Counted from the stretch's first letter, positions 1 through 64,000 are shown. The stretch is DNA of 64,000 nt from Nitrospirales bacterium (GCA_965223295.1 CBDCWC010000003.1:704001-768000), one strand, 5' to 3'. Numbers and translations: made by a program. Notes: a model not told the origin generated them from the letters alone.

Positions 1-1
1 C

Positions 2-166
2 CAGACAGCCTCATCACATTCTGAAGACCCCGTGCTTTGGGCTCAAACTCAATTTACGATTGAAGTTGATGATATCTCCGAGGACATTATGCTCATGCTT
101 GCCATCTCAGATCTCGGACTTCTCCTGACAACTCTCAATAAACTTTTAGACCCCCAATGCGCCTGA
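2..166 (+). CDS. 3' end of a CheC-like chemotaxis phosphatase-family protein (partial, runs off window start)
   Basis: Manual translation QTASSHSEDPVLWAQTQFTIEVDDISEDIMLMLAISDLGLLLTTLNKLLDPQCA* aligns with the C-terminus of the CheC-like ORF at 971-1609 ([31 protein letters not shown]). Confidence 0.8.
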   Translation, partial: QTASSHSEDPVLWAQTQFTIEVDDISEDIMLMLAISDLGLLLTTLNKLLDPQCA

Positions 167-204
167 ATAAATACGCTTCATCCAAACTCACCCCATTCTC
201 TTAA

Positions 205-344
205 GGACACCTCTAAAAACTAGGATTTTGTGTGAGGGCAAGGAAGCCGCGCGCGGAAAACCGCAGTGTATGGGGGAATACATGAGGATTTGAGCATGCG
301 GTTGACGCCGCCATCGCGGAAAAGGACAGTTCTTAGAGGTGCCC
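205..344. mobile_element. MITE-like palindromic element, family B (copy B1)
   Basis: Terminal inverted repeats GGACACCTCTAAAAACT / AGTTCTTAGAGGTGCCC; flanks CTTAA/TTTAA; second copy at 56030-56124. Confidence 0.75.
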
Positions 345-593
345 TTTAAAAACTTGGAGGTTCTCTCGGAAAACCTGTTCGGTTCAATCATTTCATCCCT
401 CCAGTAACTCTGCTCTTCCTTTTTTCACCTTTTGACCAACAGCTCCCTTTCACTTCCACACTGCCTTTTTCATTAAGATTCTCCGAAAGACACCCGAAAA
501 AAGATCTATTGAGTTATTCATAGGATAGAAAATCTTTTCCTCAACAACGACTTGTAAGTATCCTTCTTTCAACCCATAAGGAGAACAACATTC

Positions 594-980
594 ATGAGCC
601 GTGTATTAATTACCGATGATTCCTTACTCCAACGCAGAACCCTTTCTGCCATCGTAGCGGACATGGGCCATGAGGTCGACACTGCCTGTAATGGCCAAGA
701 AGCCGTTGAGAAGATTCAAGCAGACCAACCTGACTGCTTATTACTGGATATGCTCATGCCCATCATGGATGGTGTCCAAGTCATAGAAACCTTGCAATCT
801 CGTGGTGTGAAGTTGCCCATCATTGTTCTCACTGCCGATGTGCAGGACTGGTTGAAGGACCGATGCCTGGAATTGGGAGCCACCATGTTCTTGAACAAGC
901 CCGTCAAGCAAGATCAATTGCGACAGGCCCTGCAAGACATCCTGGCTGCGCCACAACCCACGGAGGCGCCATGCACATAA
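594..980 (+). CDS. Single-domain response regulator (CheY-like REC)
   Basis: VLITDDS...LLLDMLMPIMDG...VLTAD...FLNKP receiver motifs; SD AAGGAG upstream. Confidence 0.92.
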   Translation: MSRVLITDDSLLQRRTLSAIVADMGHEVDTACNGQEAVEKIQADQPDCLLLDMLMPIMDGVQVIETLQSRGVKLPIIVLTADVQDWLKDRCLELGATMFLNKPVKQDQLRQALQDILAAPQPTEAPCT

Positions 981-1609
981 GTCCTGATCATCTCGATGTC
1001 TTACAAGAACTGCTCAATATCGGGGTTGGACGAGCCGCCGGGTCCCTGAACCAGATGTTGGAGAAACCCATCCGACTACATGTGCCTTTTATTCGAGTAG
1101 GAAAACCAGACGAGGTTTCTCAAGAAATACAAAAAATGCAGGAAACCACGTTATCCTCTGTACAATTACCCTTTAAAGGAACATTTCAAGGATCGGCCTG
1201 TCTGCTTTTCCCGACAGACAGCGCGGCAGCCTTAGTGACCGCCCTCACCGGAGAAGCAGAAGATACGGACACGATGGACTCCTTACGAGAGGCCACACTG
1301 ACCGAAATTGGTAATATTGTGCTCAACGGTGTCATGGGCTCGTTGGCCAATATTTTACAAAATCAGATTACCTACTCCGTTCCGTTTTATGAGGAAACAT
1401 CGTTGCAGGGATTACTCCAACCCTCACGATCAGAATCTTCCGAAATGGTTCTCTGGGCCCACACCCAATTTACCATTGAAGATTACGATCTGACGGGAGA
1501 TATTATGCTGATGTTCGGCATCCCTGATCTTGGCCTGCTCATCAACGCGGTAAGCGAACTTTCCCAATTAACAACATGTCAACATGTCTCAGCAGGATCC
1601 ACTTCTTAA
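971..1609 (+). CDS. cheC: CheC-like phosphatase/inhibitor of MCP methylation family protein
   Basis: [15 protein letters not shown] and [11 protein letters not shown] (D/S-x3-E-x2-N motifs); start moved to ATG 971 (GGAGG SD, overlaps REC stop). Confidence 0.85.
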
Positions 1610-4600
1610 CTTAGTTATCCTCGATCATCTTCCCCAAGGCATTTTCATTCTTCGACCGAATGAGACCGTCGCCTTTTGGAATCATTGCCTAGAGGACTGG
1701 ACAGGTATTCTAAAATCAGAAATTGAGGGCACTCCCGTAGCAACGCATTTCCCCCACTTAGGTACACCAAAATACACCTCGCGCTTTGAACCACTCTTTC
1801 AGGGAGGTCCCCCTGCTACCTTTGCCTCACAATTTCATCCGCAATTCCTACCCTGCACCCTTCCTAGTGGGCAATCCCGAGTCCAACAGACAACGGCCAA
1901 AGCCATCTGGCATGAAAGGACACAAGAATGGCAGGCCTTAATTATCATTCAGGACATCTCGGACCTCCACCGCCAAGTTGCTGAATCCCAACGACTCCGG
2001 AAACAGGCCCAAGTAGAAATCAGTGAACGCAAAAAGGCCGAAATCGCACTGGCCGATCAAAACCGCTTATTAGCATTAGACGCGGAAATAGGGAAAATCA
2101 TCACGCAAAACCATGAATTCCAACCTCTCATGCAGGAATGCACCCAAGCCATTGTGCAGTATCTCAATGCACATTTCGCTCGAATCTGGATCCTCGATCC
2201 AACCCAGCAAATCCTTGAACTGCAAGCCAGCGCAGGACGCTACACTCATTTGAATGGTCCCCACAGCCGCATACCAGTCGGGCAATACAAAATCGGGCAG
2301 ATTGCCGCAGAGAAAAAACCTCATTTGACCAATGCGGTCGTCGGAGATCCGCGTGTCTCAGACCAAGAATCGGCCAAACAAGAGGGACTAATTGCCTTCG
2401 CCGGATACCCCTTACTCCGAGATGAAGAAGTACTGGGCGTACTGGCAATATTCTCCAAATATCCGTTGACAGACTTAACCTTGGATACACTTAGGAAGGT
2501 AGGAAACCGAATTACAGTAGCCATTGAACGCCAAAAATACCACCACGCCCATCAGGAACTCTCTCTTCGATACGAACGTATTTTGGCTTCAGTAGGAGAA
2601 GGGATTTACGGGTTAGATCTGGAGGGCCTGACTACCTTTGTCAATGAGGCTGCAGCCAAAATGCTGGGGTATGAAACAGATGAACTCATTGGGCTCCCAA
2701 TGCACACTGCCTTGAAGGATGGTTCCACACACCATATCGAAAACGAAATCCTGTGGCGCAAAGACGGGACCTGGTTCCCAGCAGAATACACCAGCATGCC
2801 GATTTTTGATGACAAACATCAGTTAACAGGTACTGTGGTCACGTTCAAAGATATCACAGAACGGAAAGAGATGGAGAAAGCTCAAGCTCATCTTCAACGA
2901 GCCGTTGACCAAGGAGTTGAAGGACTGGCCTTGCTTGATAGTAACGGCGATTATACGTATATCAATCCTGCCCATGCAGCAATGTATGGCTACAGCGTCG
3001 ATGAACTATTGGGACTATCATGGAAAATGCTCTATTCAAAGGATCAGTTACAGCTTCTTGAAGAGATCTGTCTCCCTCAACTCCGTAATTCGGGGAAATG
3101 GCAGGGAGAGCTCCTCGGCCTTCGAAAAGATGGAACGAACGTACCGGTGGAGATTTCGTTGTCCTTACTCATGAATCCAGATGGTTCCTCGGATGGTCTG
3201 GTATGTACCTGTCGCGATATGACGGATAGGAAACGAGCTGAGGAACGATTCCGACAAGCTGTAGAAAGTGCACCAAGTGGAATGATCATGATTGATTCAC
3301 AGGGTTGCATTGTCTTAACCAACCAGGCAACTTCCGAATTATTTGGATACGGCCCAGACGATTTGATTGGGTCATCGATCGAACAACTCGTTCCTGATCG
3401 TTTCAGAACTCACCACCCCGAACACCGCGCCAAATTTTTCTCGAATCCCCACCCACGGAAAATGGGAGCAGGGCGAGACCTCTTCGGCCTGCACAAGAAT
3501 GGCACAGAAGTCCCCATTGAAATCGGCCTGAACCCCTTCAAGACAGAGGAAGGAACCTTTGTGTTGGCGTCAGTCGTCGATATTACTGCAAGAAAGTTGG
3601 AGGAAGAACGCTTTCGTTTGGTTGTGGAAACCACTCCCAATGGCATGATTATGGTCGACACCTCGGGCAGAATCGTCCTGGTCAATCAGCTCACCGAATC
3701 GTTATTCGGATATTCACGAGCCGAACTACTAGGGCAGCCAATTGAAATATTAGTGCCACTGCCTTTCAGAAAAGAGCACCCTCATCAACGCGCAAAGTAT
3801 CTCACCAACCAGATACAGAACCGAGTCATGGGGAAAGGGCGGGAACTGTGCGGACTGCATAAAAATGGACGTGAAATTCCCATTGAAGTCGGACTGAACT
3901 CCATTAAAACACAAGAAGGGCTCTTCATTTTAGCCTCGGTGGTAGATATTACTGAGCAAAAAGCTGCTGAGGCACAACTCAAAAAAAACGCTGACGCCCT
4001 TGAACAGAAAAACAAGGAACTCGTCATTACCCGAGATCAAGCACTCGCGGCCGCACGGTCAAAAAGCGAATTTTTAGCTACCATGAGTCATGAGATTCGC
4101 ACCCCCTTGAATGGCGTCATCGGCATGACTGATCTGCTGCTCGGCTCGAATTTAGATGCCGACCAACACGAGATCGTGGAAACCGTGAAACATTCTGGTG
4201 AATTCCTGCTCACCATCATCAACGATATTTTAGATTTCTCCAAAATCGACGCCGGGAAATTAGACTTGGAAGTCATCACCTTTGATATTCGAAAGGTCGT
4301 AGATGAAGTCTTAGACATCCTTGCCGAACGCGCTGGGCAAAAGGGCCTTGAATTGATTGGCTTAGTCTATGCCGCAACCCCTCAACACGTACTAGGTGAT
4401 CCAGGCCGAGTCAGACAGATTCTGTTTAATCTCATCGGCAATGCCATTAAATTTACCCAAGAAGGAGAAATCGTCGTGGACGTTTCCGTGAGCCAGACGA
4501 CGACCGACATCACAACCCTGCGATTTGCCGTCACGGATACGGGAATTGGCATTGCCCCTGAAGCCCAACAGACCCTCTTTGAGTCGTTTACCCAAGCGGA

Positions 4601-6143
4601 TAGCTCGACCACCCGGAAATTTGGGGGCACGGGCCTTGGGTTGGCCATATGCAAACGCCTGGTCAACATGATGCAAGGAGACATGGGCGTGACCAGTGAA
4701 GAAGGACAGGGCAGCACCTTTTGGGTGACCATTCCCTTTACTCATGGAGCTACGTCTTCCATGATGGCACCCCCCCCGACGACACTCCAGGACCGTCGGG
4801 TGTGCATCGTCGAGTCCCATGACACGATCCGTTTCCTCTTGCAACACTATGTCGAGTCTTGGGGAATGATTTGCGAAGTCGCACAAAACGGAAACGACGG
4901 ATTCGCCTTGCTCGAGAAAAGAACCAAAGAGGGAAACCCTTTTGATATCGCCCTGTTGGACCATACGCTCTCAGAAGCGAGAGAGGAAGATGGATTTTCC
5001 TTAGCTCAACGTGTTCGACAAGATCCCGAGATTTCCCACATTCCCCTTATTCTCATCTCCGCTCTTGGAAAACGAGGCGAGGGGAAACTGGCTCAAGAGG
5101 CCGGATTCAATGGGTATCTTACGAAACCCATTCGACATCACCAATTACAAGAATGTCTCAAAATGGTCTTGAGTGGTCACTCGCCTTCATCGACCTCCCG
5201 TGAATGTTCTTCTCCTTCATTGACCACAAGACATACGGTGGAAGAAGCGCAGGCTCGTACTCAATGCCAGATTCTTCTCGCTGAGGATAACGTCGTGAAT
5301 CAGAAGGTGGCTGTCCGGATACTGCAAAAACTGGGCTATCGAGTTGATGTCGTGAACAATGGGCAAGAAGCCATCGTAGCAATTGGGCGTACGGCCTATG
5401 ATCTGGTACTCATGGATTGCCAAATGCCCGAATTAGATGGCTTAGAAGCCACGCAGAAGATTCGGGAATTGGAAGAAGAAAAAAGTGAAAAGGAAGAAGT
5501 GGAAAATAACGGACTCATAGAGGCCAACCCTCCTTCTGATATTTCACTTCTCCCTTCTCACTCAAGAATACCCATCATCGCGCTAACCGCCAATGCGTTG
5601 CCCGAAGATCGAGAAGCCTGCCTTCAGTCTGGCATGGATGATTTTTTATCTAAACCTGTCCGGCTGGAAGAATTATCCACCATGATGACCAGATGGTTGC
5701 CTCACCTAGCTGACAATGAACGCATCAAGCAATCCACAGAAAAAACTAATACTCACGCGCCTACAACAAGACCTCAATCACTAGATAAAAACATCATTCA
5801 AAACCTTAAAGATCTCGGGGGAGCAGAAGATCCAGAATTTTTCCTGACAGTTATTGATCAATTTCTCGAAGATTTGCCTCGTCATTGTGAAGGAATCAAA
5901 CAAGCCATTGAACAGCAAGATGGTATGGCACTAACCAAGTCAGCCCACACCTGTAAAGGTTCTTCTCGATCAATTGGAGCTACGGCGTTGGCAGAAATCA
6001 GTTATACCTTAGAAATCATGGGGCGTGAAGCATCTCTGACAGACGCGGCCGAAATATTTAAAGAATGGCTACAGGAACAAGAACGGACAAGACAGGCGCT
6101 AGAACAGGAGAAAGCGCAAGTAACTACCCCACCTCTCTGTTGA
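1584..6143 (+). CDS. Hybrid multi-sensor histidine kinase (PAS-GAF-4xPAS-HisKA-HATPase-REC-REC-HPt)
   Basis: [16 protein letters not shown]-box, [23 protein letters not shown], two receivers, SAHTCKGSS HPt motif. Confidence 0.95.
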
Positions 6144-6188
6144 AGTAGCCTACATCGTCAAACAATTGGAATTCGCACTGGTCAAAAA

Positions 6189-6222
6189 TAAAGCTCCACG
6201 CCTAACAAGACGAGGAGCTTTA
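6189..6222. terminator. Probable bidirectional intrinsic terminator between convergent genes
   Basis: TAAAGCTCC...GGAGCTTTA inverted repeat with A/T-rich flanks. Confidence 0.55.
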
Positions 6223-6272
6223 CTTTAAAACCCTTAGGAGATTCTAACCTCCTTATTCCATCACATCAAACC

Positions 6273-7085
6273 TTAAGCACGCGTGGATTTCTTTCGCCAG
6301 AAATACCCCATGAGACCAACCAGCCCTGTACCGAGCAAGAGGCCTGTCGAGGGTTCTGGAATGGGAGCTGTAGCTTGAGAGATCGTGATTCGTGCCACTT
6401 GATAACTATCCTGTGTAAAGTCTCCATCAGGAAAGGCCGTCAGAATATTCCCGCCAGCAATAAATCCTGAGTGAGCTGCAACTACCCCACCTTCCGTCAC
6501 ACCTGTGTTCGGAGCTATTTGCGCCAGCGCTGCGGTATTCGCAGGAATCTCATCATTCACTTCCGTCCCAGCATCTAAAACCGATGATCCCAAGATAAAA
6601 AAGTCAGCGCCAAGAAAACTTCCGCTATCATCAAAAACTTGGATGCTTTCTGGATCCCCGTTCGCGATAAAAGCATCGTTACTGGGAATCACCATAGCCG
6701 CATAACTGAAATATTGGTTGGTGGACAAGCTGCTATCTAATGTAAACAGCTGGGAAGCCACCCCTCCTGGACCTACAGGGCCACCGGGTAACGTGGCTTC
6801 GATCGTTCCCCCACCGCTTTCAAGAAAGTCATCAGCTAATGGAGCCGTATTGCCATCTTCGGCAAGCCGTTCCAGCGCCGCTGAGGTAGCTGTTCCATTA
6901 TCGTACGTATCAAACGTCCCATCGTGAAATCCCACCCAAAGTGGAGTTAACAGCGTTCCGCCGACATTCGAAATTTTTACCTCTAGCGTTGTTGATGCTG
7001 CAAACACTAGAGATGTTGTCAGAACTAAACCAGCAATGCCCCCTACTCCTACCACATGCGCCCCGGCCCACAATCGCAGTTTCAT
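6273..7085 (-). CDS. Spondin_N-domain PEP-CTERM surface protein
   Basis: Signal peptide; LTPLWVGFH, LERLAEDG, MVIPSNDAF, DAGTEVNDE spondin motifs; C-terminal PIPEPST-TM-WRKK. Confidence 0.88.
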   Translation of the reverse strand: MKLRLWAGAHVVGVGGIAGLVLTTSLVFAASTTLEVKISNVGGTLLTPLWVGFHDGTFDTYDNGTATSAALERLAEDGNTAPLADDFLESGGGTIEATLPGGPVGPGGVASQLFTLDSSLSTNQYFSYAAMVIPSNDAFIANGDPESIQVFDDSGSFLGADFFILGSSVLDAGTEVNDEIPANTAALAQIAPNTGVTEGGVVAAHSGFIAGGNILTAFPDGDFTQDSYQVARITISQATAPIPEPSTGLLLGTGLVGLMGYFWRKKSTRA

Positions 7086-7196
7086 GAGAATGGCTCCTTC
7101 AATGTGAGAATGTTGGCAACAAACAGATCGGAAAGTCCGACTCTATGCTCCTGTCTACGTTCAATATGTTTTGTTACAAACACCCCCTGAACCCTC

Positions 7197-8372
7197 TTAC
7201 CAGCCTATCTTTTGCATGCGATCGACCGCCTCCGCCAATCGTTCCTTGGTCGTGGTCACGGTCATACGGATATACCCCTCTCCGGGATCCCCAAACCCAT
7301 TTCCCGGCGTAGTCACAATCCCTGCTTTTTCAATGAGATGCGCGGTAAAAGATGCAGAGGTAAAGCCTTTCGGTACCCCGATCCATACATAAAAAGCAGC
7401 CTCAGGTGTCTCTAACGACAAGCCAAGTTTTTTCAATCCCGCCACGAGCACATCACGCCGTTCTTGATAAATATTTCGCAGATCATTCGTGACAGAATCC
7501 TCTAACTCCAATGCTGTCATCCCCGCTTCCTGAATCGCTTGAAACACTCCTGAATCAATATTGGTTTTGACTTTGCCTAGTCCAGCAATCACTTCCTGAC
7601 ACCCAACCGCAAACCCCACACGCCAACCAGTCATATTGAATGTCTTAGACAGAGAATGAAACTCTACGCCCACATCCATCGCCCCTTCCGCCTCAAGAAA
7701 ACTGCATGGCCGTTTGCCGTCATAATAGATTTCCGAGTAGGCCGCATCGTGACACACAATAATGTGGTGTTCTTTTGCAAAGTCGACCACTTTCTTGAAA
7801 AATTCTTTGCTCGCGACAACCGATGTCGGGTTATTGGGCGAATTTAAAAACATCATTTTGGCTTTTTGTGCGACTTCTGTAGGGATCGCGGCCAAATCAG
7901 GCAAGAACCCATTTACTTTTGTTAGTGGCATCACATGAGATGTGCCTCCGGCAAAACTCACGCCGACAGGATAGACGGGATATCCAGGGCTCGGGACCAA
8001 CACCACATCTCCCTTATCAACAAAGGCCAATGGCACATGGCCGATTCCTTCTTTTGAGCCAATGAGTGTCAACACTTCTGTCCTTGGATCAGCCGTGACT
8101 CCAAACCGACGCTGATACCATTTCGCGACAGCCGTCCGAAACGACAGCATCCCATCATACGAGGGATATTGATGGTGCTTGGGATCGCCAGCAGCCTGCC
8201 GTAGGGATTCAACAATGGGCTCTGGTGTGGGTAAATCTGGGTCTCCAATTCCCAAGTTGATGATATCCATACCACCTTCAATGGCCTTGCGTTTCATGTC
8301 ATCAATCGCAGCAAATAAATACGGCGGCAACGTGCGAATACGATCCGCATATTGAATAGGAAAACTTGCCAT
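7197..8372 (-). CDS. dapL: LL-diaminopimelate aminotransferase (class I/II PLP)
   Basis: [44 protein letters not shown]; true start ATG 8372 with AGAAAGGAG SD. The longer ORF-track start lies in a repeat. Confidence 0.85.
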
Positions 8373-8412
8373 GAACGTTGACTCCTTTCTGTATGATGCT
8401 TGAATAAATAAT

Positions 8413-8603
8413 GGGTCTGTTGAAAAAAGCCGCCAGCGGCGTTCTCGCCCTTTTTCCGTGCTCACGTAAGACCAGTACGCTCCGCGCGTAAAAATGGCTA
8501 CGGCCTTGCTGAACGGACTTTTTTGAACAGACCTGAGGCCTCTGACATGTGACGTCGCAGAGACGAAATTTGGCCGTTGATATCATCATTATTCAACAGC
8601 CCC
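8413..8603 (+). mobile_element. Hairpin MITE-like element family A, copy 1 (core plus extension type I)
   Basis: GGGTCTGTTGAAAAAAGCCGCCAGC...TTTTGAACAGACC core, outer end TTCAACAGCCCC; flanked by ATAAT direct repeats. Confidence 0.9.
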
Positions 8604-8710
8604 ATAATCAGTCGTTACGGTACCAAACTTTCAGTCAGTTAGGGTAAAACACACCAAACTTTTTAATGTCGTCTGAAAGGAACAGTATCTGAGAACTCTA
8701 CGGAAGATTA

Positions 8711-9385
8711 TTACATGAGATGCTCGATCAGTTGATTGGCCAATTGATGCAATACCGGAAGATGCGTCTTGGCTTGAGTCTGAATCGTTTCGGAAGGAAT
8801 CCCTCCTCTATTGACATCATCTGGGCATTCCCGACAAAGCGCTTCAATGCCCGGTTCTTCAATTTCCGGGTGAAACAATAGCCCATAACCACGAGCAGGC
8901 AAGTGAAACGCTTGCACCGGAAAATCTTCAGAAGCCATTAAAGACTTGACATCGGGAGGAAGGATAATCCTTTCACCATGCCATTGAAACACTTCAAACT
9001 TATCAGCCAGTTGGCTAAACACAGGATCCCTTTTCCCAACATCCGTGACCGTGACTGGGACCATCCCAATTTCAAACGTTGGCCCAGGTGACACCGAACC
9101 ACCCAAAACCTTGGCTAATAATTGTGCACCGAAACAAATTCCAAGAATGGGGATGCCCTTGTTCATCGCCGCTTTCACAAATTGTTGTTCTTTTGCAATC
9201 CACGACTCCGGATCATTCACCGACATGGGTCCACCCATTATCAGCAAGAAATCACTCGATTCCTTCGGCGGCCCCTCTTCCGGCACCAGTCTTGTCTCAA
9301 CTATATAGCCCCGCTTTTCCAAAGCCTGACGAAAAGCACCGGGACCTTCAAATGGTACATGCTGCAGACAAGTGGCAATTTTCAT
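8711..9385 (-). CDS. Class I glutamine amidotransferase-like protein
   Basis: QHVPFEGPG, MGGPMSV, GICFGAQ nucleophile elbow, FHPE. Confidence 0.9.
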   Translation of the reverse strand: MKIATCLQHVPFEGPGAFRQALEKRGYIVETRLVPEEGPPKESSDFLLIMGGPMSVNDPESWIAKEQQFVKAAMNKGIPILGICFGAQLLAKVLGGSVSPGPTFEIGMVPVTVTDVGKRDPVFSQLADKFEVFQWHGERIILPPDVKSLMASEDFPVQAFHLPARGYGLLFHPEIEEPGIEALCRECPDDVNRGGIPSETIQTQAKTHLPVLHQLANQLIEHLM

Positions 9386-9532
9386 AAAATTGGCACCAAC
9401 AATGACACAGAAAGTTACAGAGGCACGGAGAATTGAAAAAGAGGAGAAGAGCGGGAGTAAGACTTAGAGAAAAGGGAGGTTACCTCAGTATAAAAATTAA
9501 CCGGTGCCTGACTACACTCGAATGCTTCAACA

Positions 9533-10204
9533 TTACGACAAACATCCGTTAGTGGCAAACCCGTTGGCAAACATTGATTGATGTCCACTTTTCTTATTCA
9601 CGCATTCGACGAGATGCCAAAATCGAAGAGGGTTCACCTTCTTTTTACTCGCGACGATGAGACTCGTTCCTTCCAAAACCGTATTAAGTGCTAAGTCAGT
9701 TCGAAATCCGATATGCTTACACATGGGAGAAATAAATTTCTCAACCGCAGCAATCACTTTATTTCCATTACTAAAGTGATTCAACATGATGATCCTGCCT
9801 CCTGGCTTGCACACCCGGATCATTTCATTCACCACTTTCCGATAATCTGGAACCGCAGTCACGACATAAGCCGCCATCACAATGTCAAAGGTATCATCAG
9901 GAAGCTGCATATTTCCCGCATCCATAGTTTGGAGCGTGACATGCGATAAATTGAATTCGTCTACCCTGCGATGGGCATGCTCCAACATGCCCTCAGAAAG
10001 ATCAATCCCCAAGACGTCGCAATGCGACGGATACAAGGGCAACGCTTCACCCGTGCCGACTCCCACTTCTAAAACTTGGCAACCTGGCTCAATTGGCAAT
10101 CCTCGTACAGCAGCCTCCCGTGATTGTTTAAAAGCTTTTCCAAACGTGTGATCGTAGACAGATGCATAGGCTGTATACACCCGTTCCACTTTCTTATTGT
10201 CCAT
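9533..10204 (-). CDS. Class I SAM-dependent methyltransferase, PmtA-like (phospholipid N-methyltransferase family)
   Basis: YA.VYD..FG, VLEVGVGTG, GIDLSEGML, RVCKPGG, LNHF. Confidence 0.8.
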   Translation of the reverse strand: MDNKKVERVYTAYASVYDHTFGKAFKQSREAAVRGLPIEPGCQVLEVGVGTGEALPLYPSHCDVLGIDLSEGMLEHAHRRVDEFNLSHVTLQTMDAGNMQLPDDTFDIVMAAYVVTAVPDYRKVVNEMIRVCKPGGRIIMLNHFSNGNKVIAAVEKFISPMCKHIGFRTDLALNTVLEGTSLIVASKKKVNPLRFWHLVECVNKKSGHQSMFANGFATNGCLS

Positions 10205-10373
10205 GCGTCCCCCCTAGTGGTGTCTTACTCATTCCACACCCCTTCGAAGACTTGTGAATTGATACCATGAAATTTGAAAATTCGCTGAAACAGGGGAAAT
10301 TGAACGATGGCGGGAACCCAGATTTTTATGCCGGCCTGGGGACGGCCCACCGACTCACAACCTAACGGATGTT

Positions 10374-10402
10374 AATCTACCGAAGTCGAGTGAGCGAGTC
10401 AA
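10374..10402 (-). promoter_or_regulatory. Sigma-70 promoter for the methyltransferase gene
   Basis: Minus strand TTGACT-N17-TAGATT. Confidence 0.6.
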
Positions 10403-10592
10403 CTCTTATTCTTCACAACTCACTGATTGTAGAAACCTTTCTGCCAAATGACCGATCATTTGCGTATCATAAAATACATGGTTCTGTTCACAACGTGAGC
10501 ACTACCTGGGATTGCAATGCTTCAGGGGCTGCTCTACAATTCTGTCCCTCTATTTATTTTCATACGTGCCATAGCTCCGAAGGAGAACGGAC

Positions 10593-11255
10593 ATGAACAT
10601 TGGCTTTTTATGTTTACGATTCCCATGCATAGTATTTGTACTCGCCGCCCTGGGCACAATGACACAACCTTCAGTGTCATCAGCCATTGATTTGGACATC
10701 AGCATGGAACAGGCAAATGAATCCCTCGCTGCCGGCCGGCAAACTATGGAAGCTGCCAATTCCGTTGAAGATGTGGCTGCAGTCATGAAAGCTTCGGAAA
10801 AAGCCAGCCGTGTCGGAGCCGATCCTGAAGTCGATCCTTGCGGAACCCATGCCATTTTACGTACACGACGATATTGGCTGGAATATTTTGGTCGGCGTGA
10901 AGCTGCCGAATCTAAACGCCAAAAAAAGGATATCCGTATGCCTGAGGCTAAAATTCAAGAAATCCTGGATATGCCCTATCTGGAAGTGGAGGTCAGATTG
11001 TGCGGGGAAGAAGAATTTTTTGCCGAGGGAGCCGAAATTGCACTCCAACAAGGCAATCTCACTGCCCGACCAGTAGATATAGGCCCTGCAGAACGGGGTC
11101 GAAAAAATCCGGGGCCTGCCCCTAGCTTTCGCTCCCGCTTTACAGCGAGATTTGCCTATGCCGACTTTGACCCACAGGCACCAGGCACGTTGGCCGTTTT
11201 TTTTCCAGACGGAAAACTGATTAATATTCCGGCAGACTTCTCAAAAATCCAGTAA
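10593..11255 (+). CDS. Secreted hypothetical protein
   Basis: 220-aa ORF with GAAGGAG SD and N-terminal signal peptide. Confidence 0.75.
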   Translation: MNIGFLCLRFPCIVFVLAALGTMTQPSVSSAIDLDISMEQANESLAAGRQTMEAANSVEDVAAVMKASEKASRVGADPEVDPCGTHAILRTRRYWLEYFGRREAAESKRQKKDIRMPEAKIQEILDMPYLEVEVRLCGEEEFFAEGAEIALQQGNLTARPVDIGPAERGRKNPGPAPSFRSRFTARFAYADFDPQAPGTLAVFFPDGKLINIPADFSKIQ

Positions 11256-11376
11256 GAGTCTGTTGAAAAAAGCCGCCAGCGGCGTTCTCGCCATTGTTCC
11301 GTGCTCACGTAAGACCAGTACGCTCCGCACGCAAAAATGGCTGCGGCCTTGCTGGACGACATTTTTGAACAGACCC
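11256..11376 (+). mobile_element. Family A element copy 2 (core only)
   Basis: GAGTCTGTTGAA...TTGAACAGACCC flanked by GTAA repeats; the left repeat includes the upstream gene's TAA stop. Confidence 0.9.
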
Positions 11377-11449
11377 GTAAAGGAGAAGTGAAAAGCAGAA
11401 GCACGAACAAAGTAGAACTTTCAACTCTTCCTATCTTACTTTTTCTTTT

Positions 11450-13189
11450 TCACTTCTCACTGATAATTCCTTCGACTTCACGCAGCGTATACAAATGATG
11501 GTACAGCCCACGTTGCTCTAAGAGTTCCTCATGCCGCCCTTCTTCAACAATTGTTCCTCGATGAAGCACAAGAATGCGATCCGCCCGTTGAATGGAAGAG
11601 AAACGATGCGCGATCATCAAAGTGGTCCGCCCTTTCATGAGCTCATCCAATGCACTCTGCACCAACGACTCTGATTGGCTATCCAATGCCGACGTCGCCT
11701 CATCAAGGATCAGAATTCTGGGATTTTTCAATAAGGCTCGTGCAATCGCAACTCGCTGCCGTTGTCCGCCTGATAGGTTTATACCCTTCTCCCCTAATAC
11801 AGTCTCGTACCCCGCCGGAAGGGTTTGAATAAACTCATGGGCATTGGCCCGCTCACTCGCTTCCCGCACCTCTTCTTCAGAAGCATCCCAACATCCGTAT
11901 CGAATATTTTCGTTAATAGTCCCGCCAAATAAATGCGTGTCTTGGGGAACAAGTGCTAATTGATGATACAAACTGTCTAATTCAATGGATTTAATATCAT
12001 GCCCATCAATAAAAACTTTTCCCATGGTCGGATCATAAAAACGGTGCAGCAGATTAATGATCGTCGTTTTTCCTGCGCCTGTGGGCCCAACCAACGCCAC
12101 ACATTCACCCGCTTCAATGGAAAACGAGACGCCCTCTAGTACAGGGCCCCGACCGTCATAGGCGAATTGTACGTCCTCGAACTGCACAGCACCCTGAATC
12201 GGATTCAATGCCTGAGCATCAGAAGCATCTTGTATATCCAATGGAGTATCCAGCAATTCAAATACACGCGTCATGGCACCTTGCACTTCTTTCACTTGCG
12301 TAAATATTCTGGCAGCTGACCCAAACGGACCAATAAGGATTCCCGCAAACAGCACAAAGGCAAACAATTCCCCAGGAGACAATTGCCCTTCAATGACTTG
12401 CTTCCCCCCATACCACAACACTCCAATGGCCATGGCAAAAGTAAAAAACGTAATGACCGGGACAAAGACAGCTAACACGCTAGTCCGCTGCATGGTGGTT
12501 GCTAAGAGGTTATCAACTGCTGAACGGAACCGTGATTCTTCTCTCTGCCCTTGCACAAATGACTTCACCTCCCGAATACCTGAGACCACTTCCTCGATAA
12601 GCGTCGTCACATGCGCGGTTTGATCTTGAATTTTCATTGACAATGATTTCAACCGTTTTCCAAACAGCCGGGCCACCAGCGCGAGCAACGGCAAGAGAAT
12701 CAGAATGAGCACGCACAAGCGCCAATTCATGACCAACAGAAATCCGACCCCTCCAATAATTGTCACCAGATGCTTCAGCGCATCTAAGGGAGTTTCGGTC
12801 AAGAGGTTTTGAATCACACCAACATCATTCATTAAACGGGAAATCAATTCCCCCGTTCGTCGTTTGGCAAAAAATTTCAGCGATAGCCGATGCAGATGCG
12901 AAAAGACATGCGTGCGAAAATCCGCCATCACCCGTTGGGAAGCCAGCGCGGTGAGATAGCTATGGCCCATGGACAACAGCCCCTGCCCCACGACTAACCC
13001 AATAAACACCCATACCATAGACGTTAACTGCTGAAGGTCTCGATGAACTGTGATCAAGTCCCATAAAAAACCTCCCAACTTAATCATTGCCAAATTGCAG
13101 GCAGCCACACCCATGACGGCTACGCCCGCGCAGACCATGATCATCATCTGAGGTCGAACAAAGGGCAAAAATCGAGACCACTGGTTCAT
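11450..13189 (-). CDS. ABC exporter, fused TMD-NBD (MsbA-like)
   Basis: TM helices, GPTGAGKT, LSGGQRQR, ILDEATS, IAHR; start assigned to ATG 13189. Confidence 0.92.
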   Translation of the reverse strand: MNQWSRFLPFVRPQMMIMVCAGVAVMGVAACNLAMIKLGGFLWDLITVHRDLQQLTSMVWVFIGLVVGQGLLSMGHSYLTALASQRVMADFRTHVFSHLHRLSLKFFAKRRTGELISRLMNDVGVIQNLLTETPLDALKHLVTIIGGVGFLLVMNWRLCVLILILLPLLALVARLFGKRLKSLSMKIQDQTAHVTTLIEEVVSGIREVKSFVQGQREESRFRSAVDNLLATTMQRTSVLAVFVPVITFFTFAMAIGVLWYGGKQVIEGQLSPGELFAFVLFAGILIGPFGSAARIFTQVKEVQGAMTRVFELLDTPLDIQDASDAQALNPIQGAVQFEDVQFAYDGRGPVLEGVSFSIEAGECVALVGPTGAGKTTIINLLHRFYDPTMGKVFIDGHDIKSIELDSLYHQLALVPQDTHLFGGTINENIRYGCWDASEEEVREASERANAHEFIQTLPAGYETVLGEKGINLSGGQRQRVAIARALLKNPRILILDEATSALDSQSESLVQSALDELMKGRTTLMIAHRFSSIQRADRILVLHRGTIVEEGRHEELLEQRGLYHHLYTLREVEGIISEK

Positions 13190-13290
13190 AGAAATCCCAT
13201 AGTGCAACAATGCCGTTAGAGAGGGGAAAAAGAATAGTTACACACAAACAAATGAAGAACTAAAAGCAGACAGGAACGAAGGATTGGGAG

Positions 13291-13512
13291 TCAATCGAGT
13301 TGAATAACTGATTCGATTTGCAATTTATTGATTGCGACAAACTCCGAATGGTGGGTGTCATCGATAAGGACATCGGTCAGATTAAGAAATCTGACCGATT
13401 CATCATTCAGTACATCCGAAATTCGATTCCGCATCGGGGGAATTAAGAGCTCACCAACATAGGTTGAAAGTGAGGAACGCACCTTTATGCGAACTTTCTT
13501 CCCTTGGGACAT
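13291..13512 (-). CDS. Small conserved hypothetical protein (DUF6812-like)
   Basis: RISDVLN...FLNLTDV...FVAINK pattern. Confidence 0.65.
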   Translation of the reverse strand: MSQGKKVRIKVRSSLSTYVGELLIPPMRNRISDVLNDESVRFLNLTDVLIDDTHHSEFVAINKLQIESVIQLD

Positions 13513-13546
13513 AGCAATATTCTTATCCCTGCCGACCTATAGAAGA

Positions 13547-13642
13547 TTAATTGCGCCGCTTCGCGAACTTCATGCGGCGGCGAAGTTTTTTATGTTTATG
13601 CTTGCGCATCTTCTTCCTCCGCTTTTTGACCACACTGGACAT
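13547..13642 (-). CDS. AURKAIP1/COX24-domain small basic protein (bS22/mS38-like), missed by ORF track
   Basis: Manual translation MSSVVKKRRKKMRKHKHKKLRRRMKFAKRRN*. Confidence 0.88.
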   Translation of the reverse strand: MSSVVKKRRKKMRKHKHKKLRRRMKFAKRRN

Positions 13643-13871
13643 AAGTAATAGATTCCTGGGTTAAAATAATGGTAGATGGCAAGGCAATAGGAACGTATTC
13701 AACTTTTGAATGCTTAGGGAAAAGGCCAATGAAACAGCTGGGTACCTATCATAGGGTAAAGAAATGTGTCAAGAAAACTCATGTATCATAGCTGGTCACA
13801 GACCCGAGAGTCATCTTCTCTTTAGAAATTTCCTTGACCCCTCCGGCACACCTTCTTCATGATAGGGCCTC

Positions 13872-14369
13872 ATGGGAAAGGAATCCGCTGTCATCACACG
13901 CTTTTGGGTCTGGGCAATCATGGCTACATTCGGAATGGTGTGTCTTGCAGGAACTGGATGTTCCAAAAAAGAGCCAAAATATCCAGAAGATCATGCCCGG
14001 TTTCAACGAGTGGTCCAGGCCATCAAATCACTTGAAACCGCTTATGTCAACAAAGATCAAACCGCATTCCACGAGCTTCTCTTGCCTCTTGAGCAGCTGG
14101 ACAACTTGGAAACCGAGGCAACGAGAGATTTTGCGGCCTTTGACACCATTCAGCTTGACGTGACGGTGGACCGCATTCTCATCGATGGAGATCGAATTTC
14201 GGCCTTCATATCCTGGCAAGGCCAATGGCAACGTACTGCGCAAGAATCAAACGACCAAGCCAGAGGCCATGGAGTGCTGCTGTGGAGCGGAGCTCAAGTC
14301 ATATTACTTCGCGGAATAGAAGGTGACCTGCCATTTGGCATGGCATCCCGCCTCAACATCGCCTCCTGA
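13872..14369 (+). CDS. Putative lipoprotein
   Basis: Lipobox-like LAGTGC followed by a soluble domain. Confidence 0.7.
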   Translation: MGKESAVITRFWVWAIMATFGMVCLAGTGCSKKEPKYPEDHARFQRVVQAIKSLETAYVNKDQTAFHELLLPLEQLDNLETEATRDFAAFDTIQLDVTVDRILIDGDRISAFISWQGQWQRTAQESNDQARGHGVLLWSGAQVILLRGIEGDLPFGMASRLNIAS

Positions 14370-14408
14370 TTTCCGCAAACCCCACTCTCATATCTCAACA
14401 TTCTTACG

Positions 14409-16058
14409 ATGGCTTCTTCCACTGCTAAAGTTCCAGGACATTCTCAAGTCCTTTCTACTGATTTCCTCATCATTGGCGCTGGGGTAGCTGGCCTGCGTGC
14501 AGCCTTGGAATTATGTCGACACGGAGAGGTTACCATGGTGGCGAAAGGCGGACCTCAAGATAACAACTCCTTCTATGCCCAAGGAGGCGTAGCGGTAGCC
14601 CTTAGTGAAGAGGATGACGTTGATCTCCACTTCACCGATACCCTCAAAGCCGGGCATCAACTATGTTCACGCCCGGCCACAAAAGTTTTGGTTGAGGAAG
14701 GTCCCGACCGGATCCAAGAACTCATTGACTGGGGCGCGAAATTCGACACGATTGATGGAAAATTGGCATTCACAAAAGAAGGCGCTCATAGCCGTCATCG
14801 CGTCTTGCGGGCAGGGGGGGATGCCACCGGAAGTGAGATGGTTCGGGCCTTGGGTGTGAAAGCTCAAGCCCTCAAGAATCTTAAATGGCTGGGCAACCAT
14901 TTTGGTGTCGAATTGATTATTCAGGACGGTCGTTGCTGCGGGGCTTTCGTACTAGATGAACTGAAGGGTATTCAGAAAACGATTCTGGCCTCAGCCGTCC
15001 TGCTGGTCACCGGCGGAGCAGGACAAGTCTACGCTCGGACCACCAATCCACCCAATGCCACCGGCGATGGCATTGCCATGGCCTACAGAGCCGGAGCAAT
15101 TTTAGAAGACATGGAGTTCGTTCAATTTCATCCGACTTCCTTATATTTGCCCTCAAGCCCCCCGTTTCTCCTGTCAGAAGCCCTCCGCGGTGAAGGAGCC
15201 ATTCTTCGAAATAACCGAACTGAACGGTTTATGACACACTATGATCGCAATCTAGAACTGGCCCCGCGAGATATCGTCTCGCGCGCCATTTGGACGGAAA
15301 TGCAACGCACCAAAGCCCGGCACGTCTATTTAGACGCCACACATCTCAAAGCATCCTTCTTAAAAGAGCGATTCCCTACCATCTATTCTACTTGCCTACG
15401 ATACGATATCGACATCACTGAAGAATGGATACCCGTGTCCCCCAGCGCCCATTATTTTATGGGTGGCGTCAAAACCGACCTTCATGGCGCCTCAAACATC
15501 CTCGGCCTCTATATCGCCGGCGAAGCCGCCTGTTCAGGTGTCCACGGCGCCAACCGCTTAGGCAGTAACTCTTTGTTAGAAGGATTGGTTTTCGGCTTGC
15601 GCGCCGCACGAGCAGCCTATCGTTATTCAGCAACCTGTTCGCCCCCGAATGTTGTTTCAGCATCTACCCGTAGAAGAACATCGAAGAAGAAGCTGACCGA
15701 ACAGGACATTGAAAAACTGAGAAATTCTCTACGGCGTTTGATGTGGACGAAAGTTGGGTTAATCAGAACGGAAGAATCGTTACACAAAGCCCTTGAACAA
15801 CTTCTACAATGGTCTCACAAACTGCGAGTGCCCCCGTTTAATCGAGCAGGCCTTGAAGCGCAGAACATGATTCAGGTGGGGCAATGTATTACCGAAGCCG
15901 CCCTGTGGCGTTCCAACAGCGTAGGCGCCCACTATCGGGAGGACATTCCACTGTTTAAAGGCTTGAATTGGAAAGTCCATAGCCAGAATCACATACCGGC
16001 CCCCACTCCATCGGGATCCTTTCCTTCGAGGAAAACCAAAAAGGTACGGCATCGCTGA
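14409..16058 (+). CDS. nadB: L-aspartate oxidase
   Basis: IIGAGVAGL, SFYAQGG, EGAHS, QFHPT, SEALRGEG, ELAPRD, AHYFMGG, GVHGANRLGSNSL. Confidence 0.95.
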   Translation: MASSTAKVPGHSQVLSTDFLIIGAGVAGLRAALELCRHGEVTMVAKGGPQDNNSFYAQGGVAVALSEEDDVDLHFTDTLKAGHQLCSRPATKVLVEEGPDRIQELIDWGAKFDTIDGKLAFTKEGAHSRHRVLRAGGDATGSEMVRALGVKAQALKNLKWLGNHFGVELIIQDGRCCGAFVLDELKGIQKTILASAVLLVTGGAGQVYARTTNPPNATGDGIAMAYRAGAILEDMEFVQFHPTSLYLPSSPPFLLSEALRGEGAILRNNRTERFMTHYDRNLELAPRDIVSRAIWTEMQRTKARHVYLDATHLKASFLKERFPTIYSTCLRYDIDITEEWIPVSPSAHYFMGGVKTDLHGASNILGLYIAGEAACSGVHGANRLGSNSLLEGLVFGLRAARAAYRYSATCSPPNVVSASTRRRTSKKKLTEQDIEKLRNSLRRLMWTKVGLIRTEESLHKALEQLLQWSHKLRVPPFNRAGLEAQNMIQVGQCITEAALWRSNSVGAHYREDIPLFKGLNWKVHSQNHIPAPTPSGSFPSRKTKKVRHR

Positions 16059-16064
16059 GAGCGA

Positions 16065-16949
16065 TCATCTCGCGGGCATCGTTAAACAGGGGCCTAAAAA
16101 TCGATTGAGATTCTGCTGAAAAACGTTGTACAGCTCTTTGGTGATGAAGCCTTGTTTCCCATGGCTTATTGGATGACTTCCAATTCTTGAGACAGCCATA
16201 ATTTCACTGCCCGTATTTGTGATAAAGCATTCATCGGCCTGTTGCAGTTCCTCTATCATGTATTTGCCTTCTTCCACTTTGACACCCTGCTTCCTTGCTA
16301 ACTCCATGACGACGTCTCGCGTTACACCCTTCAAAATGCCACATTTAACAGCCGGGGTATACAATCGTTGGGCCCTTACAAAGAAGATATTACTCGTCGT
16401 ACATTCCGCAACATAACCATCCAGATTTAACATCAAGGCATCATCCGCCCCCCCCTGATTCGCCTCCCGTTTCGCCAAAATATTATTCAGAAAACTGGTT
16501 GCTTTAATTTGAGGAGGCTGCGCTTTCTGAGAGTTTCGGCATACAGACGACACGTGCAAAGTCAAACCCTGGTCCCGCCGCTGCTCGGAGTACGTCTGAA
16601 CAGATTTCGCCATCACGACAAGAGTGGGGTGGGCACACAACTTCGGGTCAATCCCAAGTTCCCCTTGACCGCGAGAGACCGTCACCCGGAAACCCGCATT
16701 TTGCAGGTGATTGCGATCCAACAGTTCACGAAAAATTGGCAACCATTCGTCATCGTGTATGGGGAGATTCAGTCCAATAAGTTCACAAGATTGGTGAAGC
16801 CGTTCGAGATGACGTTCCCAAAGAAATAACTTGCCCTGATACACCCGCAATGTCTCATAGACACCGTCCCCATATAAAAAACCATGGTCTAACACAGAAA
16901 TCTTGGCATCCCGTTCTTGGATAACATCACCATTTAGATAAACCCACAT
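16065..16949 (-). CDS. Class IV PLP aminotransferase (aminodeoxychorismate lyase / branched-chain aminotransferase family)
   Basis: DHGFLYGDGVYET, HLERL, ECTTSNIF, ILKGVTR; directly downstream of the pabB-like gene. Confidence 0.88.
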   Translation of the reverse strand: MWVYLNGDVIQERDAKISVLDHGFLYGDGVYETLRVYQGKLFLWERHLERLHQSCELIGLNLPIHDDEWLPIFRELLDRNHLQNAGFRVTVSRGQGELGIDPKLCAHPTLVVMAKSVQTYSEQRRDQGLTLHVSSVCRNSQKAQPPQIKATSFLNNILAKREANQGGADDALMLNLDGYVAECTTSNIFFVRAQRLYTPAVKCGILKGVTRDVVMELARKQGVKVEEGKYMIEELQQADECFITNTGSEIMAVSRIGSHPISHGKQGFITKELYNVFQQNLNRFLGPCLTMPAR

Positions 16950-16957
16950 ATCTTGAC

Positions 16958-18638
16958 CTAGATTTCTCCCTCCGATTGAAGGACTTGAAAAAAGGCTTGG
17001 GCTTTATGCAATGTTTCCTCATACTCCCGAATGGGATCGGAATCTTCGACAATGCCCGCCCCAACTTGAAGATACCCATGCTCCTGTGTCAGTAGTAAGG
17101 TGCGAATCACAATATTGAGATCAAGATTTCCATTCCATCCGATGAATCCGATGGACCCTGTATACAATCCTCGCCGTACCGGCTCTAAACGTTCGATGAG
17201 TTCCATGCAATGAACTTTCGGTACACCCGTAATCGTCCCTCCCGGAAACACCGCCCGAATGACATCAAAAGCATTGCGATCTTCCCTCAACTGCCCAAGC
17301 ACGTGCGAGACTAAATGCATGACATGTGAGTAGCGTTCGACTGTCATAAACTCATCGACTCGAATAGACCCATACCGACAGACCCGGCCCAAATCATTAC
17401 GCGCCAAGTCTACGAGCATGAGATGTTCTGCCCGTTCTTTGGAGCTTGAAAGCAACTCTTCCACTAAGCGTCGATCCTGAGCCATTCCCTCGCCACGCGG
17501 CCGGGTCCCTGCAATGGGACGCATATCAGCATAACCACCTTCCAGCCGGACCAAACGTTCCGGCGAATTGCAGACAATGACATCCGATTCAAGGACAAGG
17601 AATGCTGAATGAGGAGAAGGATTGACCCGTCGCAATTGATGATATAGAGCGGCTCCAGCCTGAGCCGGCGATGGAAAATTCCGATGCATACCTTCAACCT
17701 GAAATCGTTGAGAAACATTGGCTTGATAGATGTCTCCTGCAGCGATGAATTCTTGGCATTCCTTCACCCGGCGCTGATATTCCGATGCCACTTGCCCTTG
17801 ATGAATGTCGAGAGAAAATTGACCAGGCTTGATTTCTGCAACAGAATGATCCATGGACCGCAACTTGATCTCAAGATCAGACAATCGTGCGTCCCCTTCC
17901 CGTGCCAATTGCTCGCAATCTTCACTGGCCACCCGTTCTGGAGAAGGCGAATACACAAGCCAGACCGTTCCGTCATGATGATCAACCACCACAAACGTTT
18001 CCACAAAGAAAAAATACAGATCCGGAAACTGAAGATCATCGACAGTATATTCGGGAAGTGCTTCAAACGTTCTGGCTAAATCATAACTCAAATATCCAAT
18101 TGCCCCCCCGATGAACGGCAAAAAAGACGGGGCAACTGACACAATCGGCTCGGTAAAAGTTCGTTCCAACAACGCAAACGGTTCCCCTTTATGTTCTTCC
18201 CACCTCCCTGCTACATAGGATTGCACCGAACGTCTCTTGCCTCGCATAACACGGTCAGGTTCACCGCCTAGATAGGAGTAACGTCGAGAAACACCTTGTT
18301 GAAACCAATTATGTTCGAGAAAAAACGAGTGGGGAGCATAGTTGGTAACTGCAATATACAACTCGAAAGGATCGTGAAAATCTATGGAACATTGCCGCAC
18401 GAGAGGAAAGATACTGGGACTGTTAGGTATTTCACTTCGATAGCCCATAGAGCCTCGTATTGAGATCAAACTCATGAAACAGGGGGGAAAGTTCAAAAAA
18501 GTTCGTCCAGCAAGGCCCCAGCCATTTTGATGCGCGGAACGTACTGCTAATACGTGAGCACAGCAAAATGGCGAGAACGCCGCTGGCGGATTTTTTCAAC
18601 ATTCCCATACTTGAAGAAAGAGGGGTTGGATCTGTCAT
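16958..18638 (-). CDS. pabB: Chorismate-binding enzyme (aminodeoxychorismate synthase component I / TrpE-like), 5' end interrupted by family A element
   Basis: GDIYQAN, SPER, PIAGTRPRG, KERAEHLMLVDLARND, FPGGTITGVPK, RGLYTG. Removing the element plus one TSD restores in-frame MTDPTPLSSSIFPLVRQ. Confidence 0.82.
18416..18606 (-). mobile_element. Family A element copy 3 (core plus extension type II) inside pabB
   Basis: ATACT direct repeats at 18411-18415 and 18607-18611. Confidence 0.92.
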
Positions 18639-18672
18639 CCCCGGCCGATGAGTGGGAAGAAAGGTCAAGAAA

Positions 18673-19272
18673 CTAAGGATTTTCCTGTGGGTCAGCAGGA
18701 GGAGGGGCCGTCGTTCTCATAGCATTCGCGGCTTCTTCCGGCGCTAGGATCCCTTTTTGGACAAGAGATTCTAACAGACCTTTCACAGCTTCTTCCGGCG
18801 AACGACGGAGTCCACGAACCCGAATACTGGGGGGGAAAAAACGCAGATAATCAGGATTATTGACACGAATGGTGACCGCTTCACTTTCACTGAACGGACC
18901 AAGATCTTGATCAGTATGAGGAATTCGGAAAAACGGTTTCCCATTCGCCAACAGGCCATCAGGGCCGATAATCTCTAGCCGGTCTGAAATATCCTCACCG
19001 GAGATTTCTTTCACGGTATCCACCACCAAAATCAAGGAGTCAGCAACAAGCGGATCACCTGTTTGATTTTTGACCCTCACAATAAATTCCACTTCACTCA
19101 CAGAGGTTAAGCCGGTTCCAGACAGGGCATCAGGATCTTTATATTGAACAACGGGAACCACCCCCTCCGTGACATCGGGGAGTTCATCAACCGAAGGATT
19201 CGCCAAAGCCAGGCTTCCAGTCGCAAAAAGAGTCGACATGACAGCACCCAGCAGTTTTACGTTGAACATCAT
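18673..19272 (-). CDS. Secreted hypothetical protein
   Basis: Signal peptide MMFNVKLLG...ALA; 199 aa. Confidence 0.7.
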   Translation of the reverse strand: MMFNVKLLGAVMSTLFATGSLALANPSVDELPDVTEGVVPVVQYKDPDALSGTGLTSVSEVEFIVRVKNQTGDPLVADSLILVVDTVKEISGEDISDRLEIIGPDGLLANGKPFFRIPHTDQDLGPFSESEAVTIRVNNPDYLRFFPPSIRVRGLRRSPEEAVKGLLESLVQKGILAPEEAANAMRTTAPPPADPQENP

Positions 19273-19462
19273 CCCACGATTAGAGAGAAAGTGAAAAAAG
19301 AGCACTCTCATAACTTGAAAAATCTTCGATTGACTAAAGAGACGAAAACGATAACATATTGTATCATATTTAATGAACGGTAGGCCGCTTTTGGCTTGAC
19401 AAGATTTCCGATATTTGGTTGAATGAGAGCCCTTCCAACAACTCGTCTTGCCGGTCTACAAC

Positions 19463-19681
19463 ATGGCATCTTCTCAGGATCCACTGTTTTCGGGACTTGG
19501 AAAGGCAATGCGAGTGGGGACGGACCTACTCGCCGCCCTGATCGTCGGTGGATTCCTCGGATGGTTAGTTGATTCATATGTGTTGGAGACGACACCGTGG
19601 GGTATGACGGTTGGGTTGGTGCTGGGATTAATCGCTGGAATACGTAATGCCTACCGGGCCGCTCAACGTTGGGGAACATAG
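19463..19681 (+). CDS. atpI: AtpZ/AtpI family protein
   Basis: Two TM helices, GWLVD..LET.PWG pattern, first gene of the Fo cluster. Confidence 0.8.
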   Translation: MASSQDPLFSGLGKAMRVGTDLLAALIVGGFLGWLVDSYVLETTPWGMTVGLVLGLIAGIRNAYRAAQRWGT

Positions 19682-19711
19682 TCTCACGATTTCACACAAT
19701 TAGGTTCAGCA

Positions 19712-20437
19712 TTGGAAGATCCATTACATCCCTTCGAGCTACATAACTTCATCCCGCTTTCCCTATTCGGTCTAGACATTTCGATTAACAAGGCCGTGTT
19801 GTTAATGTGGATTGTGGTGGGCGTCGCGTCGTTCCTGCTCTTAAAGGCTGGGGCAGCTAAATCGCTTGTCCCATCCAAACTTCAGAGCATGGCGGAATTG
19901 CTAGTGGAGTTTATTCGAGGCATCATTCAGGGTACGATGGGTCCATTGGGCATGCGCTATTTCCCACTTATCAGCGCATTGTTTCTGTTCATTTTATTTT
20001 GCAATCTTCTTGGACTAATACCCGGATCATATACTGTCACCAGCCAAATTATTGTCACAGGCGTCTTTGCCGTGATTGTGTACGGCCTGAGCCTTGTCAT
20101 CGGATTTCAATTACATGGCTCCAAGTTTTTAGGTATATTAGTTCCTCCTGGCACACCAGGATGGCTCCTGCCTTTAATGATTCCGATTGAATTGATTAGT
20201 CAGTTAGCTAGACCAATCTCTTTAGCTGTGCGATTATTTGCAAATATGACAGCAGGGCATGTCATTCTGGGTGTCTTATTTGGGTTAACGATTGCGGGCG
20301 GACTGCTCATTGGATGGCTTCCTTTTTCTTTCACCATTGTCTTATATGGTCTAGAGGTCGGTATCGCATTCATTCAAGCCTATATATTTACGGTCTTAAC
20401 GTGCGTTTATATGGGTGATGCTATTCATTTGCACTAA
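19712..20437 (+). CDS. atpB: F0F1 ATP synthase subunit a
   Basis: PISLAVRLFANMTAGH, IQAYIF. Confidence 0.96.
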   Translation: MEDPLHPFELHNFIPLSLFGLDISINKAVLLMWIVVGVASFLLLKAGAAKSLVPSKLQSMAELLVEFIRGIIQGTMGPLGMRYFPLISALFLFILFCNLLGLIPGSYTVTSQIIVTGVFAVIVYGLSLVIGFQLHGSKFLGILVPPGTPGWLLPLMIPIELISQLARPISLAVRLFANMTAGHVILGVLFGLTIAGGLLIGWLPFSFTIVLYGLEVGIAFIQAYIFTVLTCVYMGDAIHLH

Positions 20438-20504
20438 TCACGTTCAAACCATGAAAGTCAGTCATTACTATTAGTCCCTTTTAAACTGGGAGGACCATAT
20501 TACA

Positions 20505-20732
20505 ATGGATTCTGCAGCAGCAGCACTTTTGGGAATGGGCCTAGCGGCCGCAGGTTTTGCAGGTGCCGGCATCGGCATTGGGTATATTTTCGGGAAAATG
20601 ATCGAAGCCGTCGCACGGCAGCCCGAGGCAGAAGGCCGAGTCGGGAAGTATATGTGGATCGGTTTCGCGCTGGTTGAAGCCATCGCACTTTACGGTCTGG
20701 TCATTGCCTTTATCATCATGGGCAAAGGATAA
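20505..20732 (+). CDS. atpE: F0F1 ATP synthase subunit c
   Basis: GAGIGIG, ARQP, VEAIALY; GGAGG SD. Confidence 0.96.
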   Translation: MDSAAAALLGMGLAAAGFAGAGIGIGYIFGKMIEAVARQPEAEGRVGKYMWIGFALVEAIALYGLVIAFIIMGKG

Positions 20733-20746
20733 GGGGCGAGTGTGCC

Positions 20747-21253
20747 ATGCCACAATTTGACTCACATTTCTTTTCGTCTCTGATTTTTTGGGAACTGATT
20801 TCGTTTGGCATTCTGCTCTGGGTACTCTACAAGTATGCTCTCCCTCCCATTCTCGAAACACTTGAAACCAGAGAGAGAAAAATTCGAGAGAGCTTAGACC
20901 AAGCCGAGCAGAGCCGAGCCACGGCTGAGCAGAAGCTGAAGGAATACGAAACGAAGCTCCAGGCAGCGGCCAAAGAAACGGAAACACTCATGACCGAAGC
21001 CAAACAAAAAGCGCAGCAGCTCCTGGATGAGAACCAGCAACGACTCCGTGCCGAGACCGATCGAATGAAAGAAGAAGCCGCCCAAGATATTGAGCGAGAA
21101 CGACGGAAAGCCGTGCAGGATATCAAAGACCAAACGGCTGATCTTGCAATTTTGGTCGCAGAAAAAGTCATTGGCCGCAGCTTGTCAGATGATGACAATC
21201 GTCGGTTTGCTCAAGAAGCCTTAGCTGAAGTCGCGGCCCATTCTAAAAATTGA
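20747..21253 (+). CDS. atpF: F0F1 ATP synthase subunit b
   Basis: MPQFD, N-terminal TM helix, coiled coil, AEKVI. Confidence 0.93.
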   Translation: MPQFDSHFFSSLIFWELISFGILLWVLYKYALPPILETLETRERKIRESLDQAEQSRATAEQKLKEYETKLQAAAKETETLMTEAKQKAQQLLDENQQRLRAETDRMKEEAAQDIERERRKAVQDIKDQTADLAILVAEKVIGRSLSDDDNRRFAQEALAEVAAHSKN

Positions 21254-21329
21254 TCTTGGTCAGCAACAATCTATTGCAGACTAGATTCTCAGTTTTAGGA
21301 ATTCAGAAAACTACTTCACAAAACATTCC

Positions 21330-21360
21330 AAAGAGGGAAGGACAACTTCCCTCTTTTTTT
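21330..21360 (+). terminator. Intrinsic terminator of the atp Fo operon
   Basis: AAAGAGGGAAG-loop-CTTCCCTCTTTTTTT. Confidence 0.8.
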
Positions 21361-22177
21361 ACCCTTGCGAATTTCCGCCACCTGCACGATACCCTTCCAA
21401 GTCAACGGTCACAGTCTTAAACCCCAAGTCTTTCAAGGCGGCAACAAGACGAGACCGCCGAGGCTCTTCCGCCAGCAACGGAATTTCTGAAGATCCAACT
21501 TCGATGCGGGCCATTTCTCCATGTAGGCGGACACGTACCTGAGTCAATCCCTCTGCCAACAAAAACGCTTCGGCCTGTTCAACGCGAGATAACGATGCTG
21601 TTGTAATAGAAATCCCTCGGGCGATTCGAGAGGATAGACAAGCCGCTGCAGGTTTTTTCCAATTGGCTAGGCCCAAAGCTTGAGCCAATTGTCGGATATC
21701 AGACTTATTGCAATTGGCTTCTAATAAGGGGCTTTGCACACCTAACTGTTTTCCGGCTTGAATGCCGGGCCGGTCTTCACCCATATCATCAACATTCGTT
21801 CCATCCACAATTGCTTGAAAACCAGCATCCTTTTGAATCTTTGACAGCAACTGATAGAGATCCGTTTTGCAATGAAAACAGCGCGATGCATCATTCTGCA
21901 CAAATGCTTCGATTTGTAATTGATCGGTTTCAACAATCTGTAGTGGCACACCAATGTCTTGACACAAACGCCGGGCATCTTCCAGTTCACTCTGAGTCAA
22001 GGTCGGCGAAGTGGCAATAACGGCTTTGGCCGACTGCGCAAGAGTATCAACAGCCACCTTCAATACCAATGTGCTGTCTACTCCGCCCGAAAAGGCCACG
22101 ACCACAGATCCCAGATCTTGAAAAATTTTCTGTAACTGGCCGTATTTACGTTGAAGGGCTGGCTCAAGACTCAGCAT
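21359..22177 (-). CDS. larE: ATP-dependent sacrificial sulfur transferase LarE family (PP-loop)
   Basis: AFSGGVDS, RCFHCK, DGTN.DD, DRPG, ACLSSR, RVRLHG, DLEGYR. Confidence 0.88.
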   Translation of the reverse strand: MLSLEPALQRKYGQLQKIFQDLGSVVVAFSGGVDSTLVLKVAVDTLAQSAKAVIATSPTLTQSELEDARRLCQDIGVPLQIVETDQLQIEAFVQNDASRCFHCKTDLYQLLSKIQKDAGFQAIVDGTNVDDMGEDRPGIQAGKQLGVQSPLLEANCNKSDIRQLAQALGLANWKKPAAACLSSRIARGISITTASLSRVEQAEAFLLAEGLTQVRVRLHGEMARIEVGSSEIPLLAEEPRRSRLVAALKDLGFKTVTVDLEGYRAGGGNSQG

Positions 22178-23261
22178 AAATTGGAAGCACTCGTTTGGGA
22201 TGAGGCATGGAAGCTTTTAACATTTCTGAAGCCGATTGCCCTAATTGCCCACAGGCCCCTAAGACATCATCCCCTCGGCTTTTGCGGAGAAACGCATCCA
22301 GTCCTCGATTGCGAAGAATTTGCTGAAATGCCTCAATACTTTCCGGAGCCGAACGTCGAAATGCACTACCGGAGAATTCATTAAACGGAATGAGATTAAT
22401 CTTATATCGAATGCCGCGTAACAATGAGACCAATCGATTGGCATCTTCTCGGGTATCATTCACACCGGCAAGCAAAACATACTCAAACGTCAATGGACGC
22501 TCACTAGACATGACATATTCACGACTGGCCTGTAATAAGGCTTTAAGATTGTAACGCTTATTCACGGCTGGCATTAGATAGTCTCGTTGCGCGTTCGTGG
22601 TCCCATTCAGAGAAATCGCTAGATTCACACCTAAACGTCGAACATCTGGAAACCGTGGAATCCAGCCTGCTGTCGACACCGTGATACGCCGAGGGGAAAA
22701 TCCTAATCCCCATTCAATATTTGTTAAACGTTGGATCGCGTCAGCTAGCGCTTCAAAATTCATCAACGGCTCCCCCATACCCATAAAAACCAGGGAGGTA
22801 AGATGCTCTGGTTCAAGCAGCATGGCTTGCACATTCAACACTTGACCAACAATCTCATGGGCCCGTAAGTTCCGTTTAATCCCCATCTGTGCGGTTAAAC
22901 AAAACCCGCAATCCAATGTGCAGCCCACTTGGGAAGAAATACACAATGTCCGACGACGTTCTTCCGGAATCAACACAGTTTCCACAGACAAGCCATCGGC
23001 CAAGCGCCATAAAAACTTTTTGGTGCCATCACCAGAGACCCGAGACGAGATCTTTTCATCCTTGTGAATTGTAGCGACTCGCTGCAAGCGCTTTCGATCC
23101 ACTTTGGACAGGTTGGTCATCGCATCAATATCAGCAACGCGATGCTGATACAACCATTGCAAAATTTGCTGGGTTCGATACCGAGGCCAACCAAGCTCTT
23201 GGACCAAGACTTTGGTTTCTTCCGCATTGAGAGCTAACAAATTCACTAAAGACGTCTTCAT
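22164..23261 (-). CDS. rlmN: Dual-specificity RNA methyltransferase RlmN (radical SAM)
   Basis: CISSQVGCTLDCGFC, FMGMGEP, FEYVLL, NLIPFN, ACGQL. Confidence 0.95.
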   Translation of the reverse strand: MKTSLVNLLALNAEETKVLVQELGWPRYRTQQILQWLYQHRVADIDAMTNLSKVDRKRLQRVATIHKDEKISSRVSGDGTKKFLWRLADGLSVETVLIPEERRRTLCISSQVGCTLDCGFCLTAQMGIKRNLRAHEIVGQVLNVQAMLLEPEHLTSLVFMGMGEPLMNFEALADAIQRLTNIEWGLGFSPRRITVSTAGWIPRFPDVRRLGVNLAISLNGTTNAQRDYLMPAVNKRYNLKALLQASREYVMSSERPLTFEYVLLAGVNDTREDANRLVSLLRGIRYKINLIPFNEFSGSAFRRSAPESIEAFQQILRNRGLDAFLRKSRGDDVLGACGQLGQSASEMLKASMPHPKRVLPIYAES

Positions 23262-23336
23262 TTTCAATCAATTACTCAGAATGTATCTCCACAACATGGC
23301 CTGATCATACCATCTCTTTGGAACTCTGCCACTCAA

Positions 23337-23561
23337 GGGCCCGTTGAAAAAAGCCGCCAGCAGCGTTCTCACCCTTTTCCCGTGCTCACGTACTGCCAGT
23401 ACGCGCCGCGCGCAAAAATAGCTGTGGCCTTGCTGGACCTGGCTTCGCCGAAGCGGCTTCGCGCAGGCGAGTGGACATTTTTGAACGGCCCCGATGCTGT
23501 TGATGGCGAACCGCTTCCGGGCGAAATATGGCCTTTGATATCTTCATTATTCAACACTCCC
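23337..23561 (+). mobile_element. Family A element copy 4 (extension type I) carrying a nested 30-bp palindrome
   Basis: ACTCAA direct repeats at 23331-23336 and 23562-23567; insert at 23438-23467. Confidence 0.9.
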
Positions 23562-24005
23562 ACTCAAAAATCTTGGAGATTCCTTTTGTTGTGATTTCGA
23601 TATAATTCTTAGGTTTTTATACTTATCTACATATAGGCAAGAGAAAACAAACCAAAACAGCCGCAGTCAAATTCAATATCTGAAATATCCTTGAACATTG
23701 CATAAATCAGATCTTTGGGCAAGCATCGATTAAAGCATCATACTCTATTCAATTTAGGAAAAAGTTTTTATTTTTTGATGGCTATACCTATATTGGAAGA
23801 CTTCATGGTAGTCAATTTTATATCATCAATCTACCACATATTGGTCTTGATAGTGGTCTGTATACTTCTAATTGCTTCAGCTAAATACATTTAATCATGC
23901 TGATACCGAACGCCATACAAACGTACCATATACTCCACAGAGACAAATCATAATTTGTATCATTTACAGGAAGCATAGAAAAAATTTTAAATTAAAGCTT
24001 GCTTG

Positions 24006-24053
24006 TTGACTTTGCTTTAAAACACGAATAAAATTACCACCAATATATGGTGG
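24006..24053 (+). promoter_or_regulatory. Sigma-70 promoter with overlapping NrdR-box-like operator
   Basis: TTGACT-N17-TAAAAT (24006-24034); CACCAATATATGGTGG at 24038-24053. Confidence 0.65.
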
Positions 24054-24063
24054 AGCGAGAAAG

Positions 24064-24588
24064 ATGGAGAATCGGGATGATGAACTCGAAGATATCCTTG
24101 GCGGCTTGGAACAACGGATTAGTGTGTACGAACGAAAGCGCAAGGAACTTAAAAAACAGCGGGAGCAATTAGGTGAAGAAATCGCAACGGTTGAGAAATA
24201 CTTGGAGCTGGCAAAAACACTCTATCGGGTGGAAGCTGACAAAGCGAAACTGGCCAACCTCTCAATCCAAATCGCCTCACAAGAAAAAGGAGCCGTGTCG
24301 ACATCTGACGTCGACGCTGCGGCTCAATCGCGAGAGATTCTTCTGGGGCGGAGCAAGTATGTCGGACGAAGTGTCCCGGATGCGGTGTACATGGTTTTGC
24401 AAGAGGTAGGTCATCCCTTGCATGCCAAAGATCTGTATCAACGACTCAAAGAAGGTGGAATGCCCATCAGAGGAAAAACGCCCGTGACATCCATCGCCAC
24501 TTCCTTAAAACGAGATTCGCGATTTCGTAAAGTGGGGCCGAATACATTCGAAGTGACACATGACAAACCTTTAACGAAAGTGGTTTGA
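24064..24588 (+). CDS. Coiled-coil plus winged-helix (HARE-HTH-like) DNA-binding protein
   Basis: N-terminal heptad coiled coil; C-terminal DAVYMVLQEVGHPLHAKDL...GKTPVTSIATSL...F.KVGPNTF. Confidence 0.75.
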   Translation: MENRDDELEDILGGLEQRISVYERKRKELKKQREQLGEEIATVEKYLELAKTLYRVEADKAKLANLSIQIASQEKGAVSTSDVDAAAQSREILLGRSKYVGRSVPDAVYMVLQEVGHPLHAKDLYQRLKEGGMPIRGKTPVTSIATSLKRDSRFRKVGPNTFEVTHDKPLTKVV

Positions 24589-24637
24589 CAAGATAAGGGA
24601 TCAAGAGTTCCCTTCTTGGAGAAAGGAGGTGAGTGTC

Positions 24638-24724
24638 TTGGCCGTCACGAAGAAGAAAGCCGCTCCCAAGAGAAAAGCGGCGTCCGCTAAACCGAAAGCC
24701 AAAGCAAAAACTAAGAAAAAGTAA
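24638..24724 (+). CDS. 28-aa Lys/Ala-rich histone-H1-like micro-protein (missed by ORF track)
   Basis: Perfect SD GAAAGGAGGTGA then TTG; MAVTKKKAAPKRKAASAKPKAKAKTKKK*; followed by a terminator. Confidence 0.75.
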   Translation: MAVTKKKAAPKRKAASAKPKAKAKTKKK

Positions 24725-24747
24725 CCTGCAGTTCCCACCAGCAGTAC

Positions 24748-24789
24748 CGCCGGGGGTAGGGCCACCTGCTCCCGGCGTGTTTTTTATTT
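24748..24789 (+). terminator. Intrinsic terminator
   Basis: CGCCGGGGGTAGG-GCCA-CCTGCTCCCGGCG then TGTTTTTTATTT. Confidence 0.8.
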
Positions 24790-24887
24790 CCTTACCATTG
24801 TCTACTCGCCTCAACGTTCCTTACAATTCTCTACATTCCAAATAGACGTGGAATTCCTGATAGCTCCCTCTTTCCCCTCACCCAACC

Positions 24888-25697
24888 ATGATGCTCTCTT
24901 CTAATGAAATCGACAACCTCACGCAAACGGCCATTCAAGCTGCCCGGCAAGGTGGCACCATCCTGCAAGACTATGCACAAAAGGGCTTTACCATTCATTC
25001 TAAAGGCGAGGCCATTAACCTCGTCACCGAAGCTGACTTACAATCAGAGAAAGCGATCATTCAGACAATTCGTCAAGCATTCCCAGATCACCAGATACTA
25101 AGCGAAGAAGAAGGCGCACAGGAAAGCCCGCCACATGCCATCAAATGGATCATCGACCCGTTAGACGGCACGGTGAACTTCGCACATGGCTTTCCTATGT
25201 ACAATGTCTCAGTCGGAATTGAATACAACGGGACCTGCGTCATTGGCGTGACGTACGATCCCACTCGCGATGAACTGTTTCTTGGACAACAGGGGCGTGG
25301 TGCAACACTTAATGGCAATCCTATTCACGTATCAGAAGCACCAACGCTCGAGCAAGCCTTACTTGTCACAGGCTTTGCCTATGACGTCCATACGGCCACA
25401 GACAACAATCTCAAAGAATTCTGCGCCTTCACGGTACGTGCTGGAGGCATGCGCCGCACAGGCACGGCAGCCATTGATCTCTGCTACATTGCTTGCGGTC
25501 GCCTGGATGGATTTTGGGAACTCCAACTTAAACCTTGGGACACCGCAGCAGGTAAAGTCATTGTGGAAGAAGCGGGAGGGAAAATTACAAACTACAAGGG
25601 AGAACCGTATTCTATATATGGCACCACCACCCTAGCCACCAACGGCCTCATCCACGATGAAATGAGAAACGTGATGAGAGAAGCGCGAACACCATGA
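24888..25697 (+). CDS. suhB: Inositol monophosphatase family protein
   Basis: LVTEAD, SEE, WIIDPLDGT.NF, WDTAAG. Confidence 0.92.
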   Translation: MMLSSNEIDNLTQTAIQAARQGGTILQDYAQKGFTIHSKGEAINLVTEADLQSEKAIIQTIRQAFPDHQILSEEEGAQESPPHAIKWIIDPLDGTVNFAHGFPMYNVSVGIEYNGTCVIGVTYDPTRDELFLGQQGRGATLNGNPIHVSEAPTLEQALLVTGFAYDVHTATDNNLKEFCAFTVRAGGMRRTGTAAIDLCYIACGRLDGFWELQLKPWDTAAGKVIVEEAGGKITNYKGEPYSIYGTTTLATNGLIHDEMRNVMREARTP

Positions 25698-25791
25698 GCC
25701 CTTCTCTCACCACTCTGTTTCCACCCCACTGCATCAGTGGCCTCTCTTCGATTGGAACAAATTGGCCGAGGCGAGATGGATTCCTCATTGA

Positions 25792-25979
25792 GGGTCCCTT
25801 GAATACTTCGATCTCAAGTTTCGAAAAACCTTCAGAGCAGCGGTGCCTTCAATTCGACGGGAATGGTCAAAAAAGTCCGTCCAGCAAGGCCGCAGCCATT
25901 TGATGCGCGGAGCGTACTGGCAATACGTGAGCACAGCAAAAGGGCGAGAACGCCGCTGGCGGCTTTTTTCAACAGCCCC
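25792..25979 (-). mobile_element. Family A element copy 5 (divergent extension, no clear TSD)
   Basis: Core at 25859-25979 matches the other copies; outer end GGGTCCCTTGAATA. Confidence 0.8.
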
Positions 25980-26138
25980 CTAAAAGAAAGAACGCGATAT
26001 TTGACATGAAGGAAAGCCCCATCATTCCAAAGAGATTGCCCTACAGAAATTTCGGTTATCGATTTTTAGTTTTCGCGATGTGAGGCAATATCAAAAATGG
26101 ACGTGAGAAGAACAAAACAGCGCAGCCCAAAACCGGCT

Positions 26139-26669
26139 TCAATTAGATTCAGCGAGCAGGCGTTGGATGGTTTGTTCTGTTTGCTCATAGGCCCCTTCGC
26201 CGATGCGGGTATATTGAATCATTCCCTTTTTGTCAATCACATATAACGTCGGCCAGTAGCGGTTTCGGTAAAGCCGCCAGTTCTCAAAATCATTGTCGAT
26301 CGGGACCGCATAGGAGATGTGGTTTTCATGCACATAGTTTTTGACTTTATCTATTTCCTTCTCATAGTCAAATTCTGGCGAGTGCACGGCTATGATGACT
26401 AACCCCTGATCAGCATACTTCTTATGCCATTCCTTCACATACGGTTCAATGTTTCGGCAGTTCCAGCATCCAAACGTCCAGAACTCCACCATCACCACTT
26501 TGCCTCTCAACTCCTCCATCTTGAGCGGCTTTGAATTTATCCAAAATGGACTGATAATCTCTGGCGCTTGATTATTCTTAGCAAAACTTATTGAGACAAA
26601 ATTCAATATGGCACTGACCATACTGAAAATTACCAGACTTCTTAAGATCTTCTTTTTTCTGGCTCTCAT
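26139..26669 (-). CDS. Exported thioredoxin-like redoxin (TlpA/DipZ-type)
   Basis: Signal peptide; LRGKVVMVEFWTFGCWNC, VHSPEF, YWPT. Confidence 0.9.
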   Translation of the reverse strand: MRARKKKILRSLVIFSMVSAILNFVSISFAKNNQAPEIISPFWINSKPLKMEELRGKVVMVEFWTFGCWNCRNIEPYVKEWHKKYADQGLVIIAVHSPEFDYEKEIDKVKNYVHENHISYAVPIDNDFENWRLYRNRYWPTLYVIDKKGMIQYTRIGEGAYEQTEQTIQRLLAESN

Positions 26670-26852
26670 CTTTCAGTCTCCCTTTCAAATCTTGATATTC
26701 TTTCTAAATACATACCAAGAGTTCCCCAACTTTTTACTCTTGCTGCGGTTCACCCTCAATAGCGAGAGGGCTAACGCCTACTATTAAAACTACTTTCCCG
26801 TCTTCTCGATCAGTCTATTTAACTATCCATCTATTACAAACACTACAAGAAT

Positions 26853-26924
26853 AAGGGGTCAGACTCGATTTAATTTCCGCATATATCAGCAATAATGCAA
26901 GAATTAAATCGAGTCTGACCCCTT
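26853..26924. repeat. Perfect 23-bp inverted repeat (REP-like) just downstream of prfC
   Basis: AAGGGGTCAGACTCGATTTAATT-N26-AATTAAATCGAGTCTGACCCCTT. Confidence 0.85.
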
Positions 26925-26938
26925 TTTAAGCCAATTGT

Positions 26939-28540
26939 TTAGCCCATGCCTTTGAAGTCGTGTTGGGGGTTGCGTTCACGGGCGAAGTTTTTGGACCAGG
27001 CGCTGCGGAACAGAACGACGGGGCGATCTTGACTGTCCTTGACCACCAAGGCATCAGACGGAGGCCTAAATGTATCCACATCTCCCACTAACCAGGCGCT
27101 GGATTCGTATGGCAACATATCCACGATAGCTCTGACGCGATATTCGTTTTGCAAGCGAAACTCTAAGACATCAAACTGGAGACGCCCGACGGCCCCGACG
27201 AAAAAGTCCAAGCCATCCAAACTTCGCATGATTTGAATGGCGCCCTCCTTCGCAAGTTGCTCAATCCCTTTATCGAAAGACTTTCGCATGGTGGTATCCT
27301 TCGGACGAACCCGTGCAAAGACTTCAGGTTGAAATTGAGGAAGCGGTTTGTAGTTAAAACCTTCTGTCAAGGAGATGGTATCACCAATTTGAAACGCGCC
27401 CGTATTAATAATTCCGATCACGTCTCCCGGATACGCGGCATCTACCGTGTTTCGTTCTTTGGCAACCATGCTGTGCGGACGGGATAGCCTCACATCGCTT
27501 TTTGTCCGATGATGTTTCACAACCATGTCCCGATCAAATTTTCCCGAACAAACGCGCATGAAGGCGGTACTATCTCGATGACGTGGATTCATATTAGCCT
27601 GAAGTTTAAACACATAGGCGCTAAAAGGCACCTCTGCGGGATCAATAGCTTGTTCTTTTCCATCTGAAGTTTCAGCTATCCGGGCATGGGGATGTGGGGC
27701 CATATCCACAAAGGCATCAAAAAATGGCTCCACACCGAAATTGGTGAGAGCCGATCCAAAAAATACCGGTGTAACTTTCCCATCCTGAAACGCATCAATT
27801 GAAAACGGATTCCCCGCAATCTCTAATAACTCTAGATCATGCTCTAACTCTTCCCAGATGTAAGTTGGCACGCGACTCTTCAGAGAAGGATCATCTAGAG
27901 ACAACTCGGTCAATTCCGGCTTAGCTGCTCCAGCCTTCGCAGTCTTAGTATAGAGCAACACCTGACAGGTTTCCCGGTTCACGACACCCATAAACTCGCG
28001 CCCGGATCCGATGGGCCAATTGATAGGACTTGCGTGAATCCTCAAAATTTCCTCCACTTCAGCCATCAGGTCCAACGGTGGTCTTCCAGGAAGATCCATT
28101 TTATTAATAAACGTCAGCACAGGAATTTGACGAAGCCGGCAGACTTCAAACAGTTTTCGAGTTTGCGTTTCCACACCTTTAGCGGCATCGATGACCATAA
28201 TCGCACTATCGGCAGCTGTTAGTGTGCGATAGGTATCTTCGCAAAAATCTTGATGGCCAGGCGTATCCAACACATTGATTACGGCCTCTTTGTAAGGAAA
28301 CTGCATCGCGGAGGCCGTGATGGAAATGCCACGCTCCTGCTCCATTTCCATCCAATCCGAGGTGGCCATTTTTGAATTTTTTCTCGCCCCGACCATGCCA
28401 GCCGTTCGAACCATGCCGGAATACAACAACAGCTTTTCCGTTAACGTCGTCTTGCCAGCATCAGGATGGCTAATAATCGCAAACGTTCGACGCTTACTCG
28501 CAGCCGCACGAATTTCTTGTTGAAGTTGAGATGGCGTCAT
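26939..28540 (-). CDS. prfC: Peptide chain release factor 3
   Basis: RRTFAIISHPDAGKTTLTEKLL, ERGISIT, DTPGHQDF, NKMD, GAVG.LQFDV. Confidence 0.96.
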   Translation of the reverse strand: MTPSQLQQEIRAAASKRRTFAIISHPDAGKTTLTEKLLLYSGMVRTAGMVGARKNSKMATSDWMEMEQERGISITASAMQFPYKEAVINVLDTPGHQDFCEDTYRTLTAADSAIMVIDAAKGVETQTRKLFEVCRLRQIPVLTFINKMDLPGRPPLDLMAEVEEILRIHASPINWPIGSGREFMGVVNRETCQVLLYTKTAKAGAAKPELTELSLDDPSLKSRVPTYIWEELEHDLELLEIAGNPFSIDAFQDGKVTPVFFGSALTNFGVEPFFDAFVDMAPHPHARIAETSDGKEQAIDPAEVPFSAYVFKLQANMNPRHRDSTAFMRVCSGKFDRDMVVKHHRTKSDVRLSRPHSMVAKERNTVDAAYPGDVIGIINTGAFQIGDTISLTEGFNYKPLPQFQPEVFARVRPKDTTMRKSFDKGIEQLAKEGAIQIMRSLDGLDFFVGAVGRLQFDVLEFRLQNEYRVRAIVDMLPYESSAWLVGDVDTFRPPSDALVVKDSQDRPVVLFRSAWSKNFARERNPQHDFKGMG

Positions 28541-28566
28541 GATGTTTTCGGAAGACCAGGGCGATG

Positions 28567-29955
28567 CTATAGGTCTTGTAAGCGTCCTTGTGAGCGCGCC
28601 AGATTAATCCGGGCAGCATTAAAATTAAAAAGGGATTCGATGACATTATCTCGCGCTTGAGCCACGGAGGTTTGGGCATTAGTGACTTCAATATTAGTGG
28701 CGACTCCCACGGCAAAGCGCTCGCGCGCCAGTTCCAATTCGGTGAGAGACAGCTTCAGCCCTTCTTCAGCAACGGCCACTTGTTTGCTGGCAGAGTGAAG
28801 CGTCAACAGCGCATCGCGAACTTCCAACGTGACCTGGTAACGGATATCTTGCGTAGTGATCTCCTCCTGCCTAACCAAGCTCTTACTTTCCGACACGCGG
28901 CCTTCGCGTTGACCACCATCAAAAATAGGCACAGTCATTAAGACTTGTACATTGTCGGTTGTCAACATATCGGGAATTTGATTCCCAATTAACCCAATAT
29001 CTCCAAATGCTTGAATAGACGGAATTCTTTCACTCCTTACTGAACTTAAGGTCAGCGCTGCCAGACGTTCTTTTTGTTTTTGCACTTGCAACTCTGTCCG
29101 ATTATCTTTGGCCACCTGTAAGGCCTCGACTAACGTTTGCTTGGGCACAGGAATCATGGCCATGGTATCGGTCAAAACTAAGGGCACATCAAACGAGAGT
29201 CCAATGGACCGAATAAGATTTAGTTTGGCACGATCACGTTCATTTTGAGCCACGAGTAGTCGTTGCCGTTCATTTTCTAACTGCACTTTGGCGCGAGTGA
29301 CATCTAAACTGGTGGCCATGCCTGCCGCTTTCCGCTCCGTAGCTAAGCGTAGTAGTTCTTGATTCAATGTCACATCAGCTTTGCGGGCTTCCACGGCAGC
29401 TTCCGCTCGCAAGGTTTCCAGATAGACCAGTCCCACGGTCGCCATGGTGTCTCGTTTCGTCACCTCGGCATTCAGTGATGCCACATCTACACCGGTTTTT
29501 GCTGCCCGCCAGCGTTGAATCAAACTCAGGCTCAATACATTTTGAGTCAATGCCGCGCGGGCTTCATAAAAATCTCTTGGGTCCGTCACCGTAGGACTTC
29601 CACCAAATGACCCCGTAAAGAACCGACGCCGCGCGCCACTGACTTGGCCGGAAATGTTTGGGAGCAAGGCGCCTAATTGTGTATCAGCTACATCTTGCGC
29701 TTGGATAATACGTTCTTGAAAAATCCGAACCGTCGGATTTTCATCCACGGCGGCATCCATGGCTTCTCGCAAACTAAGTTTCAACACTGGAACATCAGGT
29801 TGGGACGGACCTTGCTGTTCAGTGGCCGCCAGTCCTGGGCCACTTATGGCACAGAAAACCACTAGCAGTCCCAATTTGAAAACCCATGCTAGAGATCCAA
29901 ACTGAAAAGATTGTTGTTGGGTAGCTTGAGTCACATGACAAAGGTTCTTCATCAC
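28567..29955 (-). CDS. TolC-family outer membrane efflux protein
   Basis: LSLREAM..A...NP, LLPNI, VPIFDGG, OEP repeats. Confidence 0.9.
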   Translation of the reverse strand: MMKNLCHVTQATQQQSFQFGSLAWVFKLGLLVVFCAISGPGLAATEQQGPSQPDVPVLKLSLREAMDAAVDENPTVRIFQERIIQAQDVADTQLGALLPNISGQVSGARRRFFTGSFGGSPTVTDPRDFYEARAALTQNVLSLSLIQRWRAAKTGVDVASLNAEVTKRDTMATVGLVYLETLRAEAAVEARKADVTLNQELLRLATERKAAGMATSLDVTRAKVQLENERQRLLVAQNERDRAKLNLIRSIGLSFDVPLVLTDTMAMIPVPKQTLVEALQVAKDNRTELQVQKQKERLAALTLSSVRSERIPSIQAFGDIGLIGNQIPDMLTTDNVQVLMTVPIFDGGQREGRVSESKSLVRQEEITTQDIRYQVTLEVRDALLTLHSASKQVAVAEEGLKLSLTELELARERFAVGVATNIEVTNAQTSVAQARDNVIESLFNFNAARINLARSQGRLQDL

Positions 29956-32900
29956 TTACACTTCTCTCATCCCTGCGGATACAGTAGGTTTCGACTGCAT
30001 GAGATTCACGCCTGCCTTCTTCACATCCATGAAGAAACTAAACAACGCTGGCACCAAAATGAGAGTAAATATTGTCGAGGTCACCAAACCACCTAACACA
30101 ATACTACCAATGCCACGATAGAGCTCAGACCCAGCTCCTGATGCGATGACTAATGGGAAAAGACCAAAAGTGGTGGTTAGCATGCTCATCATGATAGGAC
30201 GAAAACGCGTCCGAACTGATTCGGCGATAGCTTCTATGGGATCATCGGTAGACCAGGTCTTCGACGATACCATGGCATCATGTCCTTCCCGACGTCTGGG
30301 GTCAAGAAAATTTAAGGCTTGATGGACAACCAAGATCGCATTATTGACAACGACTCCTAGGAGAATAATAAACCCCAACATCGTCAACACATCCATGGGC
30401 TGATGCGCCACAAACTGATTCACTAACGCCAAACCCAGTAAGCCTCCAGCCGCAGCCAGAGGCACACTGGTGATAATGACCAACGGATACAAAAAACTCT
30501 CAAATAAGGCCGCGATCAGCAGATACGTAATCAGCAGCGCCAACAACAGATTCCATTTTAGGGCATCGTACGTCTTCGTCAAATCATCAGCAGTTCCCGA
30601 CAGCCGAATATTGTAGAGTTCTCCTAAAGAGCCTCCTTCCTTTAATGGCATAATAATCTGATCTTGTAGCAACGCCATCGCCGTTTCGATCGGCATCTTC
30701 GATGGTGGAATAACCTGAATCACAATCGCGCGCTCACGTTCAATATGATTGATCTGCTCTGGACCGGGAACCAGTTCAACATTCGCAATGGCCCCAACGG
30801 TGGTCAATCGCCCTCCTGGGGTATGAATCGGAATTTTTTGGATATCTTGAGTCCGCGTGGCATATCGGTCTTCTCCTCGAACCGTCAAATCAATCTCATC
30901 CCCCTCATATTGAAAATCACTTGCCTTGGCTCCATCGACAAGTGCATTAATCGTAAAACCCAGCTCTTGATTCGTCAGTCGAAGATCCGCAGCCCGATCC
31001 CGTCGTAACTTCACATGCAATTCTGGCGTTCCCAAATCTAGACTGGGCTTAGGCCGAACTTGGGCATCAGGCATGACGCCCTTGACTTGCTGAAAAATTT
31101 TTCCACCTAACCCCACTAATGTATTCAAGTCGGGTCCGGTGATTTCCATATCGATGTTTCGACCTTCGCCAAGGCCTCGTTGAAACAGACTCCGCTGAGT
31201 AATAATACTGATGACTCCTGGCAAATCTGCAGTCGCCTTGCGCATCAGTGGAATCAGTTCTTTCACCCGCCCATCCTCGTTTGTCCGTGCGCCCATAAAC
31301 ACCATCCGTCCAAGTGCCACATAGAAGAAATTTCGAATACTCGGACCATCCAGTTGCGCCTCTTCCTCTGAGCCAGGCTCAGCATCCCAGTAGGGGCTTA
31401 ATACCGATTCGATCGTGTTCCCCATTTTCACAAAGGTGTCCATATTGTAGCCAGGCGGTGGCAACAAGATGCCCATGACTAGATTGCGATTTCCCGTTGG
31501 CAAATATTCGGCTTGCGGCACGAGCATCCACGCCGCGACTCCAGACAATCCTATGAGACCGGCAATCGTGACAAGACGAAGAAACCCGTTTCGACAAATC
31601 ATGGACACAAACGCACTGAGACGCCCGGCAAGCCCTGAATGTCGAAGAGCCCCTCCATTGTGCGAAACAACGGAAGCCTCCTCCCATTCGTCTTGGACAT
31701 CTTGGTTCGTGGGAACATCATGGCTTTTCTGACGTGTCGTCAAAATTCGTGCAGACAAACTCGGAATGACAGTGATCGAAACCAACAGGCTGAGGCCGAC
31801 ACCAGCACTAATCGCAATGGCGATATCCCGAAAGAGTTGTCCCGATTGCTGCTCAATAAAGACAATAGGGATGAAAACGGCGATAGTGGTTAAGGTACTG
31901 GCTAACACCGCCCCCCAGACTTCAGTCGTCCCATCATAGGCTGCTTGAACAAGAGACTTACCTGTTTCACGGTGGCGATAGATGTTTTCCAACACCACAA
32001 TAGAGTTATCAACCAGCATCCCAGCCGCAAAGGTCATCCCCGCTAAACTAATCACATTGAGGTTGCGTTCTAAGAGCCACAGGGCAATAAACGTTCCCAT
32101 GATACTGATGGGGATCGCTAGACCAATCACTAGTGTTGTGCTACCCGTTCGTAAAAACAAATACAGTACGATGATCGCCAACAAACTCCCCACGACTAAG
32201 TTTTGTTGGACCAAAGACAACGAACTATAAATGTAATCCGTCTCATCATAGACTTGATAAATTTTAAACCCACGTGGATTCAATCGGCCTTCATTCAATT
32301 CGCGGACGGCTTCTCGCAACCCATCCATAATATCCAGCACATTAGCCCCTGGCTGCCGAATCGCATTCACCGCAATACAAGGCCTGCCGCTTTGCCGTAC
32401 GATATTCGTCGGATCTTTGTAATCCAACTTGACGGATGCCACATCTCGCACGTACACCGGCGCGCCATTTCGGCGAGCAATAATTACTGCCTCAACATCA
32501 GCAGGACTTTTATACTCACCGACCGTCCGAACGACATAGGAGCGTTTCCCTTCATCAAAATCCCCACCACTAAAATCACGATTTTCTTGATCAAGCGCTC
32601 GTGCCAAATCCAGCCACGTGAGCGACCGAGCCGCCAATTTGGCGGGATCCACTAAGACTTGCATCTCTCGCTCACGTCCGCCATAGACATTAGACGCCGC
32701 GACACCGGGGACACGTTCGAAACGAGCTTTAATCACATCCTCGGCATAGTTATACATGGTATCGATTGGCACAGGATTATTTTCTAACGCTTCAAAAATA
32801 AACCAACCGATGGCCGACCCCGCAGTATCCGCACTACTTAGGACAGGTTCATCTGTTTCATCTGGATATTCTTTCACCTGATTAAGACGATTGGAGACAA

Positions 32901-33219
32901 GAAGCAGCGACGAATCGGGATCGGTGCCAGCAGGAAATCGCAAAATGATTTTGCCATTCCCAAATGAGCTTTCGGAAAACATCCGCTCAAGGCCCTGCAC
33001 ACCCTTCAACTGTTCTTCTTGTTCATCAATGATTTCTCGCTCAATTTCATGAGAACTTGCCCCATGCCATCGAGTATCAACCGTAATTTCTTCTTTGGTC
33101 ACGTCAGGGGTCAGCTGAATCGGTAAGCGCAGTAGCGACACAACACCGAATAACACGACAAAGAGCACCCCAACCGTCGCCGTGACCGGATACCGTATGG
33201 CCGATTGAATCACATTCAT
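29956..33219 (-). CDS. RND efflux permease (AcrB/AcrD/AcrF family)
   Basis: GMLVDNSIVVLENI, ASTLTT, RFRPIMM; 1087 aa. Confidence 0.95.
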   Translation of the reverse strand: MNVIQSAIRYPVTATVGVLFVVLFGVVSLLRLPIQLTPDVTKEEITVDTRWHGASSHEIEREIIDEQEEQLKGVQGLERMFSESSFGNGKIILRFPAGTDPDSSLLLVSNRLNQVKEYPDETDEPVLSSADTAGSAIGWFIFEALENNPVPIDTMYNYAEDVIKARFERVPGVAASNVYGGREREMQVLVDPAKLAARSLTWLDLARALDQENRDFSGGDFDEGKRSYVVRTVGEYKSPADVEAVIIARRNGAPVYVRDVASVKLDYKDPTNIVRQSGRPCIAVNAIRQPGANVLDIMDGLREAVRELNEGRLNPRGFKIYQVYDETDYIYSSLSLVQQNLVVGSLLAIIVLYLFLRTGSTTLVIGLAIPISIMGTFIALWLLERNLNVISLAGMTFAAGMLVDNSIVVLENIYRHRETGKSLVQAAYDGTTEVWGAVLASTLTTIAVFIPIVFIEQQSGQLFRDIAIAISAGVGLSLLVSITVIPSLSARILTTRQKSHDVPTNQDVQDEWEEASVVSHNGGALRHSGLAGRLSAFVSMICRNGFLRLVTIAGLIGLSGVAAWMLVPQAEYLPTGNRNLVMGILLPPPGYNMDTFVKMGNTIESVLSPYWDAEPGSEEEAQLDGPSIRNFFYVALGRMVFMGARTNEDGRVKELIPLMRKATADLPGVISIITQRSLFQRGLGEGRNIDMEITGPDLNTLVGLGGKIFQQVKGVMPDAQVRPKPSLDLGTPELHVKLRRDRAADLRLTNQELGFTINALVDGAKASDFQYEGDEIDLTVRGEDRYATRTQDIQKIPIHTPGGRLTTVGAIANVELVPGPEQINHIERERAIVIQVIPPSKMPIETAMALLQDQIIMPLKEGGSLGELYNIRLSGTADDLTKTYDALKWNLLLALLITYLLIAALFESFLYPLVIITSVPLAAAGGLLGLALVNQFVAHQPMDVLTMLGFIILLGVVVNNAILVVHQALNFLDPRRREGHDAMVSSKTWSTDDPIEAIAESVRTRFRPIMMSMLTTTFGLFPLVIASGAGSELYRGIGSIVLGGLVTSTIFTLILVPALFSFFMDVKKAGVNLMQSKPTVSAGMREV

Positions 33220-34319
33220 GTCTGGGGTTCCTCTTCCAGCACACGAACCGGTTGCCCCGGAAAGAGCCGTTCATTGCCTTCCACCACAACAAGCATTCCG
33301 GGCTCAAGAGAGCCTTCGACTTCCACTTCATTATTGACGTGATTAGTCCCCTCCACAGGAACCTGAGTCACACTGCCTTCGTTCATGAGAAACACAAACT
33401 CCATACCCCCGCGAAGGACCAAAGCATCTTTGGGAACAACGAGTGCCTCATAGGGTGTCCCCACTTCCAGCGTCACCCGGGAGACCAGCCCACTCTTTAT
33501 CGTGAGATCGACATTCGGCAATTCTACTTTGATGGGAAATGTTCGAGAATTTCTATCAGCTTGCGCCACGACCGAAAAGACTTTTCCTTTGGCTTGAAAC
33601 CCTCGGAGACCATCAAACGTCGCCAAGACCGCCGCGCCGACTTTAATGTCGCCGACATAGCGCTCAGGCAAAGGCACTTCAACTTGCACCCGCGACAGAT
33701 CAACCAATTCCACGATAGCTCCGCCAGCTTGAATCCATTGGCCGACCTCAGTAAATTCTTGCGTCACCCACCCTGCAAATGGGGCTACGACGCGAGTTTT
33801 TTCTAATTGATCTCGGACTTGCAACATCTCAGACTCTAATAGCACCAACCGTTGCGCCAGCGCGGCCTCTTGCGTGACAGCATCATCATATTCTTTCTGC
33901 GTCACTAACTGTTTCGTAAAGAGGGCCTTAATGCGTTCTAAATCTTTTTTCGCCTGTTGATAGCGAGTCTCGGCCTCGCGATGCGAGGCCTCTGCCGAAT
34001 TGAGCTGGATGGTTAGCGTATCTGTTCGAAGTTGCGCCAACAATTGGCCTTTTTTCACGGCCATCCCCTCTTCCACGGGAAACTTCTCAACCAGCGCAGC
34101 GATTTCTCCAGCTACCACACTTCGCCGCCAAGGCTCTACCGTCCCCACCAGCTCCACTGTTTGTTGCACCGTTCGAGTGACGACTTCAGCAACACGAACA
34201 GGCATCGGAGGCGGTCCTTGTGGAGGTTGAGCGGCTTGCTGCTCACTGCACCCTTGCAAACCCGTCACACCAAGAAGCATCACCAGAAGACATGAACCTA
34301 TGTCTGTACGAATTGTCAT
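33216..34319 (-). CDS. RND periplasmic adaptor (MFP) lipoprotein
   Basis: LQGC lipobox, VEEG..VKKGQLL, APFAG. Confidence 0.92.
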   Translation of the reverse strand: MTIRTDIGSCLLVMLLGVTGLQGCSEQQAAQPPQGPPPMPVRVAEVVTRTVQQTVELVGTVEPWRRSVVAGEIAALVEKFPVEEGMAVKKGQLLAQLRTDTLTIQLNSAEASHREAETRYQQAKKDLERIKALFTKQLVTQKEYDDAVTQEAALAQRLVLLESEMLQVRDQLEKTRVVAPFAGWVTQEFTEVGQWIQAGGAIVELVDLSRVQVEVPLPERYVGDIKVGAAVLATFDGLRGFQAKGKVFSVVAQADRNSRTFPIKVELPNVDLTIKSGLVSRVTLEVGTPYEALVVPKDALVLRGGMEFVFLMNEGSVTQVPVEGTNHVNNEVEVEGSLEPGMLVVVEGNERLFPGQPVRVLEEEPQT

Positions 34320-34331
34320 CTTATTAGAAAA

Positions 34332-34976
34332 TTATTTTTTCAGAGCGGTTACCTCAATACCACCGAGAAACAACGCACTTAGCCACTCACCTTTATCAAC
34401 CAGTGATTCTTTAGGACCCGCTTCTAAGATCCAAACATAAATTGTCGAGTTCAACATCCCATGCAACGCTAAGGAGGTATCCTTGGCGTTCACCTTTCGA
34501 AATTCTCCAGCTTTGATCCCTGCTTTGATCAAATTGGCCACAAGCTCTATCTGAGCTAAATATTTTTTCCATACCCGATCGCCAAAGGCACTTTTCACGG
34601 TCCATTCAAACCCGCTCCATTCAGATACATAGATTCGGAAGAAGTCACGGTTTTGATCAGCGAATGCAAGTTTCACTCGTATGACTTCCCGCAACTTCTC
34701 TGATGTGGTTGTGCCATTTTTGGTAGCTTCCTTCAGAAGGTTCAACAGTTCTTCAACCTTCACCTCAACCAAAGAAATATAAATTTCTTCTTTACTCTTA
34801 AAGAATCGATACACGGTGCCCATGGCAAACTGGGATGATTCTGCAATTTCCGCCATACTGGTCTTAAAAAATCCATGTTGCGAAAACATGCGCTCAGCGG
34901 CTAAAAGAATCTCTTCTCGCCGAGCCTCGTATTCTCGCTGTTTTCGTTGGGACCGTTGATCCACGCGTGGCCTCAC
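34332..34976 (-). CDS. TetR/AcrR family regulator
   Basis: ILLAA..F...GF..TSM.EIA...GTVY.FFKSKEE. Confidence 0.92.
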   Translation of the reverse strand: MRPRVDQRSQRKQREYEARREEILLAAERMFSQHGFFKTSMAEIAESSQFAMGTVYRFFKSKEEIYISLVEVKVEELLNLLKEATKNGTTTSEKLREVIRVKLAFADQNRDFFRIYVSEWSGFEWTVKSAFGDRVWKKYLAQIELVANLIKAGIKAGEFRKVNAKDTSLALHGMLNSTIYVWILEAGPKESLVDKGEWLSALFLGGIEVTALKK

Positions 34977-35112
34977 ATTTGTTCGCCTATCCGCCCCATC
35001 TCCTGAATAATCATTCTAATAGGTGAACGGCTATTCGACAAGATGGAATATCTATTCATTATTTCATCATGAACCTCATCGGTCAGAATTGGCAAGTACC
35101 TGAGAAAAGAAA

Positions 35113-35240
35113 ACCGAAACCGGTCTGCCTCATTTGCCAAAGCTGAGTTCGGTGCCTTTCTGGAATGCGGGACACTCGTACATGGATTTTTGGGCCTGAG
35201 CTGTGGGGAGTGTGGCTGTGAGAAGCAGGTTCGTGCCTTC
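35113..35240 (+). pseudogene. IS91-family transposase zinc-binding domain relic
   Basis: TETGLPH (frameshift) FAKAEFGAFLECGTLVHGFLGLSCGECGCEKQVRAF resembles the IS91-type EF..FLECG.L.HGF.RL.C..CG.EKLVAFSC motif; truncated. Confidence 0.7.
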
Positions 35241-35488
35241 AAACAGATATTTGACCACGATATCCCGCAATATGGGGTCCCTCGACCACCCACGCCAACC
35301 AGGGTAGTTGTTCAATTGACCGAAACTAGACGCCCAGAAGGTACCCCCAACGAACGTGTTCAAGTCTCATGGCACATGCCCGTAAACTCTTAATTTTCCG
35401 GCAATTATCACTTAACATAGATGTAACATGGATGACTCGTTGAGGTAACAAGAGTGGGCTAGATTCTCCCGTTAGGAGAGTTGGTTGA

Positions 35489-36367
35489 ATGATTTTCCAA
35501 TTTCTAAGATTTCTTGGGGCCATAGAACTTGGACTACTCCTCGTCTTGATAGGAAATTTCTTAGGGTGTACGAATGAAGGTATCAATTCCACCCTCTCAT
35601 TGACTCCTTCAACTCCTTTGACCCAGGGAAAGCGGCTTTTCTATGAGGGAAAGATTAAGGAAGCTGAAGTCATTTTTTCTAAGGCGCTGAACGACAACCC
35701 ACATCAACCTGAGATTTTGAATGCCAGAGGATTTCTTTACGCTGAACAAAAGATCTGGGGAAAAGCCATCGAGGATTTTGAACAAACCGTACAACTGGAC
35801 CCTGAAAATTCTCGATATTCTGAAAATTTGGGAATCGCATATTTAGAGTCGGGCTTTCCCGAGAAAGCATTAACGTATTTTTCACGGGTGTTGCAGCAAT
35901 GGCCCAATTCCTCATCCGCCCTAAATCATAGAGGATTAGCCTTCAGTCGATTGGGAAAGTTGCAGTATGCCATTCATGACTTCTCAAAATCTTTGAATGG
36001 CAATGATAAAAATGCTGAGGCTTACCTCAACCGCGCCATTGCTTATATGAAGACAGGGAAAAATGCAGAAGCAAGGTCGGATTTGGATCGTGCCATTACG
36101 CTCAATCACTCCCTTTTTCAAGCTCATGAAAGCCGAGGGCTTCTTGCCCTTATAACTGGAGACATTCAGTCAGCAATTCAAGATTTTACTATGGCAATTC
36201 GTCTCGGGTCGGACGGTGGGCTAGTTCATTACAACCATGGCGTAGCTCTTTCCTTGGTGGGAAACACTAAAGAAGCAGAGAAAAATTTTGATATGGCTTG
36301 TGAAAGACACATTTTTGAGGCTTGTCGTCCAATTATCGAACCCAAGCCAGTGTTACAAACTTTGTGA
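35489..36367 (+). CDS. Tetratricopeptide repeat (lipo)protein
   Basis: FLGC lipobox; repeated NRG.A...A..DF..A TPR motifs. Confidence 0.88.
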   Translation: MIFQFLRFLGAIELGLLLVLIGNFLGCTNEGINSTLSLTPSTPLTQGKRLFYEGKIKEAEVIFSKALNDNPHQPEILNARGFLYAEQKIWGKAIEDFEQTVQLDPENSRYSENLGIAYLESGFPEKALTYFSRVLQQWPNSSSALNHRGLAFSRLGKLQYAIHDFSKSLNGNDKNAEAYLNRAIAYMKTGKNAEARSDLDRAITLNHSLFQAHESRGLLALITGDIQSAIQDFTMAIRLGSDGGLVHYNHGVALSLVGNTKEAEKNFDMACERHIFEACRPIIEPKPVLQTL

Positions 36368-36388
36368 AAAAATTAGATACTTAAGAAA

Positions 36389-36425
36389 ATCCCTGCTGGA
36401 TGTTCTATTAATATCCAGCAGGGAT
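36389..36425. terminator. Terminator hairpin between convergent genes
   Basis: ATCCCTGCTGGAT...ATCCAGCAGGGAT; T-tract on the minus strand. Confidence 0.7.
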
Positions 36426-36450
36426 CTTGAACTCCTCAAACACGCCCGAC

Positions 36451-36975
36451 TCAAGTCTCAGAGCAATACGTTTCCTCCGTCACGGGGTATCCGATGAATT
36501 CAACGTCGGGTTCAGTTTCGATTGCGTCGTCCCCAGTTTTCCAAACGTGAAGACATTTAGCTGTGATAGAGGGAGTTATATGAGCATCCCGAGATTGGGG
36601 GCTTTCAACTTTTCCAACGACAAGAAATTTGTTTCCATATTGACGCCCCTCACGATCAAGTTTCCCAGGGTAAAAAATAGTAAATTTACCATCGTCACCT
36701 TTTCCTAGATCATGTGGTCCTTGATATTCAACATCGGGATACGGCAACCATTGGGCACTGACGATCGTTCCGTTCGCTCTGGACTCCACACCCACAATCC
36801 GCCCTGCAAGTTTAACAGCACGCCCTTCATACACATCAGGTTGTGCTGTCAACACCCCAAATTCTGACTCAGATTTCAGTATCTGACTTCCATTACCGTC
36901 AAAGATAGGAGCTGACGCACATCCTGAAAAAACTACCAACAGCAAACTGGTGGATAGAATCATGATATTTCGCAT
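36451..36975 (-). CDS. Slp family outer membrane lipoprotein
   Basis: FSGC lipobox; PD.YEGR.VKLAGRI, LHVWK; GGAGG SD. Confidence 0.8.
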   Translation of the reverse strand: MRNIMILSTSLLLVVFSGCASAPIFDGNGSQILKSESEFGVLTAQPDVYEGRAVKLAGRIVGVESRANGTIVSAQWLPYPDVEYQGPHDLGKGDDGKFTIFYPGKLDREGRQYGNKFLVVGKVESPQSRDAHITPSITAKCLHVWKTGDDAIETEPDVEFIGYPVTEETYCSET

Positions 36976-37196
36976 AATCTACCTCCTAATATTGGTCGAG
37001 TTGAATATTACTTACCTCAGATTATTCTACGTAATGAATCCGTAATATTCAATTAACATGAACGTAACATTGAAAAATTTCATAATTGTGACAAATTTTC
37101 CTTGACAACACTACTCATGAAATGTTCGACCAAGATGGCATACAATAGAATGGACCAGCATACACAGGTCACAGTCTCAACCAATGAGGAATAATC

Positions 37197-37907
37197 TTGA
37201 AAGGTATTGAGATGGGCGTGATTACTCTCTCTCATATCATGCTATCAATCGTTCTCGTCGTCAGCTGTATGTCGGCAGAACCGGTTGAGGCCACAACAGA
37301 TCATGATATGCAGCTCTGGTTCCCTCTCTACAATCGATTGCATCTACCAGGGAATTTCCGGGGATGGCTCGAAGTCAACCCAAGATACGGCAACAATGCA
37401 TCGGAGATTGATCAGCTTCTTCTTCGTCCAGCAATTGGATACCAAATCACTCCTTCCCTTTCCCTCTGGCAAGGTTACGCTTGGGTGACCAACTATGAGC
37501 CTCGATTTCGGGATGAACATCGGTTGTACCAACAATTGAGCTACCGACGTCGTTTCAGCGGATTCAAGGTTTCTAGCCGAACCCGCTTCGAGGAACGCTT
37601 TATTCGGAATGCGATCGGGACAGCACTACGTGCTCGCGAAATGGTACGAGGGGACATACCGTTTGGGCAGGACGAACGCTGGGCCTTGGTCATCTATGAT
37701 GAAATATTCATGAATCTCAATACAATCCGGAACGGTCCGAGATCGGGGCTCGATCAAAACCGATTCTTTGTCGGTATTAATCACAAGCTCACCGAGATTA
37801 TGGCCGTGGATTTTGGCTATCAAAACCAGACGATTAATAGAAGGGGACCAAACACCATGAATCACATTATCTTGATTCAATGGTTTCTTGATTGGGGGAA
37901 GACGTAA
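37197..37907 (+). CDS. DUF2490 family outer membrane beta-barrel protein
   Basis: LLLRPAIGY, EHRLYQQ, RTRFEERF, YDEIF, DQNRF. Confidence 0.85.
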   Translation: MKGIEMGVITLSHIMLSIVLVVSCMSAEPVEATTDHDMQLWFPLYNRLHLPGNFRGWLEVNPRYGNNASEIDQLLLRPAIGYQITPSLSLWQGYAWVTNYEPRFRDEHRLYQQLSYRRRFSGFKVSSRTRFEERFIRNAIGTALRAREMVRGDIPFGQDERWALVIYDEIFMNLNTIRNGPRSGLDQNRFFVGINHKLTEIMAVDFGYQNQTINRRGPNTMNHIILIQWFLDWGKT

Positions 37908-37982
37908 CATGCGACCAACCCAGACCCCATGAGAAGCAATCCACCAACCCAGACGAGGAATGTGTGCAGAAAATAGATCCGT

Positions 37983-38591
37983 TCAACCGACCATTGCCTC
38001 TTCACTTTGTGGGCCACCTGAAACGCCCCCAGACACAATGAACGCCATCACTTCGGCGCTTTCGGCCTCTAGAGGACGCACCTGGGCTTTGGGAAACAGG
38101 AGGAGATGCCCTGCAAAATTATAGGACTGCGGAAAATAGACTGCGACATGATTGAGGAGTCCCAAAAACTCTAGATCGGTTCGTGTCACAAATCCCACTG
38201 CCTCCCCGTGGCTGCCAGGAGAAAGGGACACTAATACAGGCTGGTCAAATCGACGTTTTTCACCCATGAACGCGGCAATCAAATCCTTAATTGAGGTATA
38301 CAATAACTTCACAAATGGTGCATTCACCAATACCCGCTCCATGACATCCAGCACTTTCTGAACAAAAACCGTTGAAGCATACCGACCGGTTAATGTAATG
38401 AGACCTAGAGTTACCAAAAAACCCACCCCAGGAATAGGAATATTTAACCACCCATCAATCGTTTGCAATACCAGCCAGGCCACATACAACGTGGTGACGA
38501 CGGGCACAAGAATTAATAGGCCTTCCAAGAAATTTCGGGCTAATTCATTCATATTCATGATTTCCCAAAATTTTGGCCGTCGAAATTCCAT
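37983..38591 (-). CDS. DUF502 family membrane protein
   Basis: FLEGLLILVP..T, PFVKLLYTSIKD, F..PVLV, FIVSGG; start uncertain. Confidence 0.85.
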   Translation of the reverse strand: MEFRRPKFWEIMNMNELARNFLEGLLILVPVVTTLYVAWLVLQTIDGWLNIPIPGVGFLVTLGLITLTGRYASTVFVQKVLDVMERVLVNAPFVKLLYTSIKDLIAAFMGEKRRFDQPVLVSLSPGSHGEAVGFVTRTDLEFLGLLNHVAVYFPQSYNFAGHLLLFPKAQVRPLEAESAEVMAFIVSGGVSGGPQSEEAMVG

Positions 38592-38637
38592 CTCGCTCTA
38601 CCCCCTAGCAAAAAGTTGATACGTCATTCGCCTGTAA

Positions 38638-38827
38638 GAGAATGTTGAAAAAAGCCGCCAGCGGCGTTCTCGCCATTTTGTGGTGCTCACGTAGTGCCAG
38701 AGGCTCCGTGCATCAAGATGGTTGCGGACTTTCTGGACGGACCCTTCTGAACATTCCCTTCTGTTTCATGAGTTTGATCTCAATACGAAGACTTATGGGC
38801 TATCAGAGTGAAAGATTCAACAGCCCC
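38638..38827 (+). mobile_element. Family A element copy 6 (extension type II)
   Basis: TGTAA direct repeats at 38633-38637 and 38828-38832; extension nearly identical to copy 3. Confidence 0.9.
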
Positions 38828-38960
38828 TGTAAGAATGTACCCCACTCCTGGAAGCCACACAACCTCGCAGACCCATGTCAATACACAATAGAGGAGCTTA
38901 CAGCGAGGGAAGCAATACAGTATAATTCACGAATCTGATGTTTTGAACAAGGAGAGCACT

Positions 38961-39227
38961 ATGGCACAGAGTAGTTCAGGAGCCGGAACTTCATCATCAC
39001 AAATCCCAAATGCATCACCCGAAACGGAAATCTTGCATGTGGTAATTCAGCGCGATGGCAAACAAGTCAGCGCAAAATGGGGACTGCACCCCAATCTGAA
39101 AGAGGAACTGAAGCCTGAGGAATGGAAAGAACTCACGGAAATCATGGGGAAAGTGACAACATTAGTTGGGGGTCGTTTTTCCAAGATTCTGAACAAAGCC
39201 GAAGAAGAAGTGTCGGGCACCGCTTAA
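38961..39227 (+). CDS. Small hypothetical protein
   Basis: AAGGAG SD before ATG 38961; 88 aa. Confidence 0.7.
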   Translation: MAQSSSGAGTSSSQIPNASPETEILHVVIQRDGKQVSAKWGLHPNLKEELKPEEWKELTEIMGKVTTLVGGRFSKILNKAEEEVSGTA

Positions 39228-39324
39228 GTTATATGAGGACCGTTGTCGTTTCACTCCCCGTCTTTCACCTTCCCTCTTCAGAATGAAGGCCTCAGCGGCT
39301 CCTCGATGCTCTGCAGTAAGGAGT

Positions 39325-40623
39325 CTATCGACCAAAATTTTGGATTGTATTGAAATCGGGGACCTGTTGAGCAGCAAAATCATTAGGAACATCACCCATA
39401 CGGATAAGAGAAATGGCCACCGGAACCATATTAGAAAAATCTTGATAGGCACCCACAAGCTGTTGTCCATCTTTCGATAACGTCGCGGTCGATTGCCCCA
39501 TCGTCCCCAAGGCCGTTCGATACATGAATGTCACTTGATTGCCTTCGAGTTGGCCTTCCCCTTCGGCAGTCACCATCGTTCCCATTGCGCTCGTGGTCAC
39601 TTCGGTCATTGTGACATGGTTACCTTGTTGCTGTAAGACGTAAGAAATCGTCGGTTCGTCTGGATTCTTCCAAACTCCAGTCACTACAAGGTTTCGGCCT
39701 TTTTCTAACATAGCCTTCAAGGTTTGCCGCTCACCAGGACGAAGATCAACAGTACTAGTCCAAGAACGAAAGCCGTCCTTTCTGACCATGACATCATATT
39801 CATCAGGATCCAGACCAGACACCACTACAGGCCCTTGAGAAGTCTGCCCAACCAATTTATCATCAACATAAACGTGAGCGTTCGTCGGAGTTGACTCAAT
39901 AACTAACGAGGCCAACTCCGTTGGCCGGACTACGGACGATGAGGGATTAACCGTTTGAAGAGGAAAGCCTGACCAGTTTTCTACTGTAAATTTGGCAATC
40001 TGAGCTGGTTTGGCATTGCCAAATTGCCCTGTTACTTCCATCACCACTCCAATGACCCGTCCTTGATACAACACAGGGCCTCCTGAATTGCCCTCCGCCA
40101 CCGCCCCCGAAAATTTCAGAATGGGTCCATCAAAGCCTGAGACCGTTCCTTTCGTCACCGCCCACTCATTCCCTCCTACTCTAGGGAATCCTATTAAATG
40201 AATTTCTTCTCCTCCACTAACCCGAGTCGTCGCATCCCACGGTAAAATGTGCACATCATCAGGAAGATCACCTTTGACTTTTAGCAACGCTAACCCACGC
40301 ATGTCTCCCCCTTCTTTCTTCACAACCTTCGCGAACAACGGTTCTTCTTGATGACTGAAAAATGTCGCCTGTATAGAGCGTGGAGCTTCCACCTCCCCTT
40401 CCACAACATGAGACGCCGTCACAATATACAAATGCTTCTTGCTCCTGCCAGCAATAAACCCGGTCCCAATTTTTCTGGCATTCGAAAACTCAGTCGCAAT
40501 CTTGACGACGCCTTTTTTGAGCGTCCTAATATCCAACTGCGCCACTGCGGCAGTCAGTCCTGTTCCTAACATAAACCAACACAGCACAATCATATGGGCA
40601 ATAATTTTCATAAAACCACTCAT
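39325..40623 (-). CDS. Exported trypsin-like serine protease with PEGA domain and C-terminal beta-rich domain
   Basis: Signal peptide; GTGF, VTASHVV, GNSGGPV; IESTP.NAHVYVD...G.T...Y.V.VRKDGF PEGA motif. Confidence 0.85.
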   Translation of the reverse strand: MSGFMKIIAHMIVLCWFMLGTGLTAAVAQLDIRTLKKGVVKIATEFSNARKIGTGFIAGRSKKHLYIVTASHVVEGEVEAPRSIQATFFSHQEEPLFAKVVKKEGGDMRGLALLKVKGDLPDDVHILPWDATTRVSGGEEIHLIGFPRVGGNEWAVTKGTVSGFDGPILKFSGAVAEGNSGGPVLYQGRVIGVVMEVTGQFGNAKPAQIAKFTVENWSGFPLQTVNPSSSVVRPTELASLVIESTPTNAHVYVDDKLVGQTSQGPVVVSGLDPDEYDVMVRKDGFRSWTSTVDLRPGERQTLKAMLEKGRNLVVTGVWKNPDEPTISYVLQQQGNHVTMTEVTTSAMGTMVTAEGEGQLEGNQVTFMYRTALGTMGQSTATLSKDGQQLVGAYQDFSNMVPVAISLIRMGDVPNDFAAQQVPDFNTIQNFGR

Positions 40624-40663
40624 TTACCAAAAAGAAAAGAAGGACAGGGCATCGCACATGAGG

Positions 40664-42256
40664 TTAGGAAGCATCTTTGGCGCAGCGAAAGCCTGTTTGA
40701 TCATCAGAATCTTCTGGTAACTGATTTTCCCGAACCTTCAGCTCTAAATAAGAAAACCACGACCCGCCACGTTTGACCTTTTCACTCCCCTTTTGAGGAC
40801 CCGATGGATCCCTCTGAGGGCTACTCTGATAATACCCCGGATCATACCAATCACTTGTCCATTCCCAAACATTCCCGGCCATATCAAACAACCCCCAAGG
40901 GTTGGGAGAAAAAGATCCAACCGGAGCAGCTCGGGCAAACCCATCATCCACTTTCTCAAATTCGATGGAGCCACTAAAGATCGAGCGAAATTGGATATCA
41001 GGAATATTTCCTACTTGTTCTGTGGGTGCGACATCCCCCCACCAGTGTTTGGTGGATGTCCCAGCTCGAGCAGAGTATTCCCATTCCGCTTCCGTTGGTA
41101 GCCGTTTCCTTGCCCATTCACAGTAGGTCTGGGCATCAAACCAAGAAACCTGTACCACCGGAAATTTCTCGCCTGTATTTTCAGTGCTTGAACCCTCACC
41201 CATGGGATGACGCCAGTTCGCCTTCTCAATTTCCTGAGGTTGCCACGTACTGCCAAAAAATACGCCGTCTTTTTTCATGACCGCCATTTGCGTTCCTTGA
41301 TGTTCTACAGTGCTCTGATATCCAGACTCTTTTACAAATTTGCTAAATTGTTCGACGGTAATTTCATGAGAATCCATATAAAATGACCCAACCTGAACAT
41401 GATGAGATGGTGAATAGTCCGCGTTACGTTCAGGCAAACAAAAGTCCACCTTCATAATGGAATCCCATTCACACACTTCATTGGGTTCAGAACCCATAAT
41501 AAATTCGCCAGAGGGAATCAATACCATTTTAAGATCATCATTCCTGGTGAGTGAGGAACCGTCTTCTTCATCAACGGCACGGTCAAATTCCTCTTTAACA
41601 CTTTCTTCCAGGGAACCCGGTTCAACACCAATCCCTTCTAAGTATGTCAATAAACTCTTGTGGGTAATACCTAGACCAAACTCTCCTCTATTAGTCATCG
41701 CCATCCCGACAACCTTCCCGTTGAAGACGATAGGGCCACCGGAAAATCTAGCCGCAACTCCCGGATCTAAGGTGATATCATGTACCACACGATTGGAAAT
41801 ATCTCGGTTTACGACTGCCCAGTCTCCACCACCACCTGGATGCCCAACAACCACTACCCGTTCCCCTCCGGAAACCAATTGGACAGACGATGGAAATTCC
41901 AAAATCTGTATATTGTTCGGAAAGTGTTCTGTTCCTCGAACAATGAGAACGGCCAGTCCTCGCAGATCATCCCCAACCTGAGCTCCAGGCATTACGGCTG
42001 CAGTGATTGGAATTTGGGGGGCATCTGAAGGATGTGCCGAAAAAAATTCGACCCGTGGCTGTTGATCCCCTGCAATTACATGGGCAGCCGTCATGACATA
42101 GACCGTTTCCGGTTCCAGACGAACAATAAAACCCGTTCCGGTTTGCCCTGTTGTCGTGGTAATTTTCACCACCCCAGATTTCAAACTATCTAGATCCTGC
42201 GCCCAAGCCGCTGGCCCAAATGTAAACATGTTGATTAGGCTGAAAAGACAACACAT
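40664..42256 (-). CDS. Exported trypsin-like protease fused to an FGE-sulfatase/SUMF1 (CLec-fold) domain
   Basis: GTGF, TAAHVI, FSGGP; F.MGS, PVVQVSW, RLPTEAEWEY, GLFDMAGNVWEW, RGGSW, GFRC. Start is either 42256 or the upstream 42433/42430. Confidence 0.85.
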   Translation of the reverse strand: MCCLFSLINMFTFGPAAWAQDLDSLKSGVVKITTTTGQTGTGFIVRLEPETVYVMTAAHVIAGDQQPRVEFFSAHPSDAPQIPITAAVMPGAQVGDDLRGLAVLIVRGTEHFPNNIQILEFPSSVQLVSGGERVVVVGHPGGGGDWAVVNRDISNRVVHDITLDPGVAARFSGGPIVFNGKVVGMAMTNRGEFGLGITHKSLLTYLEGIGVEPGSLEESVKEEFDRAVDEEDGSSLTRNDDLKMVLIPSGEFIMGSEPNEVCEWDSIMKVDFCLPERNADYSPSHHVQVGSFYMDSHEITVEQFSKFVKESGYQSTVEHQGTQMAVMKKDGVFFGSTWQPQEIEKANWRHPMGEGSSTENTGEKFPVVQVSWFDAQTYCEWARKRLPTEAEWEYSARAGTSTKHWWGDVAPTEQVGNIPDIQFRSIFSGSIEFEKVDDGFARAAPVGSFSPNPWGLFDMAGNVWEWTSDWYDPGYYQSSPQRDPSGPQKGSEKVKRGGSWFSYLELKVRENQLPEDSDDQTGFRCAKDAS

Positions 42257-42322
42257 GGCTTCCCTGAAATAACAAAAGAGTCCCTCATTTAAGTTGCATG
42301 AAGAATTGTTTTCTCTGCCTGG

Positions 42323-42392
42323 GTCATTCCCGTAAAAACGGGAATCCAGATTATTTATTACATTTCTGGATGCCCGCCTTCGCGGGCATGAT
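42323..42392. repeat. REPIN: inverted pair of GTCATTCCCG-N-CGGGAATCCAG-type REPs
   Basis: GTCATTCCCGTAAAAACGGGAATCCAG (42323-42349) and CTGGATGCCCGCCTTCGCGGGCATGAT (42366-42392). Confidence 0.85.
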
Positions 42393-42448
42393 GAACATCT
42401 AGCTCGTCCTATACACCTTTTCAAAAACATCACTCTTACCCGTTGTTG

Positions 42449-43960
42449 CTATAACCCAACTAAATTTCTAAGCGGCGACAAGACCGGATGGAAACGAATG
42501 ACATCGAATACCGTTGGTCTAAGATCTCGTGGATTGTCGTGCGTTCCTGTCTTAATGTAGCCAACTTTTCCTTGCATATCTACCACAAACATATGAGTCA
42601 TAAAATCGACACGAATTGAAGTAATTTCAAATCGCTCAAGATCGTCGACAGACAAAAACATCGGGGCCCGAAATGTGACCTCGGGAAAATCTGAAAGATT
42701 CCGATAGCGAACAACCCCTTGGAAATTGGGATGACTCTTTCGTTCACCAGTCTTAGGATCTTGCCAAGACACATCCAACGACTCTACTGGTAAGGTCGTC
42801 GTGGAAAATGTAAATTTTTCCGTACGTGTACTCGGATTAATCACCATGCTAAAGGTGGTATCGTTTCCTTCTATTGTCATTGTTCCAGAATGTCCATCGA
42901 ACAGAGCCTGATATGTCAGTTCTTGATTCTGCGTAAACGGCAAATTGGAAACCTCTTGCAACAAAAGACCTTCTTCCACCATTTCTACATTACCTAAGCC
43001 TGACAAGACCACTCGCTGTTTTTCTTGTTCGGCCCTCATTGTCAGCGTCATAGCCTCATCACTAGATGTTTCAAGCATGACGGTGGTTGGTTTGGCAAGC
43101 AGAATCGCATCTAACTTTCCAACAGACGGTTCACTTTTATTGATGGACTCGAGTGTGACCATGGCGTTCATTCCAGACTTCACCGCCCCAAATTTCCAGG
43201 CTCGCCCCTGGCTTTGCAATTCTATCCAAGCCTTGGGCGGATACACATCGGCTTCCCAATCCAACTCGTCAGGATTAGCCACAAGCAATTGATTGGGGCT
43301 CATTACCACATGTCCCACCTGTTGCAGAGAAAGCTTGTGAAACATCAATGGATCCGTCAATCGTTTCTGATCAGACCCGGGATTGATAAACGCTTCAAAG
43401 CGGCCCGTCTGCACTTGAATATTCACATCTGCATCGATGTGCCAGAATGAACTGACGAGTAACAACATGACGAAAACAATGGCCACAAGGACTTTTATGC
43501 CAATGACCGAGGCAATTTTCCCGATCCACGATGCTTTGGTCACCGCCTCTACTGGTAACGCGAGAGGCTTTCCTTCTAACTTTGCCTTGATGACGGAAAG
43601 AAGAATAGAAAATTCCTTGGATTCCGCTGTCCCCTTCCAGTCCAAAAACCGCAAAGCTTGGATCCCCGTAAAAGCCAAGGGAATCGCATTCGCTTCCAAC
43701 ATGACTGGGACAATCTTCTCTCCTTTTAAGGCCGCCCGAGCTTCTGCTCGAACCCATCTGGATCGCTTGGATTGCGTAGTCCATAAGACCACTACACATT
43801 TGGCCCCTGTGAGCGCCTCTTCAATGGTCTTATCCCATTCACTCCCAACCTGAATATCTCGATCCCACCACACAGAAAGACCCGAGGCTTCCAGGCCATG
43901 CGCCACTTGCTGAGCAATGGCCCGATCTTCACTTGAATAACTTATGAAGATGTCCTTCAT
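42449..43960 (-). CDS. TIR-domain single-pass membrane protein with large extracytoplasmic domain
   Basis: DIFISYSSED, GLSVWWD, VVVLWT..S..SRWVRAE (TIR_2); TM helix VLVAIVFVMLLLV; about 330-aa beta-rich C-terminal region. Confidence 0.88.
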   Translation of the reverse strand: MKDIFISYSSEDRAIAQQVAHGLEASGLSVWWDRDIQVGSEWDKTIEEALTGAKCVVVLWTTQSKRSRWVRAEARAALKGEKIVPVMLEANAIPLAFTGIQALRFLDWKGTAESKEFSILLSVIKAKLEGKPLALPVEAVTKASWIGKIASVIGIKVLVAIVFVMLLLVSSFWHIDADVNIQVQTGRFEAFINPGSDQKRLTDPLMFHKLSLQQVGHVVMSPNQLLVANPDELDWEADVYPPKAWIELQSQGRAWKFGAVKSGMNAMVTLESINKSEPSVGKLDAILLAKPTTVMLETSSDEAMTLTMRAEQEKQRVVLSGLGNVEMVEEGLLLQEVSNLPFTQNQELTYQALFDGHSGTMTIEGNDTTFSMVINPSTRTEKFTFSTTTLPVESLDVSWQDPKTGERKSHPNFQGVVRYRNLSDFPEVTFRAPMFLSVDDLERFEITSIRVDFMTHMFVVDMQGKVGYIKTGTHDNPRDLRPTVFDVIRFHPVLSPLRNLVGL

Positions 43961-43979
43961 AAGGCACGAGACAATCCGG

Positions 43980-44741
43980 TTAGGGATTAAGAGAAGGTTG
44001 GTGGAAGAAATGAACTTCTTTGTTGATGGATTGATTCGTAGAAAGAGAAAACCCTGTGATCTTTAGTACATATGAACCGGGCAGAGCATCTCTGGCATTC
44101 CATTGAATGGTAAACGGTCGCCCTGCACGCTTCCGCCGAAACTTTTGTACATTCATCGTCTGCCCTGTTTCTTGCTGAAGGATGGCAGCCATAAGCCGTG
44201 CATCTTCCCCTGTTTTCATCGTGAAGAGATAACCCTCGATTGTCGCAGGAGGATGGGCATAATACAGCACAGCCGGCGCGACTCGTTCTACTGTCGAACT
44301 GGTTGCGCTGCCCAAACGCACCAATGCGCCCATGTCGTACAGATCCAACTTAGGCACAAGTTGATTCAAGACAGGATCAGTAGGCCAGGTAAATACATTC
44401 TGAAAACCTGATTTCCAAGGGGTTGCAGGCCGAACCTTATCCAGCCAATAATAGGCTCGATAGTCTAGCTCTCGGACGATAAGATGCACTATGTCGTCGC
44501 CTTCCAAATAAAAACGAAGTGAGAGACGCTCAGGGAACCGCTCTGTCTCTACAGGCTCTTGATAATCAACAAGGACAGAAATCAGTTCAATGTCATAGCC
44601 CGAGACCGGTTTAGGCTTCACGCCTTCATAGCGATCCCCTCGCTGTTGATATTGGAGGTCAAGTTGAGCCCAGACAAGCATGGGAAACGTTCCAAGCAAG
44701 ACGAGGCCAATACGAAGTCCCCTAGAAACCCGTTTCATCAT
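43980..44741 (-). CDS. Secreted hypothetical protein (first gene of the TIR/protease operon)
   Basis: Signal peptide ending VWA-Q; C-terminal Ig-like W.......GSYVLKI pattern. Confidence 0.75.
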   Translation of the reverse strand: MMKRVSRGLRIGLVLLGTFPMLVWAQLDLQYQQRGDRYEGVKPKPVSGYDIELISVLVDYQEPVETERFPERLSLRFYLEGDDIVHLIVRELDYRAYYWLDKVRPATPWKSGFQNVFTWPTDPVLNQLVPKLDLYDMGALVRLGSATSSTVERVAPAVLYYAHPPATIEGYLFTMKTGEDARLMAAILQQETGQTMNVQKFRRKRAGRPFTIQWNARDALPGSYVLKITGFSLSTNQSINKEVHFFHQPSLNP

Positions 44742-44965
44742 CTAGCTCTCTCTTTGTTCATCATGGCAGGATCACCAGAACGCGTTCGATTGAAAAACCA
44801 AAATTCAGATGTGATGCAGTCTACCGCGGACGGAAAAATGAATCTAGTAGTGAGGGAACTTGTGACGTACGAAGAAGATGAGACGTTAGCAAAAAAATGG
44901 AACAAACTAGAAAGGATGGGAAGGATGTTCCTTAGGAATCAATAGGCTCCCAATTTCAGGTAGTG

Positions 44966-46480
44966 CTATGTGCCTTGAGGTAAGCGTTCTTCTTCCCAGC
45001 CACCGCCAATGGCTTTGAAGAGCGTGACCATGTCGTTGAGACGAGCGCGTTGGGTTTGCACCAATTGCAATTCGGCGGACAGCACGGTCCGCTGCGCATC
45101 TAAAACGTCTAAGTATGTGACTAAACCTTGGCGGTATCGAATTTCTGCTAATTCACGCGCGTTTTGTGAAGCTTGGACCTGGCGTTGTTGATGGACGAGT
45201 TGTTCTTGCCGGGTCTGCAAGGCACTCAGCACATCCGCTACTTCGCGAAAGGCATTCAGGATGGTGTGTTGATATTGCTCTAGCATCTGCTGATAACGGG
45301 ATTCGGCCACTTCTAAACGGGCCTTGTTGGTATAACCCTCGAAAATAGGAAGTGACACGGAAGGCCCTACACTAAAATTTCGGCTCGCCCAGTTGAACCA
45401 TTCAGAAAATTCACTGGTTTGAAATCCCCCCGTTCCCGTTAGGGCCACCGTCGGGAAAAAATACGCGCGTGCTTCTCCTATGCGAGCATTGGCCGCTTTT
45501 AAGTTTTCTTCCACTTCCACAATATCCGGACGCCGTTGCAATAGATCCGCCGGCAACCCGATGGGTATGGACGGCTGAACCACGACCGCCCGCAATGGCT
45601 TCGTCTCAAGACCCAACGCATTGGGGTGCGCTCCCGACAGCCATTCCAGTTGATGTTGCTGCACCGCTCGCAACCGGCGTAATTCCGGCACTTGCGCCGC
45701 CGTTTCAGAGACAAGAATTTCCGCTCGTTTAACATCCAGATCTGACACCAGACCCGCCTCGGCTCTGGCTTTGATAATGGAGAGAGAATCTTGCTGCAAG
45801 GCGAGATTGTGGGTGGCAATTTCCAGCTGTTCGTCTAATTCTCGCAGGCGAAAATAGCCTTGAGCCACATCACTCATAAGGGACAACGCAATGCCACGCC
45901 GATTCATCTCACTGGCAAAAGCTTCGGCAGAAAACGCCTCTTGGTTTCGACGGATACGTCCCCATAAATCTAACTCCCACCGTAAATCTAAGGCCGTATT
46001 CCAAATATCAAAATTCGCGCCTGGTGGCGCAAATCCTTCGGGTGAGACTCCCGTTGGAGCCGCCAAGATAGTTTCTGACCGCCGCACACGGGTGTAGTTC
46101 CCATCCAATGACAGATTGGGATACAGACCGGCGCCAGCTCCTTGCGCCAAAGCCCGCGCCTCCAGTACCCGGAACCCTGCCTGCCGTACATCATGATTAC
46201 GTTCTAACGCTTGTTCAATGAGGTGGTTGAGCTCTTCATTCTGAAATACCTGCCACCAAGACGCCTCCGGAACCAACCCTACTGAAACCGAAAGATCCGA
46301 CGTTGTACCCGTCATGGTCATGGCATCCCAATTTTGAGGCGTTCTAGAATCTGGCATCTGGTAATCAGGCCCCATCAAGCAGGCGGGAAAGCCGGCGATA
46401 ATTCCTATGATCAACAGGCAGAAGGTCCAATCAACCGGTCGTTGAGCTAATACATATTTCCGTGTCGGCAAAGGTCTCAT
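44966..46480 (-). CDS. NodT/OprM-type outer membrane efflux lipoprotein
   Basis: C..GPDY..P, WW..F....L..LI..AL..N.D, WELDLWG, LLQRRPDI, LFKAIGGGW. Confidence 0.93.
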   Translation of the reverse strand: MRPLPTRKYVLAQRPVDWTFCLLIIGIIAGFPACLMGPDYQMPDSRTPQNWDAMTMTGTTSDLSVSVGLVPEASWWQVFQNEELNHLIEQALERNHDVRQAGFRVLEARALAQGAGAGLYPNLSLDGNYTRVRRSETILAAPTGVSPEGFAPPGANFDIWNTALDLRWELDLWGRIRRNQEAFSAEAFASEMNRRGIALSLMSDVAQGYFRLRELDEQLEIATHNLALQQDSLSIIKARAEAGLVSDLDVKRAEILVSETAAQVPELRRLRAVQQHQLEWLSGAHPNALGLETKPLRAVVVQPSIPIGLPADLLQRRPDIVEVEENLKAANARIGEARAYFFPTVALTGTGGFQTSEFSEWFNWASRNFSVGPSVSLPIFEGYTNKARLEVAESRYQQMLEQYQHTILNAFREVADVLSALQTRQEQLVHQQRQVQASQNARELAEIRYRQGLVTYLDVLDAQRTVLSAELQLVQTQRARLNDMVTLFKAIGGGWEEERLPQGT

Positions 46481-47427
46481 GATGCTGGTTCGGAATGAGT
46501 CGCCTCGCGGTCAATGAAGACATCGACTTGTTGACCGACGTAGAGAGGGAAGCTTGGTTTTTCAAATTGATAAATGACTTGGAGCACGCGGGTATCGACA
46601 CGTTCGCGATTATCTCCGGTCAATGAACGTTTGGGAACGATATAGGGCTCGATTCGGTAAAATGTCAGCCGAATCGCCTGATCTGTTTGTCCCTTGAGAT
46701 AGGCCACTGCCGGACGACCGGGAACGACCAATGGGGCATTCACTTCATCAATATCTGCACGAACCTGGAGCGTTTCCGTATCGCCTAATAAAATAAGCGG
46801 CTCACTAGCATTGACCGTGGCATATTCCCCGGCACGAACATTGACCTGCAAAATGGTACCCGCTCGGGGAGCCCGAATAGTTAAACGCTCTAAGAGTGAC
46901 TGAACCTCATCACGCTGCGTTTGCGCTAACCGCAAGTCGGCTTTCGCCCGGATCAGTCCCCGCTTGGCCGATTCCACTTCATGCCATTTCCGCTGCACAT
47001 CATCCTGACTGACAGCCCGACGATCTTTCACGGACTGTAGTCGCGCGAATTGATCTTGCACATCACGCAACCGAACCTCCTGTTCCGCGATCCGCGCTGA
47101 GGCTGAGGGCAAGGAATCGGTTCGAGTCTGAAGTTGAGCCCGCAGTTCACGATCATCTAACTGAAAAAGCGGAGCACCATGGTTGACTGTGTCGGCCACC
47201 TTGACATGTACCTTGGTGACTAACCCCGAGACCGGGGGAGCAATTCTGACATTCTCATTGACGGCTTCGATAATCCCGGCTGCCGCCACGGTTGCCTGAT
47301 ACGGGTTCGATGGTGGGGCTTCAATCGGCGGAGGCGCGGCCGGTTTATCCCCTGCCCCCCACAACGTGGCAATCGTTAATAGCACACCCGCGATAGCCAG
47401 CCAGACACTCACCCGCCGAAATACCAT
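46477..47427 (-). CDS. HlyD/DevB-type membrane fusion protein
   Basis: AAGIIE, IRAP.AG.IL, VPKRSLTG...ERVDTRVLQV; start ATG 47427 with AGGAGG SD. Confidence 0.88.
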   Translation of the reverse strand: MVFRRVSVWLAIAGVLLTIATLWGAGDKPAAPPPIEAPPSNPYQATVAAAGIIEAVNENVRIAPPVSGLVTKVHVKVADTVNHGAPLFQLDDRELRAQLQTRTDSLPSASARIAEQEVRLRDVQDQFARLQSVKDRRAVSQDDVQRKWHEVESAKRGLIRAKADLRLAQTQRDEVQSLLERLTIRAPRAGTILQVNVRAGEYATVNASEPLILLGDTETLQVRADIDEVNAPLVVPGRPAVAYLKGQTDQAIRLTFYRIEPYIVPKRSLTGDNRERVDTRVLQVIYQFEKPSFPLYVGQQVDVFIDREATHSEPAS

Positions 47428-47451
47428 TACACAAGATCCTCCTACCCTTGT

Positions 47452-47640
47452 TGGATTGTTGAATAATGAAGATATCAAAAGCCCTATTTCGCCAGGAAGC
47501 CTTGTCCATCAACAGTGTGGGTCTGTTCAAAAAAGTCCGTCCAGCAAGGCCGCAGCCATTTTTGCGCGCAGAGCGTACTGGCACTACGTGAGCACGGAAA
47601 AATGGCGAGAACGCCGCTGGCGGCTTTTTTCAACAGACCC
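47452..47640 (-). mobile_element. Family A element copy 7 (extension type I) in the last codons of the ABC ATPase gene
   Basis: CTTGT direct repeats at 47447-47451 and 47641-47645. Confidence 0.92.
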
Positions 47641-48370
47641 CTTGTTGAATTTGTCCTATCCGCCCATCTTCCATATGCACAATCCGATCACCAAATTCAA
47701 AAATCCGAGAATCATGTGTGACAATGATGACAGCGCGATCAGGATGCTTGCCCACGGCACATAACTCTTCCACAATCCGATGCCCAGTCTCCCCATCCAA
47801 ACTCGCCGTGGGTTCATCACAGAGAAGCAATTGCGGTTCTGCAACCAGCGCACGGGCAATGGCCACCCGCTGCTGTTCCCCACCCGACAACTTTGTGGGC
47901 AAGGCCGTTAAACGTTCGCCCATTCCCAACGTCTTCAACACCTCCTCAGCACGATCTTTAGCATCTGATTTTGCAACTCCCTGAACAAAAAGCGGAACCG
48001 CAGCATTTTCCACAGCCGTCAGCGTGGGCAGTAAATTATATTGCTGAAAGATAAAGCCCAAATGATCCCGGCGAAAATTGGTTTTCTCCGACGCTGATAA
48101 CTCGTGAATCGACTCTCCCAGCACCCGCACATCACCATCATCAGTTTCTAAAATTCCGGCAATTACGGACAGCAATGTGGTTTTTCCACTTCCAGATGGA
48201 CCGACCAGTAACAACACTTCCCCGCTTGCCACATCTAGATCCACTCCCTTCAGCACAGGAATTTTCGTGTCTCCTTCACCAAAGGATTTCGTGATACCTC
48301 GTGCGCGAACCAACCAATCTGACAAATCCTGCTCCAAGGATTCCACACTGTGAGACACTCCGTTATCCAC
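47630..48370 (-). CDS. ABC transporter ATP-binding protein (DevA/LolD/MacB-like)
   Basis: GPSGSGKT, LSGGEQQR, CDEPT, VTHD. Confidence 0.93.
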   Translation of the reverse strand: MDNGVSHSVESLEQDLSDWLVRARGITKSFGEGDTKIPVLKGVDLDVASGEVLLLVGPSGSGKTTLLSVIAGILETDDGDVRVLGESIHELSASEKTNFRRDHLGFIFQQYNLLPTLTAVENAAVPLFVQGVAKSDAKDRAEEVLKTLGMGERLTALPTKLSGGEQQRVAIARALVAEPQLLLCDEPTASLDGETGHRIVEELCAVGKHPDRAVIIVTHDSRIFEFGDRIVHMEDGRIGQIQQGVC

Positions 48371-49496
48371 GAAACACCACCGCTGGTTCCAACTTGGCTA
48401 ATTTTCGAATGCTAATGGCACTGGACAAACTGCAGATCATCAGAAGCGCGACTCCAACACCGATCAATAACGGCCAGGTTTCATTAAACGGCAACCGACC
48501 TCCGCTCCCGGCCGTGAGTCCAAACACCGTCGCTAATCCCACACCCACGCCATACCCAATCAACCCAACGGTAAAGCTTTGCAAGAGAATCATTTTGGCC
48601 AACATCCCTGTACTGGCTCCGATGGCTTTGAGCGCTCCAAACTGCCGCAGATTCTCGATGGTAAATAGATAAAACGTTTGACCGGCAATAGCCATGCCAA
48701 CAATAAAACCTAATAAGACCGTGGTTCCAAAATTCACACCAATACCCGTATATTTTAAAATCCACTGTACCGTTTTCCACCCAAACTGATCGCCCGTATA
48801 CGCCCCTAATCCCGTGTGCTTTTGGATGCGTTGAGCAAGTTCTTCGGGGCTCAATCCCTCAATTGGACTGGCCAATACATATGACAACTTCCGCCGCTCT
48901 TGAGGCGTCACTTCTAACGCCCGTTCATACGTGGTGTAGACAAACGGAAACCCTTGAAAGCTTTTTTGCGCTTTGACTATGGCTACAATCCGGACGCGAT
49001 GGTCATTAATTTCAAAGGTCGAACCAAGATGGATCATCTCAGGGCCGCCTAAGCGCTCCACCCCTAATTGATCAATCGCGACGGCTTCAGGCGACCGGAG
49101 CTCTTCAATATTTCCTTCAAGAACTGTAGCTGGACGGCCAATCAACGTGCTGGACTCTAACCCCACTAATGAAATTTGCTCAAAGTTCCCATTACGCAAG
49201 CGTGCACGTTGTACCCCTTTATAGAGAGGCACCGCCCATTCCACACCAGGCACACTCCGAACCACATTGACGGCCGTATCTGCTAGGGGTTTAATTTCTT
49301 CCACTTGATTGATATTTGGATCGGTCACCCACACTGGGGCATTAATATTCGTGATGCCAGATTGCGACCAAGTCATGAGTCCCCAGAAAATTGACCCTTG
49401 CTGCACAATTAACATTGTTGAAAAGGTCAACCCTGCTAGAAGCATCATATATTTCGCCCGATCTCCAAATAGCATTTTGAGTGCGACAAAATTCAT
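48363..49496 (-). CDS. ABC transporter permease (DevC/FtsX-MacB type)
   Basis: ALKMLFGDRAKY, QTFYLFT.ENLRQFGALKAIG, EPA.VFR. Confidence 0.9.
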   Translation of the reverse strand: MNFVALKMLFGDRAKYMMLLAGLTFSTMLIVQQGSIFWGLMTWSQSGITNINAPVWVTDPNINQVEEIKPLADTAVNVVRSVPGVEWAVPLYKGVQRARLRNGNFEQISLVGLESSTLIGRPATVLEGNIEELRSPEAVAIDQLGVERLGGPEMIHLGSTFEINDHRVRIVAIVKAQKSFQGFPFVYTTYERALEVTPQERRKLSYVLASPIEGLSPEELAQRIQKHTGLGAYTGDQFGWKTVQWILKYTGIGVNFGTTVLLGFIVGMAIAGQTFYLFTIENLRQFGALKAIGASTGMLAKMILLQSFTVGLIGYGVGVGLATVFGLTAGSGGRLPFNETWPLLIGVGVALLMICSLSSAISIRKLAKLEPAVVFRG

Positions 49497-50182
49497 GACT
49501 TGTCTTTCCGCTTTCGGCTCTTTGATGAACGAGTGAAACCTGTTCGACCTGAATGAACATCTGATGGCTTACGCAATCCATTCAAAAATACTTCCACAAA
49601 GGTCCGAGTAATCTCTTCTGAGTCCTCTGCCACCGGCGCTTGAAACAACACCGTGAGAAGTCGATGATAGATCAACATCCCCATGAACGATCGAGCGGCA
49701 ACCAGTGGGGGGACAGGCCGAAAGACTCCTTCTTGAATGCGTTGTTCAATGTACGCACTCAACACATCGTAAAAATGGCGAATATGGTTATGAAAAAACA
49801 TATCCGATAATTCATGGTTTTCTAAGGCACTGAACAGAATGAGCCGCATAAGATTTTGATCGGGTGCGCCTCCCACAATCGTTTCTGCAATGGCCTGAAA
49901 GACCTCTATATCCTTCCGCTGCTCGGCAAGTTCTTTAATCTGTTCCAACAGACCAGGGACCGGAGACTTTTCTGCTAAAATGGCGGTATAGAGATCTTCC
50001 TTACTCGGAAAATGTTTAAAAATTAAGGCTTCGCTGACTCCAGCCAGCGCAGCAATTTCACGAGTTTTTGTCCCATTAAATCCTTTTTCTGAGAAAACTG
50101 AAGCTGCAGATTGGATAATGCTGGCCTTCCGGGCAGCAGCCGGAATACGGGGACTTGGCGTTTTTGGTAAAATCTTTTTCAT
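49493..50182 (-). CDS. TetR/AcrR family regulator
   Basis: F.EKGF.GT.TREIA..AGVSE..IFKHF.SKEDL. Confidence 0.92.
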   Translation of the reverse strand: MKKILPKTPSPRIPAAARKASIIQSAASVFSEKGFNGTKTREIAALAGVSEALIFKHFPSKEDLYTAILAEKSPVPGLLEQIKELAEQRKDIEVFQAIAETIVGGAPDQNLMRLILFSALENHELSDMFFHNHIRHFYDVLSAYIEQRIQEGVFRPVPPLVAARSFMGMLIYHRLLTVLFQAPVAEDSEEITRTFVEVFLNGLRKPSDVHSGRTGFTRSSKSRKRKDKS

Positions 50183-50187
50183 ATTAG

Positions 50188-50232
50188 TAAGTATTTACTT
50201 ATTACTATATGATCTCTATCAAACCTCGTCAA
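50188..50232 (-). promoter_or_regulatory. Sigma-70 promoter and palindromic TetR-type operator of the efflux operon
   Basis: Minus strand TTGACG-N17-TATAGT; palindrome TAAGTA-TT-TACTTA at 50188-50201 between the -10 and the ATG. Confidence 0.7.
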
Positions 50233-50353
50233 GCCAACAGACCAGCCGGAGTATCCAATAAGTTGACTCTACATAATTAGTGTCTATCTTATAGGGGAAC
50301 ACAGATTCAAAAATCCTCGTCATCCGATACTTTTACAGGTCAACTCCCAACCC

Positions 50354-52786
50354 ATGGATACATCTACACAAGAAATCGAACTGATTGTTTCCCTCCCCCT
50401 CGTTCCAGTCAAACGGACCGTCTTATTTCCTGAAACACTCGTTCCGTTCACCATCGGCCGCACACGCTCTATGGCCGCAGTTGAGGCGGCCATGGATACC
50501 GAAGAAAAAGCCCTCTTAATGGTGACTCAGCGTGATTCTGAAAAAGAAGAGCCTGGCTTTGAAGATCTTTTTTTGATCGGCACAAAAGCCGTGATCAAAC
50601 AAATGGGGAAAACGTCTGATGGACATCTCCAAGTGCTGGCTCAGGGGATTGAGCGAATGGTGCTCTTGAAATTGGAACAAGCAGAACCTCACATGATGGT
50701 TCGAGCCCGACGTCTGCCTATCATTGTCGAATCCGACCCCGAGCTAGAAGCCCTGCATCGCGAATTGCTCAATTTGATCGGACAATTGCCGGAATTACTC
50801 ACGACTCAAGGAGTCACGGAACTGGTGTCTGTCCTGCGCGCTGAAAAAGACCCCTTGTTGGTGGCCTATCGCCTCGTCTCACTCCTCAACCTCAACGTGG
50901 AACGACTCCAAGCGCTTCTCGAACAATCTGATCCGAAAGAAGTTCTCCGTAAGGTTTACGGAGCTTTGTCCCACGAGCTGCACATTCTAAAGCTGCGTCA
51001 TGAGATTGCCAGCCAGGCCCAAGCCGAAATCGGCAAATCTCAGCGCGAATATTTTCTTCGGCAACAACTGAAAGAAATCCAACAAGAACTTGGCGATTTA
51101 GAAACCGATGCCCTGGATGGAGACATTAGTGAATTAAAGACCCGAATTGATGAAGCGGATCTTCCAGAAGCTGTTAAAAAAGAAGCCGCACGAGAATTGA
51201 AACGTCTAGTCAAATTGCCCCCAGCCGCACCCGATCATCAAGTGATTCGAAGTTATCTTGAATTGGTCCTGGAATTACCCTGGAACACGGTAACAGAAGA
51301 TCATTTGGACCTGGGACATGTGCGGGCTGTTTTGGATGAAGACCATTACGGCATTCAAGATGTGAAAGAACGGATCCTGGAACATCTGGCTGTCTTAAAA
51401 TTGAATCCGGCAGCCAAATCCCCCATTCTTTGTTTGGTGGGACCTCCTGGTGTCGGAAAAACCAGCCTCGGGCAATCCATCGCACGGGCATTGGGACGAA
51501 AGTTTGAACGCCTAAGTTTAGGCGGTCTTCACGATGAAGCAGAACTGCGCGGACACCGGCGAACCTATGTTGGCGCCATGCCCGGCCGTCTCATTCAAGC
51601 CCTTCGACGGGCCGGGGCCAAAAATCCGATTTTAATGTTGGACGAAGTGGATAAAGTCGGGCAAGACTTTCGCGGCGATCCTGCCTCTGCGTTACTGGAA
51701 ATATTGGACCCCGAACAAAACCATACGTTCCGAGACAATTACTTAGATCTGCCGTTTGATCTCTCCAAAGTCATGTTTATCACGACGGCTAATTCTTTGG
51801 ACACCATTTCCGGTCCTCTCCGAGATCGCATGGAAATCATTCGTTTGGCGGGATACAGCCACCAGGAAAAGTTGGAAATTGCCAACCGATATTTGTGGCC
51901 CCGCCGCCTGGAAGATGCTGGGCTCCATGATAAACCTCTGACGTTAGAATCCGACGTGATCCCCCATATTATAAAACGCTACACTCGTGAAGCCGGGGTA
52001 CGTCAGTTAGAACAGATGCTGGGAAAACTCACGAGAAAAGTAGCCTTACGCCTCGCAGATACAGGTTCCGAGGGACCTGCCACGCAACTGGCTATTCGAC
52101 CTGAGGAACTTTCTGATTGGTTAGGTATCGAAAAGTTCATGCCAGAAGAGGCCAGACAAACATTACCTCTCGGTGTTGCCACGGGCTTAGCATGGACTGA
52201 AGCTGGCGGTGATGTCCTGTATGTAGAAAGTACGTTACTCCCCGGTGGAAGCGATCTGACAATTACCGGACAGCTTGGTGAAGTTATGCAGGAATCAGCA
52301 CAAGCCGCACGAAGTTATCTGTGGTCGCGAGCCGAAAGTTTCGGATTAGATATCGCCATTTTTAAACGTAATGGTATGCACATTCATGTACCGGAAGGTG
52401 CCATTCCCAAAGATGGACCGTCTGCCGGCGTCACCATGGCCAGCGCCATGGCTTCTCTCTTGTTACGAATTCCGGTACGAAAAGACACGGCAATGACCGG
52501 GGAAATTAGTTTAAGTGGACTCGTCCTCCCCGTCGGGGGCATCAAAGAAAAGCTCTTGGCGGCACACCGCTTGGGATTGCGGCGCATCATGCTACCGAAA
52601 GCCAACGAGAAAGATCTTCCGGATGTCCCCGAAGCAGTCCGGAGCGAACTGTCCCTGATATTTGTTGAAACGATTGAAGAAGCCCTGGAAACGGTGCTAA
52701 CGAAGCCCGTTCTCACAAACAGTGGAACCAAACCCATTCAGCCTACCCAACCTCCACCACAAACGAATAACCCTGTCATGCACTAA
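50354..52786 (+). CDS. lon: ATP-dependent Lon protease
   Basis: LON N-domain, [29 protein letters not shown]. Confidence 0.96.
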
Positions 52787-52807
52787 TCTCAACTAAGGCC
52801 TCTACTT

Positions 52808-53260
52808 TTATTGGGCCAATTGAAAAACGGAAGGCCGCCTCATACTGAACTGTCCGCCTGCCTGAAGTGGCTCACGATCTTTGCCAATACGGGTATACCA
52901 CCATTTCCCTTGGGCCACCGGGGAACCCTCTGAAAAAGTGAGTGTAAACCCGCCTTCACGGTCATTTCCCTCCTGCACCCAGATACCACGCCACACACCA
53001 TTGCGCAAAGACTGGGTTTCAAACCGGCCTTTTTCCCATTCATATGTGCCTTTACCCTCATCGTCAAAAATGATGGTATAGATACCCGTTTTATCCACAT
53101 ATTCCCATGGCCCGGCTAAATCCTGAATCATATGCGGGAGGGAGAACCTGCTTTGACGATTGCTCGAATTCTGAGAAACATCATGAGAAATTGCCGTACA
53201 GCCAACAACTGCTAACATCCAGCAAGTCATCAACCATTGAGCTTTACCATTTGTACCCAT
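52808..53260 (-). CDS. Putative lipoprotein with small beta-barrel-like domain
   Basis: VVGC lipobox; Trp/Gly-rich beta strands. Confidence 0.65.
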   Translation of the reverse strand: MGTNGKAQWLMTCWMLAVVGCTAISHDVSQNSSNRQSRFSLPHMIQDLAGPWEYVDKTGIYTIIFDDEGKGTYEWEKGRFETQSLRNGVWRGIWVQEGNDREGGFTLTFSEGSPVAQGKWWYTRIGKDREPLQAGGQFSMRRPSVFQLAQ

Positions 53261-53401
53261 AAGACTCTCTGCGAACTAATTCCTAGAAACTTTGAGTGCA
53301 GCCTCTCCAGCAGTCTTTTGAAAAAACCAAAAACTCTTGACCTAAAAGCTCCAGGATGAATCTCATGATTGTATCAAATGCAACCGAAAGAGGAAGGGAA
53401 T

Positions 53402-54721
53402 ATGTTTTCTTCTATCTGGAAATCTGCGGTTCCCGAAGGAAAAATCCTGGCACTTAAACCGGAAGTTCCCATTCTGATTTGCCAGCAATGCCATGCCGTG
53501 AGGCATGAGGGAGACACCTGTCCCAACTGTGGGACCCTCTATCCTCTACTAGACCAAGACCTACCAGACCCCTCGAAGGCAACGCTGCAAGAATCCGGGC
53601 TCGCGCCAACATCTGATAACAATGGCTCTGCAAGACCGCTACAACATGAATCACACTCATTCTTTTCGCGAAGGTACCATCCAATTTTTTGGGGTCGTGG
53701 ACAAACCCTCTTGGGGATCTTTATCGTCAATACCTTTTATACGCTCCTCACCTTAGGGATGTATTCATTCTGGGGCCGCGTCCGTATTCGTCAGTATCTA
53801 AATAGTCAAACCAGCTTAGCCAAAATCAGATTTTCCTATCATGGGACTGGAATGGAGTTACTGAAAGGGGCCACTAAAGCCTTAGTCATCTTTGGCATCC
53901 CCTATGCTTTTCTCAGCTTTGTGCCCATCATCTGGGAACACATTCCATCTTGGATTCCCAATACCTTGGCAGGCTGTATGGTCCTCTGCTTTGTGCCCAT
54001 TGCTGTGGTGGGTTCACATCGCTACCGCCTCAGTCGCACTGCGTTTGGAACCATTCGCTTTTCGTTTCGTGGCCGTGTGAAGCGATATATGAAGATCTGG
54101 TTCACGGGAACCTTCCTAACGCTCTTAACGGCAGGGGTCTATTATCCATTTTTCGAACATGCGCGCCGGGAATTTCTCGTCTCGCATACCTACCTTGGCA
54201 ATCGCTCGTTTACCTATGAAGGAAATGGGATAGCCTTGCTGTGGATTTACGCAAAAACGCTGGGACTTGTTTGTTTGATTGTGACCGGATTGATAGCAGT
54301 CGCCGCCAAACCGGACATGCTCACCAGCATTATCCATTGGGGGCAGGAAGAATGGAGTGCGGTTTTTGTGAATCCCATATTCCTCACTGGTTTGCTAACG
54401 TTATTTTTACCTTGGTTTTATCTTCAAGCCACAAAACAAAAGTATTTCTGGAACCATTCGACATTCGATACGGCCCCATTCAAATTTACTGCCTCGACTT
54501 GGAATCTCCTTGAATTACACGTGACCAACTTTCTGATGCTCATTCTTACATTCGGCTTAGCCTGGCCTTGGGTTCAAGTTCGGAACCTTCAATATTTGTA
54601 CTATTATCTTGGACTGCAAGGCCCATTAGACCTGCAAGACATCGAGCAAGACGCACTGGACGCATCCCCCACAGGAGAAGAACTGGCCGGATATTTTGAC
54701 GCGGGATTTGATTTAGGATAA
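53402..54721 (+). CDS. YjgN/DUF898 membrane protein with N-terminal zinc ribbon
   Basis: CQQC...CPNC; repeated LTLG.Y..W.RVR, F.Y.G.G.EL, LTFGLAWPW. Confidence 0.88.
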   Translation: MFSSIWKSAVPEGKILALKPEVPILICQQCHAVRHEGDTCPNCGTLYPLLDQDLPDPSKATLQESGLAPTSDNNGSARPLQHESHSFFSRRYHPIFWGRGQTLLGIFIVNTFYTLLTLGMYSFWGRVRIRQYLNSQTSLAKIRFSYHGTGMELLKGATKALVIFGIPYAFLSFVPIIWEHIPSWIPNTLAGCMVLCFVPIAVVGSHRYRLSRTAFGTIRFSFRGRVKRYMKIWFTGTFLTLLTAGVYYPFFEHARREFLVSHTYLGNRSFTYEGNGIALLWIYAKTLGLVCLIVTGLIAVAAKPDMLTSIIHWGQEEWSAVFVNPIFLTGLLTLFLPWFYLQATKQKYFWNHSTFDTAPFKFTASTWNLLELHVTNFLMLILTFGLAWPWVQVRNLQYLYYYLGLQGPLDLQDIEQDALDASPTGEELAGYFDAGFDLG

Positions 54722-54795
54722 CTGAGCGAGCCCTGTCTCCTCACCACTACTTCCTGCTTCTTCCTTTCCACTTCTCCCTTTTGACGATTCTGTAA

Positions 54796-55920
54796 ATGGC
54801 TACTCAAACCCATTGGAAGGGCTCTTATTACGACGGGCAATCACTCGTCCCTCAACACACGTCCATTTCCGTCGAACCTACGGGACTCACTCTGCATCTT
54901 TCATCCAGCGCCTCTCATTTTTGGCCCTATTCTGAGCTTCGCCAGACACAAGGCCGGTACTCCGGAGAAGAAGTCCGTCTAGAGAGAGGAACAGGCATTG
55001 GCGAAACACTCGTAATCCCCAATGCCAATATACTCTTGGCCATTCATCGAGTCGGGGGGAAGGATGCCTCTCATTTCCATCATCCTAGCACACGCCGCAA
55101 GCGGGTCTACTGGACGATCGCAGCAGCCCTCGCTGCACTGCCAATCATTTATGTCATTTTTACTTGGGGAGTTCCCTCCTTAGCAAAACCTATCACCGCA
55201 GCCATTCCCATCTCCTGGGAAACACAATTAGGCCAATTTGTCCAGGAAGAATTTACCGATGAAGAACCGCTCTGCGAGAATCCAAAGTTGGCCGACACTT
55301 TGGACGTTATGATGACAAGACTCATGACTCCCTTAGAGACAATCCCATATTCGTTTCATCTCACTGTGGTTGATAGTTCAATGGTGAATGCCATGGCGGC
55401 TCCAGGCGGGTATCTCGTTCTGTTTCGAGGACTGCTTCAAGATACTGAAAGCCCGGAGGAATTAGCTGGAGTCTTGGCACATGAAATACAACATGTCATG
55501 TTGCGGCATAGCATGCACCTCATCGTCCGACATGTGTCCATGGCTTTTGTGATTGCCGCACTCAGCGGCGATGCCAGCGGGATGCTCTCATACGGTTTAC
55601 AAGCCGCCCAAACACTACAAACTCTGGCGTATGGTCGAGAGGCAGAGAACGAAGCCGATGAACAAGGCTTAGAACTACTTCAAAGGGCAGGAATTGATCC
55701 AAGTGGGATGATTGCGTTTTTTGACAAACTCAGCCAAGAACAAGAAGAGACCTCACCCTTTCAATACTTCTCTACGCATCCTCCAACCACTGAACGCCGT
55801 GACCATCTTCAAGAGTTAGCTTCTGCTCATTCCGTTCCCTATCAGAAATTTCCATTTGGACAAGACTGGGAAACAATCCGCGACCTCTGCAATGCTGAAC
55901 TTGGAGGAAGTAAAAAGTAA
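54796..55920 (+). CDS. M48 family zinc metallopeptidase (YjgN partner)
   Basis: VNAMAAPGG, ELAGVLAHEIQH, E.EAD, STHP. Confidence 0.92.
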   Translation: MATQTHWKGSYYDGQSLVPQHTSISVEPTGLTLHLSSSASHFWPYSELRQTQGRYSGEEVRLERGTGIGETLVIPNANILLAIHRVGGKDASHFHHPSTRRKRVYWTIAAALAALPIIYVIFTWGVPSLAKPITAAIPISWETQLGQFVQEEFTDEEPLCENPKLADTLDVMMTRLMTPLETIPYSFHLTVVDSSMVNAMAAPGGYLVLFRGLLQDTESPEELAGVLAHEIQHVMLRHSMHLIVRHVSMAFVIAALSGDASGMLSYGLQAAQTLQTLAYGREAENEADEQGLELLQRAGIDPSGMIAFFDKLSQEQEETSPFQYFSTHPPTTERRDHLQELASAHSVPYQKFPFGQDWETIRDLCNAELGGSKK

Positions 55921-56029
55921 GAAGTGGAATGAAAAAGATCCTGCAAAGACATTTTGGGCGAAGCCTATATGTTCAACATCAATCATTCTCGACAGTTTTT
56001 ATCCGGAACCCATCTTTGCACAAAGATAT

Positions 56030-56124
56030 GGGCACCTCTAAAAACTGAAGTTTTTTCTGAGGGCAAGGAAGCGGCGCGCGGCTGACGCCGCCATCGGGAA
56101 AAAGAACAGTTTTTAGAGGTGCCC
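56030..56124. mobile_element. Family B element copy B2 (internally deleted)
   Basis: GGGCACCTCTAAAAACT...AGTTTTTAGAGGTGCCC perfect TIR; ATAT direct repeats on both sides. Confidence 0.85.
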
Positions 56125-56154
56125 ATATGTCAAAAAAACTTCTAGAATCGCCTT

Positions 56155-56439
56155 CTACTTCTTTCGAAACGAAATATGCTCTTTATACTCTTCAATCGCT
56201 GCCCCTAAGGACTTCGCCCCTAACGGAATATTAGCTTCTAAGGCATCTTCGACTTCCGGATCATCGATCAACACTTCATAACACTCGTGCTGATTAGTCA
56301 GCACCATGCCCTTCTCAACTTGCCGGGGCATATAAATCTCCGTCCATACTTCTTTCTCCACTAAGCACACATCCCGAAACCGTTCATACAACAGCGCTTT
56401 ACGTTCTTCATCAGAAATAATTAGCGGGTTATTTTCCAT
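56155..56439 (-). CDS. Small acidic hypothetical protein
   Basis: SD GAAGGAG..GAGG before ATG 56439; 94 aa. Confidence 0.7.
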   Translation of the reverse strand: MENNPLIISDEERKALLYERFRDVCLVEKEVWTEIYMPRQVEKGMVLTNQHECYEVLIDDPEVEDALEANIPLGAKSLGAAIEEYKEHISFRKK

Positions 56440-56586
56440 ATCCTCTGCTCCTTCATTGATGTCGCAAAAATACAAAGGGACCGCGTCTCATCATTTTTTC
56501 ACATTGCCAAACGATCATTCAAACGATGAGTTCTCAACTCCTACCATTTTAGTGTTGATCAAAATTTCAATTCTGCAAACCAAGCA

Positions 56587-57021
56587 CTACTCTAATGGAT
56601 TCTTCACCGTCAGGCCTTTAAACTTTCGAAAGTCGGTATCGTTGCTATAAAGAACGTTCACCGCATATTGATGCAGCAATGCCACCAAATGAGCATCCGG
56701 CACCAAATTGCCCCGCACAGGAATCCCTTGAGTCACCTCCTCGTAGCAGGACAGAAATCCCTCCCCTTCCGAAAGCGTTCGCACCTGGGCGAGGCTCAAA
56801 AACATGTTGAGATTGCTCAAAGCTTTAGTCGGTGACAAAGGATAGGTGAAAATTCGAGGATGTGTCGCGATGCGACGATAGGACATCAGTGTGGAACACG
56901 TCACATAACATAATTCCGAGTCCGTGGCACATTTCTGCAAAAATGCTCCTACCATATCATGAAAAGGACTGGAACAATCGGAGGCCTAGAGAAACAGATT
57001 CACATCGAGGGAATAACTCAC
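56587..57021 (-). pseudogene. vapC: VapC PIN-domain toxin with premature TAG at codon 12
   Basis: GTG start overlaps the antitoxin TGA; VSYSLDVNLFL*ASD...PFH...RIATHP...GNLVPDAHL...LYSND.DF. Confidence 0.85.
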
Positions 57022-57263
57022 GGTAACGGCTCATCTAACACCGCATAGACCGCATCTTTATCCGCAAGATCGACTCGAGCCTGCATGGGTCGAGAAACCC
57101 AAGTCCAAGTCAAATCAGGATCGGGTTGGGGCCGTTTCCGTTGTACCAGGGCTTCTGCCAATAATTGAGAGACAAGCTGTCCCAGCGAACGATGTTCCTG
57201 TTTTTGAAGGTTTTTAAGTTCCTCAAGGATAGGCGTATCAATATCAAGAGTTGCTCTAGCCAT
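57018..57263 (-). CDS. vapB: VapB-type ribbon-helix-helix antitoxin
   Basis: MARATLDID..ILEELK......RSLG.LVS.LL..AL; coupled to the PIN gene. Confidence 0.82.
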   Translation of the reverse strand: MARATLDIDTPILEELKNLQKQEHRSLGQLVSQLLAEALVQRKRPQPDPDLTWTWVSRPMQARVDLADKDAVYAVLDEPLP

Positions 57264-57336
57264 GATGCGTTGATGCTAAAATAGCATACATCAGATGTCA
57301 ATTTTATGTGTCGGCCGTCCCTATTCTTTCCCATAG

Positions 57337-57517
57337 GGATCTGTTGAAAAAAGCCGCCAGCGGCGTTCTCGCCATTTTTCCGTGCTCACGTAGTACCAGG
57401 ACGCTCCGCGCGCAAAAACGGCTGCGGCCTTGCTGGACCGATTTTTTGAACAGCTCCGAGGCTTTCGGCTTCCTAAAGAATATATGGCCTTTAATATCTT
57501 CATTATTCAACACTTCC
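57337..57517 (+). mobile_element. Family A element copy 8 (extension type I, shorter)
   Basis: Flanks CATAG/TATAG (one mismatch). Confidence 0.88.
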
Positions 57518-57533
57518 TATAGAGACAGGAATT

Positions 57534-58172
57534 TTATTTGCCAAAGACTTCAACCCAAGGATCCTTTCCAAGAACCCACAAATAAAAAAACGTCCCCAGC
57601 CATCCATGATACAGACCTAACGGCCATAAATTCCGATCACGCAGATAGCATGGGATAAATAAACAGGCCATGATTGCAGTTGCCACCATCAACATCCATC
57701 CATCGGGATAATGCACCACAGAAAAGAGAACAACCCCAACCGGCAGCGCTACTATCCAACCCTGACTTGGAAAGATTGCCTTAAGATTGGCCACACCAAG
57801 CGCCTGCACCAAAAATTGTTGAAGGATTCCCCATAGAGGATAGAGCAGCAAGAGCACAAGCATATGTTGTGGCCACAGAACGCGACCATGGGCCCACCCA
57901 TACCACGCCATCAGACTGACCCCCAAGACAAACATCACCGTGGGCCAGAAAAACGCAGACGAAAGATTGTCAGTCCGAAACCCCCAACACACCCACAGAC
58001 TTGAATCCTGCCGCACCCGCCAGTTTACATAGCCAATCCAACTGAGGCTCGCCGCCCCAATAAACAGTCCCTTGGCCCCAAAACTCTGAAACACCAAAAA
58101 GCAACCACCCGTCGCGGCCACCGCCGCCACTTCAAGCCACCGTAGCTGATCTCTCTGAAGTTGCCCAACCAT
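57534..58172 (-). CDS. CPBP/Abi-like intramembrane protein
   Basis: Multi-TM; WG..QQF, LFSVVH.P, R.RNLWPLG.YH. Confidence 0.75.
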   Translation of the reverse strand: MVGQLQRDQLRWLEVAAVAATGGCFLVFQSFGAKGLFIGAASLSWIGYVNWRVRQDSSLWVCWGFRTDNLSSAFFWPTVMFVLGVSLMAWYGWAHGRVLWPQHMLVLLLLYPLWGILQQFLVQALGVANLKAIFPSQGWIVALPVGVVLFSVVHYPDGWMLMVATAIMACLFIPCYLRDRNLWPLGLYHGWLGTFFYLWVLGKDPWVEVFGK

Positions 58173-58250
58173 GGATATCCCAGCTTCTTCTTAAATCTAA
58201 AAGTATAGCAAGGTTTTCTCAGACATTCCGACTGACCAAGAACTTCACAC

Positions 58251-58280
58251 AAAAAAAGGGCGCCAAACTTAGGGCCCTTT
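58251..58280 (-). terminator. Intrinsic terminator
   Basis: Minus strand AAAGGGCCC...GGCGCCCTTTTTTT. Confidence 0.6.
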
Positions 58281-58409
58281 CACCGCTTCTACATCCAAGC
58301 CTAACCGACCGAGCTAGATTACCATTTAAAGTTCTTGCATGAGACTTCTACTGTTGCCAACCGGGCCTGGTTTGTCAGCCAGACCCGGTCCACACACAAG
58401 GACAAATCA

Positions 58410-59081
58410 TTATTCCGTCATACAGACATCATCGATGAGAAGTTGGCTGCTTCGCCCAAATGAAAAACTTCCGATGCCTCTATTCGGCAACGCGGGAATG
58501 ACAGGATCAGAGCTCAGCGTCACCATACCACGGACCCAGTAAGAGTTATCTCTCGGATCCACAACCCCACCGACCGCAATTCGTACTCGCCCTCCGGCTG
58601 GAGGAGGATTACCAAGATACTCTCCATCCAAAGTAGACAATTGTCCTCTCCAAATGCGCCGTTGTCCATTGACGCTAAAATTCCATAATTGTTGATCAGC
58701 GATCCCGGTGTTTTCGGCGAACTTCATGGTCACAGACGACATTCGAGTGTTTGGCACAACTTCAATGGTTATTCCGCCGTAATTCTTCAATGAGGGGGTT
58801 TCCCCCTGCCTAGGAATGGGGACATTCCTATAAGTCTGTACCCCATTTTCGCTCGGTTGCATCGGATCACCATTTTCATTAAACACTTTTAGAAGGTTAA
58901 TATCCCCGTGCTGTGTGGAGATCGTCTGCCCTTCCTCGTAGACCTCATCCGGCAGATTACTGAAATCGTAGCAGTATGTCTCCGCGTGGCTCACCGCACT
59001 ACTAAGAGCTAAGACCATAGCTCCCATAACGGCCACCCTAGGACTCATGCTGGTTGTTTGTTTTTGACTAAAGCTTTTCAT
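58410..59081 (-). CDS. Secreted hypothetical protein
   Basis: AAGGAGG SD; signal peptide ending SHA; Cys near both termini of the mature part. Confidence 0.75.
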   Translation of the reverse strand: MKSFSQKQTTSMSPRVAVMGAMVLALSSAVSHAETYCYDFSNLPDEVYEEGQTISTQHGDINLLKVFNENGDPMQPSENGVQTYRNVPIPRQGETPSLKNYGGITIEVVPNTRMSSVTMKFAENTGIADQQLWNFSVNGQRRIWRGQLSTLDGEYLGNPPPAGGRVRIAVGGVVDPRDNSYWVRGMVTLSSDPVIPALPNRGIGSFSFGRSSQLLIDDVCMTE

Positions 59082-59225
59082 GATAGAACCTCCTTGTCTT
59101 CCTTGCCCTATGGTCATCAGTCGCCAGACTCCGAGCAAGGTCTAGTGCCTAGCGACTCGTGAATGAAGAGAGCATGAGAAAACTCTTTTTGTACTCAGTC
59201 AGTCTTTGTAGAGTTTTTCCAAATC

Positions 59226-59690
59226 TCAGTTTTTAATATTAATTTGAATAGTCTCACCAGATTTAAGCTTCACAGCATCGCGCCGAACCCATTTCTTGCT
59301 TGATCCGTCCAAGTACCGGATCCTGAAGTCAACCTTTCCAGTCCAACAAGGCAATTTCAGCTCAACACCCTGCTTCGAGTGAGACGCTGATCCCGAATCT
59401 TTTGGATCTAAGACTGTATCGATCATTCCTTTCATTGGTCCCCACACATTCAGGCCAGATTTACTGGCTCCACTATCTGAAGCATCTATTGCGACTGCGT
59501 TCTTAGTGTGGTTATTAAGCCGAACATTCAGGTCGCACCCTGGACCTGCACTAGCTTGCCCAGCAAAGGTCATGCTGGCACACAAGGACAAACTTAACAG
59601 ACCTAAAACTTGCCACCTTCGAGATCTCCTTGTGCAACTCGAAAGCTGAAGGCTTTTTGAACCTGATAGATGTTGAATTAATGAACTCAT
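59226..59690 (-). CDS. Secreted hypothetical protein
   Basis: GGAGGT SD; signal peptide ending ASA; mature part with two Cys. Confidence 0.7.
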   Translation of the reverse strand: MSSLIQHLSGSKSLQLSSCTRRSRRWQVLGLLSLSLCASMTFAGQASAGPGCDLNVRLNNHTKNAVAIDASDSGASKSGLNVWGPMKGMIDTVLDPKDSGSASHSKQGVELKLPCWTGKVDFRIRYLDGSSKKWVRRDAVKLKSGETIQINIKN

Positions 59691-59890
59691 GACAGCACCT
59701 CCATATATCTGTCCGATTATTTGTAAAACTTGATGAGGCGTCGGACAGAAAACACGCACCATCAATTCATCATGTACATTTCAAAAAACTTTTTGAAAGA
59801 ACCATGATTGGTATTGCTATTACTCACAATATTCGCAATACCCTTTCTCTAAATTCACTCTAGATACCAAGAGATAGCAACATAAGAGAT

Positions 59891-59906
59891 AGCAACATGG
59901 ATGCCG
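59891..59906 (-). promoter_or_regulatory. Putative sigma-54 (-24/-12) promoter
   Basis: Minus strand CGGCATCCATGTTGCT = GG-N10-GC. Confidence 0.6.
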
Positions 59907-60050
59907 TCATGAGCCTCCTCACGTACAAGAGGACCCAAAGAGTTTGAACCTATTAATTTTTAAGAAAATTTAGAGAAAGTTGGGGAAAAGAAAAGGAACA
60001 GATCAGCACGTTGATCGACCTATTTCGTGACAACGCGATCAATCAGGAGG

Positions 60051-60067
60051 TGCCTCAATTTGAGACA
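60051..60067. promoter_or_regulatory. Putative enhancer (bEBP binding) palindrome
   Basis: TGCCTCA-ATT-TGAGACA about 145 bp upstream of the -24 box. Confidence 0.45.
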
Positions 60068-60253
60068 GTCAAAGCCCAACAGCTAATTAATCAGGAAGTG
60101 GAAATGTGAGATAATGAAAAGCCTGACAACAAGCCTGATTAATTCGAATAGTTGGACATGAAATTAGGACCGGACTCCAGGCGAACCTAGGAAACCCACG
60201 TGAGAACGCATGGACTTCAGACGACATCCATGAATGTTCAGAGGACAGGACAT

Positions 60254-61675
60254 TTAGCTTGATCGGGTTGGGGATATACCAAGTCGCTTCATGACCCGCA
60301 TAAGAAATGAACGATGGATCTGCAACATTTCAGCAGCCTTGGTCTGATTCCAACCAGTTTGCGTCAGTGCTTGGATAATTAAAAACCGGCTGTGATTATC
60401 AAGAGACCTTTTAAACGCTGGAAGATGATCATCGTGATCCGAACGGAGCTCTTTCTCGTGACGAGTCCCACTCTCCAGCCGTAAATTCTCTGCCGTAATC
60501 ATCGCATCGGAACTTAAGATGACGGCTCGAGCGAGCACACTTTCCAGTTCTCGAATATTGCCAGGCCAATGATAGTGCATCATGGCCTCGAGCGCATCAG
60601 ACGTTAACTCCTTGCCTGGCCTTTTGGTATGACGACACTGTCGAATAACAAAATACTTCGACAGCTCTGGAAGGTCTGCCAGTCGTTCGCGAAGTGGGGG
60701 AAGCGTAATAGGGAAAATATTCAGCCGAAAGAAAAGATCCTCTCGAAAGGCCCCGTTCGCGATACCTTTCTGTAAATCTTTGTTCGTCGCCGCAATGAAT
60801 CGCACATGAACCCGAATCGCCTTCGTCCCGCCAACGCGATGAAACTCTTGATCTTGAAGAAGTCTGAGCAATCTTCCTTGAAGCTGATATGGCATATCTC
60901 CAATCTCATCAAGAAAGACGGTGCCACCATCCGCAGCCTCAATCTTGCCTTCCTTCATTTCTGTTGCTCCGGTAAAGGCTCCTTTCTCATGACCAAACAG
61001 TTCATTTTCTAAGAGCGTTTCAGTAAAGGCGGAGCAATTCACTGCCATAAACGGACCATCACCTTGGGTACTCCAACGGTGAATAGACCGCGCCAGAATA
61101 TCTTTCCCTGTCCCGGTTTCCCCTAGTAACAATACCGTTTCTTGTGAGCGAGAAACTTGTTCGGCCATCGCTAAGGCTTCTTTCATCATTGCGCTATTAC
61201 CAATAATTTTGGCATATCGATGGTTGACTTCTTGTCGAAGATACTTGACCTCTTTCGATAGCGCCGTCCGCTCAAGGACGCGTTGCATTACCAACTCGAA
61301 ATGATCAAAATCAAACGGTTTCGTCACAAAATCATAGGCCCCGCATTTCATCGCTTCTACGGCATAGTCGACAGACCCGTATGCGGTCATCACGATGACA
61401 AAGGGTTGAACCAATTGGTATCCTGAAGATGGGATACACGTTGCGTCCATCGGCGAACTCGCCCGCTCACCCAACCGCCGCAACACCTCAATTCCACTGA
61501 ACTTGGGTAATTCAAGGTCTAACAACACAACATCTGGAGATTCTTGTTGAATTTTCTGAAGGGCCTGTTCTCCATCCTTAGCCGAGATGGACTCATACCC
61601 CTGCATCTCCAAGCGATTTTGCAACAGAGTCCTCGTATCAGCGTCGTCATCGACCACAAGCACTTTCGCTTTCAA
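60254..61675 (-). CDS. Sigma-54-dependent response regulator (NtrC family: REC-AAA+-Fis HTH)
   Basis: GETGTGKD, ELFGHEKGAFTGA, FLDEIGD, FREDLFFRL, WPGNIREL, NQTKAA. Confidence 0.95.
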   Translation of the reverse strand: MKAKVLVVDDDADTRTLLQNRLEMQGYESISAKDGEQALQKIQQESPDVVLLDLELPKFSGIEVLRRLGERASSPMDATCIPSSGYQLVQPFVIVMTAYGSVDYAVEAMKCGAYDFVTKPFDFDHFELVMQRVLERTALSKEVKYLRQEVNHRYAKIIGNSAMMKEALAMAEQVSRSQETVLLLGETGTGKDILARSIHRWSTQGDGPFMAVNCSAFTETLLENELFGHEKGAFTGATEMKEGKIEAADGGTVFLDEIGDMPYQLQGRLLRLLQDQEFHRVGGTKAIRVHVRFIAATNKDLQKGIANGAFREDLFFRLNIFPITLPPLRERLADLPELSKYFVIRQCRHTKRPGKELTSDALEAMMHYHWPGNIRELESVLARAVILSSDAMITAENLRLESGTRHEKELRSDHDDHLPAFKRSLDNHSRFLIIQALTQTGWNQTKAAEMLQIHRSFLMRVMKRLGISPTRSS

Positions 61676-61879
61676 TGTGTCTCCTTCATCGGGGATATTG
61701 ATCGTATGTCGGAATATAGATTAGTACTCACCTACAAATCTCTAGAGTCAGATGCTGATGGAACATACAAAACTTGAGTCTATGCCAGGAGCCTAACCCT
61801 TCAGGCCAACGTCTAAGAACAAAATCGCGAGGTACTCGTCTTCCTCCAATACCCCATCTCACTCTTGGGCTTCTTCTCT

Positions 61880-62472
61880 TCAAGCACTAACGGGGAGAAA
61901 GAAAGCCAGAAACCGCTGGCGTTTTGGACAATCAAATATGAGGCCCTCGTCATGATGCACGCCGTCGTCGCCCATAAGACCGTGATGATTCCCCTGATTC
62001 ATATGAATACCATGCATCCCCTGGATTCCCGCAGTCCCCCACCATCCAGAAAAGGTTCTCCAAACACGTAGACCGTAGCCTGAGCGCCTGCACTGATCGC
62101 GGTCTGCACGTAGCTCGCCTGTATGTCCTGCAGATCGTTATCTTGGCCAGGCAGATGATGAGACAGTGCGATGACATGTGCTGGGTCAAAAAGATTTCCT
62201 CGAATATAGTCAAGGCCTCGTCGGTCAGATTCTGGTAACCGCGTATAGCCCTATTGGAGCGCGGGCAAACTCGACGTGATCGGGTGGCGAAAATCAGGAT
62301 CCACCACATAGACTAATTCAGATGGTGAAATTTTTGAACGCACATTGACGGGTATCCGAAAACGAGTTCCCTGAGCTTACACAAAGAGTTGAAAGTGGAG
62401 CGTGGGATCATGATCTTCACGCTGAAAATCCACCGCCTGCGCTTTTACGACTCCATACCGTTTTATGGCCAT
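61880..62472 (-). pseudogene. DUF2278/YukJ family pseudogene (two stops and a frameshift)
   Basis: Manual translation MAIKRYGVVK...HFQLFV*...IPVNVRSK..PSELVY...Q*...GLDYIRGNLFD...DNDL...VYVFGE (frameshift) HGIHMNQGN. Confidence 0.8.
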
Positions 62473-62835
62473 TAGTGATTCCCCCTGCCTAGGTTTCGCA
62501 CTGTGTGAATAGAGATTCTCCATCCTTAGAGTTGAATGGTAATTTCCGATCACAGAACCGCCATTTCACTTATTCGTTCCCAAAACAAGCAGGAAACGTT
62601 CCATTAAATTGGCCAAGACCATCAAAATATTCAAGGTGCGTAAACTCTGGAAAATCCAAACATTTCCCACAGGAGGAGGAAACCAGGCGAGGTAATGCGA
62701 GGCAGTGTTGACGTATCTAAAAGGATACCACGCCTAACCAATTAGATACGAAAAGGGATAGATTCCCGTGAAAAGATTTCAGGGATGGCAAGAAAGGAAG
62801 AAGGATTGCTTTCGGATATGTCCGGATGGGACTGC

Positions 62836-64000
62836 TTAGGGTTTACCATACCCGCCGCCACCTGGGGTTTTAATAGCAAGAATGTCTCTTGCTTCTACAG
62901 GAAATGTACACTTACCTGGAATCTCGTTTTTAGCTTCGTTTTGCCTGAGATGATTGCTTCCTGATTGACCTGGTTCTCCGCCTTTCAGCCCATAGGGTCT
63001 GGTAACACGGCGGTCTGCCAGCAACGTAATCTCTGCCGGTTGAAGAAATTCATATTCCCTTACAAGACCGTCTCCTCCTTGATAACTTCCAGGTCCTCCA
63101 GATCCGTCTCGCAAAGCGTAGCGGGCAATTCGAAATGGATAGGCATATTCTAAGGCTTCCGCGGGCGTATTGAGGGTGTTGGTCATGTGAGAATGACGGC
63201 CACTTGCCCCAGCACCTTGAGGTCCTGCGCCCATTCCACCACCAATGGTTTCGTAATAGGCAAATGGACGATCATGGCGTTCGTCCCAACCGCCAATCGT
63301 TAGATTATTCATGGTGCCTTGACTAGCGGCAGGAATTTGATCGGGACAGGCTTGCGCTAAAGCCCCGAGCAACACATCCACAATCCGTTGAGAGGTTTCG
63401 ACATTTCCGGCGGCCACAGCAGCAGGTCGCCGCGCATTCACTAACGTGCCTTCTGGAGCAATGAGATGAATGGGCCGCAAACACCCGCTATTGGCTGGAA
63501 TATCTAATCCCAAGACACAGCGGAACACATAGGCCACAGCCGATAAGGTGACGGGATAGACTGCATTGATGCTGCCGGACCGTTGTGCATCGGTTCCTGA
63601 AAAATCCACGGAGACTTCCTCTTCATCAAGAGTAATCGCAACACGAATGACAGCAGGCTTTTCGGTAAAGCCATCATTATCCAACGCATCTTCAAATTCG
63701 TAGCGGCCTTTGGGCAATTGACCAATCAATTGACGAGTCATCCGCTCACTGTAATCGAGTAAGGCATCCATGTCCGCAACGAGAACTTGGAGACCAACTC
63801 GTTTCGCTAACCCTTCCATTCTCTCTATGCCAATGTGATTGGCGGCCAGCTGCGCTTGCAAGTCTCCTAATCGTTCTTCGGGTGTGCGAACATTGGCCAT
63901 GAGCAATCGCCACACACCTTCATTCTTTTGGCCATTCATCATGAATTTGACCGGTGGAATACTCAATCCCTCTTGAAAGATTTCTTGAGAAAGCGGCATC
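62836..64000 (-). CDS. Hydantoinase B / oxoprolinase family protein (5' end outside window)
   Basis: QEGL.IPP, NVRTP, GDL.AQ, AGNVETSQR, YETIGGG.G, HMTNT.NTP.E, TPGGGGYG. Confidence 0.92.
   Translation of the reverse strand, partial: MPLSQEIFQEGLSIPPVKFMMNGQKNEGVWRLLMANVRTPEERLGDLQAQLAANHIGIERMEGLAKRVGLQVLVADMDALLDYSERMTRQLIGQLPKGRYEFEDALDNDGFTEKPAVIRVAITLDEEEVSVDFSGTDAQRSGSINAVYPVTLSAVAYVFRCVLGLDIPANSGCLRPIHLIAPEGTLVNARRPAAVAAGNVETSQRIVDVLLGALAQACPDQIPAASQGTMNNLTIGGWDERHDRPFAYYETIGGGMGAGPQGAGASGRHSHMTNTLNTPAEALEYAYPFRIARYALRDGSGGPGSYQGGDGLVREYEFLQPAEITLLADRRVTRPYGLKGGEPGQSGSNHLRQNEAKNEIPGKCTFPVEARDILAIKTPGGGGYGKP

Follow-up and report, generated by a model that had tools for sequence, protein, structure and literature searches.

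What kind of repeat has placed eight hairpin-forming copies in a 64,000-nucleotide stretch of Nitrospirales DNA (hereafter the window), and by what route did these copies move? The initial annotation described a dispersed mobile element with co-varying ends, swappable tails and variable target duplications, spreading through a folded single-stranded intermediate. A dispersed mobile element is supported, with a different mode of movement. The copies are best read as a family of MITEs mobilised in trans by a DDE-type transposase, the hairpin being under selection, probably as RNA; we give this reading as a whole a probability of about 0.6. The MITE family is new and its folded hairpin is unusually well preserved, but the kind of mobile element is not unprecedented.

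Repeat finding and a covariance model recovered exactly eight copies in the window, at the positions first reported; of the 13 matches that the model gave, five were weak reverse-strand matches to the palindromes of these eight copies. Each copy has a hairpin core of 121–156 nt, followed in seven of the eight by the previously described tail of 60–69 nt with its third repeat of the end; tailed copies span 181–225 bp (about 190 bp). The flanking repeats were also found as annotated. Copy 1 (8413–8603, plus strand) consists of a core at 8413–8534 and a tail with the outer terminal inverted repeat (TIR) at 8535–8603, between exact 5-bp target-site duplications (TSDs) ATAAT at 8408–8412 and 8604–8608. 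Copy 2 (11256–11376, plus strand) is a 121-bp core that lacks a tail and has the 4-nt direct repeat GTAA immediately next to either end (11252–11255 and 11377–11380); of the copies examined, no other core-only one has a flanking repeat. Copy 3 (18416–18606, minus strand; core 18485–18606) has a tail with a diverged outer TIR (18416–18484) and the exact 5-bp TSD ATACT (plus strand; 18411–18415 and 18607–18611). Copy 4 (23337–23561, plus strand; core 23337–23492, tail 23493–23561) is flanked by the 6-nt repeat ACTCAA (23331–23336 and 23562–23567), and its core contains a 34-nt insertion (23439–23472) that recurs in the copy at locus L105. No direct repeat was found at the flanks of copy 5 (25792–25979, minus strand; core 25859–25979, class C tail 25792–25858). 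Copy 6 (38638–38827, plus strand; core 38638–38758, class B tail 38759–38827) lies between exact 5-bp TSDs TGTAA (38633–38637 and 38828–38832). Copy 7 (47452–47640, minus strand; core 47519–47640, tail 47452–47518), with the exact 5-bp TSD CTTGT (plus strand; 47447–47451 and 47641–47645), sits in an operon between an ABC-ATPase gene and the next gene; deletion in silico of the element and one TSD copy reconstructed an empty site with a stop codon followed by AGGAGG-ATG. Copy 8 (57337–57517, plus strand; core 57337–57457, short tail 57458–57517) is flanked by CATAG (57332–57336) and TATAG (57518–57522), which match at 4/5 positions. ORFs overlapping the elements had no Pfam match, indicating that coding capacity is absent. 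Rfam 15 gave no match in the window at gathering score (the best sub-threshold hits scored 15.7 and 18.3 bits, where 55 and 52 would have been required), and no tRNA or tmRNA was found there.

The element is widespread in nitrite-oxidising Nitrospira relatives. A scan of genome contigs with a 20-nt core pattern returned at least 108 stretches, nearly all from Nitrospirales assemblies, and among the matches listed the family was present in about 45 such assemblies. The collection analyzed here comprises 116 non-overlapping copies, obtained with the covariance model over the window and 98 loci; 113 of them lie outside long ORFs, almost only between genes. In one comparison of related loci for an empty site (L025 against L050), the difference was a rearrangement. 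Other Nitrospira genomes carry a sister family (family 2) that retains the fold of the window family (family 1). Its copies are preceded by TA(G/A/C) in 22 of 27 cases, and its 4-bp repeat is exact in 6/14 and matches at 3/4 positions in 4/14, the duplications being YTAR-like (CTAG, TTAG, CTAA, TTAA or CTAC). Three genomes have kept one family-2 copy at the same site.

TIRs of 16 nt, GGGnnTGTTGAA(A/T)A(A/T), delimit each full copy. The third inverted repeat, at first called weaker, turned out to be an ordinary TIR: over 69 tails, the 16 nt of the outer right end are conserved except at positions 4–5. The inner repeat always has C at a position where the two true ends have G, which produces a conserved G.G mismatch; since it is the outer end that borders the duplications, the inner repeat does not normally serve as an end. 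Among 70 evaluable family-1 copies, the TSD was exact over 5 bp in 45, so that its variability had been overstated; it matched at 4/5 positions in 9 copies and measured 6 bp in 4, and the remaining 12 matched at 3/5 or fewer, with no recognisable TSD. A control taken 15 nt further out gave 0/69. The TSDs are 78% A+T. Tails proved not to be swappable, each tail cluster going with one left/inner end type: AAT ends with B-type tails (11/11 and 4/4), AGT ends likewise with one cluster (4/4), and TCT or GCT ends with A-type tails. Tail class therefore tracks end class, indicating that the copies descend from few subfamilies. The tail types, initially considered unrelated, are indeed distinct sequence classes, but they have their length in common, as well as the 16-nt end and some weak motifs within the tail.

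The core forms one long hairpin, as had been proposed, of 121–122 nt when the insertion is left aside. The left 122 nt of the element are a conserved imperfect palindrome, whose left TIR base-pairs with a second repeat of the right end located inside the element. The reported co-variation of these ends holds for copies 1, 2, 6 and 7, but copy 4 has one mismatch and copies 3, 5 and 8 are partly complementary, the left end of copy 5 failing to complement the inner repeat at positions 4–5. In the whole collection, the claim that compensatory changes hold left end and inner repeat complementary was borne out. Across the alignment 90.8% of cells are paired, and 24 of 36 pairs are altered on both sides (301 cells). 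The covariation score was 0.203 against 0.063 in shuffles, none of 500 reaching the observed value, although such controls overstate significance as the copies are related; with the partners slid it was 0.02–0.06. At positions 4–5 the left end agreed with the inner repeat in 63/70 copies and with the outer end in 0/70 (permutation maximum, 31), and 13 distinct 9-nt end haplotypes are perfectly complementary. Compensatory substitutions keep the outer stem and two inner stems across subfamilies and both sister families. Also conserved are three near-invariant blocks, CCGCCAGCGGCGTTCTCGCC, GTGCTCACGTA and GCTGCGGCCTTGCTGGAC, and a G.G mismatch, with G in 108/112 rows on one side and 104/105 on the other. 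Fold strength is uneven, strong in some copies and weak in copies 6 and 8; folding z-scores were −5.0, −3.8, −1.0 and −2.2 for DNA in four copies, and −1.2 to −7.4 for RNA of either strand.

In silico, both strands fold about equally well. Mismatches are distributed asymmetrically between them: in 81 clean rows A.C/C.A pairs numbered 90 and G.T/T.G pairs 22, counts that stem mostly from perhaps 6–8 subfamily-defining substitutions. The bias has one direction at 22 pair positions and the opposite direction at 4 (sign test, p = 5e-4), and family 2 alone gave 40 against 8. Changes of G>A and C>T numbered 53 and 20 at paired columns, as compared with 11 and 21 at unpaired ones (Fisher p = 4e-4). 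Mismatches that form G.U/G.T wobbles on the tail-to-core strand are about 4-fold more tolerated than the reverse, which suggests from sequence comparison that this is the strand that probably folds in vivo. An optional insertion seen in other genomes speaks against this strand, since it carries a TTCG loop on the opposite, core-first one. TTGAAT lies inside the outer TIR in 56/69 tails, and at a spacer of 18 from it 52% have A2 and T6 of a −10 hexamer, the top tail position outside the AT-rich end. This promoter-like signal is weak, 4/6 matches with A2 and T6 occurring in only 22% of tails, and a generic scan did not flag the tail signal. Most likely the strand folds as an RNA that would start from this signal (TTGAAT, ~18 nt, CAWATT). 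The product would be a rod-like hairpin RNA that either works for the element, perhaps in the control of its transposase, or acts on neighbouring transcripts. That the fold acts as RNA is, taken by itself, a tentative proposal.

A hairpin used by the host within read-through mRNAs, in the manner of REP, ERIC or Correia elements, would also be folded RNA. It would act as a bidirectional terminator, processing site or stabiliser, with A6/T6 runs flanking a GC-rich stem. An invariant A-run and T-run do lie beside the GC-rich closing stem, and the intergenic location of the copies, the position of copy 7 within an operon transcript and the retention of the family-2 copy mentioned above agree with such a use. 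However, the orientation of the copies relative to neighbouring genes is unbiased (21 against 20) while one strand of the element is favoured, which is hard to explain by read-through; a strong terminator at copy 7 would split the operon, and a generic terminator scan gave a weak small hairpin only, in 2/5 copies scanned. We regard host use as unlikely.

Quite unlikely, too, is that nothing folds, the core being simply the pair of long inverted ends that an ancestral element had, with arms that agree through master copies, co-evolution of ends and transposase, or gene conversion. Similarity between the arms is about 70% over some 50 nt, end types are linked to tail classes so that most co-variation amounts to subfamily structure, and relatedness alone can beat shuffle controls without any structure. 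The initial annotation would have taken it as a refutation if a few subfamilies, each matching the TIR of a known autonomous IS, explained the co-variation; this is half the case, as the co-variation is organised in subfamilies but the window and related loci yielded no autonomous IS with such ends. Against the absence of folding, positions 4–5 differ between left and outer ends in 70/70 copies, yet the inner repeat follows the left end in nearly all. As these positions also vary freely in the outer end of the AAT subfamily, the transposase seems not to read them. Moreover, inner stems of three unrelated sequences still pair, conversion between arms should erase the conserved G.G mismatch and bulges, and an A.C versus G.T asymmetry limited to paired columns would not be expected if the arms existed only as duplex. 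Combined, the paired haplotypes, the co-varying inner stems and the strand asymmetry make selection on a folded single strand likely, and this is likely a property of the element and not its mode of movement.

With regard to movement, the element displays the hallmarks of a MITE: a length below ~300 bp, no coding sequence, TIRs, a TSD of fixed length and many dispersed copies (8 in 64 kb). TIRs combined with a duplication of AT-rich sites that is fixed at 5 bp are characteristic of mobilisation in trans by a DDE-type transposase. From this anatomy we infer movement in trans, and consider a MITE mobilised in this way highly probable. The transposase, which would be encoded elsewhere in the genome, would bind the two outer ends and cut with a stagger of 5 bp, and candidates may be sought in families reported with 4–5 bp duplications. 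Duplications of 4, 4–5 and 5–6 bp are given for the IS701, ISH3 and IS1634 families, respectively (PMC2266710); the end consensus listed there for these families (starting with C or CRGT) does not fit the GGG of the element. In agreement with the initial annotation, the window contains no transposase: Pfam domains of transposases, integrases, HUH enzymes or reverse transcriptases were absent from all 60 ORFs (non-overlapping, 70 aa or longer). Neither the window nor ~735 kb of related loci nor PLSDB plasmids yielded a transposase or autonomous element whose ends match. The originally proposed folded single-stranded DNA or RNA intermediate, with the hairpin as the movement signal for an enzyme that recognises structure (of the HUH/Y1 type, a recombinase or a reverse transcriptase), could draw on the compensatory changes that keep the stems, the folding of one particular strand suggested by mismatch tolerance, the resemblance of the conserved G.G mismatch and bulges to extrahelical signals of folded recombination sites, and the failure to find a DDE partner in the window and related loci, but is very improbable, as 16-nt TIRs and 5-bp duplications of varied AT-rich targets denote the staggered double-strand cuts of DDE enzymes, the duplications flank an outer right end that has no part in the hairpin, no HUH, reverse-transcriptase or recombinase gene is present in the window, and IS200/IS605, IS91, IS110 and REP/RAYT elements are not known to have TIRs or to make such target duplications.

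Several known systems resemble the element in part. REP/BIME sequences with RAYT and IS200/IS605 miniatures are likewise hairpins scattered between genes, with a structure that counts on one strand, but an IS200/IS605-type or REP/RAYT assignment was rejected on account of the TIRs, the 5-bp duplications and the lack of a Y1/HUH gene in the window. Integron attC sites are folded imperfect palindromes in cassette arrays beside an integrase, with no target duplication; the copies described here are dispersed singly between unrelated genes, with duplications, and the window has no integrase. Tn3-derived TIMEs resemble the element in their 5-bp duplication at AT-rich targets and in ends starting with a run of G; however, Tn3-family ends are nearly identical at both termini over ~38 nt, whereas in the element the agreement between left and outer right ends extends no further than 16 nt. 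MITEs derived from IS4-related or IS5-type elements also have short TIRs and small duplications of fixed length. The IS5 group duplicates a 4-bp YTAR target, which the YTAR-like duplication of the sister family presumably recalls, and we take the outer end to be reminiscent of the IS903 terminal repeat; an IS5-group derivation is not supported for the window family, which duplicates 5 bp, YTAR-like 4-bp duplications occurring only in the sister family.

Correia (NEMIS) elements of Neisseria are MITEs of 100–155 bp, present in hundreds of copies, with a TA duplication, TIRs of about 26 nt containing promoter-like sequences, and hairpin transcripts. The Nitrospirales element is likewise a TIR-bounded MITE with a hairpin and a promoter-like sequence within its ends, but it has an internal copy of an end and a conserved multi-stem core; Correia elements are not known to have such a decoy or core. 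ERIC/IRU sequences of enterobacteria are non-coding, intergenic imperfect palindromes of ~125 nt found in many species, with longer variants arising by insertions at fixed internal sites, and are proposed to work as folded RNA inside transcripts. The element shares with them the imperfect palindrome, the intergenic and non-coding character, conservation across species and insertion variants. Unlike ERIC/IRU, it has another sequence and host phylum, a 57-nt tail on one side only, which bears a second right end (the outer one), a clear duplication of 5 bp at the target, and a sister family with 4-bp duplications.

Eight copies of the hairpin element, and exactly eight, were recovered in the 64 kb by a covariance-model search, at the positions initially claimed for them (c1–c8, starting at 8413, 11256, 18416, 23337, 25792, 38638, 47452 and 57337). 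The model was trained on seven window cores, with c4 left out, and on four cores from other genomes; five weak opposite-strand echoes beside the eight copies are those expected of a palindrome. A repeat search of the window gave two groups, of five and three copies, corresponding to the two orientations of one element. Eight copies per 64 kb would correspond to the hundreds per genome estimated initially. Elements are 181–225 bp long, the core-only c2 measuring 121 bp, and read core-first they consist of a 5-bp flank, a left end (GGGnnTGTTGAA), the core, a tail of ~57 nt, an outer end and the same 5-bp flank. The core is a 122-nt imperfect palindrome whose final 12 nt are an inverted repeat of the end, and the outermost end, after the tail, is a third copy of it. 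Folded as DNA or RNA, most cores gave good structures (z of -5 to -7 for c1 and c7) and those of c6 and c8 poor ones. No Rfam family matched the window elements at gathering or permissive thresholds. ARAGORN detected no tRNA or tmRNA, and a tRNA-like element was discarded on this basis. A generic promoter and terminator scan of window positions 8000–27000 left the elements unflagged, save for a weak small hairpin in two of five copies.

Copy c4 carries a 34-nt GC-rich insertion (23439–23472) at a fixed site within the core, and a copy from another genome (L105, 972–1127) has the same insertion. In other genomes a different mini-insert, of ~25 nt with a TTCG loop, occupies one or, at times, both of two fixed sites in the core, and cores carrying it measure 147–170 nt. 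Mechanically called ORFs start or end inside element copies at window positions 8465, 18496, 47478 and 57308, so automatic annotation near these repeats is likely off by some codons.

A scan of a collection of species-representative genomes with a 20-nt core pattern matched at least 108 stretches. Fourteen of those listed were chance matches within genes of unrelated bacteria; the others listed came from at least about 45 assemblies labelled Nitrospira, Nitrospiraceae, Nitrospirales or Nitrospirota, and single contigs binned as Nitrospinota and Ignavibacteria were also among the matches listed. With ten chance loci excluded, a model search of the window and 98 listed loci gave 126 matches, which resolved into at least 116 non-overlapping copies; copy and locus counts are lower bounds, and several loci stop inside a copy. 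Comparison of the window with the loci by blastn showed that no listed locus came from the window's own genome, and window proteins were 64–80% identical to genes on Nitrospirales loci, which most likely places the window in that order. The copies form two sister families: family 1, with at least 83 copies, has GGG-type ends as in the window, and family 2, with at least 25 copies in Nitrospira-lineage genomes, has ends such as CAGGATGCTGAAAA. Eight of the 116 copies were intermediate or truncated. The ends of both families align in register, and core, inner repeat, ~60-nt tail and outer end follow one another in the same layout. A family-2 copy occupies the same place just upstream of the same gene in three genomes (L023 613–737, L073 2710–2835 and L027 2550–2680) within DNA that is 78–83% identical, indicating an old insertion that was kept.

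Across 69 family-1 tails, 16 nt of the outer end are conserved, GGGnnTGTTGAATA(A/T)T, with positions 4–5 alone being free. Target duplications were evaluated in 70 of the 83 family-1 copies; in the 13 set aside the outer end was unrecognisable or lay past a contig edge, and these included c3, whose diverged end was missed by the script, yet whose ATACT repeat is exact. The flanks repeated exactly over 5 bp in 45/70 copies, at four of five positions in 9/70 and over 6 bp in 4/70 (c4 included), with three or fewer matching positions in 12/70, among them c5 and a spurious assignment for c2; control flanks 15 nt further out gave 0/69. Duplicated pentamers were 78% A+T. In family 2, TA(G/A/C) precedes the element in 22 of 27 copies, and a 4-bp repeat (CTAG, TTAG, CTAA, TTAA or CTAC) was exact in 6 of the 14 copies whose outer end was found and matched at three of four positions in another four. 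Terminal inverted repeats (TIRs) together with a short duplication of fixed length characterise DDE-type transposases, which cut their target in a staggered way, and the variable 4–6-bp duplications described in the initial annotation are thus mostly noise around a 5-bp rule. Duplications of 5 bp with G-rich ends are known from the Tn3 family, and 4-bp YTAR duplications from IS5-group elements. A Tn3-type TIME was considered and dropped, the left and outer ends agreeing over 16 nt only, compared with ~38 nt in Tn3.

Among the copies listed, 113 of 116 lie outside long ORFs, and no orientation bias relative to neighbouring genes was observed (21 versus 20 in tandem contexts). Copy c7 (47447–47645) lies within a minus-strand operon encoding an FtsX-like permease, an ABC ATPase, a HlyD-like protein and an outer-membrane factor. 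The upstream ABC-ATPase ORF now stops within the left end of the element (...QQGVC*); removal on paper of the element and one pentamer restores ...QQG*, with AGGAGG and the next gene's ATG after it, and so reconstructs a clean empty site. Colinearity between two loci from related Nitrospiraceae (L025 1100–1960 and L050 1840–2900) is lost exactly at a family-2 outer end, and the genes on the far side of the break differ, which suggests rearrangement between copies rather than clean presence or absence.

Tail sequences fall into clusters, each tied to one left/inner end type. Left TCT marks 23 of the 29 copies in the largest A-type cluster, and the second, of 12 copies, contains GCT, TCT or GCG; AAT is found throughout the B clusters (11/11 and 4/4) and AGT throughout the D cluster (4/4). 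In the window, the A tails of c1, c4, c7 and c8 accompany TCT-like ends and the B tails of c3 and c6 AAT ends, the tail of c5 being a singleton. The distance between repeats is mostly 55–57 nt, rising to 62–64 nt in the AGT group, and the tails have in common their length, the 16-nt end and weak motifs, among them CCAG and an AAATT island. Given these shared traits and the link between cluster and end type, the tails are diverged homologues carried by subfamilies, not the swappable modules at first supposed. A constant length could be needed to keep two right-end transposase binding sites at a set distance, or for a promoter. Right beside the tail-less c2 there is a perfect 12-nt inverted repeat (11383–11394 and 11447–11458), and in L017 a truncated core has a similar motif directly next to it; another small element could have removed the tail of c2. 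A possible third repeat at this place was dropped, the 12-nt motif having four matches against 0.49 by chance and a single local inverted repeat.

As initially reported, the window encodes no transposase: its 60 ORFs of at least 70 aa were without transposase, integrase, HUH or reverse-transcriptase domains. Among the loci listed, pairs of ends 300–7000 bp apart with identical 5-bp flanks gave one match, consisting of two adjacent MITE copies. Ends of either family that stood alone, away from the known copies, belonged only to truncated or variant copies, and ORFs of 180–700 aa between inverted repeats yielded four candidates, ordinary genes or without a Pfam match, and no transposase. A whole-element query found no match among PLSDB plasmids. 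No autonomous partner was therefore found in the window, the 735 kb of loci or the PLSDB plasmids. An HUH/IS200-type element was dropped in view of the TIRs, the target duplications and the lack of HUH domains in the window, and an attC site in view of single, dispersed copies with duplications and the lack of an integrase there.

The window also holds a second, unrelated small TIR element at 203–346 and 56031–56126. The latter copy is 96 bp long, with a perfect 18-nt terminal inverted repeat and ATAT flanks, and the former is longer, with a degenerate left end; the ends presumably recall those of Tn21-type transposons. At 39325–43960, a gene for a TIR_2 (Toll/interleukin-receptor) protein (42449..43960) adjoins two genes for trypsin-like proteins, one fused to an FGE-sulfatase domain, and this may be a defence-type cluster.

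In the 112-row model alignment, which was fitted to the structure, comprises related copies and includes about a dozen rows with a 3' insertion mis-terminated by the model, 90.8% of cells held standard pairs and 24 of 36 pairs had changed on both sides (301 cells); the covariation score of 0.203, compared with 0.063 after shuffling, was reached in 0/500 shuffles, and sliding partners by 1–3 columns gave 0.02–0.06. The well-supported helices are the outer stem (8/12 pairs compensated), the long inner stem (6/6) and the apical stem (4/4), and it is these that the covariation covers, helices in invariant blocks giving no signal either way. Three unrelated sequences occur as the inner stem, and each of them pairs. 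Positions 4–5 of the left end equal those of the inner repeat in 63/70 copies (permutation mean 19.9, maximum 31) and those of the outer end in 0/70. In the AAT subfamily these positions are CC, GC, TC, AC or CG at the outer end, while left end and inner repeat stay AA; a transposase thus seems, on this pattern, indifferent to them, and the match between left end and inner repeat needs another reason. Thirteen perfectly complementary 9-nt outer-stem haplotypes were found (six in family 1, seven in family 2), and the family-1 outer stem is perfect in 26/80 copies and has one mismatch in 44/80. Both families conserve a G.G mismatch beside the A-run/T-run (G in 108/112 rows on one side versus 104/105 on the other), so the inner repeat is systematically unlike the true end. 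Combined, these results uphold the compensatory ends noted in the initial annotation, more strongly than could be seen from the window, and indicate that the hairpin fold is under constraint.

Mismatches were tallied in 83 rows (81 distinct), after 29 of the 112 had been dropped for atypical or mis-terminated ends. Read core-first, paired positions contained 90 A.C or C.A mismatches versus 22 G.T or T.G, with 22 pair positions leaning to A.C versus 4 to G.T (sign test p = 5e-4); in family 2 alone the mismatches numbered 40 versus 8. In well-conserved columns of family 1, G>A versus C>T changes were 53 versus 20 at paired and 11 versus 21 at unpaired positions (Fisher p = 4e-4). An A.C mismatch corresponds to a G.T or G.U wobble on the complementary strand, so that what is tolerated are wobbles of the tail-to-core strand; and since copies lie in both gene orientations, a bias tied to the element strand argues for a cause within the element. 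Folding energies showed no difference separating the strands. As the counts rest on limited independent substitutions, this asymmetry is suggestive of folding by the tail-to-core strand.

The established features, namely non-coding sequence, TIRs, 5-bp duplications, dispersed copies, subfamilies and a compensated hairpin, describe a MITE that would be moved in trans by a DDE-type transposase binding the outer ends. With less confidence, the tail-to-core strand would be transcribed from inside the tail: the outer end contains TTGAAT in 56/69 tails, and 18 nt on there is a CAAATT/CATATT-like hexamer, with A2 and T6 in 52% of tails, the best tail position, and four of six matches in only 22%. A rod-like RNA could regulate the transposase of the element or act on neighbouring messages. 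The fullest reading, to which we assign a probability of roughly 0.2, is that the element amounts to a mobile gene encoding a structured RNA. Its promoter would be supplied by the tail, with a -35 box inside the outer terminal repeat; the product would be a rod-like tail-to-core RNA of ~150 nt, with stems under selection and three invariant blocks read by a protein; the RNA, or the same strand as DNA, would be needed by the element, regulating the transposase or serving as a movement cofactor; the inner copy of the end, set apart by a conserved change from G to C, would be a decoy pairing with the left end; and both sister families, with their different target duplications, would have preserved this architecture. 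Use by the host as a terminator or stabiliser of the REP/ERIC kind fits in part, accounting for the A-run, GC stem and T-run and for the intergenic sites, but it leaves the strand asymmetry unexplained and is hard to square with the position of c7 within an operon. The TIRs and duplications speak against the route first proposed, through a folded single strand. Three observations likewise speak against a core that does not fold and whose arms agree by descent or conversion: inner stems are compensated, mismatches are conserved, and the strands differ in mismatch tolerance.

Nitrite oxidation in soils, oceans and wastewater plants is carried out mainly by Nitrospirales, whose known genomes are mostly MAGs. 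A repeat of such a size, dense and restricted to one phylum, causes breaks in assemblies, and its copies mark rearrangement breakpoints and can lie within operons; a described consensus would improve annotation, ending spurious ORF calls across elements. Its more than 100 copies, in two sister families and with 13 compensated end haplotypes, make the family a clean natural data set in which to ask why some MITEs keep a fold, and on which strand.

The element first noticed is genuine, was well described and represents a new MITE family; besides the family as such, what is new is the evidence for selection on a strand-specific fold that includes a putative decoy inner end. No description of this family turned up in openly searchable articles on Nitrospira MITEs and repetitive palindromes, PMC12306157 included. 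According to PMC2266710, the IS701, ISH3 and IS1634 families duplicate 4, 4–5 and 5–6 bp, respectively, but the end consensus given there for them is unlike the GGG of the Nitrospirales element. Known elements of the same kind are ERIC, Correia and similar repeats.

Follow-up and report, generated by a model that had tools for sequence, protein, structure and literature searches.

A secreted protein and a membrane-bound TIR protein form a conserved gene pair beside variable trypsin-like proteases in Nitrospirales: a candidate envelope-sensing module

In the DegS/RseB/RseA system of E. coli, a periplasmic trypsin-fold protease senses the signal through an extra module. Its substrate RseA is a single-pass protein with the N-terminus inside and the C-terminus outside, where the working domain is the N-terminal, cytoplasmic one, while the outer domain is bound by the secreted RseB. 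In the Toll/Spaetzle/CLIP cascade of Drosophila, recognition-linked secreted serine proteases and a secreted partner stand upstream of a single-pass TIR receptor. Metazoan Toll and TLR proteins are of type I, consisting of an N-terminal LRR ectodomain, a transmembrane (TM) helix and a C-terminal TIR domain. Bacterial TIR domains of the type treated here are usually enzymes, not adaptors, and to our knowledge the bacterial TIR systems known so far sense intracellular events, i.e., phage proteins, nucleic acids and second messengers. According to passages of PMC7159879 and PMC10907252, the combination of trypsin, FGE-lectin and TIR domains recurs in predicted conflict systems, and some of the CLec sensors described there are predicted to lie in the periplasm.

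The locus described here lies in a window of 64,000 nucleotides, the whole stretch that was analysed, from a Nitrospirales bacterium (GCA_965223295.1 CBDCWC010000003.1:704001-768000). As stated in the preliminary description, it consists of four co-oriented genes, all of them ORFs on the minus strand at positions 39325-44741; all features given below are on this strand. Gene g1 (43980-44741) encodes a predicted secreted protein of 253 aa, and g2 (42449-43960) a protein of 503 aa, predicted to cross the membrane once, with a cytoplasmic N-terminal TIR domain and a periplasmic C-terminal ectodomain. Gene g3 encodes 589 aa if read from a GTG (40664-42433) and 530 aa if read from an alternative ATG (40664-42256), and g4 (39325-40623) encodes 432 aa. 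The intergenic distances reported earlier proved exact, with 19 bp between g1 and g2, 15 or 192 bp between g2 and g3, and 40 bp between g3 and g4. The N-termini of g1, g3 and g4, the partners of g2, resemble signal peptides, and the junctions proposed for them, VWA/QLD after residues 1-25 of g1, AWA/QDLD in g3 and AVA/QLD in g4, were found by eye; the signal peptides and their cleavage are predicted. Full-length relatives exist for each of g1, g2 and g4, and comparison of these three genes with the closest relative, where g3 has no counterpart, gave dN/dS values of 0.13-0.16, with 0.05-0.07 for the flanking genes. On these two grounds the genes are taken to be real. Genes g1, g2 and g4 are under purifying selection, and no gene-wide positive selection was seen in the same comparison. 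A scan for promoters and terminators gave no more sites than in shuffled sequence, and Rfam had no match in the whole window.

The composition of g2 was largely as first described, both by Pfam and by the structural model (mean pLDDT 83.9). The TIR domain, residues 4-118 (43607-43951), matched TIR_2 in Pfam with E=6e-28, above the cut-off. It lacks a signal peptide and precedes a TM helix at approximately residues 145-170 (43451-43528), which is a helix in the model and is recognizable in the sequence, with lysines before it and acidic residues after it. Searches returned 57 relatives of g2 at 39-100% identity, and those carrying an organism name belong to Nitrospirales. Conservation of the TIR domain is very strong: over 30 positions within residues 1-130 are invariant. 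W69 and E73 are part of the sequence RWVRAE; the tryptophan is kept in at least 90% and the glutamate, previously noted as the retained Glu of WVRAE, in all 20 of the 20 aligned relatives. E73 aligns with the glutamate of the W..E motif in AbTir and PdTIR, bacterial TIRs of the NADase type, and the fold superimposes on AbTir (7uxu) with an rmsd of 1.5 over 94 columns. Foldseek gave a probability of 1.0 for the TIRs of AbTir, MAL and SARM1 alike. With its W..E motif the g2 TIR is a candidate NADase-type domain; the glutamate is not diagnostic of such activity, since it is kept in more than 70% of all TIRs, enzymes or not (PMC7075850).

The ectodomain of g2, residues 173-503 (42452-43444; 330 aa), is modelled as all-beta between residues 178 and 480 and belongs to no family in Pfam. 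It carries the conserved motifs YPPKAW, QELTYQ, SWQDP.TGER and NPRDLRPT, the last of which opens a conserved C-terminal tail, NPRDLRPT..F..IR..P....R.L.G(L/F). A profile search of PDB sequences found no relative, the single match being at chance level (E=2.4), and ESM Atlas gave no usable match. PsbO and epsilon toxin, which appeared when the whole g2 model was compared with PDB, a comparison dominated by the TIR, were rejected as folds of the ectodomain at a probability of about 0.15. In the plasmid collection g2 had matches at the TIR level only, and the ectodomain was absent.

The mature g1 protein is modelled by AF2 as two beta-sandwich domains with a mean pLDDT of 94.7. It was not assigned to any family in Pfam, NCBIfam or PADLOC, and a profile search of PDB sequences gave nothing. 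Against PDB and BFVD the model found generic Ig/Fn3-like sandwiches only, at TM values of 0.14-0.28, and the lead from ESM Atlas, FlgD_ig at 0.91, is taken as "Ig-like" only. The family comprises 524 representatives at E<=1e-3 (50% clustering), and the mature N-terminus is strongly conserved (QLDLQYQQRGDRYEG). No member of the family turned up in the plasmid and phage collections searched. A search for g1 within longer, fused proteins returned none, which is weak evidence. Alignment by hhalign showed no relation between g1 and the g2 ectodomain (probability 0.3%). Complex prediction with the g2 ectodomain (173-503) and mature g1 (27-253), run without controls, scored 0.00 and 0.23 (mark 0.32) and speaks neither for nor against a complex.

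The two remaining genes encode trypsin domains that are indeed paralogues, sharing LK.GVVKI, GTGFI, TA.HV and RGLA.L. In g3, Trypsin_2 (41702-42139; Pfam E=1e-9) is followed by an FGE-sulfatase domain, a module of C-type-lectin fold (40676-41530; E=1e-60). In g4, Trypsin_2 (40045-40467; E=6e-18) is followed by PEGA (39697-39909; E=7e-13) and by a C-terminal domain of about 120 aa (39328-39696) with no Pfam family. Protease histidine and serine are kept in both, as TAAHV and RFSGGP in g3 and as TASHV and GNSGGP in g4, and are conserved in 34 of 34 aligned trypsin domains. The canonical position of the catalytic aspartate is occupied by glycine (RGLALL), and most of the 34 sequences have a conserved aspartate three residues upstream; protease activity of this clade is therefore not assured. 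An active FGE has two active-site cysteines after a GGS(Y/W) motif. When g3 was aligned to 6muj and 2q17 (E=1e-46), GGSWF---SY stood against GGSYLCHDSYC, so that both cysteines fall in gaps. The fold is present and both catalytic cysteines are absent; g3 was thus rejected as an active FGE enzyme, and the domain is regarded as a binding module.

The two possible starts of g3 are explained by a palindromic, REP/MITE-like element inserted in the region coding for its signal peptide. The core of the element (42326-42390) forms three adjacent hairpins and has one exact copy in the window. It occupies the identical site in three related loci (L001, L005 and L006) and is missing from three others (L003, L007 and L008). 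In loci free of the element, about 15 bp separate the g2 stop from the start of the trypsin-FGE gene, a spacing which indicates that the two genes form an operon. The functional start of g3 is likely either the ATG at 42256 or the GTG at 42433, the latter read through the inserted element. Judging from its position, the repeat may impair export of g3 in the window.

Comparison of 37 loci of the g2 family, 31 from Nitrospirota, 5 from Pseudomonadota and 1 from Acidobacteriota, showed that the conserved unit is the g1-g2 pair and not the quartet. A g1 gene was present in all 37, in 36 of them directly upstream of g2 and co-oriented with it. Among control loci with a TIR-level match only, neither g1 nor the trypsin clade was found (0/5 each). 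A trypsin-clade gene followed g2 in 28 of the 32 loci whose flank reached 1.2 kb or more, also in the Pseudomonadota loci L032, L033 and L036 and in the Acidobacteriota locus L042, where the surrounding genes differ; the Pseudomonadota gene carries a different module, Ig/ASH. The number of copies varied from 0 to 4 per locus, and the fused modules were FGE-like, Lcl_C, PEGA or Ig. Orthologues of g4 at 58-81% identity were found in 20 of the fetched loci. No trypsin-clade gene was found near g2 in four of the 32 (L002, L009, L025 and L028); in its place L002 carries two subtilases, and L009, L025 and L028 carry unknown genes. Gene g3 is missing from the closest relative (L001), which implies that the proteases are dispensable or can act from elsewhere. 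The co-occurrence first proposed for all four genes thus stands for g1 with g2 and in large part for a downstream trypsin gene, but not for a fixed quartet, as the number and modules of the proteases vary. Rare fusions were also recorded, one of the trypsin clade with a g1 domain (P0152) and one of WD40, g1 domain and FGE (P0078).

Gene order around the locus is kept within Nitrospirales, where an OMF efflux gene lies upstream of it and DUF502 downstream, and most of the 31 adjacencies in Nitrospirota may for this reason represent one inherited event. The locus occupies a syntenic core-genome position beside a MacAB/TolC-like efflux operon, not a mobile defence island. A functional tie to this operon was considered and rejected, because the operon is not kept outside Nitrospirales. 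The region that follows g2 is a hot spot where genes are gained and lost, with REP-like palindromes and RAYT-like transposases, and the slot after g2 can also hold a 2-TM protein family, a secreted 200-aa family, subtilases or an epimerase. At one locus this region encodes a giant CHAT-TPR-S protein.

Our main reading, to which we give a probability of roughly 0.4, is that g1 and g2 are the core of an envelope-sensing module in which periplasmic proteolysis controls a membrane TIR. Here g2 would be a type II membrane protein with the TIR in the cytoplasm and the beta-rich domain in the periplasm, and g1 would be the secreted partner or adaptor that binds this ectodomain. The secreted trypsin-like proteases would serve as exchangeable sensor-proteases, each with its own surface- or glycan-binding module (FGE-like, Lcl_C, PEGA or Ig). 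The trigger would be binding of these modules to an envelope target, such as a phage particle, a predator or material from a damaged wall, upon which the proteases might cut g1, the g2 ectodomain or both, in a site-1-type cleavage as that of DegS on RseA. The cut would leave the membrane-tethered TIR free to self-associate; that proteolysis activates the g2 TIR is a step that we purely infer. Hydrolysis of NAD+ or a nucleotide signal produced by the TIR could then result in growth stop or cell death. It seems to us rather improbable that interchangeable lectin-tagged proteases survey the periplasm and, on contact with foreign material, switch on the membrane TIR enzyme by proteolysis via g1 as a secreted co-receptor, as a form of extracytoplasmic pattern recognition.

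The same co-occurrence data apply to a Toll/Spaetzle logic, where g1 is a pro-ligand that is processed by the proteases after target recognition and then binds and clusters g2, which would turn on the TIR. The small size and secretion of g1 and its strongly conserved mature N-terminus agree with this, and paralogous proteases could form a cascade. However, the compact two-domain sandwich of g1 has no obvious pro-segment, the protease-g1 fusion P0152 is easier to reconcile with an adaptor than with a diffusible ligand, and g1 and g2 are retained without these proteases in four loci, so that we consider a processed ligand unlikely. It is quite unlikely, too, that only g1 and g2 belong together and that the proteases are independent secreted enzymes in a neighbouring variable region. 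The variation from 0 to 4 genes per locus, the lack of g3 in the closest relative and the unrelated genes in the same slot speak for such independence. They have to be set against the occurrence of the trypsin clade after g2 in the four Pseudomonadota and Acidobacteriota loci despite different surroundings, the existence of fusions of g1 with trypsin and with FGE, the gene start 15 bp past the g2 stop in uninterrupted loci, and the lack of the clade in the five control TIR loci.

A role outside immunity, in housekeeping envelope-stress or cell-cell signalling, would have g1 and g2 report on the envelope or matrix, with the TIR as a regulator, a scaffold or a low-output, non-killing enzyme and with proteases that remodel glycoproteins of surface or matrix. 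Several observations fit such a role: the stable syntenic place by the efflux operon and DUF502 across Nitrospirales, the purifying selection on the tested genes, the strong conservation of the TIR, and the absence of g1 from the plasmid and phage collections and of the g2 ectodomain from the plasmid collection. On the other hand, a hot spot of gain and loss after g2, with REP-like palindromes, RAYT-like transposases and CHAT-TPR-S, looks more like an arms race, and TIR, trypsin and FGE-lectin domains are, by the passages cited above, the vocabulary of predicted conflict systems. We consider a housekeeping role unlikely; should it be the right one, Nitrospirales would nonetheless have in this locus a conserved envelope module that lacks annotation.

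If the main reading is true, TIR signalling is extended to envelope surveillance, and the module offers a testable bacterial parallel to sigma-E regulated proteolysis and to Toll. Pattern recognition, if true, would make g2 the first bacterial TIR immune receptor to sense outside the cytoplasm, and an independently arisen functional counterpart of protease-activated Toll signalling. Two uncharacterised families, that of the g1 domain and that of the g2 ectodomain, emerge from the analysis, which also provides an anchor for conflict and stress biology in Nitrospirales, key nitrifiers which are hard to study genetically.

The preliminary description had not recognised the arrangement as a named system, and full-text literature searches returned no description of it. 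PADLOC, which had been suggested as a check, gave single-domain matches and no system model. The defence matches in PADLOC and NCBIfam cover the g2 TIR only (residues 1-105 or fewer, E=2.6e-15 to 9e-3), and NCBIfam scores were far under the curated cut-offs (32.7 vs 600; 31.5 vs 220). When g2 was tested for Thoeris, the ThsB models matched weakly (best E=3.9e-5), and ThcB4 reached 31.5 bits, its cut-off being 220. Neither the four genes nor the 17 neighbouring ORFs of the window that were scanned showed a SIR2, SLOG or Macro domain. Membership in Thoeris, CBASS or retron systems was rejected, as the matches are at the TIR level only. With the TIR defence effectors (Thoeris ThsB, SAVED-TIR, retron-TIR and SPARTA TIR-APAZ) the locus has in common a bacterial NADase-like TIR, with fold matches to the TIRs of AbTir and SPARTA, but there is no ThsA, SAVED, Argonaute or RT partner. 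The locus looks like a so far undescribed module for signalling or immunity that senses the envelope.

Trypsin peptidases, C-terminal FGE-type lectin modules and TIR effectors are shared with the VMAP/iSTAND ternary systems (PMC7159879) and the DGR-diversified CLec sensors (PMC10907252), as far as passages of these papers describe them; the same passages make no mention of the g1 family or the g2 ectodomain. The components of the MoxR-vWA ternary and STAND conflict systems (Kaur et al. 2020) are absent: the four genes and the 17 window ORFs scanned around them showed no MoxR, vWA, VMAP, STAND NTPase, EAD or Trypco adaptor or reverse transcriptase, and the core of the locus is instead a secreted protein with a membrane TIR. 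The analogy to Toll that had been proposed holds as a functional likeness, with secreted proteases and a secreted partner before a single-pass receptor with a cytoplasmic TIR. It fails in topology, the g2 TIR being N-terminal in a type II protein, and in parts, as there is no LRR, no cystine-knot ligand and no CLIP domain and g1 is a beta-sandwich; homology is limited to the TIR and trypsin folds. Compared with DegS/RseB/RseA, no PDZ, anti-sigma/RseA or RseB family was found here by Pfam, the DegP/HtrA score in NCBIfam was far under its cut-off (36.3 vs 416.2), the TIR replaces the sigma-factor trap, and cleavage is putative. The arrangement of a protease, a single-pass N-in/C-out protein and a secreted partner is nevertheless alike, and by this analogy the predicted topology of g2 is closer to DegS/RseB/RseA than to Toll.

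The four genes are co-oriented on the minus strand, in the order g1 (secreted protein, 43980-44741, 253 aa), g2 (N-terminal TIR, transmembrane helix and ectodomain, 42449-43960, 503 aa), g3 (trypsin-FGE, 40664-42433 from a GTG, alternatively from an ATG at 42256) and g4 (trypsin-PEGA, 39325-40623, 432 aa). They are separated by 19 bp, 15 or 192 bp, and 40 bp, so the ORF coordinates confirmed the genes and gap sizes reported in the preliminary description. Pfam assigned TIR_2 to residues 4-118 of g2 (E=6e-28), Trypsin_2 and FGE-sulfatase (E=1e-60) to g3, and Trypsin_2 and PEGA, followed by about 120 residues without a family, to g4; no Pfam family matched g1. Signal-peptide-like N-termini were read by eye in g1 (VWA-QLD), g3 (AWA-QDLD) and g4 (AVA-QLD). 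NCBIfam returned only sub-threshold domain matches for the four genes. In PADLOC the TIR matched SAVED_TIR, PDC-S66 and ThsB, and the proteases matched LmuA and RT-protease, all at the domain level, and the four genes completed no system model.

The g2 ectodomain had 57 relatives with 39-100% identity, and those with an organism name were Nitrospirales. An alignment of 20 g2 relatives was used to scan one genome per species, which gave 42 loci (L001-L042), and six-frame translations of all 42, with no locus dropped, were searched with HMMs for g1, g2 and the trypsin clade. A g2-family gene was present in 37 loci, comprising 31 from Nitrospirota, five from Pseudomonadota (one Burkholderiales among them) and one from Acidobacteriota. 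All 37 contained g1, placed directly upstream of g2 on the same strand in every locus except L033, where the two are about 6 kb apart on opposite strands. Neither g1 nor the trypsin clade was found in the remaining five loci, which matched by TIR only (0/5 for each). That g1 and g2 form a functional pair is well supported. Two contigs of one MAG, L014 and L029, each carry a g1-g2-protease locus; in the L029 copy frame shifts interrupt g2 and the proteases, and a pseudogene, a strain mixture or long-read errors could be the cause.

The g1 family is bigger than the g2 family: a search of 1.84 billion cluster representatives gave 524 at E<=1e-3, of which 124 reached E<=1e-30. Every named member is a "hypothetical protein", from sources including Nitrospira, Phycisphaerae and Fodinibius. 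The searched plasmid and phage collections lacked g1, and g2 gave only TIR-level matches in the plasmid collection, the ectodomain being absent. In the model of g1 (mean pLDDT 94.7) an N-terminal helix, corresponding to the signal peptide, leads into two beta-sandwich domains; by fold, g1 matched only generic Ig/Fn3-like proteins (TM 0.14-0.28), with a FlgD-Ig-like lead from the Atlas. The g2 model (mean pLDDT 83.9) runs from the TIR through a helix at 145-170 and an all-beta region at 178-480 to two short C-terminal helices. Only its TIR matched PDB folds, e.g., AbTir 7uxu, with an rmsd of 1.5 over 94 columns. Profile searches found no relative of known structure for g1 or for the g2 ectodomain, and the two were unrelated when compared with each other. 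The extreme C-terminus of g2, predicted to be helical, is among the most conserved parts of the ectodomain; residues 476-503 (window 42452-42535) read NPRDLRPT..F..IR..P....R.L.G, then a hydrophobic last residue, and this end may act as a peptide for docking or recognition.

The trypsin count downstream of g2 rests on the 32 loci with at least 1.2 kb of flank, as L022, L024, L030, L034 and L035 have no downstream flank and are uninformative. One or more trypsin-clade genes followed g2 in 28 of these 32, and none in L002, L009, L025 and L028. In L002 the place is taken by a 231-aa gene of unknown kind and two subtilases, in the other three by genes of unknown kind. A Pfam scan of 41 ORFs downstream of g2 in Nitrospirales loci gave 13 Trypsin+PEGA, 10 Trypsin+FGE and five Trypsin+Lcl_C proteins, one Lcl_C protein without trypsin, one trypsin fragment, three epimerases and eight ORFs without a family. 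L027 has one further Trypsin+Lcl_C, the protease type in Pseudomonadota loci is Trypsin+Ig/ASH, and in L042 the trypsin and FGE genes are in fragments. The FGE and PEGA combination of the window recurs in L010, L015 and L020. It is well supported that g1-g2 are often, though not obligatorily, accompanied by secreted trypsin-like proteases whose binding modules are exchangeable. Trypsin-FGE genes of L003-L026 are only 39-47% identical to g3, even where g4 shows 58-72%; turnover or divergence is therefore much quicker in the FGE-type protease than in its PEGA counterpart. Two small families without a Pfam match lie directly 3' of g2 in some Nitrospirales, one with two hydrophobic segments (L004:9597-10289, L013:9658-10338, L025:9659-10339) and one secreted and about 200 aa long (L002:9528-10223, L025:10336-11019, L028:9672-10382, L006:11255-11773); both may be alternative accessory parts.

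The slot 3' of g2 is a rearrangement hot spot, as indicated by inserted palindromes, a missing gene and RAYT-like ORFs. In L003, L007 and L008 the trypsin-FGE gene begins about 15 bp past the g2 stop, and its signal peptide is ordinary. A palindromic REP/MITE-like element of three adjacent hairpins lies inside the signal-peptide coding region of this gene in the window (core at 42326-42390), in L005 (9570-9650) and in L006 (9560-9620), and leaves the reading frame open in all three. The closest relative, L001 (about 83% DNA identity), retains the element (L001:9570-9650) and lacks g3; the element borders this 1.8-kb absence, the alignment stopping at window 42322 and restarting at 40529. Different REP-like palindromes occupy the same spot in other loci. 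ORFs resembling RAYT transposases, assigned by eye from sequence and without a family match, stand right behind g2 in L009 (2793-3314) and L019 (9692-10258); they are 82% identical and consistent with the many REP-like palindromes in that slot.

Glu E73 of the TIR motif RWVRAE is invariant in the 20 aligned g2 relatives and, in alignment with AbTir and PdTIR, falls on the Glu of their W..E motif, a conservation that permits, without proving, an enzymatic role. When the FGE-like domain of g3 is aligned to true FGEs (E=1e-46), both catalytic cysteines of their GGSYLCHDSYC motif fall in gaps; because they are missing, we read the domain as a lectin-fold binding module. An alignment of 34 trypsin domains, taken from the window and the loci, shows His and Ser in every sequence; the Ser motif reads RFSGGP where the attached module is FGE, and GNSGGP where it is PEGA, Lcl_C or Ig. 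Gly stands where the Asp is normally found and a conserved Asp lies three residues N-terminal to it, so that protease activity is likely but not assured.

On the strand of the four genes, a TetR-MacB-ABC-HlyD-OMF efflux operon (44966-50182) lies just upstream of g1, and a DUF502 gene follows g4. Compared with L001, dN/dS was 0.146 for g1, 0.134 for g2 (TIR 0.074, ectodomain 0.148) and 0.162 for g4, against 0.070 for the flanking OMF and 0.052 for DUF502; in more distant pairs synonymous changes were saturated. These values show that g1, g2 and g4 are constrained, about twofold less tightly than their neighbours, and that no gene is under positive selection over its whole length in this comparison. 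Between g4 and DUF502 (38592-39324) there are only small ORFs without a family, e.g., 38943-39227 (plus strand, 94 aa); in many loci of Nitrospirales the matching slot is filled by a gene for a 328-aa NAD-dependent epimerase. In the Nitrospirales MAG of L028 a conflict-system-type protein of 1869 aa (1222-6831), with DUF7379, lipase-like, CHAT (caspase-like) and TPR-S domains, separates the efflux OMF gene from g1. Immediately 5' of g1 on the same strand, Pseudomonadota loci L032 (3987-7194), L035 (1696-4844) and L036 (3639-7198) carry two RoxA-like di-haem cytochrome c genes, preceded by more family-less genes. The window also holds a TetR-HlyD-AcrB-OMF operon (28567-34976) and a 1519-aa hybrid histidine kinase with GAF and PAS domains (1584-6143).

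From the topology, i.e., an N-terminal cytoplasmic TIR, a periplasmic C-terminal domain, a secreted partner and sensor-like protease modules, we propose that periplasmic proteolysis would control the membrane-tethered TIR of g2. The preliminary description had suggested a protease-coupled TIR receptor built from a linked quartet. This interpretation is partly borne out, with good support for the linkage of g1 to g2 (36/37 adjacent), moderate support for that of the proteases (28/32), and the mechanism retained as a proposal from topology. The proteases might instead be mere neighbours of g1-g2. Synteny with the efflux operon and DUF502 is shared across many Nitrospirales loci, so much of the adjacency there may be a single inherited arrangement; independent weight for linkage comes from the cross-phylum loci and from fusions. 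Pfam domains were found in three of 12 longer g1-family proteins scanned: P0152 has a trypsin of the same clade, as its sequence motifs confirm, and then the g1 domain, P0078 combines WD40, g1 domain and FGE, and P0103 has an Ig-like domain together with the g1 domain. Judged from these architectures, the fusions are independent evidence of the g1 domain working with these proteases and FGE-like modules. A further reading is that g1 is a ligand processed by the proteases, and another that the module serves envelope signalling of a non-immune kind. Predicted conflict systems centred on NTPases repeatedly feature trypsin, FGE-lectin and TIR domains, and a periplasmic location is predicted for some of their CLec sensors (PMC7159879, PMC10907252, PMC8195603, PMC7075850).

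The openly available full texts that were searched gave no account of a core of secreted protein and membrane TIR; supplements of the cited papers may list related architectures. The module in the window is a variant, without a description in those texts, of conflict or signalling systems built on TIRs and proteases. By Pfam and NCBIfam, its genes are not family members of DegS/RseB/RseA or Toll/Spaetzle. For the proposed control of the TIR by periplasmic proteolysis, DegS/RseB/RseA is the closest bacterial mechanistic parallel, and Toll/Spaetzle a looser one.
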